Shown: positions 1 to 64,000 of the stretch, piece after piece | Layout of the letters: every line of letters begins with the position of its first letter | Position numbering within the stretch: position 1 is the stretch's first letter | Virus record (IMG/VR): IMGVR_UViG_3300046698_000540 | Location: 1 to 64,000 of that record | From: a virus | Length of the DNA stretch: 64,000 nt | Direction: 5' to 3' (one strand) | The notes under the pieces: model-generated | What the model was told of the DNA's origin: nothing | The model's database searches: none | The model's input: only the letters and a program-made list of their open reading frames with translations | Position numbers and translations under genes: made by a program

Positions 1-157
1 CACATGCGACCGCGACCACGTTGGAGTGGCCCGTCGAAATGGTCTGCGAGAGAGTCAAAGTGCCGCTCTGGACATTGCCGAACGAGTTGGACACGTCAAG
101 TGGCGTGACCTGCCCCCACGCCGAAGCACACGCAAAAAGAAAAAGAGCAAGTCGCAT
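1..157 (-). CDS. 5' part of a secreted-type protein (runs off the window)
   Basis: My translation: MRLALFLFACASAWGQVTPLDVSNSFGNVQSGTLTLSQ... The ATG overlaps the upstream stop (TGATG). Sec-type signal peptide ending AWG-Q. Confidence 0.7.
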   Translation of the reverse strand, partial: MRLALFLFACASAWGQVTPLDVSNSFGNVQSGTLTLSQTISTGHSNVVAVAC

Positions 158-2238
158 CACATTCCCCCCTGAACGGAGAACGTGACCCCTATCAGGTCAA
201 AGCCGGCAGTCATGCTGTTGGTGTTCGTGTCGATCGAAAGTTTCACCAATGTGCGATTGCCGGCGGCACACGTCGGGGTGATCGTGCCCGTTGTGACCAC
301 CCGCCCGCTCGCTGCTGTGCCAGTGACGTTGACCGTCGAAACCGCCGTCCAGCTCGGCGCGTCCACCGTCGCGGTCGAGACGCAAGCCCACGATGGCGTG
401 AGAATCGCCGCATGGGTAGAGTCGGTAGAGCGAGACTCGATCGAATACGCAATGGCTGAATTGGAGACGTACCCGGTCGGCAGCACAAACGACCACCAGG
501 CATAGTATGTGGACTGAGCCGTCGGCCACTCCAGCACGGCCGCTGGATCGGTTCCTCCGACGCTGGTGGCCGCCGGCGCGCTGCTGGCCGGGAGATTGGC
601 CGAGAACGCCGGCATGCCAGCATAATAGACGCCCTGGTACGCCCACGTCCACGTTCGCGTAGTACCTCCGCCACCGTTGACCAGAAGCCATCCGGCAGTA
701 GCCACAGAGGTGCAGGCTGGAGCTGCTGTGCCGCTCGGGGCATTGCAAACGTACTCATTGTGGGCTGTGGTGTCAGTGTAGAAATCACCCGGTAGGTTGG
801 TCGCAACACTCCCCGGCGCCGCGCTCCCGAAGAACTTTTGCGCCACCAAAGTCGTACCTGCGCTTGGCACGCGGGAGTTCGTCATCCGCGAATCGTCCCC
901 CGCCGCCACCGTCCCCGCCGTAGTCCCCACGTTCAGCAGCGCCGCGCCGCCAAATGAAGGCCAGGTCCCCGGTGCCCCGCTGATAGGCGCCTGAAATGCG
1001 GACGATGCTGAAAATGCCGCTGTACCAAAAGCATGATCGGCCCCGCCATGCCATACGTGCATACTGGTCGCCGTCGAATCATACCCGAACATGCTGGATG
1101 CGGATGCGGTGAATCCCGCGCCGCTCGGCACCTTCCACGTTGCTGCGCTGAAGTCCTGAAGCCCGGTCGTGAAGGTGTTGGCCTGTCCCGCTCCCACCAA
1201 CGCTCCCGTAGGTGCGGTCAAGGAGGTTCCCCACGCACTTGATCCGCCATACACCGCGATGCCCGCCCCGGCCGGCCAGGTCATGCTGCCGCCGCTGCCG
1301 TTTGCTATCCAGCTCCTCACGCCCAGAGTGGTCGATGAGAGGACGTAACCGCTGACCGATGGGTTGCCAAGCGCCGGCTCAAAGTCCGTAGCCGCGTGCG
1401 AAGACGCCGTGCCCAGCGTCGGCTTATTCGCGATACTCGCCCCGCCGCTGGCAGCGCTCCAGTCCACGTACTGCGAAGTTAGGCCCCCCGCCGTTCCGGA
1501 CGTGTTCTGATTAAACGTTGGCCAGTTCGTCAGTAGGGCCGCGCTCACCGCCGGCAGTTGGGCGCTCCCGTTAAGTTGCACCAGATTGTTCGCCGCCGTC
1601 CCAACCGTGTAAGACGATCCCCACGCGCTCCCAGTCGAGTTTGGCACGCCCGCGGCAGGGTAAACCATACCCCCGCCTCCGCCGCTCTGCGCAACCCAAC
1701 TCCGCGCACCTCCAGTAGTAGATGACAGCACGTACCCGCTCACGCTCGGATTTCCGAGCGCCGCTTCGAAATCCCCTGCCGCGTGTGTAGATGCCGTTCC
1801 GAGCGTCGGCCAGGTCCCCGGCGCTCCCGAGATGGCCGTCTGGAAGTAGCTCGCCGCGTGGGTTCCCCACGTCCCCGTCCAGTCGCCGCTCGTGGTCGGC
1901 GGAAACGTCGATGGGTAGCCCGTCAGGCCAGAGATCGTGGAGTAGTTGGCCAGCGCCGTCTGTTTGCCGCTCAGGGCGCTGGCCAGGTCCGTCTGGTTGC
2001 TCAGCGTGCCGGTGATTGATCCCCATGCGCCTCCACCCCCCGTCGCCATTAGTACCCAGCCGCTGTTCACACATTGGTACATGCCGACTGCAGGAACAAA
2101 ATAAAACGGATAGAGGCCAACCGAAGAACACGTGGCTGGCAAAGAGTTCCCGCCCCGTGTGTACAAAACACGAGACACTGGTTGCGCGAACAAAACGCTC
2201 CAGGCCACCAAGATCAACCCCAAAATTCGTTTACTCAT
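157..2238 (-). CDS. Gly/Ser/Thr-rich tail-fibre-like protein with N-terminal signal peptide
   Basis: Likely start MSKRILGLILVAWSVLFA-Q. Fibre-type motifs WGSITGTLSNQTDL and VGTTAGTVAAGDDSR. Internal ~50-aa duplication (TLGTAS.HAA.DFE.ALGNPSVSGYVLSSTT). Confidence 0.6.
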   Translation of the reverse strand: MSKRILGLILVAWSVLFAQPVSRVLYTRGGNSLPATCSSVGLYPFYFVPAVGMYQCVNSGWVLMATGGGGAWGSITGTLSNQTDLASALSGKQTALANYSTISGLTGYPSTFPPTTSGDWTGTWGTHAASYFQTAISGAPGTWPTLGTASTHAAGDFEAALGNPSVSGYVLSSTTGGARSWVAQSGGGGGMVYPAAGVPNSTGSAWGSSYTVGTAANNLVQLNGSAQLPAVSAALLTNWPTFNQNTSGTAGGLTSQYVDWSAASGGASIANKPTLGTASSHAATDFEPALGNPSVSGYVLSSTTLGVRSWIANGSGGSMTWPAGAGIAVYGGSSAWGTSLTAPTGALVGAGQANTFTTGLQDFSAATWKVPSGAGFTASASSMFGYDSTATSMHVWHGGADHAFGTAAFSASSAFQAPISGAPGTWPSFGGAALLNVGTTAGTVAAGDDSRMTNSRVPSAGTTLVAQKFFGSAAPGSVATNLPGDFYTDTTAHNEYVCNAPSGTAAPACTSVATAGWLLVNGGGGTTRTWTWAYQGVYYAGMPAFSANLPASSAPAATSVGGTDPAAVLEWPTAQSTYYAWWSFVLPTGYVSNSAIAYSIESRSTDSTHAAILTPSWACVSTATVDAPSWTAVSTVNVTGTAASGRVVTTGTITPTCAAGNRTLVKLSIDTNTNSMTAGFDLIGVTFSVQGGM

Positions 2239-2545
2239 AGTAGTACACCAGCGGTTGGCTCCCTGCTCCTTTGATGAAGAAAATCTGCTCGCCGGGCCCC
2301 AATCCCGCCAAAGGCTTGCTGCTCGACATTTCGAACACAAAGGACGATTGTGCCTCCACCGTGTCTACTGAGCTGGCATCGCTCGTATCCGTGCACACGT
2401 AGATCAAATTGGAGCCGTCCAAGTTCCTCAAGACGATCTTGTGGCATTGATTCATGGAAGCCGGCGGGCACACTGGCGACCAGTTGATATTGTTCATTCC
2501 CGTAAACACGAGAATCTGAAACCTGCGCGGTGCTACTTGTCCCAT
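2231..2545 (-). CDS. hypothetical small beta-rich protein
   Basis: 104-aa ORF tightly coupled to its neighbours. Confidence 0.6.
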   Translation of the reverse strand: MGQVAPRRFQILVFTGMNNINWSPVCPPASMNQCHKIVLRNLDGSNLIYVCTDTSDASSVDTVEAQSSFVFEMSSSKPLAGLGPGEQIFFIKGAGSQPLVYYYE

Positions 2546-2949
2546 CAGGTCCTCCTACTGAACACTCTACCCCAATTTCCGGTCTGTTTCTGCTCCTTGC
2601 CGGCGTTTTTTGTCACGTGAAGACTCGACACGCGCCGGGCGCCTTCCTCCCGCAGGGATATGACCGGTTTCCCTTGGTGAAGAGCATGCTGCGCTTCGGA
2701 AAAAACGCCGGCCGTAACGTGGCCACGGGCGGGCTCGTCAAGCACCACAGCGTCCACCTGGTCCACAATCTTGAAGAATGGTTCCATGCTGTGGGCTTTG
2801 GCAGCATCCTCGCGGCACTCCCTACGAGAAACGATTCGAATTTCCGCACCTGGGAACATGAGGGCTACCCGGCGCAAATTTTCGCGATCGCGGGGAGTGC
2901 CCATCGTCTCGCGGGAGCGCGCGTAGTAGACAGATTTAACCCCAGGCAT
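2545..2949 (-). CDS. nucleoside 2-deoxyribosyltransferase-like (NDT/DUF4406-type) protein
   Basis: VYYARS ... VDAVVL ... TAGVFSEAQHALHQGKPV matches the NDT-like G(V)xxExxxAxxxGKPV signature. Confidence 0.55.
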   Translation of the reverse strand: MPGVKSVYYARSRETMGTPRDRENLRRVALMFPGAEIRIVSRRECREDAAKAHSMEPFFKIVDQVDAVVLDEPARGHVTAGVFSEAQHALHQGKPVISLREEGARRVSSLHVTKNAGKEQKQTGNWGRVFSRRT

Positions 2950-2979
2950 GCTTTCAACAATACTTGTAGCCGAGCAACC

Positions 2980-3156
2980 CTAGTGAAGCAACTTCACAAT
3001 GGTCGGCCACACGATGTAAAGAGCGAGAAGGAACATGGCCCAGTAGAACGCGGACCAATTATTCCAGGGAGCAACACCTGGTCCTCTCCACCACCAGGAC
3101 TGCCCAAGCGCGGCGAAGAAAAACAGCAGTAGACAGGCAACTGCGACTAACGGCAT
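2980..3156 (-). CDS. 58-aa two-TM membrane protein (holin candidate); absent from the ORF track
   Basis: MPLVAVACLLLFFFAALGQSWWWRGPGVAPWNNWSAFYWAMFLLALYIVWPTIVKLLH, preceded by SD GAGGTG. Confidence 0.6.
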   Translation of the reverse strand: MPLVAVACLLLFFFAALGQSWWWRGPGVAPWNNWSAFYWAMFLLALYIVWPTIVKLLH

Positions 3157-3188
3157 AATGCACCTCGACTCAAGTATAGGCCTTTGTT

Positions 3189-3479
3189 CTATCGGCCGTA
3201 GCCTGCGTGTCCCCCCGGCCGGCCGCTTCCAAAATCAGGACCACCACCCAAGACCTGCCGATCCGCCGCGGTGAACTGACGGTTCAGCGTGGATTCAGGC
3301 GCCGCAAAGGAGCCTGGGTCGATGACCGGATTGATGCGCTCGTGCTTCTCCTCTATCCGGTCGAAAATGTCTTCAATACTCTCGCCCACAAGCTGTTCAC
3401 CTGTGGCCCAAGGATGTTCGATGTCGTGTTGCACTTCCGCTCCTTTCAGCGGGGCGCCCCCGGAGGAGAGGCGCCCCAT
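3189..3479 (-). CDS. small protein with partial C-terminal PGGHAGYGR tag
   Basis: Ends ...GRPGGHAGYGR, like four head-region proteins. Confidence 0.7.
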   Translation of the reverse strand: MGRLSSGGAPLKGAEVQHDIEHPWATGEQLVGESIEDIFDRIEEKHERINPVIDPGSFAAPESTLNRQFTAADRQVLGGGPDFGSGRPGGHAGYGR

Positions 3480-3568
3480 CAGGGGCCTACCATATCCGGC
3501 TGCTGTTCAGGCCCTGATTCCTCCCGCAGAGCGTCCTCTACAGGGACCGGAAGAATCCTGCTACTCCT

Positions 3569-4360
3569 TCAGCGTACCGCAAGATCCTTATGCATTTGCG
3601 CCATGAACCGAACTTCCTCAAAACCCAGCGCAAGAACTTTTTTCCAATTCTCGCACTCCACATATTTCCGCATGACCTCTTTGAAGGCTGGCTTGCCACT
3701 GAACCACTCTGCTTGGAAATACAAAGGGATCGTTCTTCGCCGGTCCTCTGGGACATTGCGCTCGCACCAGGAGAGAATCGCTTCGAACATCTGCAAGGAT
3801 TCCACGACGAACTTGAGATGCATAGGCACCGAGGATGAAATCCACTTCTTGACCTCCTTCTCTCCATGCGCGGAAATTTTCGCCGCGGCAGTGCCCTCGG
3901 TGAAGTTGAGAAGCTGGCCCGTGGTCTCAAACTTTGGAGACATGGACAGGTACACTCGGTACTTCATCCCGGCCAGGTCGGGGACGAAGATGGCGCCGTT
4001 CGTCTCGATCGTGATGAGCCTTTCTTGATTGTTCCTGTGGGCGGCGTACTCGAAATCTTGCTGAATTCTGTCCTGCTCCCGGACCAAACCAATAATCTCC
4101 ATCAGGTGGTTCGCCTGCAAGGTGGGCTCGCCGCCAGTGAAGCACGCCGGCACCTGGATGGCGTGGCGCGTAATCAGCTCCGCGATCTCTTCGTTGGCCA
4201 TTTCGTAAAAGCGGAATTGAGGCCTGTCGGAAAGCGTGGAAGGGGAATCGCACCATGCGCAGCTCAAATTACAGGTTGCGAAACGAACGAACTGCATGGG
4301 CACTCCGGCGTACTTCCCCTCTCCTTGAAGCGAAAAAAAAGTTTCATTCAATGTCGCCAC
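3569..4360 (-). CDS. queE: 7-carboxy-7-deazaguanine synthase (radical SAM)
   Basis: [26 protein letters not shown] (CxxxCxxC), FTGGEP, IETNG, SPK, QMHK. Confidence 0.93.
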
Positions 4361-5141
4361 TTTTTTCCTCCCGCACGTTCACTGCGGTCGTCACCGTGAT
4401 ATCCTGTCCACTGGCCGTGTCCACACCTACAACCAGGTTTGCATCTTCCACCACAGCCGCAATTTCAGCCAGGCCAGGTGAAATTGCAAGCCTGCCAGAC
4501 ATTCCGCTTTTTTCACGATTCTGCTTCTCCTGGGAATACCTCTCCCACGCTTGCCGATTCCTTTCAAAGCGATCTGCATACTTGAGCTGCGCCGGCGACC
4601 GCGTGTCCACGATGTCTTCCTGAAGAGAAACCATCTCGATGCGGAATTCTCCCGGCCGCCAGGTGTATTTGCCTTCCCAATCATGCTTTTCTTGAAGGAG
4701 CTTTTCAATATCTGGGAACTCCGCGGAATTTGCCGCCTTCAACATCCGGATTTTCTTCGCGTCCGGCTTGGTAATAACGAGCTGCATCCAAGGCCAGTTG
4801 GGATCGTAGACCAGGACGTCGCCGCCCATCGCGGCGCCTGGCCACACGATCGTCTTGGTGTTCTCGAACACGCCGTCGATGAAGCGCCAGTTGCGGCACA
4901 CCATCACGTCCACGCCGGACATGTTTGGTGCCCGCTGGAAATTCTCTGGATGCTTGGTGAATCCACTGCCTAGCGCCAAGGCCAGCGTGTGCTTGAACTT
5001 GTACTCGCCCCTTGCCGGCACGCGCGGCATCCCGGCCAGTTCTTCTGTGTTCGGAGGCCTATAGGGCACCAGCACCTTGCACGTCTCCGCTGGCAGCACC
5101 TCCGAGGCGTACAGCACGGTCATGAATTTCGCGCTGTCCAT
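4344..5141 (-). CDS. hypothetical protein
   Basis: 265-aa ORF coupled to queE; no recognised motif. Confidence 0.7.
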
Positions 5142-5144
5142 GGT

Positions 5145-5597
5145 TCATCCTTCAGGCGGTGTTCCCAACTGCAAGTAGTTCAACAGCGGAGCGTCTGCGT
5201 CCGTGACTTTGGTCCATCGCTGGACGTTGGCCAGATAACCAACCGTGTCATTCTCGTTCGCCGGCGCCCAACTGGTGACGAGCGCGCGAAGGCTATCTCC
5301 CCGCGCGATGTCCGCCCAAAGCTGGCGGTAGCCCGCTGCGATGCCGTGAGCTAGCGTGTCGTACCGGGCGATCGCGTGAACCTTTTGTGAGGGCTCCACC
5401 GCTTTCATTGGCCAGCACAACGCTGGAACATTGCCCCCTGTTGCCCCACACCTTGGGCAGGCAGCCCCTATCTGCCCGGCGTAGCGCAAATCCAACGGAT
5501 TGTTCTGGAGCTTCGGCACGTCCTGGCCTGGGGCATATTCTCCTTCCTGGCGCGCAATCGCCGTGAACAGGATATCCACGAAGTCGTTAGACGGCAT
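5145..5597 (-). CDS. lysozyme-fold cell-wall hydrolase / endolysin candidate
   Basis: AIARQEG ... NNPLDL ... YDTLAHGIAAG ... SWAPANENDTVGY resembles the NNPGN/WAPxxENDT phage muramidase-like family. Confidence 0.7.
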   Translation of the reverse strand: MPSNDFVDILFTAIARQEGEYAPGQDVPKLQNNPLDLRYAGQIGAACPRCGATGGNVPALCWPMKAVEPSQKVHAIARYDTLAHGIAAGYRQLWADIARGDSLRALVTSWAPANENDTVGYLANVQRWTKVTDADAPLLNYLQLGTPPEG

Positions 5598-5868
5598 TGG
5601 GGCTCCCGTCATCTTTCCGGTACTTACCGTCTGACCGCGGCGCCAATACCACCAAATGCTCAAGCCCAATCAGAGTCCTGCCGGGCTGCGGCATGAAATC
5701 GTCGCGCTCCACCACGCACTCGATTGGCCGTACACCGTACAGCTTCATCAATGCGGCGGCCGGGATGAAGTGCTTCTGACCATCTGCCTGGCTGATAACG
5801 GGCCCAGGCCGCACCACGTACTTTTTCTGGAATTTTTTCGTGTCTTCAACCTTGGTTGGCATGTTCAC
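5587..5868 (-). CDS. hypothetical protein
   Basis: ORF with SD GAGGTGA, coupled to queD. Confidence 0.65.
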   Translation of the reverse strand: MNMPTKVEDTKKFQKKYVVRPGPVISQADGQKHFIPAAALMKLYGVRPIECVVERDDFMPQPGRTLIGLEHLVVLAPRSDGKYRKDDGSPNAV

Positions 5869-6326
5869 CTCAAACTATACTGCACCGAAGCCCAGGTGCT
5901 CCCGGTCTCGCTCACAGCCACTTCCAGCACACGCGCCGCGGGATTTTCTTCCGCCACCTTCGCCTGGAGGGTGTCTAGGAGGATTGATCCGAATACCTCG
6001 GCCGTCGTCTGATCGAAGAAATCGTTCAGGTTGTGGTGGTCGTACTGGTCCAGAATCGCCTTGACGTGCGTGAAGTCGATCACCATGCCCTCTTTGTTCA
6101 ACTTATCGGCCACAATCACCACGCGGATCCGGTAAGTGTGGCCATGCGGCTCGTTGCACTTCGACTTGTAGGGCAGCTTCAACTGATGCGCGCAGTCGAT
6201 CGACTCGTTGATGGTCACTGCGTACTTGTAGGGGCTCACTCCTGCCATAGGCAGCCCAGCGTTCAAAATGCTAAGCGGAGGAACACCTTGCCCCGGTTTT
6301 TTTGAGTCAAACGGAATTCCTGCCAT
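5865..6326 (-). CDS. queD: 6-carboxytetrahydropterin synthase
   Basis: CAHQL ... CNEPHGHTY ... GMVIDF ... DHHNLND ... TTAE ... VSET. Confidence 0.93.
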   Translation of the reverse strand: MAGIPFDSKKPGQGVPPLSILNAGLPMAGVSPYKYAVTINESIDCAHQLKLPYKSKCNEPHGHTYRIRVVIVADKLNKEGMVIDFTHVKAILDQYDHHNLNDFFDQTTAEVFGSILLDTLQAKVAEENPAARVLEVAVSETGSTWASVQYSLR

Positions 6327-6340
6327 GAATCACCTCCAAA

Positions 6341-6649
6341 TTATTGCGTTCTGTAATCTATATTCAATACATCCCCAGGCTGCAGCCCGCCGTATTTTGG
6401 CACAAACGTGATCGTAGCTCCGGACACTGTGTAATCAATACCTGGAGTCTGCCTCAGACCATTCCGGTATACCAACTGTGTGCCTGCCACCAAAGGATGT
6501 TTCAAATTGACGCTAGTCCCGTGGAGGGTGCTCCCCAAAACAGTGAATTCGTTATAAACCCACACCACAGGCACAGCCTGCCCATGTGAACCCCAGGTGA
6601 AAGCCAAAAAGCACAGTAAAAACGCAAGGGAAACTCCAACCGCTTTCAT
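6341..6649 (-). CDS. signal-peptide protein with a phage fibre/baseplate-type beta module
   Basis: MKAVGVSLAFLLCFLAFTWGSHG-Q then VYRNGLRQTPGIDYTVSGATITF ... GDVLNIDY. Confidence 0.65.
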   Translation of the reverse strand: MKAVGVSLAFLLCFLAFTWGSHGQAVPVVWVYNEFTVLGSTLHGTSVNLKHPLVAGTQLVYRNGLRQTPGIDYTVSGATITFVPKYGGLQPGDVLNIDYRTQ

Positions 6650-6650
6650 T

Positions 6651-7142
6651 CTACTTTCTCCCAAGGAATTGAAGCCGCTTGACGGCCGCGCCCGCCTTCA
6701 GCCTCCCGATCACATCCATCATGGATTCTCGCGGCCATTCGTGCATAAGCCGGATCAAGCTCCTGAACTCTCCATCCGTCATCTCCCCCTTCGCCAGATT
6801 GGCCGAACGGGAGCACACGATCAGGTTGTCGAAGCTGGAAACGCTGCCGCCGCGGTGGACTGGCATTGCATGATCGATCGAGAAGTTCCTGACGGTGAGT
6901 TTTTCTTCAGGCAGGTAGGGGCACACCCTCAAATCGTTGAGCGCGGTCTTGATCCGGCCACGGAGTTGCTCCAGCGTAAACGGCAGAATCGCCTTGCTCT
7001 GAATCCCGCGTATTTCCGCATCCCGCCTCTCCAGATTCCGATAAGCATGGTAGGAGCGGCGCATAAAGATCTGATGCCGGCGTTTTTCCAACACACCGGG
7101 CTTTTTTGCCAGCGCGTCCGCGCGAGGCGTGGGGTGTGCCAT
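6651..7142 (-). CDS. HNH endonuclease
   Basis: CPY ... SIDHAMPVHRGG ... NLIVCSRSANLAKG. Confidence 0.8.
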   Translation of the reverse strand: MAHPTPRADALAKKPGVLEKRRHQIFMRRSYHAYRNLERRDAEIRGIQSKAILPFTLEQLRGRIKTALNDLRVCPYLPEEKLTVRNFSIDHAMPVHRGGSVSSFDNLIVCSRSANLAKGEMTDGEFRSLIRLMHEWPRESMMDVIGRLKAGAAVKRLQFLGRK

Positions 7143-7168
7143 CTCGACCTTCTTTCTAATCGGCTTGA

Positions 7169-7489
7169 CTAAACCACGTAAGATTCCAAAACGATAGCGC
7201 TCCAGGTATCTCGCTGGTGCTCTTCCGGGATTTCCTCCCGCTTCGCGTCTTCGGGAATGGGCCGGTCAGTGAAGAAAATCTTCCACCGAACCTCCATGCC
7301 GACCGGAGCGAGATACTGGAGGGAACACGCCGAAGCCTTAACCATCTGGTTTATGGCACCGGCGCCTATGGCGACCATGCGAACTATTTTTCCGCGCTGA
7401 ATGTGCTTGGCGATTGACGCCGCCAGGTTCTTGACGTTCGTCGTCCTGGAGATCTGCATCTGTGCGATGTTGCCCTGCTCGACTGCCAT
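7169..7489 (-). CDS. SpoVS-family (Alba-like) protein
   Basis: ISRTTNVKNLAASIA ... AIGAGAINQMVKA ... YLAPVG matches SpoVS. Confidence 0.8.
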   Translation of the reverse strand: MAVEQGNIAQMQISRTTNVKNLAASIAKHIQRGKIVRMVAIGAGAINQMVKASACSLQYLAPVGMEVRWKIFFTDRPIPEDAKREEIPEEHQRDTWSAIVLESYVV

Positions 7490-7497
7490 TGTCGGTC

Positions 7498-8037
7498 CTA
7501 TTCCGCGGATACCTCCCTGGTGGAGACTACCCGACTGATCGTTGCATAATTGGCAGCACAATTGCTGCGTATAGCGTCAATCAGATTATAGACCGATTGC
7601 AGATGGTCTGTGCGGTTCTGGTGGAGCTGAGCATCGGGGTGCATTCTGGCGCGCGCCTTTTTTTCGGTTATCGTGCCTCCGGAAACCGTGGAAAGACGGG
7701 CATCCACGAGCTTATCCACCTGGCGTTTGTGCGCCTCCAAATCGTTCCAAACCAGAGTGGCCTGCTCGTTGGCGTAGGACTGCATGGCCGTCCAGTACCC
7801 TAATTCGTCGGCCAGATCGTCGGAACCCATCGAAGAAAGATTCGCCGGCAAGGTCCTGAACGAGGCAGGATCGTCCTTGTTGACAGGCTTTGGAAACGAA
7901 GGAAACCCATGCTTCAGAACAGAATCATACGCCTTGCGGCCTTCTTCGGTGGTGGGCGCCAGCGGAGGCTCGGGCGCTTGTTTCCTCAGTTCTGGAATTG
8001 GGTTATCCCCAGGCTTAAACGGAACTCTTTTTGCCAC
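7498..8037 (-). CDS. UvsY-like recombination mediator (tentative)
   Basis: Helical protein with TITEKKARARMHPD motif, in the RecA module. GTG start after AGGTGAAC. Confidence 0.45.
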   Translation of the reverse strand: MAKRVPFKPGDNPIPELRKQAPEPPLAPTTEEGRKAYDSVLKHGFPSFPKPVNKDDPASFRTLPANLSSMGSDDLADELGYWTAMQSYANEQATLVWNDLEAHKRQVDKLVDARLSTVSGGTITEKKARARMHPDAQLHQNRTDHLQSVYNLIDAIRSNCAANYATISRVVSTREVSAE

Positions 8038-8045
8038 GTTCACCT

Positions 8046-8939
8046 TCACTTGATCTGTACCAGCTTGGAATATGTGCTGGTAGCGAAGCATGTATTCACC
8101 CAAGGACATTCTTGTGCCCGTTGCACCACTCCCGAGCGGCAAATTCTTTCGGGCAGCCGCTTATCCTTGTGAGCCCGATCAATGTCCACCAGAATCTTTC
8201 GGAACTGGGCCCACTGATCGAGATCCAACCTCAGCACGATCTCCTTCACCAGTTGGGTGTTCTTGCACTCATAAATCAGGTGGCAGGCCTTCAGGTCCAA
8301 TCCCGCCATGTAGACGGTCATCTGGACAGCGTGCTCCGACTGCGGCTCGCTGTGAAGCATCCTCCAGTACTCATCCTTGATGGACTTGATGTCCACCAGA
8401 ACAGGCTCTCCAGCAAACCTCCACTGGCCGCCATTCGACAAAACTTTGAATACGAAACCACCGCTACTCGTGAACTTCGGTGTGCCTTCTTCGTAGTACT
8501 CCAGCTCAACCTTGTTGACCGCCTCAGGGTACACAATGGCATCGGCGTGCCCCAAGACGCCCAACTCTGGATCGTGAACTGGAACCTCCCACCCAACACC
8601 CTTCAACGGATTACAAATTCCCGCTTGAATGAGATAGGCTTGCCAACGGCGATGAACCCATTGGCCGTTGTCCACGATGCGAAAAAATCGCGGGCTGAAA
8701 TCTTCGTGAAGCAACTCTTTCGGCCACTTCTCTATGGGAGCGAACCGCGTGAAAAAAAGCTCCCGCGGACAGATATGCTCCCACCCCTTCTTCCAAGGAA
8801 CCATGGAGGAGGGGTGCAGCCACCCCTCCACTTCCGTGGTCGCCTCGTTGCGCTGAAGCAGCATCCGGTCAACACGAGAAAGAATCGCGTCTCCGGAGGA
8901 TGCCTTGAGCGAATCTATAATCGTTTTTAAGCCTGGCAT
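8046..8939 (-). CDS. Cas4-like PD-(D/E)XK exonuclease
   Basis: HPSS ... ICPR ... GHADAI ... VDIKS ... QMTVYM ... C..CPW...C (1+3 Cys arrangement). Confidence 0.8.
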   Translation of the reverse strand: MPGLKTIIDSLKASSGDAILSRVDRMLLQRNEATTEVEGWLHPSSMVPWKKGWEHICPRELFFTRFAPIEKWPKELLHEDFSPRFFRIVDNGQWVHRRWQAYLIQAGICNPLKGVGWEVPVHDPELGVLGHADAIVYPEAVNKVELEYYEEGTPKFTSSGGFVFKVLSNGGQWRFAGEPVLVDIKSIKDEYWRMLHSEPQSEHAVQMTVYMAGLDLKACHLIYECKNTQLVKEIVLRLDLDQWAQFRKILVDIDRAHKDKRLPERICRSGVVQRAQECPWVNTCFATSTYSKLVQIK

Positions 8940-8945
8940 TTTGGA

Positions 8946-9047
8946 AAGAGCGGCCAAGACAGAGCAGCGGAAATTAGCGATCCACTTCCCAGATCAAACG
9001 TACAGATCTTGCTTCAATGGGGCCGCTGCTCTGTCTTGACCGCTCTT
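8946..9047 (-). CRISPR. permuted single-spacer crRNA-like element 1 (type I-G/I-U-like half repeats)
   Basis: Minus strand: AAGAGCGGTCAAGACAGAGCAGCGG-CCCCATTGAAGC-[36-nt spacer 9010..8975]-ATTT-CCGCTGCTCTGTCTTGGCCGCTCTT. Confidence 0.75.
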
Positions 9048-9053
9048 ACTCCT

Positions 9054-9812
9054 CTAACGCTTCCTACCGGGCGCCTTTTTCTCCCCGCCCTTTGGCTTGC
9101 GGGGCACCAGCCTGGCCTTGCCCGATTTCGTAACCTTCACATCCGCTTCGCCGGTGTGAAGGACATGAACCACCTCCGCGCCGGTGGCTTCCTCCGCCTT
9201 GGGCTGTGCCCCGCGGCCGCGCTTCTTCGGAGGCGCCGGCAACCCCTTCTTGCGCGCCTTTTGTTCCTTGAACTCGCCGCAGGCGCACTCGGGATCAACA
9301 CATTCTTCCGTGTTCACTTCCGTCGTGCCTTCCTTGAACAGGTGAAGGTGCCCGCATGTGCATGCCAAACCCTGCTCCAAAGGCAACTCCTGCTGCAATT
9401 CCTCGATCATGAGACGGCCGCTCCAACCACGCACATCGTCCAGGAATGCGATGATCGCCTTGGCCAGGATGTCTGTCGTGATCTTGAAGGACACTGTGGC
9501 ACCGGAGCCGTCCAACTTCGTCGCCGCGAAACTTTTCACCGAACAGGACGGAATATGCAACAGCGCGTCTTTTTCCGCCGGTGTACCTGGTAGAGGATAA
9601 AACGAAACCCGCGCCGCCTCGATGTCGTGGTCAAAACCATGCGACGTAAATTCCGTCAGGGCGCCGTTTTTCCTGTACAGCTCCCCATTGCCCAATTCTT
9701 TGGCCAGCACTTCGCTCAATGCGCCCTCGATGGGAATCGAGCTGACCAGTTTCTCTCCTGTGCTCCTGAAACCCGTCGTACCTGTGACGGATGCTTCAAA
9801 AATTTCTAACAT
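9054..9812 (-). CDS. hypothetical protein with Cys cluster and basic tail
   Basis: CTCGH ... CVDPECACG; SD GGAG. Confidence 0.7.
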   Translation of the reverse strand: MLEIFEASVTGTTGFRSTGEKLVSSIPIEGALSEVLAKELGNGELYRKNGALTEFTSHGFDHDIEAARVSFYPLPGTPAEKDALLHIPSCSVKSFAATKLDGSGATVSFKITTDILAKAIIAFLDDVRGWSGRLMIEELQQELPLEQGLACTCGHLHLFKEGTTEVNTEECVDPECACGEFKEQKARKKGLPAPPKKRGRGAQPKAEEATGAEVVHVLHTGEADVKVTKSGKARLVPRKPKGGEKKAPGRKR

Positions 9813-9828
9813 GCGGTATTCTCCTTTT

Positions 9829-10371
9829 TCATTTCATTAAGCCGCGCGCCCTTAAAAGCGCCATGGCCCGTGTCTTGCCTGCTCCATGTCCGTTCTTGAA
9901 CTGTTCCTTCAGTTCCAGATCCTCACGTAACCGTTCTACGATAACACCAAGCAACCCAGGCGTACCTTCATCCTGCTGAACAATATCGAAAAGAGTCTGT
10001 AAAGGCGAGCCGCCAGCTACGTTATCTATGTAATTTCGCATACCTGGAACCTTCGTGGTCGCCAGGCCGTCCATGCACTGCTTCAAGTACTGGTCGATGA
10101 TGTGGATCTGAGGATGCTCGACCGAATCGATCTGGTCAACATCGTGTTCCTCCAGGAACTTGTTGCACGCGGCCATCCAAGGGAACATTTCTTCCGCAGG
10201 ATGCGTTTCAGGCACCTCGCTGGCGGCTGGTTTGCCGGATAGCTGTGTTGAGCGCTTTGTCTTTAGGTTCTCGCTTTTTCCGGGAGGCCAAAGCTCCTCC
10301 CATAGATCGTGATCTTCCGGTTTTCTTCCGGTTTTCTTCCGCGAATCTTCCGGACTTTTTTGTTTTGCCAT
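9829..10371 (-). CDS. hypothetical protein
   Basis: ORF with SD AGGTGGAG. Confidence 0.6.
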   Translation of the reverse strand: MAKQKSPEDSRKKTGRKPEDHDLWEELWPPGKSENLKTKRSTQLSGKPAASEVPETHPAEEMFPWMAACNKFLEEHDVDQIDSVEHPQIHIIDQYLKQCMDGLATTKVPGMRNYIDNVAGGSPLQTLFDIVQQDEGTPGLLGVIVERLREDLELKEQFKNGHGAGKTRAMALLRARGLMK

Positions 10372-10738
10372 GCTCCACCTTGCCGTCCAACTTGTACCTC
10401 ACCCGGATCTGCAAAAGGCCGGCCGGAATGTTCAATGAGATCGGCTGCTCCGCCAGGATCTGGTCCACAATCTCTTTCGGCGCGTCTCCCACCTTCTCCG
10501 GGTGCTCTCTTTCAAACCACAGATAGTAAGGGCACATGAACTGATCTGGAAGTTTGCAGGCGCCGTTGTCAAACCCGTGGATACACTTCCCGTCCTGAAC
10601 CTGAGGAGCACATGTCAGGGGGATTGGCAGCTTCTTCCGAGGCTCAACTTTTGGTGATGGCACACTCAGCCTCCTTGTCACCTTGCCATCTCTTCGTAGG
10701 CTTCTCTTGGTATACCAAAAGTCCGCGAATAAACCCAA
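10208..10738 (-). CDS. hypothetical Cys-rich protein (start uncertain)
   Basis: CIHG ... CKLPDQFMCPYY; overlaps neighbours. Confidence 0.4.
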   Translation of the reverse strand: MGLFADFWYTKRSLRRDGKVTRRLSVPSPKVEPRKKLPIPLTCAPQVQDGKCIHGFDNGACKLPDQFMCPYYLWFEREHPEKVGDAPKEIVDQILAEQPISLNIPAGLLQIRVRYKLDGKVEHGKTKKSGRFAEENRKKTGRSRSMGGALASRKKREPKDKALNTAIRQTSRQRGA

Positions 10739-10834
10739 TCAATATCAGCCCCCTCCTATGGAACTTTTCAAAATCCACAAGCCATCTCGCGGGAACGAAA
10801 TCCCGATCTTGCTCCAATTCCAATAAAGACCAGT

Positions 10835-11572
10835 TCATTGGACCCTTCCCGAAGGTTCTCCTAGCGGCCGCGGAATGACCTTGATCGTCAAGGCACCCTT
10901 ACCAAGACCATACTCTTCCAGCGCCTTCAACGCCTGCTTGCCCATCTCATCCTCCAGGCGGCCCGCCATTGCCAGCTCAGCGATCATCCAGTAGTCTGGC
11001 ACCTCCTTCTCGATCCTGTGCACCAGGCGCCCCAAAGACTCGCGGAGAATGCTGTTGGAACTGTTCCGAATACCGTCAAGCTGGACCAAAACCCATCGGG
11101 CTTGAGCATCTTTCTTTTTGCTGTCCTTCCACTTCTTCGCCCATTCCTCGACGTGGCCCTCCCATACCTCGTGCTTGGGATAAATCAACCTCTCCTGATA
11201 GGGGGGAACACACTTGGCGTCCAGGATCACCTCCAGGGCGCCATTCGTGTTGGCGAACTTGCACCATTGATCGTCTATGATTTGCGGAGGCCATTCTATA
11301 GGTTGCCCACCAAGGATCTTGCAAGCCTCGATCCTGAAATCCGCCGTCAAAACCAGCTCTGCACTTTCCACATGAAACAACACGGGTGGCTTTTCTTTTG
11401 GAATACCATCCTCGTCCAACTCGGCGCCTGCCGTGGCACCGGTATCATGCACTGGATAAGCGTAAGGATTGCCTGTCGCCCACGACATGGATAGATGCCA
11501 CCCACGGATCGGAAAGGGCTCCTCCTTCAGAGCTGTGAAGAGATCCTTTCTGACTTTGCTCGGCTGATTCAT
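10835..11572 (-). CDS. hypothetical protein
   Basis: Start MNQPSK after GGAGGAG; ATGA coupling. Confidence 0.65.
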   Translation of the reverse strand: MNQPSKVRKDLFTALKEEPFPIRGWHLSMSWATGNPYAYPVHDTGATAGAELDEDGIPKEKPPVLFHVESAELVLTADFRIEACKILGGQPIEWPPQIIDDQWCKFANTNGALEVILDAKCVPPYQERLIYPKHEVWEGHVEEWAKKWKDSKKKDAQARWVLVQLDGIRNSSNSILRESLGRLVHRIEKEVPDYWMIAELAMAGRLEDEMGKQALKALEEYGLGKGALTIKVIPRPLGEPSGRVQ

Positions 11573-11964
11573 CGCTCCTCCAATAATTGCCTGAAGATCT
11601 CGTATGGAACCAGGGCCCATTTCTCCGGCTCGTACATCATCTGCCCGGTCAATTCCAGCACCAGAGCGGGTTTTTTTCGCTGCTCGAATGCCTCCAGCTT
11701 CAGCTTGCGCAGCGTCTGGAGACTGAGAGAATACGAAAGCGCGCGGGTGATTTTGCTCTCCACCAGGAATTCCGCGGTGAGGACGTCGCCGCCCTTCCCG
11801 TCGAAGCACCCAGAGCCTGGCTGCTGCCGGCCGCCCAAGTCTTTAGCCAGATCCTTCTCCCGCCGGCGGCCTTGTTTCTGCGGAGTCTCGTTGCGGCCCG
11901 CCTTACTAAATGGTAGGGGGCGTTCCCTCGGGCCCGGCTGAAACCGGGGAGAATCTGATCTCAT
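11569..11964 (-). CDS. Holliday junction resolvase (Hjc-like PD-(D/E)XK)
   Basis: GRRREKDLAKDLGG..QPGSG ... GDV ... LVESK. Confidence 0.75.
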   Translation of the reverse strand: MRSDSPRFQPGPRERPLPFSKAGRNETPQKQGRRREKDLAKDLGGRQQPGSGCFDGKGGDVLTAEFLVESKITRALSYSLSLQTLRKLKLEAFEQRKKPALVLELTGQMMYEPEKWALVPYEIFRQLLEER

Positions 11965-12327
11965 AGTCCTCCATCAATCTCTTAATCTCCAAAAGCAAGC
12001 GCCCCGATGCTGTGGCCCCAAATTCCACAATATCCAGGTCGTTCCCCTCCAGAGTCACCCGTATGCATCCACCGGATAGGAGTTGCACTTCCTTGGCCCA
12101 CCAGAGCTTTTCAGCCACGAGGGCACCTTCGCATCTTCCATTCCATGATGTCCGCGATCTCAAGAAATTCATAAGTATCGCAGCACGTAAACGCCACAGC
12201 CGATGCTAACTGATCTGCGTTTTTTCGAATCATCTCCGCAGCTTCCCTATCCGCCATTGTTGCAGACCTGATAAATAGGGCATCCTTAGCCCGTCTTTGA
12301 ATGCAGCCGCGCAACAAGTCCCTCTTA

Positions 12328-13542
12328 CTACTCATGTTTTTCCTCCAACACCGGAGCAATCGCTGTGGCAACCACCAGGGAGCCTATCTCTTCCTGCGCT
12401 TTTTTCTGGACGACCGCGCGCAAGACTTCGAACTGATCCTGCTCGTACAGCGCCCCAAAGAACGCTTCCTCCCCTTGAGCCCTGACCTTACCGAAGCTGA
12501 ACCAAGAGCCGGCCTGCACCACAATGCCCCACCGCTTGGCGTAGTCGTAGATCGTAGCGTCGTTGTCGATCGACGCCTCACTGAAATTCACCTGGAAGGA
12601 GCCCATTCGCCGGGGACTGAACACCTTGTTCTTGACCGTCATAAAGTTGAGCCATACCGACTCCGCGGCGGCCTCGTGCGCTTCCTTATCACCGATCATC
12701 GTGAAATCGGAATTGGAAAAGGCCAACTGCAGCTCGATGCTGGCCATGTGCCGAAGCGCGTGGCCGCCAGGAGGCTGCGGAGGCATGGGGTAGCTGCTGT
12801 TGATGACATCGCGGAGCTGATTCAACGCGAAAATGGTGCATAGATTGTCCCACATCTTCGGCTGAGCCTTCCCATCCGGGCCTTCCTCTTTCAGCTTGGG
12901 GTGCGGCTGCTTCACGTTCAACCCAGCTTGCCATGCCCGCGTTCCTCTGGTGACGATTCTCGCCAAGGCGCCGGGGGAAAGCCCATCCGACGCCGATTTT
13001 TCAATCACCTCGGCTGGCGACATGGCAGCAATGGAGTCTATCACGATGATGCTGATCTCTGGACATCGCACCAGGCTGGAAACGTAGTCGATCCCTTCCT
13101 CCCCGAACTCGACCGGAACGTAAAGGAACAGGTCTGGGTCGATGTTCATTTTCTGGCGCCATTCCATCGAATCCGAATGCTCCACATCCACCCATGCCGA
13201 CGCGATCGGATCGTTAGCGCCACAATCGCAGCCTCCCTGCTTCACCAATGTGGTGCACCACTGGCAGAATTTTTGCGCCTCGGCGATTGCTTTGTACGAA
13301 AGGAAGGACTTGCCTGTGGAGGGCTTGCCAAACAGATGATTCAGCCGACCGCGGGGCCAACCTCCGCCAGTCTCCAGATCCAAGGCAAAACAGCCTGTGG
13401 GGATGCGGGGAACCCGCTTGAACATCATGCGGCTGCCCACCATGACCACTTCGGCCTCATACTCCTTGTTGATGCGCGCGGCTACGCGCTCCAACTTGGT
13501 GCGGACAATTCCCGCTTTGGAATTTTTTGACTGTTGCGCCAT
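12328..13542 (-). CDS. recA: RecA/UvsX-like recombinase with Cys4 insertion
   Basis: PTGCFALDLETGGGWPRGR, GKPSTGKS, VIDSIAAM, LNQLR, PGGHAL, VKNKV, GSWFSF. Confidence 0.92.
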   Translation of the reverse strand: MAQQSKNSKAGIVRTKLERVAARINKEYEAEVVMVGSRMMFKRVPRIPTGCFALDLETGGGWPRGRLNHLFGKPSTGKSFLSYKAIAEAQKFCQWCTTLVKQGGCDCGANDPIASAWVDVEHSDSMEWRQKMNIDPDLFLYVPVEFGEEGIDYVSSLVRCPEISIIVIDSIAAMSPAEVIEKSASDGLSPGALARIVTRGTRAWQAGLNVKQPHPKLKEEGPDGKAQPKMWDNLCTIFALNQLRDVINSSYPMPPQPPGGHALRHMASIELQLAFSNSDFTMIGDKEAHEAAAESVWLNFMTVKNKVFSPRRMGSFQVNFSEASIDNDATIYDYAKRWGIVVQAGSWFSFGKVRAQGEEAFFGALYEQDQFEVLRAVVQKKAQEEIGSLVVATAIAPVLEEKHE

Positions 13543-13544
13543 GT

Positions 13545-13745
13545 TCACTCCTGGTAGAATCCAACCTTGCCCACTGAGTTGCCGTTCACGTCGAGGATCT
13601 TCCGATCCTCACCGCTGTTTGCGATATTGTGAAGCCTTGTCCCTCCTTTGGCGACAAGTTGGACGAGTGCACGGCGCACATCAAACGCCGTCTTCATAGC
13701 TTCATTTCCCAACTCAATCTCGATCCGGAACACCGTTTTTGCCAT
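13545..13745 (-). CDS. small phage hypothetical protein
   Basis: FRIEIELGNEAM ... ILDVNGNSVG; SD GGGAG. Confidence 0.6.
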   Translation of the reverse strand: MAKTVFRIEIELGNEAMKTAFDVRRALVQLVAKGGTRLHNIANSGEDRKILDVNGNSVGKVGFYQE

Positions 13746-13816
13746 GTTCTCCCTCACTACTGCGGCGCCTAGAGCCTCAAACCCTAAGCGCCGCAAAGTC
13801 GCCCGGCGCCGGCGGC

Positions 13817-13996
13817 CTACTCGCCCGCCTCGGCCTGAGCCTCTCCAAGAGCATCGTTTAACTGACCTACGAGAAGAATTATCTTCTCCAGGATCTTCGG
13901 AATCTTCTTCGACCCCTCCACGCAAGCCTCCAGGCGGCCCGCGTCATCCGACAACTTGCCGATCAGCTTCACGACTTTCTGAATTTTCTTGTTCAT
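13817..13996 (-). CDS. hypothetical coiled-coil protein
   Basis: MNKKIQ start after GGGGGTGA. Confidence 0.55.
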   Translation of the reverse strand: MNKKIQKVVKLIGKLSDDAGRLEACVEGSKKIPKILEKIILLVGQLNDALGEAQAEAGE

Positions 13997-14159
13997 CGTA
14001 TCACCCCCTTTCCCAATGAAAACTTCGGAACACCGGGAGGACCGCACACCTCCCGGGTCCTGCCGGCCAGGAATTTTGGTTGTACCTATTCACCTTTCAG
14101 CTGGCCTTGACCGTGGGCCTCGACGTTGCGGCGTTGTACCCATTCCACCCGGCTCGAAC

Positions 14160-14381
14160 TTACTCCGCGGCCTTTTTCTTGCGCCCTTTGCGGGGCTTCT
14201 GTTCGGCACCCTCGGCCGGCAATTCTGCGCCCGCCATGTATTCCTGCTTGCTCTTTTGCTTGCGCGGCCGTTTGGTACCAAATTCCGCCACGGCCAAATT
14301 CAGAACCACCTCGCGCTTCTCCTTGGGAAGGTTGCGAAGCGATTCCATGATTCTCACTTCGTCAGAACTACGTCTCGGCAT
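14160..14381 (-). CDS. hypothetical basic protein
   Basis: 73-aa ORF with SD AAGGA. Confidence 0.6.
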   Translation of the reverse strand: MPRRSSDEVRIMESLRNLPKEKREVVLNLAVAEFGTKRPRKQKSKQEYMAGAELPAEGAEQKPRKGRKKKAAE

Positions 14382-14488
14382 AAATTCCTTTCAAAAACGC
14401 GCCGGAGGTATCTCTAGGCCGACTCGCACGGCTCCAGCGCCTCTGCCAGGGTGTTATCTTCAGCTCGACTCTCACGAGCCTGGCGAAC

Positions 14489-15304
14489 TCAGTACGCAAC
14501 TTCTGTAGTCGATTCCTCGCCGGCGCCGCCCTGCTGGATGTTCTGCGATCCCATCCAGGCCAGAGCTTCCGCCCGAGTCTTCGGCCGCAAAATCGCCGGG
14601 TAGTCGATCGGCTTCACCAGCGCCTTGAACTGCCAGTTGAGCTTCTTGCCCACTGCGGGATTCTGTGTATCCAGGATCGTGATTTCCCGCTCCGGCATCC
14701 CGGTCATCTTGACCTTGATCTTCTTCGTGGGCAGCCGCTCTACGAAATCGAACACGTTGCCCATGTTCGGACTCTTATCTCCCGACCGCGAAACCCTGAA
14801 CCAGCAGCCGGCCAGGTCGCCGCCGCGGGCGTCGGCCAAGATCCGAAGAGCCTTCAGTGCGTCGCCTTTCGCCGGGTACAACGTGGTCTCCCACCGGTGA
14901 ATGGTGCCGTCCTTGGCCTTCCACTCGGATCCATCCAGGACCGTGTAGGCGCCCACGAAATAGTTCTTGTTGCCGGCCTCGTCGAAGCAGCATTTTTCGC
15001 CGGTCCCGATCAAGCACGTATTCCAGTTGCGCCAATGGCCGTCCAGATAAAACTGGTGCTCACGATACGTGAACGGGATTCCGTCCACGAACACCACATT
15101 GTTCACCAGCGTCTTCGGAGGCGTGCCCGTCTTCTCGGGCATCCAATATCGCCGGATGGCGTTGGCCCAATCCTCGCGCTGTTTGTCAAGACGCTGAACT
15201 TCCTGGCCCACTGAATCGTAGCCAGTTTGAAACCACCCCCCGCCTCCGGCAGGAGCTTCGGCAGCGGGGCTACCACCGCCTTTTGTCGTCTGCTTTTTTG
15301 CCAT
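14489..15304 (-). CDS. single-stranded DNA-binding protein (gp32-like)
   Basis: YREH ... TCL ... CC ... AYTVLD ... FRVSRSG pattern, acidic tail, replication context. Confidence 0.65.
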   Translation of the reverse strand: MAKKQTTKGGGSPAAEAPAGGGGWFQTGYDSVGQEVQRLDKQREDWANAIRRYWMPEKTGTPPKTLVNNVVFVDGIPFTYREHQFYLDGHWRNWNTCLIGTGEKCCFDEAGNKNYFVGAYTVLDGSEWKAKDGTIHRWETTLYPAKGDALKALRILADARGGDLAGCWFRVSRSGDKSPNMGNVFDFVERLPTKKIKVKMTGMPEREITILDTQNPAVGKKLNWQFKALVKPIDYPAILRPKTRAEALAWMGSQNIQQGGAGEESTTEVAY

Positions 15305-15353
15305 ACTGTTTTTCCTTTGTTGTGAGTTGTCGTTTCCTACACTGACACTACCG

Positions 15354-15713
15354 TCAATATCTCCGCTTGCCGGTTTTTGCCTGCGCGCCTCCTTTGAATG
15401 TGGTCGATGCCGGTTGAGCCTCGCCGGTCCTCTCGTGAAGAGACCTGCGAACGTCGATCGACTGTCCTTCGATCTCGTGAGAAACGAAATCCTTGGCCCT
15501 GAGGAGGGCCTTTTCCAGGGTTTCGTCCGGTCGAACGTCCGTCGCCATTCCCGCGTCTACGCGAGCTGACTCATAGTTGCCGAGATTCAGAGTCAACCCG
15601 CATGAAAAGAAAACCCGATCCGGAATCCCTGTGTTCACGGGCCCCAAGCCGCCTTGCATGCGCAAACGCTCAGCCGCCACCAGGGATTCCTGTCCCGCCT
15701 TCGCTTTTCCCAT
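15354..15713 (-). CDS. hypothetical protein
   Basis: GLTLNLGNYESARVDAG, a motif common in phage hypotheticals. Confidence 0.65.
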   Translation of the reverse strand: MGKAKAGQESLVAAERLRMQGGLGPVNTGIPDRVFFSCGLTLNLGNYESARVDAGMATDVRPDETLEKALLRAKDFVSHEIEGQSIDVRRSLHERTGEAQPASTTFKGGAQAKTGKRRY

Positions 15714-16443
15714 GTTCACCTTTCCTTGCGTAACTTGGCACAGGCAAATTCGGTGTCACCCGCGCCAACAATCCATGTTCAGTAGAAACCGTATACAACG
15801 CCGGGTAAATCCCCAACGGCCGCAAATCGTCCCAGGATGCTTTCACCTGCGCGAGAAGCCCAATTTTCTCAAAGCTCACCGGAGGTCTCAAATCGAACCC
15901 GGCGAAAACTTTCATCAGCATCTCCACCTGATCCTGAGTCCAGAGGCGAGTCATGATGGCCCTCGCCCCTTCCTTACCTCGCCGGTCTTTGTACAGGGTG
16001 TCCGGGAGAACTCCGTCCCTCACCCAAAGCTGAACGGTTTTGGTTTGCTTTCCCAAGCGGCGCGCCAACTCCTTGATGGTGTACATCGCCACGGCATACC
16101 TCTTGCCGACCATTTTATAGATCGGCCGCGGAGGCTTCGGAATCGACTGCAGGCAGGTGGGGCAATACAGGTGACCTGGCGATCTGCTGCTCTTAGGCGG
16201 GGGAGGGCCTACCACCTTTCGGATTTCTTCCTCCAGCTTGCGGCGCCGCTTGTATGCCGCACCGGCGCGCTTTTTGGCCGCTTCCTTGTACGCGGGATCC
16301 GTTGCGTAGCGGTTTTTTTTCGCCTTCGACAGATCCTCGGCGTGCTCGTCGTTGTAATTCTTGTGATAATCGAGCATCTTCTTTCGGGAAGCATTCTTCT
16401 CGTCTCGCTCCTCCCGAACTTTCACGATATTGGGCACGGCCAT
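15670..16443 (-). CDS. MerR-like HTH DNA-binding protein
   Basis: YTIKELARRLGKQTKTVQLWVRDGVLP ... RLWTQDQV. Confidence 0.75.
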   Translation of the reverse strand: MAVPNIVKVREERDEKNASRKKMLDYHKNYNDEHAEDLSKAKKNRYATDPAYKEAAKKRAGAAYKRRRKLEEEIRKVVGPPPPKSSRSPGHLYCPTCLQSIPKPPRPIYKMVGKRYAVAMYTIKELARRLGKQTKTVQLWVRDGVLPDTLYKDRRGKEGARAIMTRLWTQDQVEMLMKVFAGFDLRPPVSFEKIGLLAQVKASWDDLRPLGIYPALYTVSTEHGLLARVTPNLPVPSYARKGEHGKSEGGTGIPGGG

Positions 16444-16452
16444 AAAAACCTC

Positions 16453-17088
16453 TTATTTCAGCAGCTTAGGCAGGAGAGCGTAGGTGGGGTCCGGCTTATC
16501 CAGAATCGCCTCCAACTCGGATGGAGATATCAATTGCGCCAGGCATAGACCGTCCACCTTATCTGAGTTGACCTCTTCGACGATCTCCACGCCCATGTCC
16601 CGCAATTGCTTGCGATTCTTCCACAGGAATTTCTGAAACAAATCCCCGCAAGTGGTGATACGCAAATCTACCGCAGCGTCCCACAGCTTCTTCTTTTTCA
16701 GAAGCGTTTCCAGCTTCTCCGGATTCGGCCGCCAGGACCTTTTCTCCTGAATCGTGAGCTGGCCCAGGCCGGGATACTCGAACAGCCTGTGCTGATTCTT
16801 GTCCCCTGTGGGGGAGCCTTCCTCCCGGCGCATTTGAAGGCCGTAGTTTTCCTCTTCCTTGTCCTTGATCTTTTCCAGGAGTTTTGCAATGCGCTTCGCC
16901 ATCGCATCGAGGACGATGTAGAGCGGCACCAGCCGGTTTGTGGGAATAACCGCGACCTCACCGGCCTCCACCAGAGCGATCAACTGCTTAGGCGTGGAAA
17001 CCAGAGCCACTTCCGCGCCGGTCCCTTTCAAGTCTTGAAGCACATCTTCAGACACAACTTCAACCGTCACTGCCGTTTTCTTTGCCAT
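16453..17088 (-). CDS. hypothetical protein
   Basis: Start after GGAAAGGTGAAC; first gene after a promoter. Confidence 0.7.
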   Translation of the reverse strand: MAKKTAVTVEVVSEDVLQDLKGTGAEVALVSTPKQLIALVEAGEVAVIPTNRLVPLYIVLDAMAKRIAKLLEKIKDKEEENYGLQMRREEGSPTGDKNQHRLFEYPGLGQLTIQEKRSWRPNPEKLETLLKKKKLWDAAVDLRITTCGDLFQKFLWKNRKQLRDMGVEIVEEVNSDKVDGLCLAQLISPSELEAILDKPDPTYALLPKLLK

Positions 17089-17203
17089 GTTCACCTTTCC
17101 TGCCCCCACCTTCCCGGCGCCGTTCGGAGTAAGCTGCCTCGAAGGGACGCGCGCTTCTAGCCCTACCGTTTGGCCCGGCACCAAGAAAATGGGGGGTAAT
17201 TTA

Positions 17204-17232
17204 ATGATAGTATATTCTGAAGCCTTTGTAAA
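17204..17232 (-). promoter_or_regulatory. sigma70-type promoter
   Basis: TTTACA-N17-TATCAT, preceded by GGCGACC. Confidence 0.75.
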
Positions 17233-17241
17233 GGTCGCCTA

Positions 17242-17598
17242 TCAATCCAGGTCAGAGCAACTGTCGCAGTAGCTCCGACCGGACTTCTCGTTGTACGATC
17301 CTTCGGAGTATGCATTGAAAATTGATTCACAGTTGAAGCACATTTCGTAACTGTCTGGAAGTAAGTGACAGGCTTCTTGAAGAAACCAGATCACTGTGAA
17401 CGCCTGCTTGGCAGTCAACTTCCGAAACCGGAGGACCCTATAACCTTCGGGGACATCTCCCTGGAGGAATCTGTAAAAGGTCCGAATCGCCCCGTATTCG
17501 CGCTCCTGTTCCTGCCGCTCTTTCTGGTGTTCTGCTCTCCAGTCACGAGCCGCAAGTGCTCGCTCTGCATTCTGTTTTTTCCATTCACGTGCTGTCAT
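17242..17598 (-). CDS. hypothetical Zn-finger protein
   Basis: CFNC ... CDSC. Confidence 0.6.
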   Translation of the reverse strand: MTAREWKKQNAERALAARDWRAEHQKERQEQEREYGAIRTFYRFLQGDVPEGYRVLRFRKLTAKQAFTVIWFLQEACHLLPDSYEMCFNCESIFNAYSEGSYNEKSGRSYCDSCSDLD

Positions 17599-17605
17599 AA
17601 TAACC

Positions 17606-19087
17606 TTACCGGAAAGATTCTCTGTAATCTACCACCATGACCTTGTAGCCTCGCTTGTGGAACTTTTTCAGCCGCGCTTGGGCTAACCTGTGCAACAGGG
17701 GAACATCGTCCACCAGATCCTCCGCAAGCGGATTTTTCTTCGGCACGTCCACCCGCTCAATGCGCCCTACGTTTTGTTCCACCGCCTGTGAGGGAAGCGC
17801 CCAAATCAGTGTGTCCAAATCCGGCTGATCCAAGCCCAGGCCGGCGATCTGCTCGCTGGCGAAGATCACTTTGCGCGTCGTCAGGATTCGCACCCGGTCG
17901 CCCTTGTTCTTCTCCGGGCCCACCACTGTTCCCATCTGGTCCACCGGCACGCCCTTCTGCATCGCCAGGTGATACAGTGCGCCCAAGTGCTGGACCCGCT
18001 TTGAAAGGATCAGGATCTTGCGCCCCGCCTTCCAACAGTTCTTCACTTCCTCGGCGATGATATTGTTCCGGCGATTGTCTTTCGCCAGCGCCGTATACAT
18101 GCGGCCAAAATTCGTCTTCCCATTCCAGGCGTTGGAAATCGCCTGTTGCGGAAGCTGCGTCCCGGTGAGAATCTGGTACACGGTTGGCTGTGAATCCAAT
18201 TCCAACATGGAGTACACGATGTCGCCAATGTGGAGCTTGAACGCCCGATGCATTCCGTCCGGGCGTTCTGGAGTCGCCGACAGACCCCATCGGTACATGG
18301 CGGGAAATTTCGGAACTACCTGAAGCCATGTGGCGGCCCCTATACGGTGCACTTCATCCGATATAAACACTCCGACAGACTTGTACAACTCCGGCGGATA
18401 ATTTTTCTGCGCCAGAGAGTGCACCATCGCCACGATGAATGGGCGGTTCCACTGGCACGTTTCCCCTTGCACCACGCCAATCTCTCCCTTGGTCAGGTTT
18501 GTGAACTGCTGGATGCGCTTGATCCACTGATCCAAGAGAACCTGAGTGGGGACCACCACCAGGGTCCGTCGGCCAATAGCGCACGCCGCATGAATCGCGC
18601 ATACGGTTTTGCCCTTGCCTGGACTGGCGACAAAAATTCCGCCCAAGGAATCCTGAAGCGCTTGAGAAGCTGCCAACTGGTCTTTCCCGGGTTCGTTGAT
18701 TAGCTTACCGTGGAACTCCATGTGCGTTGGGCCTGTGAACAACTGTGTACCACACCCGGTTTCTTCAGCGTGATACTGGCCTATGCCGGGTGACCGCGCA
18801 TCAATGACGTTCTCCCACTCGGCCGCGCCCGGCTCGAGCAGGTCCGCGATCCTCTCCAGGTAGTACCTGGGAACCCTCACGAACCCTTCGTCCATCTCGT
18901 AGCAGAACACGGATTCCTGGCTGTTGCGATCGCTGCCGGTGAAGTCCCTGGTATCCGCGGTCTTGAATACCAAGTCCTTCGCCAGACGATGGCGCAGGCG
19001 ATCCTCGTTCAACACCAGAATGCGGGGAATTTCCACCCAACCAGCAAGTCTCACGCGGGGTACTGTTTCTTCAATTCTTTTGGCCAT
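17606..19087 (-). CDS. superfamily 2 (DEAD/DEAH, UvsW-like) helicase
   Basis: SPGKGKT, DEVH, LSATPERPDG, GLDQPDLD, QNVGRIER. Confidence 0.9.
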   Translation of the reverse strand: MAKRIEETVPRVRLAGWVEIPRILVLNEDRLRHRLAKDLVFKTADTRDFTGSDRNSQESVFCYEMDEGFVRVPRYYLERIADLLEPGAAEWENVIDARSPGIGQYHAEETGCGTQLFTGPTHMEFHGKLINEPGKDQLAASQALQDSLGGIFVASPGKGKTVCAIHAACAIGRRTLVVVPTQVLLDQWIKRIQQFTNLTKGEIGVVQGETCQWNRPFIVAMVHSLAQKNYPPELYKSVGVFISDEVHRIGAATWLQVVPKFPAMYRWGLSATPERPDGMHRAFKLHIGDIVYSMLELDSQPTVYQILTGTQLPQQAISNAWNGKTNFGRMYTALAKDNRRNNIIAEEVKNCWKAGRKILILSKRVQHLGALYHLAMQKGVPVDQMGTVVGPEKNKGDRVRILTTRKVIFASEQIAGLGLDQPDLDTLIWALPSQAVEQNVGRIERVDVPKKNPLAEDLVDDVPLLHRLAQARLKKFHKRGYKVMVVDYRESFR

Positions 19088-19162
19088 ACTTTTTCCGAAC
19101 ACGAGGGCCAGCGCCGGCCGAAACCGGCGCCGTAAAGGTGCCCTCACGTCATGACAAAATCT

Positions 19163-19441
19163 TTATCGGCGGCGCGCCTCAGCTTCGTCTCGCGTCACTC
19201 CCGACACCAGTTGGGGGCGCTTTTCAACTCTCTCTGGCAAATTGAAAAAGCCGCTCTCGGGCAAAGACACGCCAATCGCTTCCACTAGAGACACTTCCAC
19301 CTTCGCCGTGTTGATGATCGTTTGCGCCACTTCACAGATCGCCTTCGCCCGGTCCAGGTCCATTGGCTTCTCCGGATCCTTCAGCGCTTCCAGAGTTTCA
19401 AACAGATGATCTCGAAGATCGTTGATCTTGTTCCTTGCCAC
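19163..19441 (-). CDS. phage hypothetical protein (partner of the upstream HNH gene)
   Basis: INDLRDHLFETLEAL ... RAKAICEVAQTIINTAKVE. Confidence 0.75.
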   Translation of the reverse strand: MARNKINDLRDHLFETLEALKDPEKPMDLDRAKAICEVAQTIINTAKVEVSLVEAIGVSLPESGFFNLPERVEKRPQLVSGVTRDEAEARRR

Positions 19442-20138
19442 TGAGACTCCTTATTTTCCGTTTCAGGACGCCTTGCAACTGAATCACTTCCGCCAATTCC
19501 TGAGGCAGCCGGCCCCACATTTTATTGCGGCGCGCGTTATCGGCCATGGACAGCAACTCTAGGTTCTCGATCACGCAATTCTCGCGCTTGCCGTCCTTGA
19601 AAATCACATGATGCTTCGGCGGAATCGGCCCCTTATGCTTCTCCCACAACCAGCGGTTGTACATCGGCCACACTTCTGAATTGCCATACCCTGTGGGCTC
19701 CTTGCCGGCAACCGCTTCCCTAACTTTGATCCGGCGATATCCTTCAGGATCTATACGAATGGACCCTATAGGAACCCAGTTCTTCGCAGCCCACCCTGAC
19801 CGAGCGCCTTTTTTGAACTGTGTCTCCGCCATGCGGCCTGGAGCATATCCCGGACACTTCACCCCTTTGTTCGCCGGCACGATGCCTTTTTTGAATTGCC
19901 AAGCAACCCCAAAGCTGTGCCCTTTGAATAGCCTACACCGATTCTTGGGATCTTTGACGTACTCGGCCGTTTTTTTCAACCCCAGTTTCCGGGCCTTCTC
20001 ATACACCTTTTGAAGAACACGACTCAGATGTTCCGCGATCGCCGGCGTCGAACCACTGGCATAGTGCTCCCGCAAGTACGCCTCTTCAGCGGAAGTCCAC
20101 ACCTGGCGGTTCTTGATGATACCGCGAGACTTCGACAT
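19398..20138 (-). CDS. HNH (HNH_3-type) endonuclease-like protein
   Basis: WTSAEEAYLREHY, FKKG repeats, WEKHKGPIP..HHVIFKDG ... NLELLS..NARRN. Confidence 0.85.
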   Translation of the reverse strand: MSKSRGIIKNRQVWTSAEEAYLREHYASGSTPAIAEHLSRVLQKVYEKARKLGLKKTAEYVKDPKNRCRLFKGHSFGVAWQFKKGIVPANKGVKCPGYAPGRMAETQFKKGARSGWAAKNWVPIGSIRIDPEGYRRIKVREAVAGKEPTGYGNSEVWPMYNRWLWEKHKGPIPPKHHVIFKDGKRENCVIENLELLSMADNARRNKMWGRLPQELAEVIQLQGVLKRKIRSLSGKEQDQRSSRSSV

Positions 20139-20351
20139 TTACAGACTCTCGGGACCTCTCCGCGATCGGGGCCCACAAAACTTATGCCATTTAGAGGGCA
20201 GAAACCCACCCTTTTCAATCCACTCATTCAGGGCAAGCACCAGCTCTGCAAGTCGCTCCGCTTTTTCCTGCCTATAAGCAAAGGGAACCGTTTCGCTAAA
20301 AAATTCCCGCGAAATTTCGAGCTGTTCTTTCAAATTAGCGTCTGGATCCAT
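20139..20351 (-). CDS. small phage hypothetical protein
   Basis: MDPDANL ... LNEWIEKGGFLP. Confidence 0.65.
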   Translation of the reverse strand: MDPDANLKEQLEISREFFSETVPFAYRQEKAERLAELVLALNEWIEKGGFLPSKWHKFCGPRSRRGPESL

Positions 20352-20352
20352 G

Positions 20353-22308
20353 CTATTTTCCCTCTCTCCATGTTCTGCACAGCTTGGGTTCGCATACCAG
20401 AGGCACCCTCAGCTTCACCACGTTCTCCATGACTTCCTTGACGGCGCCTACTACCTGAAGGGCGTATTTTTGAGTTCCCTCGATCTCCCCCACGATCTCA
20501 TCGTGGATCTGAAGGCATTGCTGAAACTCGGGCACGGCCCGATCCAGGTTGCGCTGCGCCATCTTCACGATGTCGCCGGCCGAACCCTGCCCGCACTTCG
20601 TGTTGAACGCCTGCCTCTCCTGGTGTCCTCGCATGTACTGATCGCCCACGTTTATCAGGGGCAACCGCCGCTTCCGGTACGCCAACGTCCGAACGAACTC
20701 ATCCACGTGCGCCGCGGCATGGACCGCGTTGGTGAACCTTTGCAGAACCTTATAGCGTTCCCGAAGCAGCGGCCACACTTCTTTCGCTTTTTGCTCTCCA
20801 AACTGCTCCACCAGGCTGTAGAACGACAGACCGTACGCCAGAGCGAAGTTGATAACCTTTCCTCCGGCCCTGTCGATGTCCAAGGCATTTGCTGTATCCT
20901 GATGGAGGTCCAAACCCTGCTGATAAGCGTTCACCAAAGCCGGGTCTTGACTGTAATGCGCGAGCAGCCTCAGCTCTAATTGGTTATAATCGCAAACACA
21001 TAAAAACTTTCCTGGCTTTGGAATCACCAGGCTACGGATGTCTATGAACAGCTTCTGCGAGATCAACTGAGCAACTGGCGCTGAATGCCCGCATCCGCAG
21101 ATATAATTGGCCACACCCGCCTCATCCTTCGATGTTGCTCCTGAAGCATACACTCCACAATGGGGGCAGAAAAAGAAGATGTCTCTCGGAACTTGCTGCA
21201 AATCTCCACTGAAGCGGCCGGATTTTGTACCACATTGCCAGAACGAAGGGTGAAAGCGGCCATTTGCGTCCACACCGTCCACGAACTTCATCAGATCCGT
21301 GCCGCGCTTTTTTTCCAGGTCGCCATACTCCATGTAGAACTTGGCGATCGGACACCCGATGCTGGCGAAGTGCTTCATCGCCACGTCATCCGTCTTGTAC
21401 TTCCCGGTGGGCGTCCTGTAGGGGACCATTTCCACTTCCTGGCCCTTTCGCGCGTAGCCCGCGGGCACTTGAAGCTCAGGATACCCCAACTCCTCAATGA
21501 TGATCTTGGCGAGCACCTGGCGCTGCCCCATGTCGAAGGGCCGACCCGCTTCCTTGATAATCAGCCCCTCCAGGATCGTCTGCCTCTCCGCGGCCGCCCC
21601 CAGCTGCCGGTGCGTTTCCTCCGTGTCGATCTGAACACCTCGGATCACCATGTCACGGAGAATGCGGATCATGGGCACTTCGATCTCGATGTAATCCTGC
21701 CAAAGGCCCTGCCGCTTCAACTCGGGCTCGCACCACTCGTGGAGCATGAGACAGTGGATCGTGTCGTCCGTGTTGTACAGCGTCATCATGTCGATGGGAA
21801 CGGTGCCATAGTCCTTCACCTTCCCACCCATGTGCTCCTCGACCGTCTTGATGGGGTGCCTAAGCAAGACTGGAACGATCTCCTTCAGCCGCAAAAAATG
21901 CGGCGGGGAAAGCCATGTCTCCTCGTCGTACAACCAGGTGGCTATCTGGGAACACCTGACGGAATCGCCCAACTCGATCCCGTGCATCTTGGAAATTCCG
22001 CTTTCCACCTCCATGGCATGTGCCACCTTGCGGATTTTTTTGTCCTCCAGGATCGGTTTCAGCTTCGACCAGACCAGCTCCTCCGAAAGATTCTGCCTGT
22101 CCAGAAGTCCTATGTCATGTCCAGTGGGACAATACCATCCGGTGTAGCCATTCTCTTCGTGAACAGCCACACCCATGCCGGCCATGCGCGGCTTGTATAC
22201 CCACCGCCCCGGCCGCGTCTCATAGTCCAGACCAATTTCTTCATGCTTGGAAAGCTGCTCGACCATGCGCGTGAGACCTTCTTCAGACTGCACGCAAATT
22301 CGTCTCAT
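20353..22308 (-). CDS. polA: family A DNA polymerase with 3'-5' exonuclease domain
   Basis: DYET (ExoI), YNTDD (ExoIII), GTKSGRFS, DYNQLELR (motif A), KVINFALAYG (motif B), QIHDEI (motif C). Confidence 0.93.
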   Translation of the reverse strand: MRRICVQSEEGLTRMVEQLSKHEEIGLDYETRPGRWVYKPRMAGMGVAVHEENGYTGWYCPTGHDIGLLDRQNLSEELVWSKLKPILEDKKIRKVAHAMEVESGISKMHGIELGDSVRCSQIATWLYDEETWLSPPHFLRLKEIVPVLLRHPIKTVEEHMGGKVKDYGTVPIDMMTLYNTDDTIHCLMLHEWCEPELKRQGLWQDYIEIEVPMIRILRDMVIRGVQIDTEETHRQLGAAAERQTILEGLIIKEAGRPFDMGQRQVLAKIIIEELGYPELQVPAGYARKGQEVEMVPYRTPTGKYKTDDVAMKHFASIGCPIAKFYMEYGDLEKKRGTDLMKFVDGVDANGRFHPSFWQCGTKSGRFSGDLQQVPRDIFFFCPHCGVYASGATSKDEAGVANYICGCGHSAPVAQLISQKLFIDIRSLVIPKPGKFLCVCDYNQLELRLLAHYSQDPALVNAYQQGLDLHQDTANALDIDRAGGKVINFALAYGLSFYSLVEQFGEQKAKEVWPLLRERYKVLQRFTNAVHAAAHVDEFVRTLAYRKRRLPLINVGDQYMRGHQERQAFNTKCGQGSAGDIVKMAQRNLDRAVPEFQQCLQIHDEIVGEIEGTQKYALQVVGAVKEVMENVVKLRVPLVCEPKLCRTWREGK

Positions 22309-22541
22309 CTGAGCCCAGACCTTACCTCTCCTGGTTTAAGCCCGCAGCCACAATTTTCCGCGCCGGCCTCCAATTTCAACCAGTGGATGTTCTTCTCGGA
22401 AATTCCTTCCTTCCAATTCTCAAAATCTTCCGGCGTGTGGACGTGGTGCTGCCCTTCGTAGGCACCCACCATGTTTGTAACGTGGATGGAACCGTCAGAA
22501 TCCTGGCTCACGTAGAAATGCATCGTCATACTCGACGACAT
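22305..22541 (-). CDS. hypothetical protein
   Basis: ATGA-coupled to polA. Confidence 0.55.
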   Translation of the reverse strand: MSSSMTMHFYVSQDSDGSIHVTNMVGAYEGQHHVHTPEDFENWKEGISEKNIHWLKLEAGAENCGCGLKPGEVRSGLR

Positions 22542-22543
22542 GT

Positions 22544-22768
22544 TTATCTCCCTGTTGTACGTCTCATAGGGGTCTTGAGACTATCCGGCTGAAACTCTCC
22601 GCTATCCACTCGCTCTTGCATCTTCACGAGAGCTTCCAAGGCGCTCAGATTTCCCAAGTTTCCCCCGCCACTTGGCGTAATATAGGTCGCTCCAAAACGA
22701 TCTGTGTAAAGATCTACCCAATGTTTACCTGAACGGGACTCCCAACGCTCTTGAAGAATCTTTTCCAT
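22544..22768 (-). CDS. hypothetical protein
   Basis: First ORF after promoter and structured leader. Confidence 0.55.
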   Translation of the reverse strand: MEKILQERWESRSGKHWVDLYTDRFGATYITPSGGGNLGNLSALEALVKMQERVDSGEFQPDSLKTPMRRTTGR

Positions 22769-22864
22769 ATGTTCACCAGTCCCCACCCAACCAAACCCCG
22801 TCCTACGATTCGGGGTCCCGGCAGGCTGGCGTAGGAACCAGTTGATGTGGGTGGGGATGATTTA

Positions 22865-22893
22865 AGTATATAGTATTCTGAACTTTTTGTAAA
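22865..22893 (-). promoter_or_regulatory. sigma70-type promoter
   Basis: TTTACA-N17-TATACT, preceded by GGCGACC. Confidence 0.8.
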
Positions 22894-22899
22894 GGTCGC

Positions 22900-24057
22900 C
22901 TACTCCTGCGTGTCCTTCAGAATCACTTGCGCGCCTTGGATCGCTTCTCTGATCGCTTCTGCCTCCATGCCCCCCGGATCTGCACCAGCTTGATTATCAC
23001 CGTAGCGCACACGATGAAACCTAACCCTACATCCGACCAGTTCATAAAGCTCTCTGTCTCCTTTTCTGCCGGCCTGGTCGTTATCCAGGAACGAAACGAT
23101 ACGACGATCCGCCGTCAGTCGAACCAACAGGTTAGCCTGCTCCTGCGAGGGCGAACTTCCGAGTAAGGCCAGCGGAAGAACCGGGAAGCCCATGCTGTCA
23201 CGAAAATCGCGTGTAGCCTGCCACACCATGAGGGCATCCACCACTCCTTCCACCACCACTGCCACGAACCCTGACGGCTGCTTCAAGTATGCCGCTTCCA
23301 ATTTTCCTGACTGAAACCAATGTGCTCCAAAAAGATGCTTCGCCTTCCGGAATCCTTCTTGCGCGTGCTCCCGGTCCACCTGAATTCCTCCACAGCTTTC
23401 ACAGCGGTACGTGTTGTTGTGGCTCTCCAAAGGATACCCGCATGAATGAACTCTGGACCAGAGATTCTTGTACTTTACATCGTGCTCGTGCATCAACCGG
23501 GTGGCTCCGCCCACGGTACCCACCAGTTTTCCCTCAGCATCCCTGACCGGGAATATAATCCTCTGCGTCTTCCTGTCGAAACCCAGACCCCAGGCCCTGC
23601 AGGTTTCCAACGTCACCCCGCGGTCTAAAAGCCTCTGCGCCACCCGGCCCTGGTAGGGGGCCAGCCAGGATTCCGGAAAAATCCGGTAAGGCTCCCGAGC
23701 GGCGCCGGCAAAATGGCTCTCAAAGGGGGGAACACTGGCGGCGATCGCCTCTGGATCCTGGTACAGCAGCGCGGCCAGGCGCTCCAGGGCCTTGGAGCAA
23801 TCGTAGCCTAGTTCTCGTTCCAGGAGGCGAAAGAAGTGCTCCACAGGGCCTTTCCGGCCGCAAGCCAGGCAATTCCAGGTGCCTCCGTTCTCCTCGTCGT
23901 CCGGTTTGACCCCGAGCGAGGGCGTCCGGTCCACCTGGTGGGAATGGCCGGACACCGCCGCGAAAGGACATCGCATGGTGACGTTACTCGACCGGATCAT
24001 ACCCGCCATGGGGGGATTTACCAGCGCCAGCAGCTCCACCACATCATCCACGTTCAC
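22900..24057 (-). CDS. DnaG-type primase (Zn finger + TOPRIM)
   Basis: CPF ... H ... D.TPS ... WNCLACG, RIIFPVRD, VVEGVVDA, FLDNDQAG, DPG. Confidence 0.88.
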   Translation of the reverse strand: MNVDDVVELLALVNPPMAGMIRSSNVTMRCPFAAVSGHSHQVDRTPSLGVKPDDEENGGTWNCLACGRKGPVEHFFRLLERELGYDCSKALERLAALLYQDPEAIAASVPPFESHFAGAAREPYRIFPESWLAPYQGRVAQRLLDRGVTLETCRAWGLGFDRKTQRIIFPVRDAEGKLVGTVGGATRLMHEHDVKYKNLWSRVHSCGYPLESHNNTYRCESCGGIQVDREHAQEGFRKAKHLFGAHWFQSGKLEAAYLKQPSGFVAVVVEGVVDALMVWQATRDFRDSMGFPVLPLALLGSSPSQEQANLLVRLTADRRIVSFLDNDQAGRKGDRELYELVGCRVRFHRVRYGDNQAGADPGGMEAEAIREAIQGAQVILKDTQE

Positions 24058-24067
24058 TTATTACCCC

Positions 24068-25870
24068 CTATTTCGCCGGGCGCGCTTTCTTGGTTTTGGA
24101 AGGTTTCTTGACGGCCTCGGCCTTTGTTTTCTTCGCCTTACTGCCGGGCGCTTCCTGTTTTTTTCCTGACTTTGAGGGCGACTCCCCGAGCCCAAGCCTG
24201 GACGCTGCGCGCTGCTTCCGGACACCGTACTTCTCCGCCAATGGAACCCACAGCTCCTTGAACTCCACACCCCGGTTTTTGGCTATCAGGTAGATCGGAT
24301 TTGGCTTCGAATACCTGTCCTTGGCCTCCTTGATCTCCCGGCTACGGCCAATATGATTGAACAACTGCAACTCCAGCAGGAACAGCGAGAGCGACACAGG
24401 ATCCTTCACCATCTCCTCGGCCCGCTTCTCGACGGCGCCTGCATAGTCCCGACCTTCCTTGACGCTCCCAATCGTGCCAGCGCCGAAGATGGCATCGCAG
24501 TACCTCTTCAGCATGTCGTGATAGGTTCGGGCAATGCACTCGTGAGCCACCAGCACCAGCTCATCCAAAGCAAGCCGCCCGGTCCCTTCCTTTATGGCCT
24601 GCACAAGGAAGGGCACGGCCAACATGTCCTCTTCGTTGTGCTGCTTCGTCTCCAGCTCGCGGTTTTTTTGCTCCAGGTTCGATTTCCTCGTCGTAAGGGG
24701 CTGGGAAGCCGCCGCGGAAGTGCCCTTCTGAGGCTCCCGAAACGAAACGATCTTGCCGATATCGTCACCGGCAACCACAATGCCTGACTTCACACCGGGC
24801 GCCTTTGCATCCTTGCCCTTGACGATCTCGTATTCGTCACAAGACAGAACACCTTTTACTGGATTTCTGTAGCGAACCGTGGACACGGGAACCAGTGCTT
24901 CTCCGTGATGAGAATTCAGCCACAGTTGCTTTGTATTGGCAATTTGCGTACCTACCTTTGCATCAAAGCACTTGGGGTCCGTGCAGGTGTCCTGCTCCTT
25001 GACGTCTGGGAACAAGAGCGTGTTCGCCCCTGTGCGCTTCGGACAAGTAGTGCACGGCCCCGCCGCGGGAATCAACTCAGCGTCCTCCAGGCTGAACGGC
25101 GCCTTCGTCAGTTGCAGATGAAAATTCCGCTGGATGAACTCCTTCAACCTGCGAATCGGTATCAGCCCGTCCCATCCCCCCGCGCACTCCTTCATCGTCT
25201 GTTTCTGCTCATCTTCCGTGAGCCTGGCGATCTCCAGAGCGTGCTCCAAATGGAGCTGACCTTTCCAAAACGCTTTCTTGGCCGGCTCGATCAGTTGATT
25301 AAGCTGCAACCGAAGCTTCACATAGGTGGGCTTTTTTCCCACCTTGCCGGCGAGAACTTCCATATCCTGATAGGTCTTGGACAACGCCAAATACCCTTCG
25401 GCCTCTTCCAGGGGATGCACGTCTTCCCGCTGAATGTTTTCGATCAGAATGATCTCGCGTGCATCGTCGTCGGATAAATCCCTGATGGAGGCGGGAATTT
25501 TCTCGAGACCTGCTATCACGGCCGCCTTCCAGCGCCGGTTGCCTGCTATCACCTGATAGCCTAGGACCTCCCGAACGTGCGACTCATCTGGACCCTCAAA
25601 AATCGGCCGCAAGACCAAATTCTCCAGAATGCCATGCGCCCGAACGGAGGCAACCAGGTCCTCCATCTTCTGCTTGTTGAACTCCCTGCGTTGATTCAAA
25701 CCCGACTCCCGCAGCAATTTGACTTCAACATCGTGCTGCCCGGACGCGGGTAGTTGTGTTACCGTCTGTGTGTCCATTTTCTGTCCTTTCTCGATGTAAT
25801 AAGCCGCATCCAATCTGCATCCTGGCGAGGCGGCGATCTCCGCCGAGGAAACTATTCGTGTTCTTACCAT
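24068..25870 (-). CDS. ParB/RepB/Spo0J-family protein
   Basis: HGILENLVLRP, IAGNRRWKAA, IENIQREDVHPLEEAEGY, HTH, CTTCPKR ... CTDPKCF. Confidence 0.88.
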   Translation of the reverse strand: MVRTRIVSSAEIAASPGCRLDAAYYIEKGQKMDTQTVTQLPASGQHDVEVKLLRESGLNQRREFNKQKMEDLVASVRAHGILENLVLRPIFEGPDESHVREVLGYQVIAGNRRWKAAVIAGLEKIPASIRDLSDDDAREIILIENIQREDVHPLEEAEGYLALSKTYQDMEVLAGKVGKKPTYVKLRLQLNQLIEPAKKAFWKGQLHLEHALEIARLTEDEQKQTMKECAGGWDGLIPIRRLKEFIQRNFHLQLTKAPFSLEDAELIPAAGPCTTCPKRTGANTLLFPDVKEQDTCTDPKCFDAKVGTQIANTKQLWLNSHHGEALVPVSTVRYRNPVKGVLSCDEYEIVKGKDAKAPGVKSGIVVAGDDIGKIVSFREPQKGTSAAASQPLTTRKSNLEQKNRELETKQHNEEDMLAVPFLVQAIKEGTGRLALDELVLVAHECIARTYHDMLKRYCDAIFGAGTIGSVKEGRDYAGAVEKRAEEMVKDPVSLSLFLLELQLFNHIGRSREIKEAKDRYSKPNPIYLIAKNRGVEFKELWVPLAEKYGVRKQRAASRLGLGESPSKSGKKQEAPGSKAKKTKAEAVKKPSKTKKARPAK

Positions 25871-25877
25871 GTTCACC

Positions 25878-26846
25878 TCAAAATGGAACGTCGTCATCGT
25901 TGGGATCGAACAACGGCGTTGCGGCTTGCTTCCTCGGCTTCGCCGGTTTCTTCTCCATCAGGAATTTGTCGTAAGGCGTCAACTGCACCACGTCCTTCAC
26001 CTTCTCCACGCCGTCTTCCCCTTCCACCTCGATCGACGTGATGTATTTGTCCTTCTGTGAGGCCAAAAGTTTCCCCGGTCGCTGGCTGTTCACCTCAGCC
26101 TCATGCTTCGCCGATTCCGACCGCGGCAATGGTTTGTCCGCCCAACCCCTGTCGGGGTCATAGACGAAATCGTGCTTTGACTTCAAATCCAGCTCGAAGT
26201 ACTCGCCGCACTTGCCGGCCAAATAATCTCGGGCCAGTTTGAAGTCTTCGTAAACCTGAGTCTTCATCTCGGCGTTTTCTTCCCTGAGCAGGTATGACGG
26301 ATGGTACGTGGCCAATCCAACCACTTCGCCATACCCGATCGTAAGAAATTTTCCGCGCACTGAACCAATCCGAAGAGTGGCGGGATCCGCGCCAAGCAAA
26401 CCATGCATCGCTGTGGACCCAACCGCCAGGATCAGCCTCTTATTGGGCAGAGCTTCCAATTGCCGGCGCAAAAATCCCGCGCAATTGCTGGATTCCTCCG
26501 CGGTGGGCGTCCTGTTCTTGGCCCAACCCGAGTCCATGATGTCGCAACAGCGGCATTTGCACATGTTCAGGAAATATGTGTTCGTCTCGTTGTATCCGAT
26601 CGACTCAAGACCCCTGTGAAGCAATTTTCCAGCGCGGCCGACAAATGGGATGCCCTGCTTATCCTCATCGTCTCCAGGGCCTTCGCCGAGAATCACCAGG
26701 CGCGCCAGGGGACTTCCCTTGCCGAACACCGAATGTTTCCGGGTGAGGGCGATCTGGCACTTGTGGCAACTGGCCGCCTCCCGCTCGATTTGCGTGAGCA
26801 GCTTCAACGTGCGTTTGCGAACCTCTTCTCCCGTTTCCATGACCAT
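25878..26846 (-). CDS. family 4 uracil-DNA glycosylase-like protein
   Basis: CHKC ... [18 protein letters not shown] ... KCR ... NRTP ... TYHPSYLLR. Confidence 0.9.
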
Positions 26847-27068
26847 GTATCCTTGCTAAGACCTGCAGGTGCCTGATTTCGCTGCGGAGATTTGCAATGC
26901 GCCGCTCCAAACGATACCTCTCGCCGCGGTGAAGCTGCTTTTCGTCCTCCACCTGTCTTTCCAGGTCACCTATCCGACTATGAAGTTTAGCTAGTGCCAC
27001 ATCAAAATCTTTGGACATCTGAACAGACGCCCTGGCTGCCTCGTTGATAATACCGCTCATAGATCTCC

Positions 27069-28334
27069 TCAGTATTTCATCTCGCTGGGGTCAATTCCCG
27101 AAGAATATCCGCCACCTTCTTCATCCTCCAGGGAATCGAACTCCATGCCTTCCAGGTCCCACTTGATACGGACCGGATAAGTAGGCAAGTCCTCTTCGCG
27201 GATTTTCAGGAACTGCGCCAGCATCTCTTTGTTGATCCGCTCATCAGAACCTTGCACCAGCTTCAAAGCCCAATCGCAGAACTGGCTGTAGGCATCCGAA
27301 TAGGCAGCGTTGTCCAAAGTGGCATTCCGCGGATCTTCTTCCCTGTTCAACTGGTTGTTCACCACCCATTTGGAGCGATCCTGCTTCGCGGCCGCTTTTA
27401 TTCCACGGGCAACCGACATGCGGCCTTCCCAACCGGTGAGGCCTTCGTCGTTGTCCACCAGATATACACCGTCGATCCCGATCCAGGTAACGCCGGCCTG
27501 GCGGGCCATGGCTTGAATCGAAAGAGGCGTGCAGGGGCCGTCGAACTCCGGAAAATACAACGACGCCATTCCTTCCATCTCGGAAAGCGCCTGGTAGTAT
27601 TGCTTTTCCAGAACGTTGCCAAGTTCACCGCGGCGAAACGCCTGGTAGGGAAGTTTCGCATGAAGAGCGTCGTACCGATTCTCCAACGCTAGGCGATCCA
27701 TTTCCCGGGAAACCAGCATCACGCGCTCGCCGGAAAGTTGCGCCGCGTGCGCCATCATCATAAGCTGCCAGGTTTTTCCGGTTCCCCGTTTGCCTAGAAC
27801 GTATCCGAAGTCCCCAGGTTGCACACCCAACGTCCATTTATCAAACCAGGCGAACCCTGAGGGTGTGCCATAGAGGTTGATCTTGTCTCTACGCTGCTCA
27901 TAGCGGAATTTTCTTTCCGCCATGTTTCGGGTGACGTCCAGCAGCCGTGTGGAGGATCTGAGCGCGGCGATCTCCATGCTGCCTTTGGCCAGGACGTCGG
28001 CCGCCAGGTCCACGTCATCCACCTTCATGGCGGCGCCCATGGAGGCCATGATGCCGGAAATCCGGTTGTAACGAGTCCTCTTCCTCAGCTCCTCCACTAC
28101 CCACTCGGGCTGCTCCTTGTGATGTTCCAGCGCATAGCTGGCATGTTTCCTGCGGATGATCGACTCTGCCGGCAGCTTGCCGTGAAACTTGGGATTCGCC
28201 CAATAGGCCCAGATGAACGCGGCGACTTCCTTCATAGGCCCCTGGAAATCCTCAACTGTGAGTCCACCGGAGACGAAGGGTTCCAGCTTCCCCTCCGTCA
28301 GGATCACGTCTATGGCTATCTTGTCAAGATCCGT
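27069..28334 (-). CDS. DnaB-like replicative helicase (start uncertain)
   Basis: GKRGTGKT, VSREM, IGIDGVY, NQLNRE, AYSDAYSQFCD, KIRE. Confidence 0.88.
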   Translation of the reverse strand, partial: TDLDKIAIDVILTEGKLEPFVSGGLTVEDFQGPMKEVAAFIWAYWANPKFHGKLPAESIIRRKHASYALEHHKEQPEWVVEELRKRTRYNRISGIMASMGAAMKVDDVDLAADVLAKGSMEIAALRSSTRLLDVTRNMAERKFRYEQRRDKINLYGTPSGFAWFDKWTLGVQPGDFGYVLGKRGTGKTWQLMMMAHAAQLSGERVMLVSREMDRLALENRYDALHAKLPYQAFRRGELGNVLEKQYYQALSEMEGMASLYFPEFDGPCTPLSIQAMARQAGVTWIGIDGVYLVDNDEGLTGWEGRMSVARGIKAAAKQDRSKWVVNNQLNREEDPRNATLDNAAYSDAYSQFCDWALKLVQGSDERINKEMLAQFLKIREEDLPTYPVRIKWDLEGMEFDSLEDEEGGGYSSGIDPSEMKY

Positions 28335-28516
28335 GGCACACCTCCCGGACCAACAGGCACCTTCACCATGGCGAGATCCGCCGGCGCCCCGCAATGATCG
28401 CAGTGAAACACCACGCCATCGAACAGACTTGAGAGACAGTACCCCGTGAGCATGAGCGGATGATATTGGCAGCAACAGGTCATGCACCAATCCTGATAGG
28501 GGCTATTTTGCGCCAC
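28316..28516 (-). CDS. small Cys-rich protein
   Basis: CMTC ... CDHCG. Confidence 0.5.
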   Translation of the reverse strand: MAQNSPYQDWCMTCCCQYHPLMLTGYCLSSLFDGVVFHCDHCGAPADLAMVKVPVGPGGVPRILTR

Positions 28517-28979
28517 TGAAATACCTCCGCAGAATGGCGCTCACCTGTCCTTTCCTTGCTTCTCCCGGAGGCGGCAGCTCGTCTTCTGAAGGGAACAACA
28601 CCTTGCAAATTTCTTCCGTAATGTCATCAAAGCTGTCGTGCTTCCGACTTAAAATCTTTCGTATCTTAGCCATGTTCCCCCTCAATAAATCGCCGTTACC
28701 GCGCAACCTCGACCGTGCCTGGACGCCACCTGAAGGAGGTTCATCTTCTCGGGCGGATTTCCGGCGCCATTGTTGATGAGCACGTAACAGGAATCGTCCA
28801 CGAGGATGTCATTCTTGGGATCTGAAATTCCCAGGAACGCCTGCGGAGGCATGGCGTCCGGCTTGTACGCGTAGATGCAGAAGTTTCCATCCGGATCTCT
28901 TTGCGCACCCAAATAATCCAGCGACTCCAGGAGCTCCTTCTGCGAAATAAGCCGGCCTTGCCGGAGTGGTGGCAGAGGT

Positions 28980-29249
28980 TTACTCAAGGCCGTCTCCTTC
29001 CTTCGGTAAATCCGCGATTTTTCCGTGTTTGGAAGCCCACGCCTCCATGCGGTCCGCCTGCCGCATTGCTGACGACGTGCATACATCCGAACCGCCGTTG
29101 ACTTTGTTCAGATGTGCCCACGCCCTAACCGTCGCGGCACCCACCATATCCCGGCCCAGAACCAAAAACACTGGCTCCTCGTCCGGAATCAGGTGTGCCG
29201 AATCCTGGATCCGTTCCGTATAGTCTTTTCTCGCGTGCTGCATGTTCAC
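28980..29249 (-). CDS. phage hypothetical protein
   Basis: DEEPVFLVLGRD ... AATVRAWA motif. Confidence 0.65.
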   Translation of the reverse strand: MNMQHARKDYTERIQDSAHLIPDEEPVFLVLGRDMVGAATVRAWAHLNKVNGGSDVCTSSAMRQADRMEAWASKHGKIADLPKEGDGLE

Positions 29250-29439
29250 TTCCTCCTGATCTTTTGGCTGCTCACCAACTCGAAAGACTCGACCTTGACG
29301 TCCACCCCCGCCACATCCGCCATTTCCAACTGCTTTCGCAACTGGCCCTCTTCCGAAGGCTTTTCGCCGGCGTCAACGAAAGTTTCCTCTGTCAGAAGCA
29401 CAACCGCGCGATACTTCGTAACTAAAACGTTTTCCATGT

Positions 29440-29613
29440 TCACCTTTCCATAGCGCAGGCAGGACACCTGTACTCAATTATCTCCTTGCCATAACCTAAG
29501 GGCACCACAACAGCACAAGTGTGACCACACTCCAATTCAAGAATCACCGCCTCCTGGTCTGGAGCCATAATCCCTAGGGGGTCTCCTTTAGACCTACGCA
29601 AAACTTTCTTCAT
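29440..29613 (-). CDS. 57-aa Zn-ribbon protein; absent from the ORF track
   Basis: MKKVLRRS ... LECGH ... YRCPACAMER, SD AAGGAG. Confidence 0.55.
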   Translation of the reverse strand: MKKVLRRSKGDPLGIMAPDQEAVILELECGHTCAVVVPLGYGKEIIEYRCPACAMER

Positions 29614-29835
29614 TGGATTGCTCCTTCTACCTTTCCATGGTTGACCCGATCAAAATACCTAGTACGAGAGCTTGGTGGATCTTAGCTGCCAGCCCTGTGG
29701 TGGCATTATCTATGAGAGCCAGGGTCATAGTCAGAACCCAAGTTTCCCTTCCGAGTTCTTGAAACGACTCAACTATCGCAGGATCTTGCGCGGCGAATTT
29801 TTCGAAAATAGATGTGCCTGCTTCTTCCAAAGTCA

Positions 29836-30345
29836 TCATCGAAGTATGCTCGCATCCCACTGATCCACGTATATAACCAGCGACGTGGGCAGGTACTTGG
29901 CCAACTCCTTGTCGCGCGTATAGAAGCGCAGCGCGCGCTCGCCTCGGCAGTATTGGTGCACGTCCATCGCCTGTCCTCCATAGTCCGGCGAAGGCACCAA
30001 ATGAAATCCGCTGTTGGGGAACTCTCCTAAGACGTACTCCACCGCCTTGACCAAACCGGCCGCGTAGGGCGCCCGCACAAGAACTTCAATACGAAGGCCC
30101 TTGTCCAACAGCCACCAGCCTGCCGTTTCCGCTTCCTTGGTGAGCTTGTACCTGGCGATGTAGAAAGGCAGCAGTTTCCGGAACAACCAACGAGTCCAAC
30201 GGTGATCTCGGAGCCATTCGTAAATCTTGAGGCCCCAACCTGGCTCTGGCGCCTTAACCAGAGCATCGAAGTCTATCACCACCAGGGGCGCCAACTTGTT
30301 GGAAATATCTCTACGCATCATAAGGCACCAGAGCGTGCGAACCAT
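29836..30345 (-). CDS. hypothetical protein (degenerate HAD-like?)
   Basis: LVVIDFDAL motif; start uncertain. Confidence 0.5.
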   Translation of the reverse strand: MVRTLWCLMMRRDISNKLAPLVVIDFDALVKAPEPGWGLKIYEWLRDHRWTRWLFRKLLPFYIARYKLTKEAETAGWWLLDKGLRIEVLVRAPYAAGLVKAVEYVLGEFPNSGFHLVPSPDYGGQAMDVHQYCRGERALRFYTRDKELAKYLPTSLVIYVDQWDASILR

Positions 30346-30482
30346 TGCTCGAATTAGGGCACTTCGTTACCTTATCGACCTGACTGAAAACTTGCAAGCA
30401 TCGGACGCATTGAATAGCCTTAGCATATTGCAATGCCACCAGAGCGTAGGCATAATCCTTTTCTTTCACTTAGCAGTCTCCT

Positions 30483-30520
30483 AAAAGGAGGGCGCGGCGA
30501 TACTCTGTCGCGCCCTTTTT
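30483..30520. terminator. hairpin with A/T tracts on both sides (intrinsic terminator candidate)
   Basis: aaaagg-agggcgcggc-gatactct-gtcgcgccct-tttt. Confidence 0.55.
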
Positions 30521-30717
30521 CGCCCGACTAAAGGGTACGGGGGCTATGGTCTGCCGAGTCAAACTCCGAAGAGCGCCCGTTCCAAACCGAATCTGCCGGG
30601 GCTCGCCATTCGATGTGCGCCCCCAATCGGATCCCCTGGCCTCGGTCATCTCCCGTATCGAGACTCCTCAATGGCACTCAGGTTTTCCTTTACAGAGTTC
30701 TTACGCCCCCGATAAAT

Positions 30718-31821
30718 TCAGGCGGCTACAAGTTCCTGCCAGTCGCGCTGGCTCAATTCAATCACCTGGCCGCCGGCGCGTTCCAAATCCACCGAGCGCT
30801 CGTAGGAAACCGACTCGTCATTCGCCACGGCCGTTATCGCTTGCGCAAGGCCCCACTGGGATAAATCTCCCCCCTGAATCAGATTCTTCAGGATCGAGTC
30901 CCCTTCCGTGTCGGTAAACCCGTACTTGGACTGCACCACTTCCTGAACTTCCTGAAGGGATGCGCCACCTTTGGGGATCTGGTTATCCGCCGCGGCGCGC
31001 ATTTTCTCGATGAACTTCTGGAAGTTGGCTTCATCGAAGCTGCCGCGCACCACGTCCACCACCTTGCGCCAGAATGCATTGTCGTCGGCCCTCCGCGTGG
31101 CGTCCGTGAAGAACTCCTCGACGCCTTCCATGTCCCCAACGCCGCGGCCTACATGGCGCCGCTTCAGAGAAGAGTCTGGACGGATCATCCCGTTGTAGCA
31201 AACCAAGCGGTAGAACGCCGGCTCGATCGAGATCTGCGAGTGGCCCACTTCCGAATTGGTGATGACCACGCCGGCCTGCACCACGTCGTTCAGCTTCACG
31301 GCCGCGGTGAGCCTGCTGGTGAACGCCTTGATGAAAAACCGCGTCTCGGTGATCTGAATGGACTCGATCCTCATGCCCTGCGCGTGCTCTCCCATCAGCG
31401 TAGGCACCACCGCTTTGAACAGGTCGTAGTTGTCGAGCGGCCGATACTTGTCGCCAAGGTACGCCCGAGCCTGGCCATCTAGAGTCCTGACCAAGCGCGT
31501 TTCATCCTGGTGTTGGAACCAGTAGTTCACGTTCAGAGGGACCAGCTCCGGACCGTTGTCCATCATGCGCTCGTAGTACTCCCATCGAATTTTGGTGCGC
31601 TCCGCGACCTGTTGGTGCGCCAATCTGCGCATAGGAAAAACACCCTGATCGCCTATGCTGAGAGCATATTTCATTTGGAACCCTTCCGGCGACTGCACCA
31701 CCTGGTAAGGATCCAAAACCTGGACTTGGAGTTTCGAGGACGGAGCCTTGAAATCCCGCTTAGTGTCCGCTTGCCTTTGAACTTCTTTAGCGAAATCGCC
31801 TAATGCCATTCCTTGTTTCAT
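30718..31821 (-). CDS. DUF932-family protein
   Basis: RLVRTLDGQARAYLGDKYRPLDNYD ... GVVITNSEVG ... RLVCYNGMI ... RRHVG. Confidence 0.85.
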   Translation of the reverse strand: MKQGMALGDFAKEVQRQADTKRDFKAPSSKLQVQVLDPYQVVQSPEGFQMKYALSIGDQGVFPMRRLAHQQVAERTKIRWEYYERMMDNGPELVPLNVNYWFQHQDETRLVRTLDGQARAYLGDKYRPLDNYDLFKAVVPTLMGEHAQGMRIESIQITETRFFIKAFTSRLTAAVKLNDVVQAGVVITNSEVGHSQISIEPAFYRLVCYNGMIRPDSSLKRRHVGRGVGDMEGVEEFFTDATRRADDNAFWRKVVDVVRGSFDEANFQKFIEKMRAAADNQIPKGGASLQEVQEVVQSKYGFTDTEGDSILKNLIQGGDLSQWGLAQAITAVANDESVSYERSVDLERAGGQVIELSQRDWQELVAA

Positions 31822-31846
31822 GTTTCTTCTCCATGTTCTGTTCTCT

Positions 31847-31960
31847 TGATTGGGCTTCTTCGACTCATTGAAGCGGAAATTTTGCTTGCTCGCCTATCAA
31901 AACCGGAGCCACAGCCTTGCTTCAATGGGGCCGCTCCAATGAGCCGAAGAAGCCCAACCA
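31847..31960 (-). CRISPR. permuted single-spacer crRNA-like element 2 (type I-G/I-U-like half repeats)
   Basis: Minus strand: TGGTTGGGCTTCTTCGGCTCATTGGAGCGG-CCCCATTGAAGC-[38-nt spacer 31918..31881]-ATTT-CCGCTTCAATGAGTCGAAGAAGCCCAATCA. Confidence 0.75.
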
Positions 31961-32106
31961 TTTTCCTGACCGGAACCGCCAGCCTACCGGGGGCTACCAA
32001 GCCCGAATTTTCCCACAAACGGGGCACCAGGAGTGCCCATCATCGTGAGGCCCTGCCGAAACACGGGGATGCGTAAAAGCGCACACCCACCAAAACCAAA
32101 ACTTTT

Positions 32107-32763
32107 TCATCCTTTCACCCCCGATCTGTCCAGGAGTTCCTGCCGGCCTTCCCGGCGCCGATCCGCCCCGGTCATCGAAATGGTCACCATCCCCTGCTGA
32201 AGAAGGCTGGCAAACCCTTTGCCATAGGTTTCCTGAAGCTGCTCCGTGTTCATGTTCGTGGTCAACACCGTAGCGCGCTTGTAAGTAATTCGGTACCTGA
32301 TGAGGTTGACCAGGTTCTGCTCACTGTACCCGGATCCGCTACCCCGGTACTCCTGGCCGAGATCGTCAACCACCAGCAATCGACGAGTCCGGAAGGCGGC
32401 CGCCAGAGTGATATCGTCGTCGAACATCCAGTCGTGAATGTAGGCTTGCACCACGTCCGGCGCCGAAATATAAAGAACGCGGGCCGTGAAATCCAACACA
32501 CTTTTAGCAAGAGCACACGCCGCGAATGTTTTTCCCACACCGTTGGGGCCTACCAGGAGAAGTCCGACACCCTCGGACACATTGAGAACGATCTGGGAAA
32601 CATAGCCGGCGATCGCGCCGCTGGTGGGAAGCTCCGCGCCCCAATACAACGGAGGAATGCGCGCGTGCCTATACAGCTTCGTGGGATCTTTTGAGCGGTC
32701 CTTCAAATAGGCGGTGCCGTCCTCAGGAGACTGCTTCGGTGTACTCGCCTTCGACTTCGCCAT
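32107..32763 (-). CDS. DnaC/IstB-like AAA+ ATPase (helicase loader)
   Basis: GPNGVGKT, LLVVDDLGQE, TTN. Confidence 0.85.
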   Translation of the reverse strand: MAKSKASTPKQSPEDGTAYLKDRSKDPTKLYRHARIPPLYWGAELPTSGAIAGYVSQIVLNVSEGVGLLLVGPNGVGKTFAACALAKSVLDFTARVLYISAPDVVQAYIHDWMFDDDITLAAAFRTRRLLVVDDLGQEYRGSGSGYSEQNLVNLIRYRITYKRATVLTTNMNTEQLQETYGKGFASLLQQGMVTISMTGADRRREGRQELLDRSGVKG

Positions 32764-33301
32764 TCCAGTGTCCTCCCCATTTCCGTGTCTTCCCGACCTG
32801 CTGCATCCGCTTGTAAAAAACCCGGCGAAAGCCCCAAATGATGTTCATGGTCGGATGCTCAGCGTCTATCTCGAACTCTTCCTTTAGGGGCTCCCACATG
32901 CGAACCGCATAAGCCACGATCTGCTCACAGATCTGATGGCCGTCCGCACGAAGCCATTCGAGAATTTTGGGGCGGAGGTAAAACGGGAAGGGGAGGGACG
33001 GGGTCTGCTGTCTGAAGTGCTGAGCCATGCAAGCTCGCCAGAGCTGCACCAGGTCCTCGACCCGGTACACAGTTTGGACAGGAAAGCCGGCGTTATACCA
33101 GCCTCCTGTCATTACGACAGTTTCACGTTGGGGGGATTTCCTGCGGGGCCTGTGGTGGGATACTTCTGCTGTGGACCTTGCCAAAGCGCTTTGAAGCCGC
33201 TGGCACTTCTGTGTATGAGGGGCGGCCTGACGGTTGAATTCTCTTCCGCGGGCCGGTTGAAGGGATGCTGCAAGCGAACGCAGCTTCGTTGACTTTTCCA
33301 T
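32723..33301 (-). CDS. hypothetical protein (possibly replication initiator)
   Basis: Directly upstream of the DnaC-like gene. Confidence 0.55.
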   Translation of the reverse strand: MEKSTKLRSLAASLQPARGREFNRQAAPHTQKCQRLQSALARSTAEVSHHRPRRKSPQRETVVMTGGWYNAGFPVQTVYRVEDLVQLWRACMAQHFRQQTPSLPFPFYLRPKILEWLRADGHQICEQIVAYAVRMWEPLKEEFEIDAEHPTMNIIWGFRRVFYKRMQQVGKTRKWGGHWNGEVEGEYTEAVS

Positions 33302-33303
33302 GT

Positions 33304-33816
33304 TCAGTGGATTCCTTTCGCCGCAAAATTGACTTTATTGCCATGTTCAAAACCTGAATAATAGCGCTGTTCCGCTATCTCACGTTTTTTCCATGCGCCA
33401 TATTCACTTAAGGCAGTACCCAAGTGGATGTGCCTACCATCAACATGGATGTAAGCCCTCCACCTGTGCGTAGACTTGTGCCAAGACACTCCTCGAAACT
33501 GAGAGGATCCTTCCTGTTTTCTGCTGTTGAAGCGATTCTGACTCTTGCTCGCCGGCCGCAAATTTTGGCGCCTATTATTCAGACCGTTTCCATCCTTATG
33601 GTCTAGGCGACCACGCAATCCCGGCCTAATGAGGTTGTGCATAAGCCCGCACAATCTGCTTGCTGCATACCAGAGGTCTTTACGATATTGCTGAGCATGC
33701 CAACGATACGCTGCAACAAGGGGGTAAGCATTCGTATCGATAATTGCAGTCTTGCCTTGGGTGAGTTGGATTTCGGTAGTTCCATCAGAACGATGGTTGA
33801 CTTTGTTGAGAACCAT
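33304..33816 (-). CDS. HNH-AP2 homing endonuclease
   Basis: IQLTQGK.AIID, DHKDGNGLNNRRQNLR, SQFRGVSW ... WRAYI ... HLG. Confidence 0.88.
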   Translation of the reverse strand: MVLNKVNHRSDGTTEIQLTQGKTAIIDTNAYPLVAAYRWHAQQYRKDLWYAASRLCGLMHNLIRPGLRGRLDHKDGNGLNNRRQNLRPASKSQNRFNSRKQEGSSQFRGVSWHKSTHRWRAYIHVDGRHIHLGTALSEYGAWKKREIAEQRYYSGFEHGNKVNFAAKGIH

Positions 33817-34009
33817 GTTCCTCTCCGTAAAACGGTCCCGGGGCACCCCGAAAGGCGCCCCGGTGGTGAACATGGATGTGAGAAGCCGTGCCGCTGCGCG
33901 ACCCGCCCTCATCTGAACTATAGCAAGAATTGTCCGCTAAAGCAATATCCATGTCCTTGATCCGTCTCACCAAACTCGAAACCCCCTGGTGAGGGAGGGG
34001 TAAAGAATA

Positions 34010-34039
34010 AGTGTAGAATACCTGGAGCGCCTTTGTAAA
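34010..34039 (-). promoter_or_regulatory. sigma70-type promoter
   Basis: TTTACA-N18-TACACT. Confidence 0.55.
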
Positions 34040-34119
34040 GGAGCCGTCTCTCCAAGCCGTCCGACCGCGTATAAATAGTAAAGAGAAATCAGGAGAGAAG
34101 ATAAAAAGGAAGTGGTTTT

Positions 34120-34148
34120 ATTATATAGGATCGAAAAATCTTTGTAAA
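34120..34148 (-). promoter_or_regulatory. sigma70-type promoter
   Basis: TTTACA-N17-TATAAT in the AT-rich gap between structural and replication modules. Confidence 0.85.
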
Positions 34149-34171
34149 GGGCGCGCTTTTCCGATCAAGGG

Positions 34172-34594
34172 CTAGCTCAAATCGTTTAGGCTCTTGAGTT
34201 GAAACGTCTTCTGCCAGACGACAGAACTGTTGTTGTATGGAATCGTGGCCCGAGCAAGGCCTTGGGTTGGATCCACACCTGGAGAAGTTGCTTCCAGCAG
34301 AGTGGTGTCGAACTCGAAGACGTAATGGCCGGGCACGGGAACGCCTTCCAGTTCCATCTGCGTGGCTACCCCCTGAGAAACGGGATCCGTTTCGGGCGCC
34401 GCCGAGGCCACGCGGTACACTTCCACGAAGATAGATCCGTCCGGATCGTAAGGTTCCCCATCCAGATCGCGGATTTCCATTTGGATCGCGACCGTTGTTC
34501 CAAGAAAAATCATGTCGCCTTCCAGCATATAGAATGTCACCTCAAGTGCCGGCTGCACCACGAAATCGAGATCGAGTTGTTGCCCGCGGCTCAT
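34172..34594 (-). CDS. hypothetical tail-region protein
   Basis: Beta-rich ORF ending the tail module. Confidence 0.6.
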   Translation of the reverse strand: MSRGQQLDLDFVVQPALEVTFYMLEGDMIFLGTTVAIQMEIRDLDGEPYDPDGSIFVEVYRVASAAPETDPVSQGVATQMELEGVPVPGHYVFEFDTTLLEATSPGVDPTQGLARATIPYNNSSVVWQKTFQLKSLNDLS

Positions 34595-34596
34595 AG

Positions 34597-35325
34597 CTAC
34601 CCCTCGTCCCAAGCCGCCCGGTAAGTGGATGGGGTCAACAGCGCAAATGCTTGGATCTGTGCTTCCGTTGCGAGCGCCGCTGGTGGAACCCGCGCCGTGT
34701 AGAGCCACTGAAGCGCTATCAGGTTGGGCACTGGTCCGGCGACCTTCAGCGGGCCGCCATAGATCAGAACGGGATCTGTAGGCGCGGCGCCATACACGTG
34801 GCTGCCGTCCGACGCCCACGGAGTGTCATCGGCCGGCGAATAGCTGGTCGCAACCTGGTACTGGTCAAAAATCCCGGCCGGCAGGGGTTGAGTGCGGGAA
34901 AAACGCACGTTTGACACCGAATTTGAGGGTGAAGTGACCAAATTTACCCTTAAAACCTTGGAAAACGAGGCCAAAACCTTCAGCATGAGCGATCCCGCAG
35001 GATGGCTCCGCCGAAAAACCGCCGTAATGGAGCCGGCAAGAGGTACAGCAGTCGCCAAAATCACCTCCTGGCGGGCCGTTCCAGGCTCCACAATCGCGTA
35101 GTCGCTGGCTGCGAGGGCTGTGGTGGTCAGAAGCGTGAGAGCCACGTCCTGGGGCAGTGTGGCTCCAGTGATGGCCGGCGTAGTCGCCTCCACGTCTGGA
35201 GGCAGGGTAATCGGCGCGCCTGTGTCCACGCCGCTGGTATCGTCGCTGCGAAACCGCACGGCCACCACTGGAACCACTGTGGGACCGCTACCTTGCAAAT
35301 GCTCGAGCTGCACTGTAGCAGGCAT
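34597..35325 (-). CDS. hypothetical tail-region protein
   Basis: 242-aa beta-rich ORF in the tail module. Confidence 0.65.
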   Translation of the reverse strand: MPATVQLEHLQGSGPTVVPVVAVRFRSDDTSGVDTGAPITLPPDVEATTPAITGATLPQDVALTLLTTTALAASDYAIVEPGTARQEVILATAVPLAGSITAVFRRSHPAGSLMLKVLASFSKVLRVNLVTSPSNSVSNVRFSRTQPLPAGIFDQYQVATSYSPADDTPWASDGSHVYGAAPTDPVLIYGGPLKVAGPVPNLIALQWLYTARVPPAALATEAQIQAFALLTPSTYRAAWDEG

Positions 35326-35327
35326 AC

Positions 35328-38300
35328 CTATACTGTAAACCTCTTGGAGACCCTTCCGTAACGGAAATGATGAAACTTGCGAATCTCATTGGGGTCGATC
35401 TGCGTTCTTGGAATGGGAACTGGTATGCTCATGAGACAGAACTGATCCAAGGCCCAAAGAGCCAAGGAGCCTGTACCCACCCCTAGCACAGATTTTCTCC
35501 AAGCCCAAAATTCCGTTTGCACGGGCGCGCCTGGAACATAAATCCCCTGAAGGAAAGCACATTGCCCTACCGGCCGGCCCAAAACGCTGTAGGGGTACAA
35601 TGCAGTGACCATGGCCTGCGCGATATTGTGCTGCACCACATCGTAGTCGTAACCCTCGACCCGAAAATAGGCGATCCCGCTGGCGTTTGTTTTCCACTGA
35701 TCGGGAAGATTCACGTAATCGTTGAGTTGCCTGTAGCCCGTCAGGCCGACACCAGGCCCCTGGTTGGCGTCCCGCGGCCACAGGACCTCGAACTGCGCCG
35801 CGGGGTACACGGCTTGGACTGCGGCCATCACGTAGGAGCAATATGCCCAGATCCGGGCTTTCAGGAAATCCGCCGTTTCATGAGCGTGCGAGGGGTCGCC
35901 GGACGGATTATCTGTGTTCGATACGAACGGCCAGATCTGATGCCCTTTGGCGGCCAAAAAATCCGCAATGGTGCTGGCATCGTAGTATGGCATACCTCCA
36001 CTGGCATCGACCGCGGTTTCCGACATGTTTGGGGTGTGCTTATCGTCGTCGTACCACCACTGGGTTTCCCCAAACTGAAGAACGATCGGGGACATTCCCC
36101 CGGCCGCGATTTGAGCTGCCGCTTCCAGGTACATTGCCGCCATGTAGGCTTGCACCTGTGAGCCGAAGTGCATCTGGTAGTCGGGAACGCTCGACAGGTA
36201 CACGTCACTGCCTGGGGAAACGACGCCCCCCGAATTGTGCAAAAATTTCGCGCGCATGGCGGCCGGAGGAAGGTAGCACTCCATGGAGAACGCCCAACTC
36301 GCGGGGATCCCTGCTGCCACAAGTTGGGCCGCCAGGTCCTGGAACCAATCCCGAGCACCCTGGGTCATGACCGGCGTAGCTGTATCCAGCATTTGCCAGT
36401 CTCCGTCTGCCCCCATCGTGGTTCCGTTCAAGTCCGGAGAGCCTGCTGTTTTGGTGACTACCGAGCCGCCACTCACCGAAACCGTGACTGCAAAATTCCA
36501 GGCGGGGGCCCGGGATTTGATCGTCAACGTGGTGCTCGTGTTGAAAGCGTTGTCGCACCACACCGTACCAAACGCCGCATTCAGATTTGCGCGCATGGCG
36601 CTGCATACTGACTGTGGCGTTTCTCCGTACCCCACGGCATGCTGAACAAGAGTCGCCCCCACGTGAATCGTGATGATGTCCCCTGGCACTACGGACGTGA
36701 ACGCTATGGCGCAACTTGGATACGTGGCGTTCACCCGGCGCCTTTTGTTGTTCCAGAATACCCCCATATAGACGTCGGCCCGGCCCAGAAAGCCGAGCTT
36801 TTGCAGAACCCATGCCACCCAAAAGGGCGGTTTTTTGATGCCATGGTCGGTATCGAAGTCCAAGGCCAGTCCTACATTGAAAAGCGTCCAGGGTGCATCT
36901 GGAATATCTTGCTGTACCAAAGGCCACAGGTAGTCATAGTAAAAGTAGTAACCACTCGACGCGGAATTTTTCGCGAAAAGAGCTTTCAGGGTGACTACGT
37001 GTTTGCCGCCCGTCAAGCCTGTGCGCACCAGGAGCATTCCGTTCGATTCGTTGCCGGGATTCGTGTTCAGGAACAGATCGTGAACCGTGGGGGTATCGCC
37101 GTCCACCGAAACCTGAAGGTGGCCGCAATTTTCCCCAAACTGAGTTCCTACCACCAGATCGTGCGTTCCATTCTTTGTATAGGTGACTACGACCTGGCGC
37201 ACGTCTCCTGAGCTGGCCGGCGCGGTTCTTTTTGCGTATCCACCGCTCCACCACCCGACCGGCGCCGTTTCCCAATAACCGGTGTAGATCGCATTTTTGC
37301 TCTCCTCCAGGCGGTCGTTTTCTCCAGGTCCTCCCACTTTCAAAGCCGGGGAAGATCCCGTGAGCGTGATGTTGGAAACTGTGACTTTCCACTCCGTATC
37401 TGGTGTGAGGGGGACCGCCCCGCTACCTTCCAGGTTGGCCTCTTCATTTTCAAATCGTGGCGTGAACGCCATGGTGATCTTGCGCACGTCCGTCATGCCG
37501 GCGCTGGTGGTTACGCCATGCAGTACCACGCCTGTGTCTAAAGGGGACTGTCGGCCGATCATTGTGTTGAAGGGAAGCACAACCCGGTACACACTCGTAT
37601 CGTCGCCACCCGTGAAGCGTACACCTGCGCCCTCCGTGCCATTGGTCCATGCCCATCCAGCCCAGTCACTCGACGTGAACAGTCTATCTCTGCTGCCGTC
37701 CTTTCCAAACCCCACAAAAGTGACTACCAGAGACCCTGCCCCCGCAGATGCGGAAATCCAATTGAGCCCGGCGCCTCCGTAATCTGTTCCGTTACCCATG
37801 TAGATGGATCCGTGCGCCGCCACTCCGGTATTGATCTGCGCTGCAAACTCTTGTGCGACCTGAAGAGTTGTTGGACCTCCTACCCATGTGCTGGTGTCCA
37901 CCACGTAGCGATTTTCTCTGAAGTACAAATACAGCAGGCCACTTGCTCCACTACCTGCAAACGTCATAGTGGCCGTTGCGTCCGTCTCAGCCCCAGACAA
38001 TACTGTGGCATAATCGAGCAACCTGACCATCCAAGGATCCAACGTGGGGCCAAAATAAAAAATCATGGAATCCCACGCGATCGTAGGATACAACATGCAC
38101 CCCAACCTGGTGTTGCCGTCCAAAGTGTGGTCAACTTCGATGTCAAATTGAAGAGTGATACCCGACAGATCTGTTCTCGGCAGAGGTTTGAATCTCAGGT
38201 GGTTGTAAAAGTCGTAAGCGTTGTGCCACTCCAGCACGGCGAAATCTTCCGCCCCCTGAAAAATTCCGGAAATGACGAAGCCTGTCTCTGTAGCGCTGGT

Positions 38301-38384
38301 AAGCGTGGTGGTCGCCGCGCGCTCGCTAAATCCCCCGAGCTGCATCGTTTTGCGCGGATCGAACAGGTGAATCGCTTCGCTCAT
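35328..38384 (-). CDS. large minor tail protein with C-terminal TIM-barrel/glycoside-hydrolase-like region
   Basis: 1018 aa; DFDTDH, LQFGETQWW, FEVLWP.D, NLP..W motifs; position after the tail tip. Confidence 0.65.
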   Translation of the reverse strand: MSEAIHLFDPRKTMQLGGFSERAATTTLTSATETGFVISGIFQGAEDFAVLEWHNAYDFYNHLRFKPLPRTDLSGITLQFDIEVDHTLDGNTRLGCMLYPTIAWDSMIFYFGPTLDPWMVRLLDYATVLSGAETDATATMTFAGSGASGLLYLYFRENRYVVDTSTWVGGPTTLQVAQEFAAQINTGVAAHGSIYMGNGTDYGGAGLNWISASAGAGSLVVTFVGFGKDGSRDRLFTSSDWAGWAWTNGTEGAGVRFTGGDDTSVYRVVLPFNTMIGRQSPLDTGVVLHGVTTSAGMTDVRKITMAFTPRFENEEANLEGSGAVPLTPDTEWKVTVSNITLTGSSPALKVGGPGENDRLEESKNAIYTGYWETAPVGWWSGGYAKRTAPASSGDVRQVVVTYTKNGTHDLVVGTQFGENCGHLQVSVDGDTPTVHDLFLNTNPGNESNGMLLVRTGLTGGKHVVTLKALFAKNSASSGYYFYYDYLWPLVQQDIPDAPWTLFNVGLALDFDTDHGIKKPPFWVAWVLQKLGFLGRADVYMGVFWNNKRRRVNATYPSCAIAFTSVVPGDIITIHVGATLVQHAVGYGETPQSVCSAMRANLNAAFGTVWCDNAFNTSTTLTIKSRAPAWNFAVTVSVSGGSVVTKTAGSPDLNGTTMGADGDWQMLDTATPVMTQGARDWFQDLAAQLVAAGIPASWAFSMECYLPPAAMRAKFLHNSGGVVSPGSDVYLSSVPDYQMHFGSQVQAYMAAMYLEAAAQIAAGGMSPIVLQFGETQWWYDDDKHTPNMSETAVDASGGMPYYDASTIADFLAAKGHQIWPFVSNTDNPSGDPSHAHETADFLKARIWAYCSYVMAAVQAVYPAAQFEVLWPRDANQGPGVGLTGYRQLNDYVNLPDQWKTNASGIAYFRVEGYDYDVVQHNIAQAMVTALYPYSVLGRPVGQCAFLQGIYVPGAPVQTEFWAWRKSVLGVGTGSLALWALDQFCLMSIPVPIPRTQIDPNEIRKFHHFRYGRVSKRFTV

Positions 38385-39628
38385 ACCACAATGGTAATAA
38401 CCAGCGTGTCACCAGGAGACGTGGAGCCCACCTGGGTAACGTCCACCCCTACCAAAGTGCCGGCGGGCATTCTCGGGAAAGGAAATTCCATGCCGTAGGG
38501 AGAATTCGTCACAGACGGATCCGTGCTCTCGGCCGCGTAGCTGTTCAAATTGCTGTCTGTGATCTCCAGCGTGTGAGGAGTGGGTGTGCCTGCCAGAACT
38601 GTCCAAGTTGTTCCATTGTCCAATGAAATGCGCACATCAATCAGAATCGGGGATCCTGTGGGGGCACTTAAAACCTCTGCGTACAGTACTCTCGGTGTGG
38701 CATCGAAATTCAACCGATATTGCGTGTCTGCATCCGTGGCTACAGCCAAAGTGCCGGGAACCCTGAACCGGATCTCTCCACCTGAGCAAGTTCGGATTCC
38801 CAAACGAGTCTGAGTGACCAGGCCGTAGTAGGGAAAATCAGAGTACCCCAACCTGTTGGCCAGGCCTGCCAGCACAAAGGCGACCATGGCATTGGGTTGA
38901 ATGCAGTCGTAAATGGGGGCAATCTGATTGGTTAGATCGAAAGCGCCCGGCTGCGTCTTGAAAATGTGGTGCCCCAGCGTCAACTTGAAAAAGTTCTTGC
39001 CTATTGCGTGGGCATTCAAATAGGAACCGAACGTCGCCCGATCGGGGAGCCCTTCCCCTGGATACACCCTCTGAATATTCACCACCCCGCCTGTGATGGG
39101 GTCACCTGCACTTCCTGGACCTGTGATCTGAACCGCTTCGTATCGGCGCCAACCCGCCGGGTTGACTCCATATGGCTGCCCGTAGCTGGGAACCAAGTCC
39201 TCATCGTTAAACACCAAAAAATCGCCGACGTGAAACTGCCAACCATCCGCGATTGCCTGTGCAGAGTACGAAAATCCGAGATCGCTGATCGAAGCCGCTC
39301 CTACAGCATAGGGACTTTCCATACCTATCACGGCCGTTAAGGTGCCGAAATATTCCGTGGCCAGTTCATCCACGAACACCAGCACCCCGTGGAATTCAGT
39401 GATGCCGGCCATATTGAGGTTGTCGAACACCGAGACGTCGGAAAACTCCAACTGGCCGTAGGTCACCAACGCAGGCGTGAAGATGGGATAGCCGGGCGCA
39501 TCTGTGTCCAACGTGTTATCTGGTCCCACCACCTGGATGGATTGACTGGCCGATTTTTGCCCTGGAATCCCCGTCAGGTTCACAGGAACCAACCAGTACC
39601 ACCAAGTCTCCTTTGTATGGACTGCCAT
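38381..39628 (-). CDS. minor tail protein
   Basis: Position; C-terminal APTGSPILIDV ... VDVTQVGSTSPG.TLVITI module. Confidence 0.65.
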   Translation of the reverse strand: MAVHTKETWWYWLVPVNLTGIPGQKSASQSIQVVGPDNTLDTDAPGYPIFTPALVTYGQLEFSDVSVFDNLNMAGITEFHGVLVFVDELATEYFGTLTAVIGMESPYAVGAASISDLGFSYSAQAIADGWQFHVGDFLVFNDEDLVPSYGQPYGVNPAGWRRYEAVQITGPGSAGDPITGGVVNIQRVYPGEGLPDRATFGSYLNAHAIGKNFFKLTLGHHIFKTQPGAFDLTNQIAPIYDCIQPNAMVAFVLAGLANRLGYSDFPYYGLVTQTRLGIRTCSGGEIRFRVPGTLAVATDADTQYRLNFDATPRVLYAEVLSAPTGSPILIDVRISLDNGTTWTVLAGTPTPHTLEITDSNLNSYAAESTDPSVTNSPYGMEFPFPRMPAGTLVGVDVTQVGSTSPGDTLVITIVV

Positions 39629-39636
39629 CTGATTTC

Positions 39637-42561
39637 CTACGTTGTGGTGCTCGAAGTCGTCGTGCTGGTCGTTGTCGTTTCCTCCCACGGATCCATGTAT
39701 TGCGTGGCTGAAACCAGAGCTTGAAGCTGGCTAGGGTGCGGAAGCTGGTCCAACAACGAAATACTGGCGATCTGATCGTACTTCAAATGAGGTTCGGCAT
39801 TCGTGCTGTTGTACCCGCGTGTCACCGTGAGCGTTGCGGTACCATCGCCATGCCACACACAATTAGTGGCCAACACCTGTTCCGAGCCTACCTGATAAAC
39901 ACTTCGCGTTCCTATTCCTGTGACGTCGAAATCGTCCCAGGTGTTGTCCACCGTCCAAGCCGTCGCTGAAGCATCCACATCCGCGAGTAAAAATCCGCCG
40001 GCCGCCAGGTTGTTATCTGGAGTTCTGAAAATCTGAACCGCTTGCAGGAGTTTTTGCTTGCTCAGATCACTATATGCCTGCCAGGAAAGGCGCACGCCCA
40101 CACTGGGAAGCGAAACACAGGGATTTTGTGCCGCCCAAAGCAGAGCGGGCAATGGGGGATACACGAAACCCTTTGATCCGCGGATGTACACATTGCGCGG
40201 AAATCTCGCCAGCTCAACGAAAGGATCCCCTGAAAGAATATCGTCGTACTCACTCGATCGCCAGGAGCGAACCTTGAAAGTCATGCCCCAATCGTCATTG
40301 AGCGCTTTTTCTTCGATCCTGATCCAATCTCCACCGTTAGGCATGAGCGTGTGGGCCAGGTACGTGATGTCGCCCACTTCCAGCTCATCCATGAGGAGAG
40401 TGCTGTCCAGCTCAACATTGCGAACTTGCGCCCATAATTGGGGACTGGTGCCACCCAATTCATGGCGCAGCATCCTGAGGCCGAGGCGCGCCGCCTGTTC
40501 CGTGAAGCAAGTTCCCACCAGGTTGTAGCTCTGCGCCATTTTGAACGGATAGCCATTCAATCCGATCAACTTCTGGTAGTCGATCGAATAAACCGTCGCC
40601 ATGTTCTGCTGGAAATCGAAGTCGTGATCGGCGAAGTTCAAATCCAGTTCATTATAGGAGGGCGTGGGAATGTCCGGCTTCAAGCTGTTGTGCTTGACGT
40701 TGACGAACTCTTGAAAGGCCGGCCTTACTGTGGCATCCTGACATGCGCTGAATTGCCGGACCGCCAGTTTTCCATTGCGGAAAAATCGGAATCCGTGGCA
40801 ATCCCTGAGCGCCGAATCGATCTGATCCATTGCCGGCGCCAGTTCACTGAACTGCCCAGCAAACTGGTAGCGCTGCACCGTGCTTCCGTCCAGGCCCGTG
40901 ATATTGTCCGCGGCATAAGTCGCAAAATCTATGAAACTTTGAAGGTCTATGAACGTGGCGTGCGTTGCGATCGACGTGTACTTGATGTTGAACGCTTCCA
41001 ACACCATGTCCAGGATGATCCACACGGGATTGCCGCTTCCGCCGTAGATCCCGCCAACGCCATAAACTCTGCTGGTTGTGCTGCCGTACTGCCATACCCG
41101 GCGGCCTGCCGCCAGGTTGGCATAAACCGAAGGAGCCGAGCTGGCGCCTGTGCTTTTGCTGGCATCTGGGCTATTCACACCCGAGCTTGTGTCCTTCACC
41201 CGAGCAAAAAATCCGGCCCTGGAGGAAATATAAACCTGTGGGTCTCCTGGGGAATCTGTCTGAAGCATGTCCCCTTCGATCTGCGTCCACACATGAGGCT
41301 CGCCAATACGACCGGGGGATCTGCCTACTCCCTTATCGCAACCCGGCGCCGGCCAAGCCGGGGCGGGAAATTCCCCGTTGGTAGGAAGCAGGCTGTTGAC
41401 CTGGACATCTTGAATGGCCCCAATGTTCACATCTCCGCTGGCGGCCGGGGCATTTCCCAACACCCCTTCCCCAACGATGCACTCTACGGACACATAATCC
41501 GATTCTGGCCGCCATTCCAGAATCAAGGGCGTGCACGTGAATCCTGTAGCGGCGCCGGCATACACCAAGGGCACGGCCTGATCGAAGATCGTGGAAGTCT
41601 GAGAACTATAGGACGTGTAGGGGTCGCCGCCGCCAAGAAACCTGGTCAAAAAATTTCCGCCCAAATAGCCTGTGGCCCAAGAACAAACATACCTCTGACC
41701 ACCATAGAACCGGGCCATTCCGCGGCCAAGGCAACCCGTAGCCGGCCCCACATAGCTCCAATATGTGGGCGAAGAATCCGGCTGGTGCTCGTTATTGGTC
41801 ACCGAAGCTTGCCAAATTCCGCCATTCTGGTAAACTTGGCTTCCTGCCTGATACACCACGGAATGAAACCATGAGGAAGGTCCGAACGTCTTGTCGCACG
41901 TCGTTAGATAGGGCCGGCCTTTATACCCCTCTGTGGAACTTATGTCGGGTCCGAAGTCGTCAGGTACGCTTGCCTCTCCGAGAACTCCCAATATTTCAGG
42001 GATGGCCACACGCGGCCCTGCGCCTGCGCCTGTGTACCCGAAGCCGGAATAGGGGCAGTACAGCCCGTCGTCGAACTGAAGATCGCAGTTCCTGCTGAAT
42101 CGCCGCCGCGGAAGTGGCAAGGTCAAATCGAATAGACCGTCCTTACAGGAGAGCGAAAATGTCTGCTGATCGTAGGGCGTTTTGTCTATGAAGCCGATCC
42201 ACTCGATGCGCGTGGCGTCCGCGAGGGAACCTCCACCGGTCACCACGTCGGGCATGTAGACTTTGAACACAACCACGCCGCGTTGGAACATGTGATCGCG
42301 CGCCGCCAATTCTAGAGTGCGATCGACGTTGGACAAAGTGAACGTGGCCGTGGAACTGGATCCTGTGATATTGGAACTGATGGGCCCCCACTTCACCAGG
42401 CGCGGCAAATAAAGATGCCCGCCAATACCCGTCAGATCGACCCGGCGATCGCTCATGTACCCTGTGGCGCCGTCCACCAGGGTTACCTCCAGCAGAGGTA
42501 CAGGCTCCACCGTGCGCCCGCGGACGGCATTCCAATACGCGGTGCTGGGAAACGGGTTCAT
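39637..42561 (-). CDS. tail tip / baseplate hub protein
   Basis: PRRRFSRNC ... CPY ... CDKT ... C ... FYGG, VPLVY, GNPVWIILD, YNELDLNFAD; Thr tail. Confidence 0.8.
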   Translation of the reverse strand: MNPFPSTAYWNAVRGRTVEPVPLLEVTLVDGATGYMSDRRVDLTGIGGHLYLPRLVKWGPISSNITGSSSTATFTLSNVDRTLELAARDHMFQRGVVVFKVYMPDVVTGGGSLADATRIEWIGFIDKTPYDQQTFSLSCKDGLFDLTLPLPRRRFSRNCDLQFDDGLYCPYSGFGYTGAGAGPRVAIPEILGVLGEASVPDDFGPDISSTEGYKGRPYLTTCDKTFGPSSWFHSVVYQAGSQVYQNGGIWQASVTNNEHQPDSSPTYWSYVGPATGCLGRGMARFYGGQRYVCSWATGYLGGNFLTRFLGGGDPYTSYSSQTSTIFDQAVPLVYAGAATGFTCTPLILEWRPESDYVSVECIVGEGVLGNAPAASGDVNIGAIQDVQVNSLLPTNGEFPAPAWPAPGCDKGVGRSPGRIGEPHVWTQIEGDMLQTDSPGDPQVYISSRAGFFARVKDTSSGVNSPDASKSTGASSAPSVYANLAAGRRVWQYGSTTSRVYGVGGIYGGSGNPVWIILDMVLEAFNIKYTSIATHATFIDLQSFIDFATYAADNITGLDGSTVQRYQFAGQFSELAPAMDQIDSALRDCHGFRFFRNGKLAVRQFSACQDATVRPAFQEFVNVKHNSLKPDIPTPSYNELDLNFADHDFDFQQNMATVYSIDYQKLIGLNGYPFKMAQSYNLVGTCFTEQAARLGLRMLRHELGGTSPQLWAQVRNVELDSTLLMDELEVGDITYLAHTLMPNGGDWIRIEEKALNDDWGMTFKVRSWRSSEYDDILSGDPFVELARFPRNVYIRGSKGFVYPPLPALLWAAQNPCVSLPSVGVRLSWQAYSDLSKQKLLQAVQIFRTPDNNLAAGGFLLADVDASATAWTVDNTWDDFDVTGIGTRSVYQVGSEQVLATNCVWHGDGTATLTVTRGYNSTNAEPHLKYDQIASISLLDQLPHPSQLQALVSATQYMDPWEETTTTSTTTSSTTT

Positions 42562-42749
42562 TGCACGGAAACCTTCAGGTCGCAGAAATGAGGCGCACAG
42601 GACTTACAAAAATAATATCTGTGAAGCTCTTCACAGCATGGTAACTTTAGCATGTAGCATACCTCTGCAACATTGTTGCAAGGTTGCATGTTCTCTCGGG
42701 TGTCCCCACAAGTTGCCTCGCATATTTGACCAGCAGGAACTTCCATCAT
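42558..42749 (-). CDS. small Cys-rich protein
   Basis: Cys-rich 63-aa ORF coupled to both neighbours. Confidence 0.5.
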   Translation of the reverse strand: MMEVPAGQICEATCGDTRENMQPCNNVAEVCYMLKLPCCEELHRYYFCKSCAPHFCDLKVSVQ

Positions 42750-43222
42750 CCGGGAAAACCTCCAATTTTCAACTGAGCTTTTCGCAACTTGTACTCGAAT
42801 AGCTCCACGCTCATCTCATCCTCGTCGAACAACGCGACGTAGCGCCCGAGCGTGGCGTGTGAGGGGTGCGTCAACCTGGTGGTGGGATCGTCGCGGTAGG
42901 GGTTCGGATACGTGGACCAAGGAACCGGATCGTAGTACCAGAAGGAAACCGCCCGGCCCTGGTGGTCGTTGAAAAATTTCCAGAGAATGCCCGACCGGCT
43001 GGCGATGATATCCGTCAACTCCCCCTTCAGGACGTCGAAGCCTATCTCGAACGTGATGAGCGGCGATCCTCCAATCACGAAGCGCTGCTCGAGAATCGGA
43101 GAGAACTGGTGAACCTTGTTTTCCCATTTCCGGCCACGCTTGAAATTGTAGTCGGGATCGAACGGAAAAACCCCGACAGGAGTGTATGCTGGAACGGGCT
43201 CGCCGAACAAAAAATCGCTCAT
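42746..43222 (-). CDS. minor tail protein (lambda gpM/DUF2460-like)
   Basis: EQRF ... LWKFFNDHQGRAVSFWYYDP. Confidence 0.7.
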   Translation of the reverse strand: MSDFLFGEPVPAYTPVGVFPFDPDYNFKRGRKWENKVHQFSPILEQRFVIGGSPLITFEIGFDVLKGELTDIIASRSGILWKFFNDHQGRAVSFWYYDPVPWSTYPNPYRDDPTTRLTHPSHATLGRYVALFDEDEMSVELFEYKLRKAQLKIGGFPG

Positions 43223-43707
43223 GTCGTTGTCGTGGTCGTGCTGCTCGTGGTGATGTTCTCCACATACACAGGATACGCCGCATCGTTGTCGATCGAGTTG
43301 TCGATGTCCCCGATCGTAACCAACACCAGCTCCCCGGTGCGCAGCGTGGCGGCCGGGACGGAGTACCCTTGTGGATCCTCCTTGAACCGGACGTTGTACA
43401 TCGTGTCGTCGTCCGGCGCGAAAAACTGGAAAGGGTAAGCGGACCCCTTCAGGGTGTCTATGAAGGTTTCCAAGGTGGCAATGTCGTTTGTCGTCCATCG
43501 GTCCATCTTGATCGTGAACTCGTACATCGCCACGATCTGGTTGGGCATCAGCTCAAACGCCTGGTCCTTGTATCTCTGCACCACGGTAACCCACTTCACC
43601 TTGCGGCTGAAGCTGTAGTCCATCTTGGTGAAGACCAGCTCAGGGCCCGGCGTTTGCGGGAGGAGCTGGTAGTTCGCAACCGAAGCAGTGGGAGCCGGAC
43701 ACATCAA
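43219..43707 (-). CDS. distal tail protein-like (gpM/DUF2460-like)
   Basis: LETFIDTLKGSAYPFQFFAPDD ... YNVRF; follows the tape measure; Thr tail. Confidence 0.7.
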   Translation of the reverse strand: MMCPAPTASVANYQLLPQTPGPELVFTKMDYSFSRKVKWVTVVQRYKDQAFELMPNQIVAMYEFTIKMDRWTTNDIATLETFIDTLKGSAYPFQFFAPDDDTMYNVRFKEDPQGYSVPAATLRTGELVLVTIGDIDNSIDNDAAYPVYVENITTSSTTTTTT

Positions 43708-46700
43708 ATGCCTCCGTTCCCGAGTGCGCGCCCCATTGCCTGCCGATTCACGTTTTGCTGCGTGGCCGTGGTGACGGCGCCGGCGACGGCCCTGTTGTAC
43801 GTGGCCGTGTTTTTCAAGAACCCGCTGGTGGTCAAAGTGTTCAAAGCGCCCGCGTCCAAAACTGTGGAAGCATCCACGGACACCACCATATTCTTTTCGT
43901 TGGCTTTCTGCAACTCCGTCAACTGCTGCCGAGCCAAGCCGATCATGACCTGGCCACTCTCGTTCTGGACTTTTTGAGCGCCCCTCAAATTTTCCGCCAG
44001 GCGATCCGCAAGAAGAGTTGGCATGGAGCGCGCCTGGCTGTTCTGCTGCTGTGAGGACTCCAGCAAATTGGTATTGATCGAAGTAAGAATGCCCGCATAC
44101 TGGACAGAATGCTGCCCTTCTGCGACCAGGTAGGTACTCAGGTTGTTGAACAACTGATTCATCTGCCCGGGTTGAAAACCCGCCTGTGTGCGCCGCGCCA
44201 ATTGATCCGCCAACTGGTCGGCAAAATTCCGGTCGCCTTCGCTACGGGATGCCGCCAGCATGTTGATGTCCTTCACCATCTGGAACATCTGCGCGCCGGT
44301 TTTGTCGTAGGCCTGACCGGCGTACTGCATCACGCGGTTGTTCACCACCAGGTTGTCGTTGAGCTTGATGATGTTGTCCTCCATGGCGGTCTTGGTAGAC
44401 ACGGGCGCTGGCGTTCCTACGGCCGTGCCTCTGGAGCCCGAAGCAGCTCCGCCACCTCCGCCCCCTGCTGCTCCCGATAGAACTCCTCCAGCAAAGCCGG
44501 CTGCCGCTGCCGCAGCGGTCCACAAAGCAGCTGCTCTATACTCCCCAGCAGCTGCTGCCGCGGTAAGAGGACTGGAAGCGTCGGCAAGCCCTGCCATGAG
44601 ATGTATTCCCGCCTGCTTCAAGCAGTATTTAGAGAGCGCCTGTAACACCTCCGCGCCCATGTTCTCCACGAACTGCGCCATGGCCTTCCCAACATTTCCG
44701 CCCGAGCCAACAGCCTTGCCTAAAGCATTGGTCGCCTGTACCGCGAGATCCATACCGGCCTTGTAGGCGCCCATCGTGGTAAGAGTGCCCTCAAACAGGT
44801 GGTTCAAGGCCTCCGCCGTCGTTTCCAATGGCTGCGTGAGATCCCGGACGGCGCCGGCATACTTTTGCCACGTGATCGTGCCTTCCTCAAGCTTCTTGTT
44901 CAGCTCCTCAATCTGGCTCTGAACGGGAGCCAACCGAGCCGTCAGATCCTCCATGATTCCCGAAACTGCTTTCGTCGAAGCGCCATACTCCTGCGCTGTT
45001 TTTGCGGCATCCAACTGCGCTTGCCCTTTTACATCTCCGCCGACCAACCGCTGAGCTTGTGCCTGCTGCTTCGTGATCTCGGCGAGTTCTTTCTGATAGT
45101 CTAGCCACTTCTTGACCTGATCCGCGGTGAGCGTGGTATTTTTCAAGAGGTCCAGGGCTTGCACGCTCGAATCCCGTCCGGCCTTGTTCCGGGCGGCTTC
45201 TTCCGCGGTTAATTTCCCCTGAGCCACCGAAGTTTGTTCCAGAATGTCCAACTCCCGATTCCGCATCGTGAGGAGAGCGGTTTCGGTGGTGAATTGCAAA
45301 TCGGCAATCTGCCGCTGCGCCGCGAGCCTCAGTTCATCCTGGCGTGCTTGAATTTCCTTATCGGCCGCCTCAACGGAGCCTGTCTGCTTGATGAGCGCGA
45401 GTCTGAGAGCCGCATCCTTTCCCAGGGCTTGCGCTTGTGCTTCCGCCAGGGAGGTAATGGCCCTCTTTTGCTGATCTACGTTTTCGAGCTGCTTCGAAGC
45501 GTTCGTATTTTGAACCTCAATCAGGTGCAGCTCCCGATTGAAACGGGCTTCATCCAAGGATGCTAGTTCTGTTGCGCGTTGCACTCGGGCCTGGAAGACG
45601 GCTGTGTCGGCCTCTTCCATTTTTTGCGCGACCTGCGCTTCCATCAGAACTTTATCGGCCGTGGTGTTGCGAATCAAGTCGATTTCGTTCTGATACCTCC
45701 TCCGGATCGCCTCTTCTTCCTGATCGTACGTTTGCCCGGTGCGCTCCGCGATCGAAGTCTGCGTAGCGAGTAAAATTTCCTGAACCTGCAAAACTGAGTC
45801 GAGGAGGGCTCGTGCATGTTCTATTGCTGCCACTTGCGCCTGCGAAGCTGCCGTGGTCAAGACCGTTTTGGCGGCCCAGGCATCCTGCATAATCACGATG
45901 GCAGTTTGCAGATCCGCGATCTTCCCCTCGTTTTTGTAGATCGTCTCTATGTCCGCGGCCGTCTTGCTGCGAGCGCCCAGCAGAGCGTTTTCCGCTTGCA
46001 ACCCTTGGATGTCGTTGTTGATCTCGCGTACCTGGTTTTCGACGATCTTCTGATGCGTCGAAAGTCTCATCTCCTGCAAAGACTGAAGGGCTTGCTGTAC
46101 CCCCTCGACGACATTCTGATAGATCAAAGCGTTTTCGCCGGCCTTGGCCAAACTCGTGGCAATTTTTTCGACCTGCTGGGCCAGCAGAGCGGAAGTTTCC
46201 TGTGCAGATTGTGTTTTGGCCCCTAAAGCGGCAGTGAACTCAACAGCTTGCTGTGCAAAATCTTTCTGATCCTGGTGGGCGCGAGCGACCATAGTCTCTG
46301 TCAGATTGAGTTCTTTCCGTCTCTGGATAACATTGGTAAGGTTTCGGTCCAAATCGGCATAAACCGTCGTGACTGCCTGTGCCGCCTGCAATGCGGCCGT
46401 CTTATCCACGTCCGTGACTTTTATGTGCGCGCGCATCAGCGCTTCGTTGGTGGAGATCGCCGACGACAGGCGCCCCAAAGCTCCTATGGTCACATTCAAA
46501 TCGACGGGAACTAGCTGCACGCCACTGGCCGAGTGCTTCAAGCCTTCGATCTCCTTCTCCAAAGAAGCCACGCCGGCCTTCAAGTTCTCTATCTGTTTGG
46601 TGGACTTTTCCGCCTCATCCCCGTAGCTGCTAAAAAGTCCTCTGCTAACCGTAGGATGCGCAAGAGGAGAAGCTCCGCCCGCCGCCAATTTTTGCAGCTT

Positions 46701-48269
46701 CTCATTACGAGCTTGTTCCGTCTCCAGAGCTTGTTTTCGCAAATCTAGGTCATGCTCAAGACCCGGTATGGCTGCGGCTGCTTTTGCTTGCCTGTCGGCT
46801 TCTACGCTTTTTAGCCGCTCCTGGAGAGCCAGAATGTTTGTGACATGATTGCCCTCTTTGTCCAAGAGATCGTTGATGTCTATCTTTGCTTGTTTAGCCT
46901 CCAATATACTTCGTGCTTCCGCTCCCTGGGCATTTGCAATCATGCGCTCCAAAGCGAGCTGGTTCTTTTCCTCCGTGGAAATAAAGTGGTACACGCCCAA
47001 CTCGGCTTCTGTAAACTGGGACTTCCCGCTGCGAATATCTTGCAGGCGCGTCTGCAAGTCGATCATGTTCTGAACTTCTTTTTCCAGATCCTGGGTCAAT
47101 GCCACGCTGCCCTGCAACTGCTGCGCCAAGGTAATCAGCGCTTTCGTTTCTCCCGCGGTGTGAATTTCCCACGCGGTAAATGCGGAAACGACCGTGAGCA
47201 CCGCCATCGCCGCCAGAACATAAGGGTTCGTCGCCATGAAAACGCCTAGAGCTCTGAGCTTCAGCAATGTGGTGGCGCCTTCAAACCCGAGGACGGTCAG
47301 GCCAACGGATAGAGCTTTGACGGCCCCTAGAAAGGCCATCGTGCCTGTGATCGTGGCTACGAAAGATCCTCCCACAACATAGACCCAGGGGGGAATGCTT
47401 TTCAGAATCGCCGCCAAACCTTCAAGAGCTTTGATTCCTTGCAGCATCACCGGAACAAAACCCTGCCCGATCTGTTCCTGGACATCCTCTACCAGTCTTG
47501 GAAGGGACGTTATGCGCTTGCCCGCGTCCTCCATGGCGGTGGTGTATGCACCCGAAACCTTCCCGGCCTCCACCAGAATCACATTGAGAATGGCTTGGCT
47601 TCTCTCCAACTGCGTAAGTGAATCCGCCGTCCGGTTTATGGACGAAGCGTATTCCTCAAAAATCGAAGGAAGGTTCTTGACGATTCCGTACTGCCGCAAC
47701 TGCATCACGTAGTTCGTTTGAATCGCATCGGTCAAGGTTCCCAGGGCCTGGGAAGTATCCTCTCCGGAAACCACGGCAAGATCCCGCGCTGCCGTCGCCA
47801 ACTTGGTAGCATCCGTAAGCTGCAATTGCGACCTGATAAATTGCAGGGTGATATCGATCGATTCTTTGTGTGTGATGTTCAAAGCCCGCAAACCTGAGAT
47901 TTGCGCCTGCGCCGCGCCTGTGGAATAGTTCATGGTCTGCGCCGTCAGACCCATGACCGTATTCAGCACTTCGATTCGAGCCGCGAGAGCCGTGGACTCG
48001 ACTATGGTGCTGTGGATCATCTCCTTTACACCGTGAAGAGCCTCCCCAAGCAGTTGAGTTTGGGCATACAACTTCAACCAGCCCCCCGCGGATTTTTCCG
48101 CTTCCTGGCCGGAATCAAGAGCAGATTGACCCAGCCCCTTCAAGTCCTTGGACACATTCTGGATTGTGACCTGGCCGGTCTTGGCGTCCACCGCAATGGT
48201 GAGCTGGATCGTGCTGCCGGGCCCGCCACTACCAGGCGGAGGGGTTGGGGTCGTTGGCGCCACCGTCAT
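43704..48269 (-). CDS. tail tape measure protein
   Basis: 1521-aa Ala/Gln-rich helical protein with a hydrophobic segment, after the tail chaperones. Confidence 0.9.
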   Translation of the reverse strand: MTVAPTTPTPPPGSGGPGSTIQLTIAVDAKTGQVTIQNVSKDLKGLGQSALDSGQEAEKSAGGWLKLYAQTQLLGEALHGVKEMIHSTIVESTALAARIEVLNTVMGLTAQTMNYSTGAAQAQISGLRALNITHKESIDITLQFIRSQLQLTDATKLATAARDLAVVSGEDTSQALGTLTDAIQTNYVMQLRQYGIVKNLPSIFEEYASSINRTADSLTQLERSQAILNVILVEAGKVSGAYTTAMEDAGKRITSLPRLVEDVQEQIGQGFVPVMLQGIKALEGLAAILKSIPPWVYVVGGSFVATITGTMAFLGAVKALSVGLTVLGFEGATTLLKLRALGVFMATNPYVLAAMAVLTVVSAFTAWEIHTAGETKALITLAQQLQGSVALTQDLEKEVQNMIDLQTRLQDIRSGKSQFTEAELGVYHFISTEEKNQLALERMIANAQGAEARSILEAKQAKIDINDLLDKEGNHVTNILALQERLKSVEADRQAKAAAAIPGLEHDLDLRKQALETEQARNEKLQKLAAGGASPLAHPTVSRGLFSSYGDEAEKSTKQIENLKAGVASLEKEIEGLKHSASGVQLVPVDLNVTIGALGRLSSAISTNEALMRAHIKVTDVDKTAALQAAQAVTTVYADLDRNLTNVIQRRKELNLTETMVARAHQDQKDFAQQAVEFTAALGAKTQSAQETSALLAQQVEKIATSLAKAGENALIYQNVVEGVQQALQSLQEMRLSTHQKIVENQVREINNDIQGLQAENALLGARSKTAADIETIYKNEGKIADLQTAIVIMQDAWAAKTVLTTAASQAQVAAIEHARALLDSVLQVQEILLATQTSIAERTGQTYDQEEEAIRRRYQNEIDLIRNTTADKVLMEAQVAQKMEEADTAVFQARVQRATELASLDEARFNRELHLIEVQNTNASKQLENVDQQKRAITSLAEAQAQALGKDAALRLALIKQTGSVEAADKEIQARQDELRLAAQRQIADLQFTTETALLTMRNRELDILEQTSVAQGKLTAEEAARNKAGRDSSVQALDLLKNTTLTADQVKKWLDYQKELAEITKQQAQAQRLVGGDVKGQAQLDAAKTAQEYGASTKAVSGIMEDLTARLAPVQSQIEELNKKLEEGTITWQKYAGAVRDLTQPLETTAEALNHLFEGTLTTMGAYKAGMDLAVQATNALGKAVGSGGNVGKAMAQFVENMGAEVLQALSKYCLKQAGIHLMAGLADASSPLTAAAAAGEYRAAALWTAAAAAAGFAGGVLSGAAGGGGGGAASGSRGTAVGTPAPVSTKTAMEDNIIKLNDNLVVNNRVMQYAGQAYDKTGAQMFQMVKDINMLAASRSEGDRNFADQLADQLARRTQAGFQPGQMNQLFNNLSTYLVAEGQHSVQYAGILTSINTNLLESSQQQNSQARSMPTLLADRLAENLRGAQKVQNESGQVMIGLARQQLTELQKANEKNMVVSVDASTVLDAGALNTLTTSGFLKNTATYNRAVAGAVTTATQQNVNRQAMGRALGNGGI

Positions 48270-48648
48270 CCTCCTTCTTGATGGGGAAAGTAATCGAGTG
48301 CACCAGGTTCACCTTGTCGAGCACGTCGGTGTGCTGTTCCTTGGGCACATCCATGCTCTCCATTACCTGGTAAATCGCGCTGATGTTGATGCCAAGGACG
48401 GTTCCCAGACCTGCGACGATTACTTGATTCCAGCACCTGGCGTAGACTTCCCATGCCACGATATTTCCGGGCATCAGTTCCACGGCCGGGCAGTCTGCGC
48501 AGCGCTGGAACTTCGCGCTTTCCACCGCTTGGGTTTCGCCCACGGCTATGAGCTGGCTCCTGCACTGCTCGAAGATCTCCTGGCAGATTGCGCACGTTTT
48601 TGCGTATCCGCCCTGCTTCTGCCAGCGGGCGAACGCGGTCAGTTTCCC
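48229..48648 (-). CDS. -1 frameshift extension of the tail assembly chaperone (gpT-like)
   Basis: Slippery G GGA AAC at 48648-48642; -1 frame reads KLTAFARW ... LMPGNIVAWEVYARCWNQ. Confidence 0.8.
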   Translation of the reverse strand, partial: GKLTAFARWQKQGGYAKTCAICQEIFEQCRSQLIAVGETQAVESAKFQRCADCPAVELMPGNIVAWEVYARCWNQVIVAGLGTVLGINISAIYQVMESMDVPKEQHTDVLDKVNLVHSITFPIKKEDDGGANDPNPSAW

Positions 48649-49100
48649 AGTTCGGCGGCCTTTTTCTGCTCGTTGAAGGTATCGACCTTCTGCGTCACCG
48701 AGGCGAGCCACTGGTCGAATTCCAGGCTGTGCTCGATGAGCATTTCCTTGTTCTCGTCCGTGCAGGGAACTTCCAAATCGCCGGCCAGGGAAGAATCCAA
48801 CTTCAGAATCACCATGCTGCGCAGGACATCGATGGTGAGCCCCTTCCACTCCTGAATGACCTTGCGGGCATAGAGCTTCCGGAACTTCAACTTGTCCATC
48901 TCCTCCTCTTCCCGGAGGGTCCGCATGTTCAGCTTCGTGGTCTTGGCGGCCTCGAACATTTTCTGCATCTGCTGCTTGCCGTAGTAGGTGACTCGCAACC
49001 AGAACGGCGTATTTTGATACTGAACCCACACGCCTTCGTTTTCGGGGCGCGCGGTGTCAATGAGATCGGCTAATCGTACAGCTTGCTGTTGATCGTTCAC
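48639..49100 (-). CDS. tail assembly chaperone (gpG-like)
   Basis: ENEGVW ... IQEWKGL ... ends ELGN; between tail tube and tape measure. Confidence 0.85.
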   Translation of the reverse strand: MNDQQQAVRLADLIDTARPENEGVWVQYQNTPFWLRVTYYGKQQMQKMFEAAKTTKLNMRTLREEEEMDKLKFRKLYARKVIQEWKGLTIDVLRSMVILKLDSSLAGDLEVPCTDENKEMLIEHSLEFDQWLASVTQKVDTFNEQKKAAELGN

Positions 49101-49233
49101 GTGAAAAAGCCTCCTGATTCATTCTACATGGGAGGGGCGCCTATCCTGACGCCCCTCTCCCCAGGGTTCACGCCCTGGCACGTTGCCTGGCACCGGGAAA
49201 GGATCGGCCCAGGCGCGCGGACGCGGGGTATAC

Positions 49234-50550
49234 CTACGAATGCGATACGGTCGTTGTCGAAGAAGTGACCGTGCTCGAAGCCGCCGGCGCGAACATGAGC
49301 GCCGCCTCATCGTCGTACGACGGGCTGGCCGTGCTCTTGAACGAAATGGTGGCTGTCTTTTCGTCTTCGCCCGCCACGTTGGGGGATCCCCACTCGACCC
49401 GCGGACAGTGAATCTCGGCCAGGCGCCCGGTAGTTGCCGAACGATCCTGCATCGGGATAATCACGTAGTCCTGGTAAAGCGGATCGCGCAAAGCCTTGTA
49501 CATGAAGACAGGCAAATCGCGGTAGGCAAACACCGTGATCTCGCCTTCACAGGTCCTGGCCGCCGGCCGAACCACTTCCGTGGGATAGGGCTGGTTGTCT
49601 TTCAGATCGGCGTGGTACTTGTAGTTGTTGGTGATCGTCACCCTGGCCGACTGGATGATGTACGGCGTCGTAGGCAGGCTGGCGATCGCCTTCGTGGAGA
49701 TCGTGCCGCCGATGCGCATGATGCCGTACTTGCCGTACATCGGGATGCCCACTTCCGTGCCAGCGGGGAGGTACGGCGCCACGATGTCACCGCTTCCACG
49801 TGTGGCTGTGCTCGCCAGGGTGAGGATATTGTTCACGTAGTCTACCGCCGTCACTGTAGCCGTCGCTCCAAGCGCGCCTGTGGCGTATGTGATGAACTGG
49901 ATCATGAACTGGTCACCAGTCTGGCTGAGGAAGAACTTGCTGGCGTTCTCCACTTTGAGAGATGTGCCTGAGCCGGAATCCGCGGCGGTTACGGCATCCG
50001 TGCCGCAGAAACCATGCCGCATGAACTCGCCGGAAAAATTCGCCTTTGCCAGGTCGTTGCCCGCGCAGTTGAACTCTCCGACATTGGTGGTGGCTCCGCA
50101 GGCGTAGTACATCATGTGGCCCACTTTGAACCACAGCGTGAAGGTGAGGGGGACGGTGCCAGCCGGTGAAACCGACTGCAACAGGTATGCCCGGCTGTTG
50201 GCGCCGAACCAGGCGGTTTGCGTGGTGTCCGCAATTTTTCCAAACAGGCTGGCCAGAATGGGGTCCAATTCCGGAGCCGCCGGCGTTCCTGATGCGGCTA
50301 CGGTTTTGATAACCGCGGGGAAACTCCACTTGCCGACGTCGAACGATCCTGGGGTTGGGTCCAACTTCGACAAGGTGTTTCGGTATTGCGGGTCGTCAAC
50401 CATCCGCATCAACTGCTGTACCGATCCGGCGCCCGCCGCGAGAATGAGATTCATGCCTGACGCATTGGGAAGCACCTGTGTGCCGGGCGTCGTTTCCAGA
50501 CCGGCAAAAAGCTTGGTCTCCCGTGCTACTGCTACTACTAAGTTGTTCAA
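49234..50550 (-). CDS. major tail (tube) protein
   Basis: LETTPGT ... SFTLWFK-like segment ... YACGA ... ITNN ... RTCEGEIT; position; Ser/Thr tail. Confidence 0.75.
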   Translation of the reverse strand: MNNLVVAVARETKLFAGLETTPGTQVLPNASGMNLILAAGAGSVQQLMRMVDDPQYRNTLSKLDPTPGSFDVGKWSFPAVIKTVAASGTPAAPELDPILASLFGKIADTTQTAWFGANSRAYLLQSVSPAGTVPLTFTLWFKVGHMMYYACGATTNVGEFNCAGNDLAKANFSGEFMRHGFCGTDAVTAADSGSGTSLKVENASKFFLSQTGDQFMIQFITYATGALGATATVTAVDYVNNILTLASTATRGSGDIVAPYLPAGTEVGIPMYGKYGIMRIGGTISTKAIASLPTTPYIIQSARVTITNNYKYHADLKDNQPYPTEVVRPAARTCEGEITVFAYRDLPVFMYKALRDPLYQDYVIIPMQDRSATTGRLAEIHCPRVEWGSPNVAGEDEKTATISFKSTASPSYDDEAALMFAPAASSTVTSSTTTVSHS

Positions 50551-50565
50551 TGTTTTCTCCTTTCT

Positions 50566-51561
50566 TTAACCGATCAAGAAACTTTGGATGTACATAATCT
50601 GCAAGTCCAATTCTACGTCCACCACGGGGTACTCGCAACGATCCGTGCGAATCGCCAGGATGTCCACAGTTGCCACGCGGCCCCCCAAATCGGCATTGGT
50701 GCCCAAGCAGCTCTTGAGAGCCGCCACCCAAGTATCCACCGAAGCTGTGAATGTGGCCAGGTTCGTGTCCACTGCCAGAAGCCTTGTCGTGATGAACAGG
50801 GTCTTCTTGGTGTCCATCGAACCCTGGTACTGATACGGCTCGTTCGTGTCCTTGAACCAGATGCCGGGCGTGTAACGCGCGGAAATCTGCTCTGGGGAAA
50901 TGGGCCAGTTCCGCGCTTTTTCCACCCATACCAAGCTGGGAATGGCCCTGAAAGCGTTGCCCAGTGCATTGACGATCGTCTCCCTCCAAGGCTGCGTAAA
51001 AGGACCTGAAGGAAGCGCGCTTGTTGAGTCGGTGGAAAACGCGGCCGGAAGGGTCACTGTTGTGCCGGCGCCGGAGTCCACCACCTCGATATAGTCCGCC
51101 TCGTAGAGCACGGCAAACGCCGGGCTCTCATCGTCGGTGGATGTGTCTGCTTCGAGCCGGGTAATTCTTCCGCGGCGGGAAAGGCCGCCCCAGGTGGGAT
51201 CGGAGACCAGGACGGCGCGGGTATCGTCTATCAGGTCATCAAGCTGCACCACGGCGGATTTTCCCGTGCGGCCCGTGTCTTGCCGCGTGGGGACTTTAAC
51301 CTCGCCGGCGACGGTCATCTGGACCGTCTGCTGCAAGATGTCGGCCAGCATATGCCGGCCGCTTTCGACCGGATCCACCAGAAAAAGGCCGGGAAACTTG
51401 TCGTCGGAGATGCCGAACATCGAACGGTTCACGCTGCGCACAGTCGAGAGAAAGATGTGGGCGCTCCCGGAGGCGAGATTCGGGACGGGATTGCCGGCCT
51501 TGATCTTGCCCAAGGCCGTCTCCACCGCCTCAATAATCAGCGTGCGCGTTGACTTCGGCAT
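50566..51561 (-). CDS. tail completion/terminator-like protein, apparently two tandem domains
   Basis: Both halves read R..I...L..I ... P ... L..D..(W/L)GG; lies before the tail tube. Confidence 0.6.
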   Translation of the reverse strand: MPKSTRTLIIEAVETALGKIKAGNPVPNLASGSAHIFLSTVRSVNRSMFGISDDKFPGLFLVDPVESGRHMLADILQQTVQMTVAGEVKVPTRQDTGRTGKSAVVQLDDLIDDTRAVLVSDPTWGGLSRRGRITRLEADTSTDDESPAFAVLYEADYIEVVDSGAGTTVTLPAAFSTDSTSALPSGPFTQPWRETIVNALGNAFRAIPSLVWVEKARNWPISPEQISARYTPGIWFKDTNEPYQYQGSMDTKKTLFITTRLLAVDTNLATFTASVDTWVAALKSCLGTNADLGGRVATVDILAIRTDRCEYPVVDVELDLQIMYIQSFLIG

Positions 51562-51737
51562 TTCAACAATTCTCTGCGCAATTCCTCTGTGGTCATTGCC
51601 CGGTCCAGGTCCACGTAATAGTGGTGACCCAAAACGGCGTCTTCCACAGCGATCGCCAAAGGGCCTCCGTTGCTCAGAGCCTTGCGGACTTCTCCGACAA
51701 GAACATATTCCGAGGAGCTGGGTTCCACGTGCTTCTC

Positions 51738-52100
51738 CTACATCGAACGACCGTAGCCGGCATGGCCGCCAGGAAGCGCCGCGTGACCAAGGATGTTGAA
51801 ATCCTGGCCGGACTTTTTTCCTTTTCCTTTTCCATGGTGGGGGGTCCTCCATCCTCTGAATCCACCACCTTTGGCACCTGAATTGTCTCTTTCCAATTCA
51901 CTGATGTGCCCCAAGTGATGCAAGGATCCCCCGTATTTGCTTTTCTGGTACACATTACCTGTGGGCTTATGCAAAAACTGGCCGCCGGGATGACTTTTAC
52001 CCTGCTGCTCAAACTCATGAGCGGGTAACATCTCGCCGCCTTTTCCGTGACCGCTACCTTGGACGTGGTACTCGTTTAATTTACCTCTTGGAAATCCCAT
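51738..52100 (-). CDS. small basic His/Gly-rich protein with SGQDFNILGHAALPGGHAGYGR tag
   Basis: Shared C-terminal tag; N-terminus duplicated with 53167..53553. Confidence 0.8.
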   Translation of the reverse strand: MGFPRGKLNEYHVQGSGHGKGGEMLPAHEFEQQGKSHPGGQFLHKPTGNVYQKSKYGGSLHHLGHISELERDNSGAKGGGFRGWRTPHHGKGKGKKSGQDFNILGHAALPGGHAGYGRSM

Positions 52101-52129
52101 TTCAAACCTCCAAAACCATTGTGTCGGCC
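52061..52129. repeat. direct repeat, copy 1 (with 53502-53582)
   Basis: 49-bp identity 52081-52129 = 53534-53582, plus flanking similarity. Confidence 0.9.
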
Positions 52130-52131
52130 CG

Positions 52132-52644
52132 CTAGGCCGGTCCTACTACCGTCTTCTCCGAAGCCAGAGCCTCGGCAATTCTCTTCTTCAACCTGGTCAA
52201 CTCCGTCTGCACTTCCCGGTCCATTGCCACCTTGTCCACGGACTTTTTGGCGCCAGGGTGCCTCACTCGCGGCCCAAAAAACTGATCTCCGCTGGCGAAC
52301 TGGAAAGCCAGCACCTTGGCATGAACCGCCTGGATAGCGTGCCTTTTGGTCCCACTCTGCAACAGCGGCCAAATTTTCGCCGCTCGTGGGTCAATGTTCC
52401 GAATCAGGATCTTCAGCTTCGCGTGCGGCTCGTCCGTCTCCACTTCGCCTTTCCACCCGGCGCGCAATTTTCCCGGCGAAGGCTGGTTGGGATCCTTCGA
52501 CACCGGCGTATATTTCCGGTAGAGCTTTTCCAGGATGGCTGAGGACTCGACGGCGACACCCTTCAGCCGGGTGAACTTCAGCATGTTCTCCATCCGTTTC
52601 AGAACGGCGTCCATGCTGACCGAGATTTTGATGCCGTCGATCAT
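52132..52644 (-). CDS. HK97 gp10-like neck protein
   Basis: YTPV ... GKLRAGW ... GTKRHAI ... KVLAF ... VRHPG. Confidence 0.75.
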   Translation of the reverse strand: MIDGIKISVSMDAVLKRMENMLKFTRLKGVAVESSAILEKLYRKYTPVSKDPNQPSPGKLRAGWKGEVETDEPHAKLKILIRNIDPRAAKIWPLLQSGTKRHAIQAVHAKVLAFQFASGDQFFGPRVRHPGAKKSVDKVAMDREVQTELTRLKKRIAEALASEKTVVGPA

Positions 52645-52645
52645 T

Positions 52646-53170
52646 TCAAACCTGCGCGATCGCGGAAAAATCTTTGACTGAGTTCATGGCCGCCATGGCT
52701 GCCGGCGTAATGGCGTCCGTGTTGCCGCTCCACCACCAGTCCCAGGCCATGCTGGCGCGCATCGCAGCGATAAAAGAAAAAGCCCGCTCCTTCACCGCCG
52801 CTTCTTCCAAACCGAAGAACGGGTTGCTGTGAAGAACATCGCCGTCAAGGTTGGCGTATTCCTCCACCGATCCGAGCAGCCAGCACCTGAACGTCTTGCA
52901 TGTGGGCGGTTTTACGCCTTGAATTTCACAGGAGTGCTTGCCTTCCGTTCGGCTCAAAAAAGCGCAGCGCCCGTGAGACCTGGTGTTAAGAACCGGCAGA
53001 CTACCCGGCCTGTCTTGGGCTACCTCCACAGCCTCCACTCGGAGCAAAAAATCCGCTGTGGTGTTCAGGTGATCTGCTACCTCTTCCAAGTTGGGAACAG
53101 GAACCCCGTGCGCTACGTAGCAGCAGGCTCCGCACTGCTGGCAGAGTTCTTCGGTCCAGGGGAACTTCAT
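52646..53170 (-). CDS. YkgJ-family CxxCxxCC cysteine-cluster protein
   Basis: CQQCGACC ... CAFL ... CEI..VKPPTCKTFRC. Confidence 0.85.
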   Translation of the reverse strand: MKFPWTEELCQQCGACCYVAHGVPVPNLEEVADHLNTTADFLLRVEAVEVAQDRPGSLPVLNTRSHGRCAFLSRTEGKHSCEIQGVKPPTCKTFRCWLLGSVEEYANLDGDVLHSNPFFGLEEAAVKERAFSFIAAMRASMAWDWWWSGNTDAITPAAMAAMNSVKDFSAIAQV

Positions 53171-53553
53171 CGGCCGTAACCCGCATGCCCACCGGGAAGC
53201 CCCGCATGACCCAGGATGTTGAAGTCCTGACCGGATTTGCGACCAAATGGATTGTGCCCCGGCTTGCTGTGCGATTTGCCGGGATGTTTTTTGCCAAACT
53301 TGCCATGCTTGCCACCGGCGTTATGGTCGCCTGTTACCGGATCGAAGGTGCCTCCGTTCATAACATCATTGGTATAGTAGTGACCTAACTCACCGTGAAT
53401 GGTGTACCTCTCACCCGAGGAGTTTGGCCCAAAGTACTTTTCTGCTTCCTTATGCGAACCGAATGAGGGAGTCCCCATAGGCCCGTGCTTACTACCGCGT
53501 GGGACGTGGTACAAGTACTCGTTTAATTTACCTTTACCTCTTGGAAATCCCAT
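53167..53553 (-). CDS. small basic His/Gly-rich protein with SGQDFNILGHAGLPGGHAGYGR tag
   Basis: Shared C-terminal tag. Confidence 0.8.
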   Translation of the reverse strand: MGFPRGKGKLNEYLYHVPRGSKHGPMGTPSFGSHKEAEKYFGPNSSGERYTIHGELGHYYTNDVMNGGTFDPVTGDHNAGGKHGKFGKKHPGKSHSKPGHNPFGRKSGQDFNILGHAGLPGGHAGYGR

Positions 53554-53582
53554 TTCAAACCTCCAAAACCATTGTGTCGGCC
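53502..53582. repeat. direct repeat, copy 2
   Basis: See 52061-52129. Confidence 0.9.
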
Positions 53583-54469
53583 AGCAAGTCGATGAAGTTC
53601 TCTACCTTCAGAGAAACTGGATCGCTCATCGCGGCCAGCATGTTCCAGTTGACCGCCGCCAGGATGAAGTACCACGTCCCGGTCGGCAGCAGAGTGTACT
53701 CCATCCACAATTCGTTCTTGGCCATCTGCGCTTCCCCTGTCGAAATCCAGGGGCCTGAAACGCGCTCGAAGGCCAGCGTGTCGGAGTAATAGTCGTAGAT
53801 CGTGCGGATCACCTGCCAGGTTTCAAGAGGCGCCCGTGGATTCTGCGAAGCGTAGAAGCGAAGGTATGCGAGATCGCCTGTGTCCATCCGGGCCCAGTCC
53901 AAAACCAGGCGCCCGAAAGGAACGGCGATGTTCTGGAATCCTCCTGTGTCGGCCGGCGGATTCACCCTGGCGTTCGGATAGTAGAGGTAGGAAACCGACA
54001 GGAGTTTCGGCTTCGGAGGCGGCGGCGCAATCTGCACGGGAACCTTGGCGTGAATAAGCCTACTGTCCCGGACCAGGTTGCCAATCACGATGTCCCCGCT
54101 CACATTGTCTTGTGCGGCGATGCGATCGCGCTGGTAGTCGTACTCGTCCCGCAGCTCGTTAGCGGCGGTAATGAGCATCTGTGAATTGCCCGTCTTGTCT
54201 GCGGAAAAATTCGCGCCTACGGAAACTCGGGTATCTAGAGCATATTCCAGCGCCTTATCCCGGGCGATGCGGACCTTCGCCAGCAGCAGGATGAGCTGTT
54301 CTTCCTCCACGGGAACTGTTGCCCACGTGTAAGACTTGTTGTGCTGGCGAAGGGCCTCGAACAGGGCCTCGTTCAGGAGAGCATTGTCGAAACGCCGCTC
54401 TCCCGTGAGCCAGGAGATGTCTCCAAGCTGGCCCCGCATCGTTTCCCGTAATGCTGAAATAGTGGCCAC
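53555..54469 (-). CDS. head-tail adaptor-like protein with C-terminal Fn3/Ig-like domain
   Basis: LRETMRGQLGD ... FDNALLN; position after capsid genes; GTWYFILAAVN ... S.PVS. Confidence 0.6.
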   Translation of the reverse strand: MATISALRETMRGQLGDISWLTGERRFDNALLNEALFEALRQHNKSYTWATVPVEEEQLILLLAKVRIARDKALEYALDTRVSVGANFSADKTGNSQMLITAANELRDEYDYQRDRIAAQDNVSGDIVIGNLVRDSRLIHAKVPVQIAPPPPKPKLLSVSYLYYPNARVNPPADTGGFQNIAVPFGRLVLDWARMDTGDLAYLRFYASQNPRAPLETWQVIRTIYDYYSDTLAFERVSGPWISTGEAQMAKNELWMEYTLLPTGTWYFILAAVNWNMLAAMSDPVSLKVENFIDLLADTMVLEV

Positions 54470-54481
54470 TGCACCATCCGA

Positions 54482-55078
54482 TTATTCGTAGTACGGGTAA
54501 GCCAGTTCCTCCCGTATCAAGCCGTCGCGAACACTCTTCGGCACCTCGCACACCACGTCCTTCGTGAAGTAGTAGCGGTACGGCCCAATGAACCTGCTGC
54601 CGGTGAACCTGGGCCTCACCTTCACTACCTTTTCCTCCGAAACCAGAGCCTCATCGATGGGGCCAATCTGGATCTTCGTGCGAAGGTCCGCCCTGGAAGC
54701 CGGCCCGACCGGGGGAGGAGCTTGTGTGCTTGGATCGGTGAACACCGGCTTGGGCGCCGGCGGAGGGTCGTTGTAAAGGTTGGACGTTGTCGTAAGGCCC
54801 TGCGGAGGAAGCGGGATGTCGTTTGCCCGCGCGCCTTCGGCGAGCTGATCCATAACCGAACTGTTGAAAGCGGCCGGGGGGACTTCTCCCTTGAACGGCT
54901 TGCCTTCCTCGGTCTTTCCCGTGATTTCCCGCCCTCTTACAGAGTGTGACGTATCGGGTTCAGAATTCGTGTTTCTCGTGCCAGCAGGCAGCGGAACTTC
55001 AATCATTCGTTTCGGCTGCGGAAGTTTTGTCCGCTCCGGAACTGCCTCTGGAATATCCAGCGTTGTGTTCTTTGCCAT
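54482..55078 (-). CDS. hypothetical head-region protein
   Basis: Pro-rich; C-terminal YYFTKD ... VPKSVRDGL. Confidence 0.6.
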   Translation of the reverse strand: MAKNTTLDIPEAVPERTKLPQPKRMIEVPLPAGTRNTNSEPDTSHSVRGREITGKTEEGKPFKGEVPPAAFNSSVMDQLAEGARANDIPLPPQGLTTTSNLYNDPPPAPKPVFTDPSTQAPPPVGPASRADLRTKIQIGPIDEALVSEEKVVKVRPRFTGSRFIGPYRYYFTKDVVCEVPKSVRDGLIREELAYPYYE

Positions 55079-55159
55079 GGTTTTACCTTTCCTCGTTGCA
55101 ATCACCGCCCCTTTCGGGCGATACCTGATTGTACCGAAGCAGTGTTCAAGTTTGCGCTG

Positions 55160-55618
55160 TTACGCGCGGATGCGAATGCGCACGGCCATCTGAGGCGTAG
55201 CCACTCCGCCAGCGGAATGCTCGACGGAGAAGGTCAACACATCGTTCAGTTTGGGTGGCGCCTTCGTAGCGTCCAGTGTGAGAGTGAACGGAACGTACGC
55301 AGCCTGTGACACGGAGGCCGTGGTCAGGGAAGCCAGAACATCGGTCCCTGTGCCATCGCCCTTCCGGTTATACAGCTTGAACGTAACGTAGTTCGATCCA
55401 TTTGCGGCGATCGCAGCCTGCGCAATGACCTCAACCGAATCGATCTGAATGGGATCCGCGGCGGCGCCGCTTCCCTTCAGCATTTTGTCAAGGACCGTTT
55501 CCGCATCCGTGCCCGCGGTTCCCCGCGCGGCGATGGAATACTGCTTTTCTATGAAGTTGCGAACGGCCCCCTTATCGACAGGAACCGTTCCGACATAACC
55601 GAGTGCACCTATAGGCAT
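55160..55618 (-). CDS. capsid decoration-like protein
   Basis: Beta-rich 152 aa directly after the major capsid gene. Confidence 0.55.
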   Translation of the reverse strand: MPIGALGYVGTVPVDKGAVRNFIEKQYSIAARGTAGTDAETVLDKMLKGSGAAADPIQIDSVEVIAQAAIAANGSNYVTFKLYNRKGDGTGTDVLASLTTASVSQAAYVPFTLTLDATKAPPKLNDVLTFSVEHSAGGVATPQMAVRIRIRA

Positions 55619-55663
55619 TTTTCTCCTTTCATTTCGACCAGACTTTGACCAAACGCCCTGGCG

Positions 55664-56605
55664 CTACGCCGACACGATCGGCAGAATGTTGTCGCCGTTG
55701 ATGATCTTCGACCCCATGATCGAATACCACCCAAGCGAATGCTTGCGGCCGAAGTCCTCGACGCCGTTGTCCCGCATCTCGACCGGAAGCCCGACCGCCC
55801 ATGCGTAACTGTTGTCGCCCATCAGGACCGCTTTGTACAGATTGACGGAGCCTGCGCCGGCCGTAACCAGGGTGGCATCGTAAGCCGGATCGGTGGAGAG
55901 AACCGCGCCATTGTTCATGTGCCCGGTGCCCACAAAACGAACATCGTCGAAGCGGCCGAGTTCGCCGCGGAAGAGCTGTTCGGTGGCGCCGTAAGTCGAA
56001 GCCGACACCCATTCCGGATCGCGCTTCAGGCTGGAAGCCTGATGCGGGTGAACGAAACAGGCGAAAAAGTCCCCATTGAACTTGGGAACGTTGAGGGTGT
56101 ACAGACGCTCGACACCGGCGCGCAGGTCGTCGATGCGCAACGGCTGGGAAATGCTGGACAGCGGCCAGGCGCCGCCCGAGCCGATGGAGTTTGCCGATGC
56201 CATCACAGCATTGCGCAACAGCAAGTCGGTGACACGGGCGTAGTCGCGCCCCAACTGGTACGCGGCCTCGGTCAACACATCGTCGTATGCGGACTGGAGC
56301 AACAGTTCCGAAATGGCAATTGCGTTGCCATACTCGGTCACCGTTACAAAGACCTGCGAGGCGGTCATGGCCTGCGTGGTCATGTTGACGCCTTCGGTGA
56401 GGGGTCCGCCGAGCGCCAGGTTCTCGTAGATCGTGAAATAAATGGTCAGGCCGGGCTGCCGGGTCAGTTCGTCCTTGATGACGGCGAACTGCTCGAACCG
56501 CATGGCCGGAAGCGCGCGGTGCTGAATTTCGCGCGAATAGACGTTCAGAATTGCTTGCGGCAAACCGGTTACCACACCGGCTGTCGCCGTACCCGTAAGT
56601 GCCAT
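55664..56605 (-). CDS. major capsid protein (N4-gp56-like)
   Basis: RFEQFA ... PG.TI.F..Y.NL ... LTEG ... EYGNAI ... VHPHQ ... GELGRFDDVRFV ... DFGRKHSLGWY. Confidence 0.9.
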   Translation of the reverse strand: MALTGTATAGVVTGLPQAILNVYSREIQHRALPAMRFEQFAVIKDELTRQPGLTIYFTIYENLALGGPLTEGVNMTTQAMTASQVFVTVTEYGNAIAISELLLQSAYDDVLTEAAYQLGRDYARVTDLLLRNAVMASANSIGSGGAWPLSSISQPLRIDDLRAGVERLYTLNVPKFNGDFFACFVHPHQASSLKRDPEWVSASTYGATEQLFRGELGRFDDVRFVGTGHMNNGAVLSTDPAYDATLVTAGAGSVNLYKAVLMGDNSYAWAVGLPVEMRDNGVEDFGRKHSLGWYSIMGSKIINGDNILPIVSA

Positions 56606-56638
56606 TGACGTAGCTCCTTAAGCAAAGTCCTGCGCCTT

Positions 56639-57382
56639 TCAGCGCGGCTGCTTCATTGGGAGCCCTGCATCCTGGAAAATCTTCGCTTTGATATCTTTCT
56701 TTTTCTGATCCCACTCTTGAGGGGACATGTCCCGCCAAGCTTCTAACCCGCCTGCTGTTACGGCTGCGTCACCTGAGGGTGTGCCCGGAAATACCGGTTT
56801 TGGCAGAGCTTCACGAAGTGGCGCCCCAAGTTCCTTTCTTACGCGCTCAGCTTCTCTGTCGGCGATTTCCTTGTACTTCGCCTTCGCGCGCTCGAAACTT
56901 GCCTGTAGCTCCTCGGGTGTGTTGCCGGCCACCATTTCCGGGATCAGCTCTTGTGTACTCTGGAGGAGGCCCGTGCGCTGCGCCTCAAGCCGATCTCTGC
57001 GGCGCTGCTCCTCATTTTCCTTGCGCTGATTGTCCAGCGCGTCGTCCATTGCCTTACTGAACTGGTCCGTCATGCTGGAAACCTGGCCCGTGAGGGCCGC
57101 GATTTGTTGTTCCAGCGTCTGAGCTTTCCGGCTTCCATCCTGCGCGGTCTCGAGGGCCGCGCGGGCGTCCGCCAGTTCCCGCTCCTTTTTCTGCAGGTCG
57201 GCTTTGTGACGTTCGATCTCGGGATAAAGCTTGGCCTTCTCATCCCGTCTGGCTTCTGCAAGCCTGCGTTCTACCTCTTCCGCCGAGATGCCCCCATTAC
57301 CGGCTGCTGCCTGATGCGGCGGGGCTCCTGCGGGTGATCCTGGTTGTTCTCCGGCTGCTGGTGTGACCTGTGATGTTGCCAT
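56639..57382 (-). CDS. scaffolding protein
   Basis: Coiled coil ARRDEKAKLY ... LIPEMVAGNTPEEL, directly before the major capsid gene. Confidence 0.8.
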   Translation of the reverse strand: MATSQVTPAAGEQPGSPAGAPPHQAAAGNGGISAEEVERRLAEARRDEKAKLYPEIERHKADLQKKERELADARAALETAQDGSRKAQTLEQQIAALTGQVSSMTDQFSKAMDDALDNQRKENEEQRRRDRLEAQRTGLLQSTQELIPEMVAGNTPEELQASFERAKAKYKEIADREAERVRKELGAPLREALPKPVFPGTPSGDAAVTAGGLEAWRDMSPQEWDQKKKDIKAKIFQDAGLPMKQPR

Positions 57383-57422
57383 GGTTTCCTTATCCTTCGT
57401 GAAAATTCTTCACCTAGCTGAA

Positions 57423-57608
57423 CTACGCCAGGCGGGGATCCACTGCCACCCGAACCAGGGCGTCCGGATCGAGCGAGTTGGTGGTGGCCCGCGGAGTGGC
57501 GTCCGGGCGATACCCGGTCTTCCGCTGACTCTTGTTGGCGCCCGCTTCCACCCCGATGCCCCGTTCGTCATTCACGCGGCCCGGCTGAGGGTTAATCGCT
57601 TTCTGCAT
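57423..57608 (-). CDS. small hypothetical protein
   Basis: SD AGGAGG; between portal and scaffold. Confidence 0.6.
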   Translation of the reverse strand: MQKAINPQPGRVNDERGIGVEAGANKSQRKTGYRPDATPRATTNSLDPDALVRVAVDPRLA

Positions 57609-57666
57609 GTTGCCTCCTTACTGTTCATACACCCTTTCGGGTCCAAAACACAACTTCATGCTACCA

Positions 57667-59241
57667 CTACACTCCCGAGGCCTGCGCTCCTGCCTGTTTT
57701 TCGGCTTTGGCTGAGGACTCCTCGGCTGCCGCCGCCTCTGTCTTTGGCGGCTTTTTTCCGGGCGGCTTGGGACCTCCCGCACCGCCTGCTCCACCACTCA
57801 CACCAGCTTCCTGAAGATTCACGGCGTGGTTCAACTGCAACTCGTTTTCTTGCTCTGTTGCCTTTTGAAGCTCTTCGTCCACTTCGTCCAAAACCTTTTG
57901 TGCGTCGCTCACATCCAACTCGGCTGGCGCGATGTCATCGTGGATCAATTCCCGCAAGATCATGGCCCGGGAAAGCAGTTTCATCTGCTGCATGACGGTC
58001 AGCTCGTTCAACCGAAGCTGCTTGTCGCGCGGCAGGGGGTCCGGCCACTTCACGCCGCTGTAGTAAGGCAGGGGACGGCCATTGGCCTTGTAGTCTCCCA
58101 AAATTTCCCGGACGCGGAGAATTTGGTAGTTCACGTACTGGATGCCCTTCGTATACGTGAGCCGCTTCTTCTTCATGTGCTCCAGGATCGGAGCGAACTG
58201 GATGGCCAGGGCAACGCCAGACGTATTCGAGATCGGAACGTCGCCCCCAAAGGCAACCTTCGGCATGGAGCCAAGCTGGAACAACGTGTCCTTCAGATTC
58301 ATCAGGTACTCGCGTGCCGCCGCCAAATCGCCCTGCAGCTCCAGGTTCTCCACCCTGGCGTCCTTCGGCAGACCACTCCACACCTTACGGGCGCCTTTTT
58401 GCAGCGTGGAAGCCTTCGCGCCATAAATCACGGTCACCGGCGCCGCGTGGTAGTTGATGATGTCGCCCAAGTCGGTGGTCTTCTCGTTGAACTCCCGATT
58501 CGAGTCCACCACCTGGCCGATGTCCGACATGCCGAAAAATTCCGTGCCCACCATCAGGTTCGGAATATGCGTGAACGGAATTTCCCCCAAAAGGTTCGGC
58601 TTGGAATTGCTGATGGGCTGGCCGTCCCGCAGTTCCCAAACCTCATCCTTCGTCCAATACTGCCCCGCGACGTAGGTCCGAACCCTGACGCGGCCGAAAG
58701 CATTGCTCACCACTTCCGATTCGGGCCACTGCACCAGCAAACCGGAAAATCCGCGGTCGGAATTTCTGAAAAAAATCGGGAAAACAAATTCGCTTGGAAA
58801 GACGGTCAACTTTACGCGATCGCCAAAGACCGCATCGTTGTCGATCCCGACGTTTACCCAACAGTCGCCTGTCACCCCTCCGACTTGGCCCATCTGGAAA
58901 CCAAGCTGCCCAATGTGGTTTTTTTCCCACTCCTCGTTCAACAGGTCTTCGGCTGCCTGATAGGCGCTGCCGCGAAAATTCGCGTGGATCGTGAACTGAT
59001 TGCCGAACAGATATTGCGAGTGCTTGTCCACGAAAAGCTGCACGAAGTTCGCGGTGGTCACAGGCTCGCCGGCCTCGGGAACATAGTTCCAGTGGTTGCC
59101 CTTGTAGAAGTTCCAGAGCCTGCCGTATTGCAGAATGCGGGCGGCGTTCTGATGCCAGATGTCTATTTCGTGCCCCGACGTGATCGGGTAGTCCCGGTTC
59201 ACGCGATTCAGCGTGAACCTGGTCATGTCGCCCATGCTCAT
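57667..59241 (-). CDS. portal protein (SPP1-like)
   Basis: WNFYKGNHW ... N.LGEIPFTHIPN ... GMSDI ... NTSGVAL ... WPDPLPRD. Confidence 0.9.
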   Translation of the reverse strand: MSMGDMTRFTLNRVNRDYPITSGHEIDIWHQNAARILQYGRLWNFYKGNHWNYVPEAGEPVTTANFVQLFVDKHSQYLFGNQFTIHANFRGSAYQAAEDLLNEEWEKNHIGQLGFQMGQVGGVTGDCWVNVGIDNDAVFGDRVKLTVFPSEFVFPIFFRNSDRGFSGLLVQWPESEVVSNAFGRVRVRTYVAGQYWTKDEVWELRDGQPISNSKPNLLGEIPFTHIPNLMVGTEFFGMSDIGQVVDSNREFNEKTTDLGDIINYHAAPVTVIYGAKASTLQKGARKVWSGLPKDARVENLELQGDLAAAREYLMNLKDTLFQLGSMPKVAFGGDVPISNTSGVALAIQFAPILEHMKKKRLTYTKGIQYVNYQILRVREILGDYKANGRPLPYYSGVKWPDPLPRDKQLRLNELTVMQQMKLLSRAMILRELIHDDIAPAELDVSDAQKVLDEVDEELQKATEQENELQLNHAVNLQEAGVSGGAGGAGGPKPPGKKPPKTEAAAAEESSAKAEKQAGAQASGV

Positions 59242-59250
59242 ATTAGAGCC

Positions 59251-59670
59251 TCACTGTCCGTATCCTGCGTGCCCGCCTGGAAGTCCTGCGTGACCTAAGA
59301 CGTTGAAATCCTGACCAGACTTGTGCGTTCTGCTCCCTCGCTCGCCTATGACAACTGGCAGTTTTGCCATTCCCATCTCGCGTCCTATAGCCAGACGGTG
59401 GTGCCCGTCTTCTATATGGTAGTGTCCTTCACCCTCGTGGCGCAGAATGATAGGTGCCATACCGTGCTTGCGTACGTGCTCCTTGAACTTTTCCAAATAG
59501 GGGCGCTCGAATTTCTGAATGGAAGCGACCCTACCTGCATCCTGCAACTTCATCAGGTGTGCCTTGGTGGCCATAAAGCCCGAGGCACCTTGAGACTCGT
59601 GGATTGCTCGAGCAGCTCTGTGCGCTTCGCGCCGCTCGTGATCATCCCGTGCTTCTTCATCAACCGTCAT
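59251..59670 (-). CDS. ParB/Sulfiredoxin-like domain protein with SGQDFNVLGHAGLPGGHAGYG tag
   Basis: HGMAPIIL ... IEDGHHRL ... G...LPV; shared tag; ATGA coupling to the glycosyltransferase stop. Confidence 0.8.
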   Translation of the reverse strand: MTVDEEARDDHERREAHRAARAIHESQGASGFMATKAHLMKLQDAGRVASIQKFERPYLEKFKEHVRKHGMAPIILRHEGEGHYHIEDGHHRLAIGREMGMAKLPVVIGERGSRTHKSGQDFNVLGHAGLPGGHAGYGQ

Positions 59671-60905
59671 TTCCGCACTGTCTCCGTGAGGATAGCTTGC
59701 TCGATCTGACTCCAGACCGCTTCCCATCGGTAATGCTGGCGGTAGAACGTCTTAGCCCGAAGAACGTGGTTCGACTCCATCGTGTGCACGATGATCTTCG
59801 CCATGTCCCGGAAAAAAGCCGCCTTGTCTGGCATCTCCACCTGCTGCTGGTAGCTGCCGAACGTGAAATGCAGAGCGCTCCCTGGGCCGGCGATTTCCTG
59901 GAACATGGGCAGATTTTGGTTCAGCACCAAAAGCTGTCCACACAGAGCCGCCTCTGCGGGCGCGTATCCAAAAGATTCTGACTTCGATGGGCAAATAAAA
60001 AGGTTGCCTATCTGCATCAAATCGTGCACCACGGCCTGTGAAACTCCAACCTCAAACTCGGGATCGAACCGGCTGGTGAAAATCACTTCCCGGTCAGTGA
60101 GCCCCTGGTCGAACGCGTGGTTGATCAGAAACTTCACGTCGGCCCGGCGCTCATCCGTGTTGCACCAAGCGTTGCAGAAAATCAGGCGCACGCTTTTTCC
60201 GTGGCGTTTCAGTTGGCCGAACAACTCGATCACTTCCTTGGCGCCTTTTGGCTCGTAGCGATCGGTGGGGATCGGGTACACCTGAATGATGTCCGCCGCC
60301 AGCACGTCGTACTCGGTCACCAAACGCTCCGCCAGATCGGTGCGGAACATGTACTCGCGGGGATCTTTTGAATGCGGAATTATCAGCACGTTCTCCTGCC
60401 AGGTCCGAAAATGTTCCGCGCATCGAATGCGGTCCTGGTGGTTCGGATAAACGAGCTTCCCGTTGGGTGGCACCCGCCAGTAATCGCGCATGCCTCCACC
60501 CGGAACGGAATGCACCCAGTGAAAATGCGGAAAAGGCCAGAACGTAGCCGCTTCCTGCATTCCCAGGTTCAGCGGCAAATTCCAGCCCGTGAATAGAATG
60601 TCGTGCGAGAACAGGGCGTTCAGATCGCCGAGGCTGCCGGCCATCCACCGGCAAGCTGCTCTGCCCACGTCGATATGCTCCATGGGCAGTTCCGAAAGGC
60701 TTTTGTAATCCTTCTTGGCCCAAACAGGCAGCCCGGCGCGGATCTCAACCCAATCCGGCGCCTCGGGCCATTTGAAATCTTCAAGCCCAATCAATACGGG
60801 CGTGTGACCAGCGTGGTGAATCATCCGCAACTGCCCGAGCACCACAGCGGTTAAGCTGTAGTGATCCAACATTGCGGAGAAGGCCGTCAAAAGTCCAATT
60901 TTCAT
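59667..60905 (-). CDS. GT4 (GT-B) glycosyltransferase
   Basis: MKIGLL ... WVHS ... K ... LFICPSKSESFGYAPAEAALCG (EX7E) ... YRWEAV. Confidence 0.85.
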   Translation of the reverse strand: MKIGLLTAFSAMLDHYSLTAVVLGQLRMIHHAGHTPVLIGLEDFKWPEAPDWVEIRAGLPVWAKKDYKSLSELPMEHIDVGRAACRWMAGSLGDLNALFSHDILFTGWNLPLNLGMQEAATFWPFPHFHWVHSVPGGGMRDYWRVPPNGKLVYPNHQDRIRCAEHFRTWQENVLIIPHSKDPREYMFRTDLAERLVTEYDVLAADIIQVYPIPTDRYEPKGAKEVIELFGQLKRHGKSVRLIFCNAWCNTDERRADVKFLINHAFDQGLTDREVIFTSRFDPEFEVGVSQAVVHDLMQIGNLFICPSKSESFGYAPAEAALCGQLLVLNQNLPMFQEIAGPGSALHFTFGSYQQQVEMPDKAAFFRDMAKIIVHTMESNHVLRAKTFYRQHYRWEAVWSQIEQAILTETVRK

Positions 60906-60974
60906 GCCTCTCCAATCGAATGCGGGCGGCGCTTTTTTGGGGCGCCGCCTACACGGAGGTTAGCAGGTTTTCGG

Positions 60975-61913
60975 TCAGATGACCGGGCCATGGTAGCTTC
61001 GCCTGCGAACCGACGACGCTACTTCTTGCTGAGGTTCCTCGACCAGCGGCCCATCTTCAACGTAGGGGCCCACCAGAGCCATCAGGATCTGGGTATTCAC
61101 ATTGCCCAACCCCAACAGCTCGAACAGCTTGCCGTAGTTGATCTGCCACGGCTCATTCTCCGGAACAGGACCGCCAACAACAACGGCTTCCGGATAGCGC
61201 TCGTAAACTTCTTGCGCGAGAAGACCCACGTATACTTTCTTTTCGAGGTCGGCCTTGAAATAGAACGCGTACACGTTCAAGCCGAACACCTGTGCGATCT
61301 TGGACAGGATCTCCTTCAACCGGGCATCCGAGGTCGTGGTAGTCGTAGTGGTTGAAGTCGTAGTGGTCGAAGTCGTAGTGGTCGTGCTGGTCGAAGTGGT
61401 GCTGGAACTGGTCGTGCTCGTCAACCCGGTGAACGTGTTGACGAAAACCGCCAGCCAACTGCCGCCGCGGACATAGTTGTCAACCAGCTTTTTCGCCAGC
61501 CATTGGGAAATGTCCGGCGAAGGAATCATCGCGTATGCTCTTTCCACGATGTCCCTTTGGCGCACGATGCACGTGTAGGTGACACCGCCGATGGTCCCCG
61601 TGATCTGCACCCGGTCGTAGCCTGCCACCAGGGAGTAGCACGTCGCCTTGTTGCCAAATGTCACCGCAACCTGCGTCGTCGAACGCGGGTGTGTGATGTT
61701 GACCGTTCGGCTTGCCACGAGATTGTTGATGAGCTGGTCCATGCGGGCCCAGTCATCCAAGAACGCTTGCGCCACGCTGGTACCCGTCAGTTCCGTGGGG
61801 TTGAAAGGCTTGGTCCATTCCATCAGATGCGAATTGCCGTCAACCGTACCCGACAAGAGCCAGGAGCCTTCGGCATCGAAAGGAACAGCCGCTGTAATAA
61901 TCACTGTAGACAT
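60975..61913 (-). CDS. protein with Ser/Thr tract and C-terminal intramolecular chaperone (peptidase S74)
   Basis: TS-DARLKE ... GLLAQEV ... YPEAV ... INYGKL. Confidence 0.85.
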   Translation of the reverse strand: MSTVIITAAVPFDAEGSWLLSGTVDGNSHLMEWTKPFNPTELTGTSVAQAFLDDWARMDQLINNLVASRTVNITHPRSTTQVAVTFGNKATCYSLVAGYDRVQITGTIGGVTYTCIVRQRDIVERAYAMIPSPDISQWLAKKLVDNYVRGGSWLAVFVNTFTGLTSTTSSSTTSTSTTTTTSTTTTSTTTTTTTSDARLKEILSKIAQVFGLNVYAFYFKADLEKKVYVGLLAQEVYERYPEAVVVGGPVPENEPWQINYGKLFELLGLGNVNTQILMALVGPYVEDGPLVEEPQQEVASSVRRRSYHGPVI

Positions 61914-61950
61914 GGTTTTCTGCTTACCTCCTCTTTTCGTCAATGAAGCG

Positions 61951-62154
61951 CTATCGTGTTTCGGTGTCCACGCGGGTACGCTCCTGGCTCGCGCGGTTCT
62001 GATCGCCATGCCCTCCCGGAGGGGGACCTTTCCGCGGACTTCCTACTCGGGAGCCTGGAGGAACGCGGGGATTTCCGGGCGGCGTAGAAAAACCGCGGCC
62101 GGAGGTATTGTCTTGCGAGAATGCGCCCTCGCCGGGGCGCGCTTTGACTGCCAT
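61951..62154 (-). CDS. small Pro/Gly-rich protein
   Basis: SD GGAGG; fills the gap between neighbours. Confidence 0.5.
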   Translation of the reverse strand: MAVKARPGEGAFSQDNTSGRGFSTPPGNPRVPPGSRVGSPRKGPPPGGHGDQNRASQERTRVDTETR

Positions 62155-62157
62155 AGC

Positions 62158-62355
62158 TTATTCCTCCTTGGCGCCTTCGTGCTCTTCCTTGGCGGCCTGC
62201 TTGTGCTTGTGGTGCTGGGCCAGGTGGTGCTTGTGCTTCGCCGAGTGGTGCTTCTCTTCGTCCCACTCTCCCTGTTTGGCCGCTTCGTCCGCCAGGCCTT
62301 TGTGATGCTCCGCGAGCTTGCCGTGCATATCTGCTTCGTCACAATGAGAACACAT
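62158..62355 (-). CDS. small His/Lys/Glu-rich protein
   Basis: SD GAGGAGG; 65 aa. Confidence 0.6.
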   Translation of the reverse strand: MCSHCDEADMHGKLAEHHKGLADEAAKQGEWDEEKHHSAKHKHHLAQHHKHKQAAKEEHEGAKEE

Positions 62356-62364
62356 GGTTCCTCC

Positions 62365-62826
62365 TCAGAAACTTCCGGTATACCCAGACAGTGGGCCGGT
62401 CAGGCTCTGCTTCGCCAGCAGGGCGAGGATCTGTGCCACTCGCTGCGTGAAGAGCGGCGTCGTCATCAGCGACCAGTCCAGGAAGCTCACCGTGCTCATG
62501 GTGATCGTGAAGGACGTGCTGTACACCGTGGCCGTGATCGACACCTGACCGTAGCCCGGATTCGTAACCGGCGATGCACCAAATGTCACCGTTGGTAAAT
62601 CCGGCAGATTGGAAACCGTAACCACCTGATTCGCCAACTGCGCGATCGCCGCAAGGTAGGCCGCGATTTCGGCCAAGACCATGGCGGCCAGTTTGGACGC
62701 CGGCATGGAGATTTGATCGAGGGCCACGTTGTCTTTGGCGTACAAATAATTGGTCACCCCGCCGCCCGTTGCTTTCACGTAGAGCCGGTTCAGATCCGGG
62801 TCCACGCTGAGACTCGTTACTGTCAT
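62365..62826 (-). CDS. hypothetical protein (possible paralog of the 60975..61913 N-terminal region)
   Basis: VTFG ... GYGQVSITATV versus VTFG ... GYDRVQITGTI. Confidence 0.65.
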   Translation of the reverse strand: MTVTSLSVDPDLNRLYVKATGGGVTNYLYAKDNVALDQISMPASKLAAMVLAEIAAYLAAIAQLANQVVTVSNLPDLPTVTFGASPVTNPGYGQVSITATVYSTSFTITMSTVSFLDWSLMTTPLFTQRVAQILALLAKQSLTGPLSGYTGSF

Positions 62827-62835
62827 AAAACGCTC

Positions 62836-63165
62836 CTATTGACTGATTTTTCCGCGCGCCTCGGCGCGGCGTTGCTGAAACTCGCTGCCCCGGTACTCTT
62901 CCCGGCCGTCGTGCATCTCGTGGGTCGCCGCCGGCGCATGGCCCGGTTCGCCAAGCACGAAGTGATCCTGGAAGGAAATAGCCGTGCCCACCTTGGCCAG
63001 ACCTTGAACAGCACCTCTCACAGACCACTTGTGCGGGGTTTTATCCAGATGTCCAGGGGCTTTGTGCTTGTGCGTTTCGACCAGACCACAATCCGTGCAC
63101 ACCCTTGGTTCGGGGCTGCCCGTCATGAAATTTGCGAACTTTTGACCTTTGCTTCGAATGCTCAC
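62836..63165 (-). CDS. small basic protein with CxxC-H motif
   Basis: CTDCG ... H ... H; ATGA coupling. Confidence 0.6.
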   Translation of the reverse strand: MSIRSKGQKFANFMTGSPEPRVCTDCGLVETHKHKAPGHLDKTPHKWSVRGAVQGLAKVGTAISFQDHFVLGEPGHAPAATHEMHDGREEYRGSEFQQRRAEARGKISQ

Positions 63166-63461
63166 ATGGACCTCCCGTAGCCGGCGTGCCCGCCCGGCAA
63201 CGCGGCATGGCCCAGAATGTTGAAGTCTTGACCGGACCGCTCTAAACTGGATTTGGCGCCTGTTCTGGCAAACTTCAACTGGGAATGCGTTTGCCTGTGC
63301 GGGCCGAACCGCGGTTCTGCGCCGGCCTTTTTCGCCTTAGCACTCCAGTTCTTTCCGTGGTGTGCCTTCAGCATTTTCTTGTGCTCTGGGGTGGCTCGAC
63401 CTTGTGCATGAGCCTCTTCCGCTTCCGTTAAAAAATCCGCTGTTCTGGACATGGCCCTCAC
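63162..63461 (-). CDS. small basic protein with SGQDFNILGHAALPGGHAGYGR tag
   Basis: Shared C-terminal tag; coupled to the terminase stop. Confidence 0.8.
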   Translation of the reverse strand: MRAMSRTADFLTEAEEAHAQGRATPEHKKMLKAHHGKNWSAKAKKAGAEPRFGPHRQTHSQLKFARTGAKSSLERSGQDFNILGHAALPGGHAGYGRSM

Positions 63462-64000
63462 AATCTATGAAACGGCATTTCACGATCCGACGCAAGTCCT
63501 CGCTGGTGGCGGCCCTTGCCGGGATTCAGGAAGAAGTTGTCGTGCTCCTCGATCTCCCTGTTCTCATCGGCAACAAAGTCGCACGCCAAACAGCCAAGCA
63601 TCAAGCTGGAACAGAAGTCCTTATAGGAGGTCTCGTCCCCGGCCTCCACGGCCAAATAAGCGCCACGGTAGACCTTTTGCAGATTCGTCATCTGCGAGAC
63701 GAAATTGCGCTGCTTCTGGCCCTTTCGGGCTCGTTCGCTGTTGGGGTATTCGAATCGTTCGTTCTGCAGGTCCGCTAGAAGGCGTGAGTAACCGTCGTGG
63801 TTGGTCGATTGGTCCGCAATGAACCGTATCAGCTCCAGCTCGTTCGCGGCAATTTGCGCCTGGAAATAATTCTCCAGCATATCCGCCATTGCCTCGCCGA
63901 CGCCCGTGGCGTCGATCATGATCCGCTTCAATCCCCGGTAGTTGACCAAGAAGTCCCGGATCTGGCTGAACTGCGCGACATAATCGTCGCCAGTGATCTG
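63458..64000 (-). CDS. terL: terminase large subunit, C-terminal nuclease domain (partial)
   Basis: Frame open to the window end (QITGDDYVAQF...); IDATGVG ... KDFCSSL; upstream of the portal. Confidence 0.8.
   Translation of the reverse strand, partial: QITGDDYVAQFSQIRDFLVNYRGLKRIMIDATGVGEAMADMLENYFQAQIAANELELIRFIADQSTNHDGYSRLLADLQNERFEYPNSERARKGQKQRNFVSQMTNLQKVYRGAYLAVEAGDETSYKDFCSSLMLGCLACDFVADENREIEEHDNFFLNPGKGRHQRGLASDREMPFHRL

What the first reader, a model, noticed from the sequence alone, without database searches (positions are those of the whole stretch)
8939..9054. Element 1 sits between the Shine-Dalgarno and the ATG of the Cas4-like gene
The ATG at 8939 has no adjacent SD, but GAGGAG (9054-9049) lies 1 nt before the 102-nt hairpin and the ATG is 6 nt after it. 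That gives an ideal 7-nt spacing once the hairpin is looped out. Inference: the element was inserted into the ribosome-binding site, and nuclease translation may depend on its folding or processing, making it a possible sensor of host Cas activity.
Basis: partly seen in the sequence, partly recalled or inferred. Interest (0 to 1): 0.7.

Follow-up and report, generated by a model that had tools for sequence, protein, structure and literature searches.

The report
CRISPR-like hairpin splitting a ribosome site
A phage has a 102-base CRISPR-guide-like RNA hairpin exactly between the ribosome-binding sequence and the start codon of a nuclease gene; the long stem probably just brings the two back together, as in two known phage T4 genes, and nothing tested supports a CRISPR-sensing switch.

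Summary
On the minus strand, the upstream gene's stop TAG (9056-9054) overlaps GAGGAG (9054-9049). One base later a 102-nt hairpin begins (9047-8946; 25-bp stem, 52-nt loop, z = -6.1). Six bases after it lies ATG 8939 of a Cas4-like nuclease gene, which has no Shine-Dalgarno (SD) sequence of its own.

The hairpin is a circularly permuted type I-G CRISPR unit: back half of the repeat, 36-nt spacer, front half of the repeat, closed by arms that pair across the spacer. A second copy lies at 31960-31847, and 17 more sit on other viral and bacterial contigs with strongly covarying arms. This scan found the class before on other DNA.

A syntenic relative without the element has stop-SD-ATG at the same junction, so insertion into a ribosome-binding site is plausible. 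A self-closing insert is also about the only kind such a tight junction could tolerate.

No other family member splits a ribosome-binding site, and element 2's downstream gene has its own SD. I found no spacer target. The arrangement is therefore best read as a hairpin-bridged ("split") ribosome-binding site like T4 genes 38 and 25, or as stop-start coupling. The Cas-sensor idea remains untested speculation.

The parts
9054..9812 (-). Upstream 252-aa ORF of unknown function; stop TAG at 9056-9054
   Evidence: ORF list. No Pfam or PHROG hit. Homologue in L157 at 53% and in L156 at 98% identity, in conserved synteny.
9049..9054 (-). GAGGAG Shine-Dalgarno-like sequence overlapping the upstream stop codon
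   Evidence: Composite anti-SD energy -8.6 kcal/mol. Only 3.7% of random windows are as strong. The equivalent TAAGGAG sits at the same junction in L157.
9023..9047 (-). 5' arm of element 1 (25 nt), ending in the conserved GCGG, the 3' strand of the repeat stem base
   Evidence: The arm helix covaries across 20 elements.
9011..9022 (-). CCCC linker plus AUUGAAGC, the 3' end of a type I-G repeat. Predicted Csb2 cut between 9019 and 9018, leaving an 8-nt 5' handle
   Evidence: Identical to the 3' end of the repeats in over 70 of the sampled CRISPR arrays. Csb2 cuts 4 nt 3' of the hairpin and gives an 8-nt handle (PMC9638904). The cut site here is inferred.
8975..9010 (-). 36-nt spacer-like loop segment
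   Evidence: Length lies within the natural array range of 35-38 nt. No target in the phage's own genome beyond chance, in viral contigs or in genome contigs.
8946..8974 (-). AUUU plus the 3' arm (25 nt) beginning with CCGC, the 5' part of a type I-G repeat
8940..8945 (-). 6-nt linker UCCAAA between the hairpin and the start codon; no purine-rich SD
8046..8939 (-). Cas4-like PD-(D/E)xK nuclease gene (297 aa), start ATG 8939
   Evidence: PHROG 1706, 2506 and 1990 at E 2e-17 to 1e-13. Invariant C57, D133, K185, Q206, Y210, C267, C278 and C284, and a shared N-terminus, in 9 homologues. Weak profile hit to PDB 4ic1_A.
31847..31960 (-). Element 2: second permuted type I-G unit (30-bp arms, 38-nt spacer). 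It is not within a ribosome-binding site; the downstream gene (ATG 31821) has its own GGAGAAG

Best explanation
Element 1 is a phage-borne, circularly permuted type I-G CRISPR repeat-spacer unit. Its layout is: arm, GCGG, CCCC, AUUGAAGC, 36-nt spacer, AUUU, CCGC, complementary arm.

It lies in the few bases between the junction SD (GAGGAG, overlapping the upstream stop codon) and the AUG of a Cas4-like nuclease gene, inside a long minus-strand operon. The element closes on itself through a 25-bp stem, so its two ends, and with them the SD and the AUG, come back to about 7 nt plus one helix end. This makes a hairpin-bridged ('split') ribosome-binding site of the kind shown for T4 genes 38 and 25.

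The position is best explained by constraint. In an 18-nt stop-SD-start junction, the SD-AUG spacer is the only place an insertion can go without breaking a gene or the SD, and only a self-closing insert keeps the downstream gene translated.

Shown: the anatomy, the family membership of the element, the lack of a proximal SD, the strength and non-randomness of the distal SD, and the element-free syntenic junction in a relative.

Inferred: that ribosomes actually use the distal SD across the stem, and that the host's Csb2 recognises the unit.
For: - Anatomy and coordinates.
- The loop edges equal the two halves of a 36-nt repeat found in arrays in over 70 of the sampled genome contigs. In Bryobacterales locus L065 these arrays lie next to Cas3g, the Cas3-extension protein, Cas2 and Cas4g/Cas1g.
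- The geometry (stem, 4 nt, 8-nt handle) fits the published Csb2 cleavage (PMC9638904).
- Seventeen further permuted units on other contigs have arms of 9-24 bp and spacers of 27-42 nt, all but one 36-42.
- The arm helix is 87.8% paired against 57% in shuffles (0 of 500 reach it), and 12 of 12 variable pairs show compensatory changes.
- Proximal SD -1.5, composite -8.6 kcal/mol. Chance of so strong a site is 3.7% per window. The spacing is typical. The arrangement is unique in the record.
- The start codon is confirmed by homologue N-termini.
- L157 has the same synteny with stop-SD-ATG and no element. L156, a 98% relative, keeps the element and both flanks, with a U-G to C-G change in the stem.
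- There is a split-RBS precedent in T4 genes 38 and 25 (PMC3014915).
Against: - The only comparison that retains the element is 98% identical, so conservation of the SD / hairpin / AUG layout carries little weight.
- In L157 the junction SD serves another small gene rather than the nuclease gene.
- The partition-function fold pairs the SD core GGA, and the G of the AUG with the next codon (unpaired probability 0.01-0.2). The site may therefore be closed at equilibrium.
- The T4 precedents bridge 22-27 nt, not 109 nt.
- A near-perfect 25-bp duplex is a likely RNase III substrate, and Csb2 would cut the loop. Either would sever the SD from the AUG.
Confidence: 0.5

Rival explanations
1. Stop-start coupling rather than SD bridging. 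The stem places the upstream UAG and the downstream AUG side by side. The resting fold hides the SD core and the AUG. Ribosomes finishing the upstream ORF melt the base of the stack and re-initiate at AUG 8939, so the nuclease is made only as a fraction of the upstream protein.
For: The stop overlaps the SD and lies 7 nt before the stem. The fold pairs GGA with UCC, and the last codons of the upstream ORF with the AUG region. In relative L157 the nuclease gene is coupled directly (TAGATG).
Against: The short extension helices are weak predictions. One pair is lost in L156, where GCGGU replaces GCGUU. Re-initiation across a 102-nt structure has no precedent that I know of.
Confidence: 0.2
2. 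GAGGAG is a relic and the start is SD-independent. The insertion disabled the old ribosome-binding site, and the nuclease gene is now translated weakly from an A/U-rich, poorly structured start region, or barely at all.
For: About 5% of the phage's ORFs have equally weak SDs. The sequence just after the AUG is A/U-rich and predicted to be open from +10. The element is absent at 71% divergence, so it may be recent.
Against: The gene is intact and conserved. The distal SD is perfectly placed at the helix base, which is unlikely by chance. The 6 nt before the AUG are partly paired in the ensemble.
Confidence: 0.12
3. Binding or cleavage of the unit by the host's type I-G Csb2 (predicted cut between 9019 and 9018), or by RNase III on the 25-bp duplex, changes how the SD and AUG are presented. 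Synthesis of the Cas4-like nuclease would then report on or respond to host Cas activity.
For: The unit keeps every conserved part of the I-G repeat around the Csb2 site. A cut in the loop would leave the SD and AUG on two RNAs held together by the stem. The phage record encodes no Csb2 of its own, so any processing would be by the host.
Against: None of 17 other units, nor element 2, sits in a ribosome-binding site. Neighbouring genes of other units are unrelated: SSB-like, major head protein, integrase. There is no evidence of processing or of a spacer target.
Confidence: 0.08
4. The element's role here is that of an RNA of its own, a guide or decoy for the host's type I-G system, released from the operon transcript. 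The effect on the nuclease gene is a tolerated side effect with no translational function.
For: Spacer lengths across the family stay near the natural range. Several other units look like stand-alone genes with a T-run after the 3' arm. No sigma-70-like promoter lies near element 1, so it must be cut out of a longer RNA. The two operon-embedded copies have the longest arms in the family, 25 and 30 bp.
Against: No protospacer was found for elements 1 and 2 or for two other units. This rival is compatible with the best explanation rather than excluding it.
Confidence: 0.1

Closest known systems
Split (hairpin-bridged) ribosome-binding sites of phage T4 genes 38 and 25 (Nivinskas 1999; Malys and Nivinskas 2009; reviewed in PMC3014915)
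   Same: A strong SD lies too far from the AUG in linear sequence. An intervening stem-loop brings them to a working distance: 5 and 11 nt in T4, about 7 nt here. Both lie at an intercistronic junction of a phage operon.
   Different: The bridged distance is 109 nt rather than 22-27 nt. The intervening structure is itself a recognisable genetic element (a CRISPR repeat-spacer unit). There is no mutational evidence, and the layout is conserved only in a 98% relative.
Virus-borne mini-CRISPR arrays (Medvedeva 2019, PMC6858448; review PMC11656645)
   Same: A phage without cas genes carries one spacer flanked by host-type repeat sequence.
   Different: There are no two direct repeats. Only the 3' half of a repeat lies upstream and the 5' half downstream, joined by long complementary arms, which amounts to one permuted repeat. 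No target in related viruses was found.
RNA anti-CRISPRs / solitary repeat units (Camara-Wilpert 2023, PMC10651486)
   Same: Phage-encoded mimic of a CRISPR repeat that could engage the Cas6-type enzyme and Cas7.
   Different: It is not a contiguous solitary repeat, and that paper's search rule needs full repeat matches. It carries a spacer-length loop. Element 1 has no promoter or terminator of its own.
crRNA-like regulators in cas loci (CreA, CreR, crlRNA; Shmakov 2023 preprint 10.1101/2023.03.03.530964)
   Same: A repeat-like RNA that ties Cas protein binding to gene expression.
   Different: Those act in trans through partial spacer-promoter pairing. Here any effect would act in cis on translation, and no partial target beyond chance was found.

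Membership tests
Type I-G CRISPR repeat-derived unit | 3' repeat end: stem base GCGG, 4-nt linker CCCC, 8-nt handle AUUGAAGC | tested here: met
   Exact in elements 1 and 2. Identical in over 70 of the sampled arrays. The layout fits the Csb2 cut 4 nt 3' of the hairpin with an 8-nt handle (PMC9638904).
Type I-G CRISPR repeat-derived unit | 5' repeat end xUUU-CCGC placed one spacer length (35-38 nt) after the handle | tested here: met
   AUUU-CCGC lies 36 nt (element 1) and 38 nt (element 2) after the handle. The array period is 72-73 nt.
Type I-G CRISPR repeat-derived unit | The repeat family lies next to type I-G cas genes | tested here: met
   L065 has Cas3g, the Cas3-extension protein, Cas2 and the Cas4g/Cas1g fusion upstream of the array. 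Only one locus was examined.
Type I-G CRISPR repeat-derived unit | Processed or bound by Csb2; spacer matches a target | tested here: inconclusive
   Processing cannot be tested here. No protospacer was found in the phage's own genome, IMG/VR, GTDB genomes, GenBank phages or the held loci.
Viral mini-CRISPR array | Two or more complete direct repeats flanking the spacer | tested here: not met
   There is no xTTTCCGC upstream and no CCCCATTGAAGC downstream of element 1. The flanks are complementary arms instead.
Solitary repeat unit / Racr | One contiguous repeat, usually with its own promoter | tested here: not met
   The repeat is permuted around a spacer-length loop. No sigma-70-like promoter lies on the minus strand between 7.5 and 12.5 kb (consensus scan only).
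Split (hairpin-bridged) ribosome-binding site, T4 gene 38/25 type | Strong SD at a non-functional linear distance, with no proximal SD | tested here: met
   109 nt separate GAGGAG from the AUG. Proximal energy is -1.5 and composite -8.6 kcal/mol.
Split (hairpin-bridged) ribosome-binding site, T4 gene 38/25 type | A stable intervening structure reduces the spacing to about 5-11 nt | tested here: met
   25-bp stem, z = -6.1. Residual spacing is 1 + 6 nt.
Split (hairpin-bridged) ribosome-binding site, T4 gene 38/25 type | SD and AUG are accessible in the folded RNA | tested here: inconclusive
   The ensemble fold predicts the SD core GGA, and the G of the AUG with the next codon, to be mostly paired. 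Such short helices are predicted unreliably.
Split (hairpin-bridged) ribosome-binding site, T4 gene 38/25 type | Translation falls when the stem is broken and recovers with compensatory changes; layout conserved in relatives | not testable with these tools
   Only L156 (98% identical) keeps the layout. L157 lacks the element.
Cas4-like PD-(D/E)xK nuclease | Nuclease core motifs plus a four-cysteine cluster | tested here: met
   PHROG 1706, 2506 and 1990. Invariant D133, (D/E)-x-K185, Q206, Y210 and C57, C267, C278, C284. No Pfam hit. The PDB profile hit to 4ic1_A is only E = 0.099.

The most novel reading that the evidence does not exclude
The host's type I-G Csb2 (or RNase III) cuts the element inside the operon mRNA. 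The SD is then left on the upstream RNA and the AUG on the downstream RNA, held together only by the 25-bp stem. Translation of the phage's Cas4-like nuclease would become a direct read-out of host CRISPR RNA-processing activity, while the same cut releases a two-piece crRNA loaded with a phage-chosen spacer.
Probability: 0.08. Interest if true: 0.8.

Novelty: new variant of a known kind. Interest (0 to 1): 0.45.

Why it matters
If the stem does bridge the SD and AUG, this is by far the longest natural split ribosome-binding site. It would also be the first in which the bridging structure is a CRISPR-derived RNA. It would show that self-closing RNA elements can settle inside ribosome-binding sites of tightly packed phage operons without silencing the next gene.

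It also offers a natural construct for asking whether Cas6-type processing can be coupled to translation.

The larger point is the element family itself: permuted, stem-closed type I-G repeat-spacer units carried by many uncultured phages. I did not find that design in the papers read. It belongs to a neighbouring finding, and this scan had already met it on other DNA.

Tried and rejected
- TTG 8957 as the start: rejected, because the homologues' N-termini align at ATG 8939.
- A known RNA family: no Rfam match at gathering scores. At relaxed thresholds there were only spurious long-hairpin miRNA matches far below cut-off. No tRNA or tmRNA.
- MITE or transposon: rejected. The arms differ completely between copies while the inner edges are conserved, and no target-site duplication was seen.
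- Intrinsic terminator: no U-run follows the 3' arm of element 1.
- Self-targeting or regulatory spacer: the best partial matches in the phage (22 of 36 and 24 of 38) lie within the shuffle range.
- Protospacers: none in IMG/VR, GTDB genomes or GenBank phages for elements 1 and 2. None in IMG/VR for two other units.
- Host assignment: none of 1277 sampled type I-G array spacers hits this phage.
- A phage-encoded Csb2: none in the 100-kb record. The record is about 80% complete, and the TIGR02165 search had no positive control.
- A recurrent gene partner for the family: the neighbours are diverse.
The record holding L157 is not held.
Full report
**1. What is in the sequence**

The genes here run on the minus strand.
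- A 252-aa ORF (9812-9054) ends with TAG at 9056-9054, and the stop overlaps GAGGAG (9054-9049).
- After one base (T 9048) comes a 25-nt arm (9047-9023), a 52-nt loop (9022-8971) and the complementary 25-nt arm (8970-8946).
- The linker TCCAAA follows, then ATG 8939 of a 297-aa ORF.
- The arms pair perfectly apart from one U-G pair. The arm sequence occurs only here, and shuffles give 0 matches.
- The region folds at -65.7 kcal/mol against -43.1 +/- 3.7 for shuffles (z = -6.1).

**2. The downstream gene and its start**

The ORF matches PHROG families annotated as CRISPR/Cas-associated, exonuclease and Cas4-domain exonuclease (E 2e-17 to 1e-13). Pfam gave nothing.

Nine homologues (50-100% identical) share invariant nuclease-core residues: D133, K185 of a (D/E)-x-K motif, Q206 and Y210. 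They also share four invariant cysteines: C57, C267, C278 and C284. A profile of them touches PDB 4ic1_A only weakly (E = 0.099). From memory that entry is the Sulfolobus Cas4 SSO0001. 'Cas4-like nuclease' is therefore a fair name.

Seven of the eight homologues begin, as called, at the same MPGLKTII-type N-terminus, and L4, I7, I8 and L11 are invariant. ATG 8939 is the start, not TTG 8957 inside the stem.

**3. Is the SD arrangement more than chance?**

I scored anti-SD duplex energies for 106 non-overlapping ORFs of the 100-kb phage record.
- The median for the best start is -6.2 kcal/mol.
- The 17 nt before ATG 8939 score -1.5, within the weakest 5%.
- With the hairpin removed the junction scores -8.6.
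- Only 3.7% of random 17-nt windows on the gene strand are that strong.
- A 7-nt gap lies within the phage's usual 5-9 nt.
- A scan of every candidate start in the record for 'SD, stem of 9 bp or more, start' found no other case with a long stem. The rest are 9-11-bp chance stems at doubtful starts.

The arrangement is real and non-random.

**4. What the hairpin is**

A second element at 31960-31847 has 30-bp arms of unrelated sequence. Its loop edges are the same: GCGG-CCCCATTGAAGC on the 5' side and ATTT-CCGC on the 3' side.

Searching for these edges at spacer distance found true CRISPR arrays in many Acidobacteriota, Planctomycetota and Verrucomicrobiota MAGs. Their 36-nt repeat reads xTTTCCGC, 4 nt, 4-nt loop, 4 nt, GCGGCCCCATTGAAGC. 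Only the outer 4 bp of the stem are constant.

In a Bryobacterales locus (L065) such an array follows Cas3g, the I-G Cas3-extension protein, Cas2 and the Cas4g/Cas1g fusion. The repeat family is therefore type I-G.

Published biochemistry says that Csb2 cuts 4 nt 3' of the repeat hairpin and leaves an 8-nt 5' handle (PMC9638904). That fits CCCC followed by AUUGAAGC.

Element 1 is thus the back half of a repeat, a 36-nt spacer and the front half of a repeat. The two half-stems are extended into long arms that pair across the spacer, which amounts to one repeat circularly permuted around a spacer. The predicted Csb2 cut lies between 9019 and 9018. That cut is an inference.

**5. The element belongs to a family**
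- The same layout, with arms of 9-24 bp and spacers of 27-42 nt (all but one 36-42), occurs on 13 other viral contigs and 4 bacterial contigs.
- Across 20 aligned units the arm helix is 87.8% paired, against 57% in shuffles (0 of 500 reach it) and 36-49% when the partners are slid.
- All 12 variable pairs show compensatory changes.
- A covariance model finds only elements 1 and 2 in the phage record. The minus strand scores 70-75 bits and the plus strand 12.
- All mismatches are G-U on the minus-strand RNA, so the structure is read as RNA in the direction of the genes.
- Papers on RNA anti-CRISPRs, viral mini-arrays and repeat-like regulators describe whole repeats or repeat-spacer-repeat units, not this permuted form.

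**6. Was it inserted into a ribosome-binding site?**

Two relatives were recovered.
- L156 (98% identical nuclease) keeps the element and both flanks. It differs by a U-G to C-G change in the stem and one change in the spacer.
- L157 (71% identical) has the same order of seven genes but no element. There the upstream gene ends TAAGGAG, and five bases later an ATG opens a 60-aa gene (phrog_4624). That gene's stop abuts the nuclease start (TAGATG).

The stop-overlapping SD is therefore the normal junction signal in this lineage, and the junction is a variable site. This supports 'inserted between SD and start', but no empty SD-7nt-ATG(nuclease) site was seen.

A simple constraint explains the exact position. 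In an 18-nt stop-SD-start junction, the only place an insertion can sit without damaging a gene or the SD is the SD-AUG spacer. Only an insert whose ends come together keeps the next gene translatable.

**7. Does the family use this arrangement?**

It does not.
- Element 2 lies 33 nt after the upstream stop and 25 nt before a gene with its own GGAGAAG.
- Among the other 17 units, downstream genes either have their own SD (for example L134, L137, L147) or show no composite SD. Several units end in a T-run, like stand-alone RNA genes.
- Their neighbours are unrelated: SSB-like, major head protein, integrase.

The split site is a peculiarity of this one copy, which argues against a designed Cas sensor.

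**8. How it probably works**

The closest tested precedent is the split ribosome-binding site of T4 genes 38 and 25. There a hairpin shortens SD-AUG spacings of 22 and 27 nt to 5 and 11 nt, and stem mutations lower translation (PMC3014915). Here 109 nt would be shortened to about 7 nt.

Two cautions apply.
- The ensemble fold stacks extra short helices on the stem. These pair the SD core GGA with UCC, and pair the last codons of the upstream ORF with the AUG region (unpaired probabilities 0.01-0.2). Ribosomes ending at UAG 9056 may be needed to open the site, which would be stop-start coupling. One of these pairs is lost in L156, so the prediction is weak.
- A near-perfect 25-bp duplex is a likely RNase III substrate, and Csb2 would cut the loop. 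Either event would leave the SD and the AUG on separate RNAs held together by the stem. That step is inference from general knowledge, not a test.

**9. Guide or decoy?**
- No spacer target was found for elements 1 and 2 in the phage itself beyond chance, in IMG/VR, in GTDB genomes, in GenBank phages or in held loci.
- Two other units' spacers found only themselves.
- None of 1277 sampled I-G array spacers hits this phage.
- The phage record has no Csb2. There is no sigma-70-like promoter near element 1, so the unit would have to be cut from the operon RNA by host enzymes.

The question stays open and is not decisive for this finding.

**10. Verdict**

The most likely reading (about 0.5) is a hairpin-bridged ribosome-binding site created when a permuted type I-G crRNA-like unit settled in the SD-AUG spacer.

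Rivals:

| Reading | Probability |
|---|---|
| Stop-start coupling | 0.2 |
| SD-independent start with a relic SD | 0.12 |
| Processing-only role for the element | 0.1 |
| Cas-sensing switch | 0.08 |

It is a new variant of a known trick and is carried by an element family that is itself the more interesting object.

**Limits**

Noticed in passing
window 17192-17241, 22853-22902, 34108-34157: Three copies of a 50-nt repeat. Read on the minus strand they contain TTTACA and, about 17 nt later, a TATACT/TATCAT-like box. They are probably the phage's own promoters driving the minus-strand operons that contain elements 1 and 2.
   Followed up: no
L157:2818-3000 (relative contig Ga0181538_10000708): At the junction where this phage has element 1, the 71% relative carries a 60-aa gene (phrog_4624, unknown function) whose stop abuts the nuclease start (TAGATG). 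The junction is a hot spot for small accessory inserts.
   Followed up: partly
L156:3428-3858 (98% relative, Ga0182027_10061372): About 430 extra bases lie between the Cas4-like gene and the next gene, which are adjacent in the window. They open with AAGGTGAAC-ATG, so this is probably another small inserted gene.
   Followed up: no
G000 63900-100369 (beyond the window; loci L236, L237): Another first-stage note (e1-6029276) reports ten hammerhead ribozymes in this part of the phage. An Rfam search at gathering scores found no family there at all. I did not try relaxed thresholds or inspect the sites.
   Followed up: partly
window 8030-8050, 15706-15726, 17081-17101, 29430-29450: A recurrent start context on the minus strand, A(A/G)GGTGAAC followed by ATG or GTG (repeat family D6). 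It marks the phage's preferred SD and shows that the gene after the Cas4-like ORF starts at GTG near 8036, not at the longer TTG ORF start.
   Followed up: partly
L137, L139, L131, L151, L147 (other permuted units): In several other phages the 3' arm is followed directly by a run of T. The arm helix may double as an intrinsic terminator that sets the 3' end of a stand-alone crRNA-like transcript. The two operon-embedded copies in this phage lack the T-run and have the longest arms.
   Followed up: partly
window 51740-63237: Four diverged copies of a 74-nt segment and a 56-nt pair 1453 nt apart (repeat families D1 and D7).
   Followed up: no

Follow-up and report, generated by a model that had tools for sequence, protein, structure and literature searches.

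Two intergenic elements lie within a 64-kb window, the whole stretch of DNA that was analyzed, of a 100-kb peat phage record with an estimated completeness of ∼80%, and in each of them the conserved ends of a 36-nt type I-G CRISPR repeat stand in swapped order around one spacer. This arrangement raises the question of what such elements do for a phage and whether a crRNA might be made from them. Unit 1 occupies positions 8946..9047 on the minus strand (covariance model R1, 67.9 bits, E 6e-14). Read in that sense, it comprises a 5′ arm (9023..9047), which is the 3′ half of the repeat stem in extended form and ends in GCGG; a CCCC linker (9019..9022) that would run from the stem base to the Csb2 cut predicted from the sequence and the published cut site (PMC9638904); an 8-nt 5′ handle, ATTGAAGC (9011..9018), which is the same as the 3′ end of the type I-G repeats of this clade; a 36-nt spacer (8975..9010); ATTT (8971..8974), the first 4 nt of the repeat, which is T-rich in 24 units; and a 3′ arm (8946..8970) that starts with CCGC. 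Unit 2 (31847..31960, minus strand; 59 bits and E 1e-11 with the same model) is built from a 5′ arm ending in GCGG (31931..31960), the CCCC linker and ATTGAAGC handle (31919..31930), a 38-nt spacer (31881..31918), and ATTT followed by a 3′ arm that starts with CCGC (31847..31880). On the plus strand, the order in unit 1 is an arm ending in GCGG (8946-8970), AAAT (8971-8974), the spacer, GCTTCAATGGGG (9011-9022), and an arm starting with CCGC (9023-9047); in unit 2, it is an arm (31847-31876), AAAT (31877-31880), the spacer, GCTTCAATGGGG (31919-31930), and an arm (31931-31960). The claim of an earlier note on this DNA that two elements share one permuted layout was confirmed at these positions.

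Pairing of the arms extends over 25 bp in unit 1, with one non-Watson-Crick pair, and over 30 bp in unit 2, with three. All four of these pairs are A-C on the plus strand, which corresponds to G-U in the minus-strand RNA, as had been claimed previously. The folding energies obtained for the minus-strand RNA of units 1 and 2 were −61.3 and −63.5 kcal/mol (z −7.7 and −6.8), respectively, and folding of the plus strand was weaker (−54.4 and −48.8 kcal/mol). A 16-mer common to both units is present in exactly two copies in the 100-kb genome, for which the calculated chance is ∼3e-5 per 64 kb.

Both halves retained in the units, 5′ ATTTCCGC ... GCGG CCCC ATTGAAGC 3′, are identical to the repeats of intact arrays that adjoin genes for Cas3g (TIGR02621, E 8e-160) and Cas4g/Cas1g (NF049935, E 5e-211). 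The comparison of the joined halves with CRISPR repeats, which the earlier note had proposed, returned type I-G array repeats beside cas genes, and on sequence grounds, joining the halves gives a true repeat of type I-G. The repeat consensus put forward in that note also holds for the 52 distinct 36-nt repeats collected beside these cas genes, which consist of GCTTCAATGGGGCCGC, a variable 12-nt middle, GCGG, and an A-rich tail. The 12-nt middle is hypervariable, with 49 versions among the 52 distinct repeats, yet pairing is kept, so that only the parts retained in the units appear to be sequence-specific.

Approximately 43 distinct units with a common layout and unrelated arms were found, 41 of them on viral contigs. 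The suggested covariance model search added units with variant handles. Across the units, the handle and the CCGC/GCGG stem base are kept, and arms and spacers differ. When 24 units were aligned, 92.9% of stem cells paired, compared with 59% in shuffles and 39-53% in slid-alignment controls. Variable stem pairs were changed on both sides in 10/10 cases, and the covariation score of 0.838 (0.17 in shuffles) was reached by 0/500 shuffles. On the handle-sense strand, non-Watson-Crick stem pairs were biased toward G-U (29 versus 9, p 8e-4), a tally that adds a hand count of later-found stems to an earlier 18 versus 4. Stem lengths ranged from 9 to 30 bp, against 7-10 bp in the native repeat, and unit spacers measured 34-42 nt (median of 37.5), with array spacers at ∼35-39 nt.

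Searches of the whole 100-kb record (∼80% complete) gave no match to Csb2, Cas7g, or Cas3g, which upholds for these three proteins the earlier statement that no cas operon is present and extends it beyond the window. Given that the phage has no detectable I-G cas gene, the machine would be borrowed from the host. An intact type I-G repeat was likewise found nowhere in the 100-kb phage genome. Classification of the unit as a standard I-G array was rejected: the halves are swapped around one spacer, there is no contiguous ∼36-nt repeat, and neighboring cas genes were not detected in the ∼80%-complete record.

We propose that each unit encodes a guide RNA with a single spacer and is built on a circularly permuted type I-G repeat. 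The unit is probably transcribed from the minus strand together with phage replication and early genes; the metatranscriptome contigs compared did not extend over it. In the RNA, the 5′ arm ending in GCGG would pair with the 3′ arm starting with CCGC to rebuild the base of the repeat hairpin, the “loop” of which would be CCCC-ATTGAAGC-spacer-ATTT. The stem would then be bound by host Csb2 (in type I-G, a Cas5-Cas6 fusion) and cut once, 4 nt past its base. The product would run from an 8-nt handle through the spacer into a 3′ stem that is held by two RNA strands rather than by a loop, and host Cas7g, Cas8g, and Cas3g could use it as a crRNA. Csb2 is reported to cut 4 nt 3′ of the hairpin base, leaving an 8-nt handle, with the 3′ hairpin staying bound (PMC9638904), and the unit geometry of GCGG stem base, 4 nt, and 8-nt handle is that of the published cut. 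The predicted product resembles the canonical type I-G crRNA (Shangguan et al. 2022, PMC9638904) in its 8-nt handle, ∼36-nt spacer, and use of the 5′ part of the repeat as a Csb2-held stem, but the 3′ stem would be bimolecular and far longer than the native 7-10 bp, and the gene is solitary, phage-borne, and distant from any cas gene. For another I-G system, a preprint describes cutting by Csb2 at a different site and without dependence on the stem (10.1101/2022.08.19.504415), and I-G biochemistry is therefore not settled. As a single Csb2 cut would leave the guide fused to downstream mRNA, a second, 3′ processing step would be needed.

We hold with moderate confidence that the units encode guide RNAs, released by one cut, with which host Cascade would be loaded against rival elements. 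The interpretation of the earlier note is supported, and of the three roles it offered, the guiding of host Cascade at rivals is the one with evidence. Spacer 1 matches 32/36 positions in two contigs (L200:4316-4351 and L199:2326-2361), with mismatches at spacer positions 18, 24, 33, and 36, three of which are every-sixth positions. Of the 16 positions outside the 20 bases that the search pattern fixed, 12 match (calculated chance of ∼4e-5). The protospacer is flanked at its 5′ side by TTC, which fits the TTN PAM reported for I-G (PMC9638904); in the phage's own DNA, AGC stands at the PAM position, which would spare the phage from self-targeting. The matched site lies inside a gene for an Xre-type regulator (HTH_31) on a contig that also carries tyrosine integrase, primase-like, and AAA genes. 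Because these contigs extend for only 2.6 and 5.4 kb, the element can be characterized in part only; it is probably satellite- or prophage-like, with an integrase, and probably shares its host with the phage. Unit 1 would be aimed at the regulator gene of this integrase-bearing mobile element, and the location of the target points to competition between mobile elements as the role.

The spacer search proposed in the earlier note gave a divided answer: for spacer 1, a protospacer next to a PAM was located on another mobile element, but no target was found for spacer 2, and the spacers of two other units had none in the viral collection. In three other units, the spacer is an 80-88% copy of sequence that the carrier itself has 10-110 nt further downstream, which is the hallmark reported for virus-borne mini-arrays (PMC6858448). 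These self-like spacers and the match of spacer 1 to the Xre-type regulator gene are new observations.

Virus-borne mini-CRISPR arrays (Medvedeva et al. 2019, PMC6858448; review, PMC11656645) share with the units a viral carrier without cas genes, a host-type repeat, and an intergenic position. In both, spacers are directed against other mobile elements, several copies per genome are possible, and a nearby locus of the carrier resembles the spacer with mutations or indels. Unit 1 displays the mini-array trait of a cas-less viral carrier with a spacer matching another mobile element (L199/L200). However, mini-arrays have two or more intact repeats around the spacer, plus a leader, whereas the units have no intact repeat; identification of the unit as a mini-array with intact host-type repeats was rejected, only half repeats flanking the spacer. 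In the units, the spacer comes after the 3′ half of the repeat and before the 5′ half, the two halves form a long-range stem of 9-30 bp, and a single cut would suffice to release the 5′ end of the guide, where a mini-array needs two. No description of a split-repeat guide design was found in the literature searched.

An alternative is that the unit is an RNA anti-CRISPR decoy that mainly soaks up Csb2 and Cas7g, or occupies Cascade with a guide that does no harm, such that host immunity to the phage is lowered and the content of the spacer is irrelevant. Racrs and solitary repeat units (Camara-Wilpert et al. 2023, PMC10651486) are, like the units, phage mimics of host repeats that would engage Cas6-type proteins, and repeat mimics do serve phages in this way. 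Viral contigs also carry complete I-G repeats of this clade as solitary copies (e.g. L026, L027, L055, and L228), the units are surrounded by early and replication genes, and most spacers have no known target. Racrs, however, are whole repeats that lack a spacer and act as decoys, and identification of the unit as a solitary full-length repeat was rejected, given that the split repeat encloses a 36- or 38-nt spacer. Bait for Csb2 would need no handle, array-length spacer, or T-rich 3′ linker, and the near-full match of spacer 1 with its PAM flank and the three spacers that resemble neighboring carrier sequence, in the manner of targeting mini-arrays, also argue against a decoy. We consider this explanation unlikely, but competition with host crRNAs could be a side effect of the units. 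SRUFinder needs a full-repeat match, so split-repeat units would not be reported by it.

It is quite improbable that the unit encodes a regulatory crRNA-like RNA, partial pairing of which represses a host promoter (that of the cas operon or a defense gene) without cleavage. Viral Cracr/crlRNA genes (10.1101/2024.10.29.618823), which silence cas or toxin genes, and host CreA/CreR mini-arrays (10.1101/2023.03.03.530964) resemble the units in being single-spacer crRNA-like genes outside arrays that reprogram Cas effectors. In these genes, a repeat-like element stands before a short spacer that partly matches a cas or toxin promoter, and they are described for types V-A, I-B, I-C, I-E, and I-F, but not for I-G and not in permuted form. 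Unit spacers had no match in the cas-flanking loci collected, in searches that partial matches of ∼10 nt would escape. The spacers are, however, of full length and different in every unit, with no seed in common, the 32/36-nt match of spacer 1 is beyond the need of a regulator, and both units found in bacterial genomes lie away from cas genes.

The units stand directly 5′ of genes. Upstream of unit 1, in the sense of transcription, is a gene with no family match in profile searches (9054..9812, minus strand), and just downstream is a gene for a PD-(D/E)XK / Cas4-like exonuclease (8046..8957, minus strand; phrog_1706, phrog_2506, and phrog_1990, E 1e-13 to 3e-17), not close to Cas4g, with a likely ATG at 8939, 7 nt past the arm. 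Unit 2 is preceded by a gene for a DnaC-like helicase loader (32107..32763, minus strand; phrog_50, E 4e-30; PF01695) and followed, 26 nt before the likely start codon, by one for a DUF932 protein (30718..31821, minus strand; PF06067, E 4e-11; phrog_1362, E 6e-45). No sigma-70-like site was found near either unit; the promoter type of the host may differ, and co-transcription with flanking genes is possible. Such positions, together with 25-30-bp stems that could instead be RNase III substrates, would suit an intercistronic element at which Csb2 or RNase III only cuts or stabilizes polycistronic phage mRNA. This explanation is very unlikely, leaving unexplained the conserved handle, the spacer-length loop, and the PAM-flanked match of spacer 1.

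Phages recombine with CRISPR loci, and a degenerate handle-like remnant adjoins one unit (L069), but it is barely credible that the units are inert fragments of host arrays, gained by recombination and decaying in phage genomes, because decay would neither keep compensatory stem pairing in ∼43 units nor lengthen stems beyond the native 7-10 bp, and an intact handle and G-U strand bias are not expected from it.

If the units work as predicted, as guide RNA genes, then a crRNA could be made without an intact repeat, the stem base and two flanks being enough and perhaps coming from either side of the spacer. A minimal Csb2 substrate would thereby be defined, type I-G tools would gain a highly compact guide, and counts of arrays, mini-arrays, and solitary repeats would miss a common phage use of host CRISPR. 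Unit 1 would mark a concrete conflict between a 100-kb peat phage and an integrase-bearing element. The lytic phage ICP1 of Vibrio cholerae deploys its own complete type I-F CRISPR-Cas against the chromosomal PLE satellite; whereas ICP1 brings a complete system, the peat phage would bring guides only, as a guide-only counterpart to phage-encoded CRISPR systems that attack satellites.

Whether there is a widespread class of one-cut split-repeat guides, hidden from array finders, with which phages lacking cas genes redirect the type I-G Cascade-Cas3 of their hosts toward satellites, prophages, and sibling phages is, in our judgment, evenly poised. Some units lie next to a mutated version of the target in the carrier's own genome and so could spread like homing cassettes, with the damaged rival being repaired from the carrier. 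The unit layout was present in 26/74 viral match loci compared with 2/120 bacterial match loci (Fisher p 1e-10). Several phages each carried 2-3 dispersed units, and for this repeat clade, the split-repeat unit was the commonest form on viral contigs.

The window covers the first 64 kb of a virus record of 100,369 bp. The earlier note had described two intergenic elements of one layout, and this layout was found exactly so in the sequence of the window. On the minus strand, unit 1 (9047 down to 8946) opens with a 25-nt arm whose last bases are GCGG; this is followed by CCCC, the sequence ATTGAAGC, a spacer of 36 nt, ATTT, and a second 25-nt arm that begins CCGC. Unit 2 (31960 down to 31847, also minus) is made of the same parts, but its arms measure 30 nt and its spacer 38 nt. 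The first A of ATTGAAGC, which corresponds to the 8-nt handle at the 3′ end of a type I-G repeat, lies on the minus strand at 9018 in unit 1 and at 31926 in unit 2. Folding of the minus-strand RNAs gave uninterrupted stems of −61.3 (z −7.7) and −63.5 kcal/mol (z −6.8) for units 1 and 2, respectively, whereas the plus-strand folds of both were clearly poorer. As had been claimed, all four non-Watson-Crick stem pairs are G-U in the minus-strand RNA. The 16-mer shared by the two units has no third copy in the phage genome, Rfam at gathering thresholds returned no family match across the window, and a promoter and terminator search around both units yielded nothing useful. On the minus strand, unit 1 is flanked by an unknown gene and a PD-(D/E)XK/Cas4-like exonuclease gene, and unit 2 by genes for a DnaC-like loader and a DUF932 protein. 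A near-copy of the handle is present within the inner stem of unit 2 (31862–31876, plus strand; partner at 31931–31945), where CATTGGAGCGG stands directly ahead of CCCC-ATTGAAGC in the minus-strand RNA and CATTGAAGCGG is the plus-strand reading; it may have arisen as a local duplicate of the handle.

Joining the two halves had been predicted to yield a type I-G repeat, and the repeat proved genuine in that the same ends occur in array repeats adjoining Cas3g (E 8e-160) and a Cas4g/Cas1g fusion (E 5e-211). A scan of bacterial and archaeal genomes with the 16-mer gave at least 120 loci, and arrays with a 36-nt repeat were present at at least 75 loci when these and the viral matches were pooled. 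Among the matches listed, the array hosts included Acidobacteriota, Planctomycetota, Verrucomicrobiota, Myxococcota, and other phyla. In the repeat, GCTTCAATGGGGCCGC is followed by a middle of 12 nt, then by GCGG, and last by a tail rich in A, most commonly AAAT; in the RNA sense it reads ATTT-CCGC-hairpin-GCGG-CCCC-ATTGAAGC, and in one metagenome-assembled genome (L102) it ends in GCGGAAAT. The middle occurred in 49 versions among the 52 distinct repeats listed, with pairing always kept (7–10 bp in all), and the parts conserved in the hosts are those that the phage units retain. The cut made by Csb2, the Cas5-Cas6 fusion of type I-G, lies 4 nt past the base of the hairpin on its 3′ side; it leaves an 8-nt 5′ handle, and the enzyme keeps the 3′ hairpin bound (Shangguan et al., PMC9638904). 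The spacing of CCCC followed by ATTGAAGC fits this cut exactly, with the caveat that in another type I-G system the Csb2 cut site is reported to differ and the stem not to be needed (preprint 10.1101/2022.08.19.504415).

Beyond this anatomy, we infer a path from transcription to interference in which the unit would be transcribed together with its neighboring genes and pairing of the arms would rebuild the base of the repeat stem. A single cut by host Csb2 between CCCC and ATTGAAGC would then release the handle, with Csb2 staying on the two-strand stem, and the product would serve as a guide for Cas7g, Cas8g, and Cas3g against rival mobile DNA. Because the guide would still be joined to the downstream mRNA after one cut, its 3′ end would have to form in a further step, for which cleavage of the long stems by RNase III and trimming by the host are candidates. 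A role as decoy or repressor, in addition to or instead of that of a guide, is possible.

In the viral collection, the 16-mer matched 74 loci, about one-third of which are single permuted units with quite different arms and spacers. By contrast, only two permuted units were found among the 120 bacterial loci listed (Fisher p 1e-10, viral versus bacterial loci), and neither of these (L108 and L193) has recognizable cas genes beside it. Stem statistics were obtained from an alignment of 24 distinct units with a 14-bp stem. In these, 92.9% of stem cells were paired, compared with 59% after shuffling and 39–53% with a slid partner; 10 of the 10 variable stem pairs carried changes on both sides, and the covariation score of 0.838, against 0.17, was reached in none of 500 shuffles. 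Such compensatory changes make it very unlikely that the units are inert relics. The covariance-model search that had been proposed, run with a model built from the 24-unit alignment, recovered further units with variant handles (a CCTC linker, ATTGAAGT), and a scan for the CCTC variant added 16 distinct units, bringing the total to ∼43, of which 41 are on viral contigs. Wobble pairs favored the handle-sense strand by 29 to 9 (p 8e-4; 18 to 4 in the first set, to which the stems from the CCTC-variant scan were added), which is better explained by structure in the RNA of that strand than by a feature of the DNA. The strand of flanking open reading frames on other contigs was too noisy in GC-rich DNA to be read. 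As in the window phage, two or three units per phage, dispersed and on either strand, were seen in L241, the L234/L243 contig, L221, L252, L058, and L031. Unit spacers are of array-like length (34–42 nt), and unit stems, at 9–30 bp, exceed the native repeat hairpin; these long stems would be the price of closing a loop of ∼56 nt.

A search for spacer targets next to a type I-G PAM had been proposed; one was found for spacer 1, whereas spacer 2 had no target in the collections searched. When metagenomes were scanned with the 23 PAM-proximal nt of spacer 1, every sixth base being left free (20 bases fixed), contigs L199 and L200 were retrieved, each identical to the spacer at 32 of 36 positions. 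The mismatches fall at spacer positions 18, 24, 33, and 36, three of which are every-sixth positions, and these positions of the guide are not read by type I effectors. Outside the 20 fixed bases, 12 of 16 positions agree, with a calculated chance of ∼4e-5. A third match, L201, agreed in the pattern only and was set aside as a chance seed match that illustrates the chance level. The protospacer is preceded on its 5′ side by TTC in both L199 and L200, a fit to the TTN reported as the type I-G PAM (PMC9638904, citing Almendros 2019). In the phage's own DNA, the PAM position is AGC, so that the phage would not target itself; neither spacer occurs a second time in the phage genome, nor within 1.6 kb.

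The protospacer covers codons 30–42 of a 93-residue Xre-type HTH gene. This gene lies on L200 (653–5362), and on L199, with those for a tyrosine integrase, a small HTH protein, an AAA/HTH protein, and a DnaG-type zinc-ribbon protein. From this gene content, the target contig resembles a small integrative element of satellite or prophage type, and the gene set is reminiscent of P4- or PICI-like satellites. No tRNA gene was found on the L200 contig, and the phage encodes no homologue of any gene of the element. Homologues of the AAA protein, 57 and about 50% identical to it, are encoded in two acidobacterial genomes whose I-G arrays belong to the same repeat clade as the units, a weak hint at the host. 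Spacers 1 and 2 had no match in the viral collection or in 401 genomes of the order of a Bryobacteraceae genome (G001), and spacer 2 none in five array-bearing genomes or in cultured phages and plasmids. The spacers of two other units (L034 and L063) gave only self-matches in the viral collection.

In three further loci, the spacer is an 80–88% copy of the carrier's own sequence 10–110 nt downstream of the unit (L241, 6831–7040; L060, 5940–6130; L069, 3540–3700). The L241 copy lies at the beginning of the next gene, at about codons 6–18, with differences that are whole-codon changes, and that of L069 is preceded by a degenerate handle, CTAAAGC. Such copies may have arisen by local duplication or recombination, or they may be part of a homing-like arrangement. 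In the mini-arrays of SPV1 and SPV2, spacers match array-near regions of sibling viruses, and the corresponding locus of the carrier itself is altered by point mutations or deletions (Medvedeva et al., PMC6858448). The corresponding diverged copies near units argue that permuted units act like virus-borne mini-arrays in targeting.

The nearest known systems are such mini-CRISPR arrays, solitary-repeat RNA anti-CRISPRs (Racrs), and viral crRNA-like regulators. A complete repeat, or an element resembling one, is present at least once in each of these, whereas permuted units have halves only. The literature searched contained no description of a spacer placed between swapped repeat halves with a long-range stem, and none of it on these nearest kinds treats type I-G. 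We regard the permuted unit as a new gene architecture for phage-borne guides. The Racr search tool needs full-repeat matches (PMC10651486) and would therefore miss such units.

At least 17 DNA metagenome runs of peat or permafrost, drawn from many studies, contain the phage, which is therefore common in peat viromes; small shares of it were also present in 3 metatranscriptome runs. In four runs, short contigs broke around the hairpin, and one RNA-library contig lay in the upstream gene with none over the unit, which is uninformative on transcription or processing. Searches of the viral collection for relatives of the phage, made with flanking proteins, gave no or only remote matches. The exonuclease gene (8046–8957, minus strand) starts 7 nt after unit 1. 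Its product lacks close similarity to the Cas4g domain found in I-G systems, so that no link to CRISPR adaptation is claimed, and probably serves as a recombination nuclease.

Viral contigs (L026, L027, L033, L049/L051, L053, L055, L228, and L255) also carry complete solitary type I-G repeats of the units' clade. These may be Racr-type decoys against type I-G, which the searched text of the Racr paper (PMC10651486) does not treat. In one group of related viral contigs (L005/L018/L028/L050/L072, L006/L011/L017/L024/L025, and L015/L016), a conventional mini-array of degenerate repeat, spacer, and repeat occupies the same place with three different spacers and lies inside an outer inverted repeat, GCGCGTCTC ... 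GAGACGCGC. This arrangement suggests spacer turnover at a shared site, with the ends paired there too.

What the first reader, a model, noticed from the sequence alone, without database searches (positions are those of the whole stretch)
8946..9047. Element 1: 36-nt spacer AAGATCTGTACGTTTGATCTGGGAAGTGGATCGCTA in a 25-bp stem
Arms 9047-9023 and 8970-8946 pair with a single U-G. The handle segment is 9022-9011 and the spacer 9010-8975. It fills almost the whole gap upstream of the Cas4-like nuclease. I saw no long match to the spacer elsewhere in the window.
Basis: seen in the sequence. Interest (0 to 1): 0.85.

Follow-up and report, generated by a model that had tools for sequence, protein, structure and literature searches.

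The report
Phage hairpin-closed split-repeat I-G guide RNA
A 100-kb phage with no detectable cas genes carries two compact RNA units that each enclose one CRISPR spacer between the two halves of a bacterial type I-G repeat, clamped by a long stem; one spacer matches, with the correct PAM, a regulator gene of another mobile element, so the phage probably borrows its host's CRISPR machinery to attack a rival.

Summary
The arms 9047-9023 and 8970-8946 pair over 25 bp with one G-U on the minus-strand RNA (z = -7.6). A second unit lies at 31847-31960.

The loop is not arbitrary. It reads CCCC-ATTGAAGC, then 36 nt, then ATTT. This is the 3' end of a real 36-nt type I-G CRISPR repeat, a spacer of canonical length, and the repeat's 5' start. 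The stem base (GCGG/CCGC) reproduces the base of the repeat hairpin, where Csb2 is known to cut 4 nt downstream and leave an 8-nt handle.

Ten more such inside-out units turned up: seven on viral contigs and three on MAG contigs. Their stems all differ in sequence but pair over 10-23 bp.

New here is a natural target for the Element 1 spacer. Two metagenome contigs match it at 32 of 36 positions. Three of the four mismatches fall on every-sixth, non-pairing positions, and a TTC (TTN) PAM sits directly 5'. The target is the most conserved motif of an Xre-type regulator gene. That gene sits on an integrase-bearing element attached to a tRNA-Leu 97% identical to a Bryobacteraceae one.

Best reading (about 0.6): a hard-wired guide matured by a single cut, which hijacks the host I-G Cascade-Cas3 against a rival element. 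The target of Element 2 is unknown.

I found no published description of this layout. Two earlier AI notes of this scan report the same layout on other phage DNA.

The parts
9023..9047 (-). Element 1, 5' arm of the closing stem (25 nt). It ends in GCGG, the 3' strand of the I-G repeat hairpin base.
9019..9022 (-). CCCC linker between the stem base and the handle. The predicted Csb2 cut lies between 9019 and 9018.
   Evidence: Sequence. The 4-nt offset of Csb2 cleavage is published in PMC9638904. Cleavage at this site is inferred.
9011..9018 (-). ATTGAAGC, the predicted 8-nt 5' handle. It is identical to the 3' end of canonical I-G repeats.
8975..9010 (-). 36-nt spacer. It matches the protospacer on L244/L245 at 32 of 36 positions, with a TTC PAM.
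8971..8974 (-). ATTT, the first four bases of the I-G repeat (5' flank of the hairpin).
8946..8970 (-). Element 1, 3' arm of the closing stem. It starts with CCGC, the 5' strand of the repeat hairpin base.
31847..31960 (-). Element 2, with the same layout: 5' arm 31960-31931, CCCC 31930-31927, ATTGAAGC 31926-31919, 38-nt spacer 31918-31881, ATTT 31880-31877, 3' arm 31876-31847. The stem is 30 bp with three G-U pairs. No target was found.
8046..8939 (-). Downstream gene, a Cas4-domain / PD-(D/E)XK-type exonuclease (297 aa). The ATG lies 6 nt after the stem. This is context, not shown to be part of the RNA's function.
   Evidence: phrog_1706, 2506, 1990. No Pfam or NCBIfam hit.
9054..9812 (-). 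Upstream gene (252 aa, no family hit). Its stop codon lies 6 nt before the stem, and a GGAG at 9052-9049 lies in between.

Best explanation
Element 1 (and Element 2) is a phage-encoded, single-spacer guide RNA for the host's type I-G CRISPR-Cas system, built from one repeat that has been turned inside out. A normal array has repeat-spacer-repeat. This unit instead has the back half of a repeat (stem strand ...GCGG, linker CCCC, handle ATTGAAGC), then one spacer, then the front half (ATTT, stem strand CCGC...). The two stem strands pair with each other across the spacer.

At its base, this stem and both its flanks are identical to a canonical repeat hairpin.

Inferred mechanism:
- The unit is transcribed within the phage operon.
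- Host Csb2 (the Cas5-Cas6 fusion) binds the stem base and makes one cut, 4 nt 3' of the stem (CCCC|ATTGAAGC). This creates the 8-nt handle.
- Csb2 stays on the stem, which now acts as a two-piece substitute for the crRNA's 3' hairpin.
- Seven Cas7 subunits plus Cas8g assemble on the 36-nt spacer.
- The 25-30-bp stems of this phage are long enough for RNase III to release the unit from the mRNA (inferred).

The loaded Cascade then recognises a TTC-flanked protospacer in the Xre-type regulator gene of a tRNA-Leu-integrating mobile element of Bryobacteraceae-like Acidobacteria, and it recruits Cas3. The phage therefore turns host immunity against a resident or competing element.

Shown: the sequence anatomy, the identity of the repeat family as I-G, the recurrence with co-varying stems, and the PAM-flanked target. 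Inferred: transcription, Csb2 cleavage, Cascade loading, interference, and the host.
For: 1. Repeat identity. A canonical array on viral contig L009 has the 36-nt repeat ATTTCCGC-(stem/loop)-GCGGCCCCATTGAAGC with 36-37-nt spacers. More than 120 genomic loci carry such arrays. They lie next to Cas4g/Cas1g (757 bits, cut-off 560), Cas3g (535, cut-off 400), Csb2 (76, cut-off 45) and the I-G Cas3-extension protein.

2. Geometry. Published I-G work reports a 36-nt repeat, Csb2 cutting 4 nt 3' of the hairpin base, an 8-nt handle, Csb2 retained on the hairpin, and a TTN PAM (PMC9638904). The GCGG-CCCC-ATTGAAGC and ATTT-CCGC junctions of the element reproduce this layout exactly.

3. Spacer length. 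Lengths of 36 and 38 nt here, and 35-42 nt in 12 units, fall within the canonical range of 34-42 nt, mode 36-37, n about 1,300.

4. Family. There are 12 units in all: window x2; viral L001, L003, L008, L010, L141, L201, L234; and L048, L059, L107 on MAG contigs. Their stems are 10-30 bp and all differ in sequence. Chance matches to the relaxed core pair over at most 8 bp. In the alignment, 98% of cells are paired and 8 of 10 pairs show double changes, including the closing pairs (GCGG/CCGC to TCGG/CCGA and GTGG/CCAC).

5. Strand. All four non-Watson-Crick stem positions of the two window units are G-U on the minus strand, which is the coding strand.

6. Target. L244/L245 match at 32 of 36 positions with mismatches at 18, 24, 33 and 36, and a TTC directly 5'. 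Of the 13 positions my pattern did not fix, 10 match (P about 1e-4). The next-best ungapped match on those contigs is 19-20 of 36.

7. Target context. The protospacer lies in a 93-aa HTH_31 regulator on a contig that also carries an integrase, a CHC2 primase-like protein, an AAA+HTH protein, and the 3' 60 nt of tRNA-Leu(GAG), 97% identical to a Bryobacteraceae chromosome.

8. Target motif. The protospacer covers the regulator family's most conserved motif. The spacer's base 18 would change a Glu codon that is invariant in 120 of 120 relatives, and base 18 is a position Cascade does not pair.

9. The phage has no homologue of the target element's genes, so this is not a self-match.
Against: - No experimental or transcript evidence is available for expression, cleavage or loading.
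- Csb2 has been tested only on closed hairpins. It is unknown whether it accepts a stem whose far end is open, and one preprint reports unconventional Csb2 specificity (10.1101/2022.08.19.504415).
- After a single cut the guide would still carry the downstream mRNA unless it is trimmed.
- Element 2 and two other units tested (L010, L234) have no detectable protospacer.
- Only one independent target sequence was found; L244 and L245 are identical over the region shown.
- All four mismatches are also third codon positions, so their placement does not prove selection by Cascade. My search pattern itself forbade mismatches at pairing positions 1-23.
- The host is not identified. None of 1,343 I-G array spacers matches the phage.
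- The stem covariation statistic is partly circular, because I selected units by stem length.
Confidence: 0.6

Rival explanations
1. The unit is an RNA anti-CRISPR or regulatory mimic of the Racr or Cracr/crlRNA kind. Its main role would be to soak up Csb2, Cas7 and Cas8g, or to direct them to silence host cas or defence promoters, so protecting the phage from I-G immunity. Killing a rival would not be its purpose.
For: Phage-borne repeat mimics that sequester Cas6/Cas7 (Racr, PMC10651486) and crRNA-like RNAs that repress cas genes (10.1101/2024.10.29.618823) are established. The phage lacks detectable cas genes, so any loading competes with host crRNAs. Element 2 and other units have no identified protospacer, which would fit short, partial regulatory matches that my searches cannot detect.
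Against: A pure decoy needs no spacer of exact canonical length, yet all 12 units keep 35-42 nt. Element 1 has near-full complementarity (29 of 30 pairing positions) plus a TTC PAM to a gene of a mobile element, not a cas promoter. Known Cracrs pair only PAM-proximally. No match to fetched cas loci was found. The two roles are not mutually exclusive.
Confidence: 0.2
2. The unit is mainly an mRNA processing or translation-control hairpin of the phage. It would be an intergenic long stem cut by RNase III (or by host Csb2) that separates cistrons and positions the ribosome-binding site of the downstream exonuclease gene. The CRISPR-like core would serve only as the nuclease recognition site.
For: Both units are intergenic, on the coding strand, and have no promoter or terminator signals of their own. 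Stems of 25-30 bp are RNase III-sized. In Element 1 a GGAG lies just 5' of the stem and the ATG lies 6 nt 3' of it, so folding would bring them together. An unchecked first-stage note says the same phage uses intergenic hammerhead ribozymes elsewhere.
Against: This does not explain why the loop keeps a spacer-length insert. It does not explain why one insert matches a foreign gene with a PAM. Units in other viruses have stems of only 10-19 bp, too short for RNase III. Element 2's downstream gene has its own GGAG after the stem.
Confidence: 0.12
3. The unit is a decayed remnant of a captured CRISPR array with no function.
For: Phage and prophage contigs do carry ordinary I-G arrays and mini-arrays (L009, L002, L006).
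Against: Decay would not create 25-30-bp compensated stems that begin exactly at the repeat hairpin base. It would not do so repeatedly in 12 units with unrelated stem sequences. It would not keep the Csb2-site junctions invariant.
Confidence: 0.03

Closest known systems
Virus-borne mini-CRISPR arrays used in conflicts between mobile elements (reviewed in PMC11656645; modelled in PMC7099407). Phage ICP1's CRISPR-Cas against the PLE satellite is cited from my own knowledge.
   Same: It is carried by a virus that lacks detectable effector genes. It has a repeat of the host's CRISPR type and a spacer of normal length that matches another mobile element next to a proper PAM. The presumed use is to turn host Cas proteins on a competitor.
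   Different: Known mini-arrays are repeat-spacer-repeat with two complete direct repeats. Here only one repeat's worth of sequence is present. It is split and permuted around the spacer, closed by an extended stem, and embedded in an operon. One nuclease cut, not two, would give the handle. ICP1 carries its own cas genes; none was detected in this phage.
Cracr / crlRNA (phage CRISPR-like regulatory RNAs; Liu et al., bioRxiv 10.1101/2024.10.29.618823) and host CreA/CreR mini-arrays (PMC10120712, PMC9458426)
   Same: These are crRNA-like RNAs on phages that load host Cas proteins without any cas genes on the phage. They are often multiplexed, and this phage has two units.
   Different: Those are repeat-spacer-repeat units with partial, PAM-proximal complementarity to cas or toxin promoters. 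They are described for V-A, I-F, I-E, I-C and I-B, not I-G. Element 1 has near-complete complementarity to a gene of a mobile element and a permuted layout.
Racr, RNA anti-CRISPRs / solitary repeat units (Camara-Wilpert et al. 2023, PMC10651486)
   Same: A phage-encoded RNA that mimics a CRISPR repeat and would be bound by the Cas6-type protein.
   Different: Racrs are single, essentially full-length repeats without a spacer. The SRUFinder rules require at least 90% repeat coverage, so they would not report this unit.
Canonical type I-G crRNA (Thioalkalivibrio system, PMC9638904)
   Same: Same 8-nt handle position, same 4-nt offset from the stem base, a 36-nt spacer, ATTT plus stem at the 3' side, and a TTN PAM at the target.
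   Different: The 3' hairpin is replaced by a two-strand stem whose other strand lies 5' of the handle. Stems are 10-30 bp rather than the 6-10 bp of canonical hairpins.

Membership tests
Type I-G CRISPR repeat-derived guide (crRNA-like) | The repeat-derived ends are identical to a repeat that is associated with I-G cas genes. | tested here: met
   GCGG-CCCC-ATTGAAGC and ATTT-CCGC equal the two ends of the 36-nt repeats of canonical arrays. Those arrays flank Cas4g/Cas1g, Cas3g and Csb2 above NCBIfam cut-offs.
Type I-G CRISPR repeat-derived guide (crRNA-like) | Spacer length fits the effector's ruler. | tested here: met
   36 nt (Element 1) and 38 nt (Element 2), against a canonical range of 34-42 nt with mode 36-37.
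Type I-G CRISPR repeat-derived guide (crRNA-like) | A protospacer with a TTN PAM exists in foreign DNA. | tested here: met
   Element 1: 32 of 36 identical plus a 5'-TTC on L244/L245. The TTN PAM is from PMC9638904. Element 2: no protospacer found.
Type I-G CRISPR repeat-derived guide (crRNA-like) | Processed by Csb2 and loaded into Cascade. | not testable with these tools
   This needs biochemistry or small-RNA sequencing.
Canonical CRISPR mini-array (repeat-spacer-repeat) | Two complete direct repeats flank the spacer. | tested here: not met
   Upstream of the handle there is no ATTTCCGC, and downstream of ATTT-CCGC there is no handle. Instead the arms are complementary to each other. Ordinary mini-arrays (L002, L006, L024) are clearly distinct.
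Racr / solitary repeat unit | A single, near-full-length repeat with no spacer. | tested here: not met
   Only 16 nt plus 8 nt of the 36-nt repeat are present, separated by a 36-nt insert. Criteria are from PMC10651486.
Cracr / crlRNA regulator | The spacer is partially (PAM-proximally) complementary to a cas or CreT promoter. | tested here: inconclusive
   The Element 1 target is a coding region of a mobile element with near-full match. There is no match in the fetched I-G cas loci. The true host's cas locus is unknown, and Element 2 is an orphan.
Rfam families (including the CRISPR-DR models and self-cleaving ribozymes held in Rfam) | A covariance-model match at the gathering score. | tested here: not met
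   No hit at gathering score in the window. The only hits are plant miRNA-precursor models at 19-20 bits, against cut-offs of 64-184.

The most novel reading that the evidence does not exclude
Split-repeat, stem-closed units would be a distinct and so far undescribed class of natural guide-RNA genes. One permuted repeat would be enough because a single Csb2 cut both creates the handle and leaves a two-strand stem as the 3' anchor. Phages would embed these units between genes of their operons, so guide production would be coupled to mRNA processing. They would use them as hard-wired weapons against conserved genes of satellites or prophages in Acidobacteria and other soil phyla.
Probability: 0.45. 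Interest if true: 0.85.

Novelty: new variant of a known kind. Interest (0 to 1): 0.78.

Why it matters
If Csb2 and Cascade accept this layout, four things follow.

- A CRISPR guide can be encoded with half the repeat sequence, without direct repeats, inside an mRNA, and matured by one cut. That changes what counts as a CRISPR unit.
- It would explain why repeat-based finders miss these units. Published SRU and mini-array pipelines need near-full repeats.
- It offers a compact design for type I guide expression.
- It gives a concrete, testable case of a cas-less phage aiming host immunity at another mobile element, in poorly studied soil bacteria (Acidobacteria/Bryobacteraceae-like). The natural target and PAM are in hand, so a plasmid-interference experiment can be designed directly.

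Tried and rejected
- Rfam: no hit at gathering score on the window and only junk hits at a permissive threshold. The element is not a known ribozyme or RNA family.
- Close relatives of the phage: blastn of the region against 50,697 phage records found nothing. A protein-pattern scan for the exonuclease in IMG/VR gave only 28%-identical hits. No orthologous locus could be compared.
- Cas genes in the phage: no Csb2 was found, but the control genomes did not ring, so this is weak.
- Host link through spacers: none of 1,343 I-G array spacers hits the phage.
- Spacer targets in IMG/VR: Element 1 and Element 2 seeds gave 0 hits. A codon-aware Element 1 pattern gave 0 hits. The L010 and L234 spacers gave self-hits only.
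- Spacer targets in cultured collections: cultured phages and plasmids gave only one chance hit at E = 0.3.
- Element 2 in genomes: 0 hits in 401 Bryobacterales genomes, with every sixth base free and 3 mismatches allowed.
- Target regulator in five I-G-bearing genomes: not found.
- Genomic units as host cas-locus regulators: the three MAGs show no Cas4g/Cas1g, and PHROG scans of their neighbours were uninformative.
- A relaxed core pattern gave mostly chance hits and had to be filtered by structure.
- A third stem with a large loop at 17103-17195 was examined. It is not a family member because it lacks the repeat junctions.
- Literature term searches for permuted, half-repeat or split-repeat units found nothing relevant.

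Full report
**1. Observation**

The arms 8946-8970 and 9023-9047 are 25 nt long, 96% complementary and 52 nt apart. The arm sequence occurs nowhere else in the window, and none is expected by chance.

Folded as minus-strand RNA, all 25 pairs form at -61.3 kcal/mol (z = -7.57; 0 of 200 shuffles as stable). The plus-strand RNA reaches only -54.4 kcal/mol and has an unpaired position in the stem. The one non-Watson-Crick pair is therefore U-G on the minus strand, which carries essentially all long ORFs.

The element occupies 102 nt of the 114-nt gap between a 252-aa ORF of unknown family and a 297-aa gene. That gene matches Cas4-domain exonuclease PHROGs.

**2. A second copy defines the conserved core**

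A window-wide search for close inverted repeats gives a second element at 31847-31960, with 30-nt arms and a 54-nt loop.

On the minus strand both elements read: 5' arm ending in GCGG, then CCCCATTGAAGC, then 36 or 38 variable nt, then ATTT, then a 3' arm starting with CCGC. The outer arms share no sequence.

The record is a single 100,369-bp virus contig (CheckV completeness about 80%). It contains only these two copies.

**3. The core is a split type I-G CRISPR repeat**

I scanned viral contigs for CCCCATTGAAGC, a 28-48-nt gap, then ATTTCCGC. This returned 12 loci.

- One locus (L009) is a canonical array. Its 36-nt repeat starts with ATTTCCGC and ends with GCGGCCCCATTGAAGC. It forms an 8-bp hairpin with a 4-nt loop, and its spacers are 36-37 nt.
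- The same pattern hits more than 120 genomic loci. Most are long arrays with a 72-73-nt period, in Acidobacteriota (Bryobacteraceae, Terriglobia), Planctomycetota, Verrucomicrobiota and other phyla.
- Genes next to these arrays identify the system as type I-G:
  - the Cas4g/Cas1g fusion (757 bits, cut-off 560);
  - Cas3g (535 bits, cut-off 400);
  - Csb2 (76 bits, cut-off 45);
  - the I-G Cas3-extension protein.

Published work on a I-G system (PMC9638904) reports:

- a 36-nt repeat;
- Csb2 cutting 4 nt 3' of the hairpin base to leave an 8-nt handle;
- Csb2 staying bound to the 3' hairpin;
- seven Cas7 subunits;
- a 72-nt crRNA;
- a TTN PAM.

The window's elements keep exactly the parts that matter in that scheme. 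These are the stem-closing GCGG/CCGC, the 4-nt CCCC linker, the 8-nt ATTGAAGC, a spacer-length insert, and the ATTT 5' flank. Only the topology differs. The hairpin's apical loop is replaced by an open, extended stem, and the two flanks are joined through the spacer.

**4. It is a recurrent architecture**

I classified all 1,361 exact pattern matches by whether the sequences outside the core pair with each other. This separates ordinary arrays and mini-arrays from inside-out units.

A relaxed pattern in viral contigs gave about 105 chance hits that pair over at most 8 bp. It also gave three further units that pair over 12, 17 and 23 bp (lengths).

In total there are 12 units: window x2; viral L001, L003, L008, L010, L141, L201, L234; and L048, L059, L107 on MAG contigs. 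Stems are 10-30 bp and spacers 35-42 nt. Canonical hairpins have 6-10 bp, mostly 8, and canonical spacers are 34-42 nt with a mode of 36-37.

On an alignment of the innermost 10 pairs, 98.3% of cells are paired. Eight of the 10 pairs show changes on both sides, including the closing pairs (GCGG/CCGC to TCGG/CCGA and GTGG/CCAC). No shuffle and no slid register comes close.

One caveat applies: I selected units by stem length, so the bimodal split is the fairer evidence.

The longer stems have a plausible reason. After a cut the stem is made of two separate RNA strands, so it needs more pairs than a hairpin to stay together (inference).

**5. A natural target for Element 1**

The PAM-proximal 23 nt of the spacer, with every sixth base left free, finds nothing in IMG/VR. 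It finds three metagenome contigs.

One of these (L246) is a chance hit that does not extend. L244 and L245 share an identical stretch that matches 32 of 36 spacer positions. The mismatches are at positions 18, 24, 33 and 36, and a TTC lies immediately 5' on the spacer-sense strand.

- Of the 13 positions my pattern did not fix, 10 match (binomial P about 1e-4).
- The TTN PAM adds a further factor of 1/16.
- The next-best ungapped alignment on those contigs is 19-20 of 36.

The protospacer lies inside a 93-aa HTH_31 (Xre-type) regulator gene. The same 5.4-kb contig encodes a tyrosine integrase, a small HTH protein, an AAA+HTH protein and a CHC2 primase-like protein.

Just past the integrase lies the 3' 60 nt of tRNA-Leu(GAG). 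It is 97% identical to that of a Bryobacteraceae chromosome, and a related integrase sits in a Bryobacterales genome. The target is therefore an integrative mobile element of Bryobacteraceae-like Acidobacteria, the group richest in these I-G arrays. The phage has no homologue of any of its genes.

The regulator belongs to a family of at least 231 environmental proteins. The targeted 12 residues (K-I-C-x-F/Y-E-L-G-x-G-x-L) are its most conserved motif.

The spacer's base 18 would turn a Glu codon that is invariant in 120 of 120 relatives into Asp. Position 18 is one that Cascade does not pair.

All four mismatches are also third codon positions. Their placement therefore fits both divergence of the source gene and tolerance by Cascade, and I do not claim to separate the two.

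**6. Mechanism and rivals**

The best-supported reading is a single-cut, stem-closed guide that loads host I-G Cascade-Cas3 against a rival element (confidence about 0.6).

- Shown: the anatomy, the family, the I-G identity and the PAM-flanked target.
- Inferred: transcription within the operon (no promoter- or terminator-like signals of its own), Csb2 cleavage at CCCC|ATTGAAGC, retention of the two-strand stem as 3' anchor, possible RNase III release through the 25-30-bp stems, and interference.

Rivals:

- A decoy or regulator of the Racr/Cracr type (0.2). It is compatible with orphan spacers but does not need canonical spacer length or a full PAM-flanked match.
- An mRNA-processing or translation-control hairpin (0.12).
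- A decayed array relic (0.03).

Element 2 remains without a target.

**7. Comparison with what is known, and novelty**

Phage-borne mini-arrays, Racrs and Cracrs are known. All are built from whole repeats. The Cracr survey does not include I-G.

Term searches for permuted, half-repeat or split-repeat units found nothing. The published SRU rules would not report these units.

Two earlier AI notes of this scan describe the same layout on other phage genomes. They agree with this report but are not independent evidence. The short notes shown do not mention a natural target.

I class the element as a new variant of a known kind.

**Limits**

There are no expression data. The host is not identified.

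Noticed in passing
window 8937-9056 (minus strand): Element 1 sits between a GGAG (9052-9049, just after the upstream stop codon at 9056-9054) and the ATG (8939-8937) of the exonuclease gene. Only 1 nt precedes the stem and 6 nt follow it. Folding would bring the Shine-Dalgarno-like site next to the start codon, in the manner of a split ribosome-binding site. In the MFE fold, GGA also pairs with the UCC after the stem. A separate first-stage note reports the same arrangement.
   Followed up: partly
window 17103-17195 (minus strand): A third 20-bp stem, with several G-U pairs on the minus strand, encloses a 53-nt loop just upstream of an ATG at 17087. It folds at -50.1 kcal/mol with z = -2.55, against z = -0.36 for the plus strand. 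It has no I-G repeat junctions and no Rfam hit, and may be a 5'-UTR regulatory structure.
   Followed up: partly
L024 (Terriglobia chromosome CAWEFR010000001.1), minus strand, reverse-complement coordinates 3190-3248, 4281-4338 and 6526-6583 of the locus: Three ordinary single-spacer I-G mini-arrays (full repeat, spacer, full repeat) lie dispersed over about 3.4 kb rather than in one array.
   Followed up: no
L009 10315-10700 (IMGVR_UViG_3300049734_000449): A canonical I-G array of six repeats and five spacers lies on a 36-kb viral contig. The last repeat is degenerate. The adjacent 449-aa ORF has no Pfam or NCBIfam hit, and no cas gene was seen among the ORFs tested.
   Followed up: partly
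L141 7527-7610: In this viral unit the GC-rich 12-bp closing stem is followed directly by CTTTTTG. The stem may therefore also act as a terminator and define the guide's 3' end. Its 35-nt insert is itself strongly self-complementary.
   Followed up: no
window 22780-22857: A further inverted repeat has 28-nt arms that are 71% complementary and 22 nt apart. It was not examined.
   Followed up: no
genome beyond the window (about 74-87 kb of the 100-kb contig): Unchecked first-stage notes report an array of about ten intergenic hammerhead ribozymes and a 7-deazaguanine DNA-modification cluster in the same phage. If real, DNA modification could explain how a phage can leave host I-G immunity active and exploit it. 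I did not test this.
   Followed up: no
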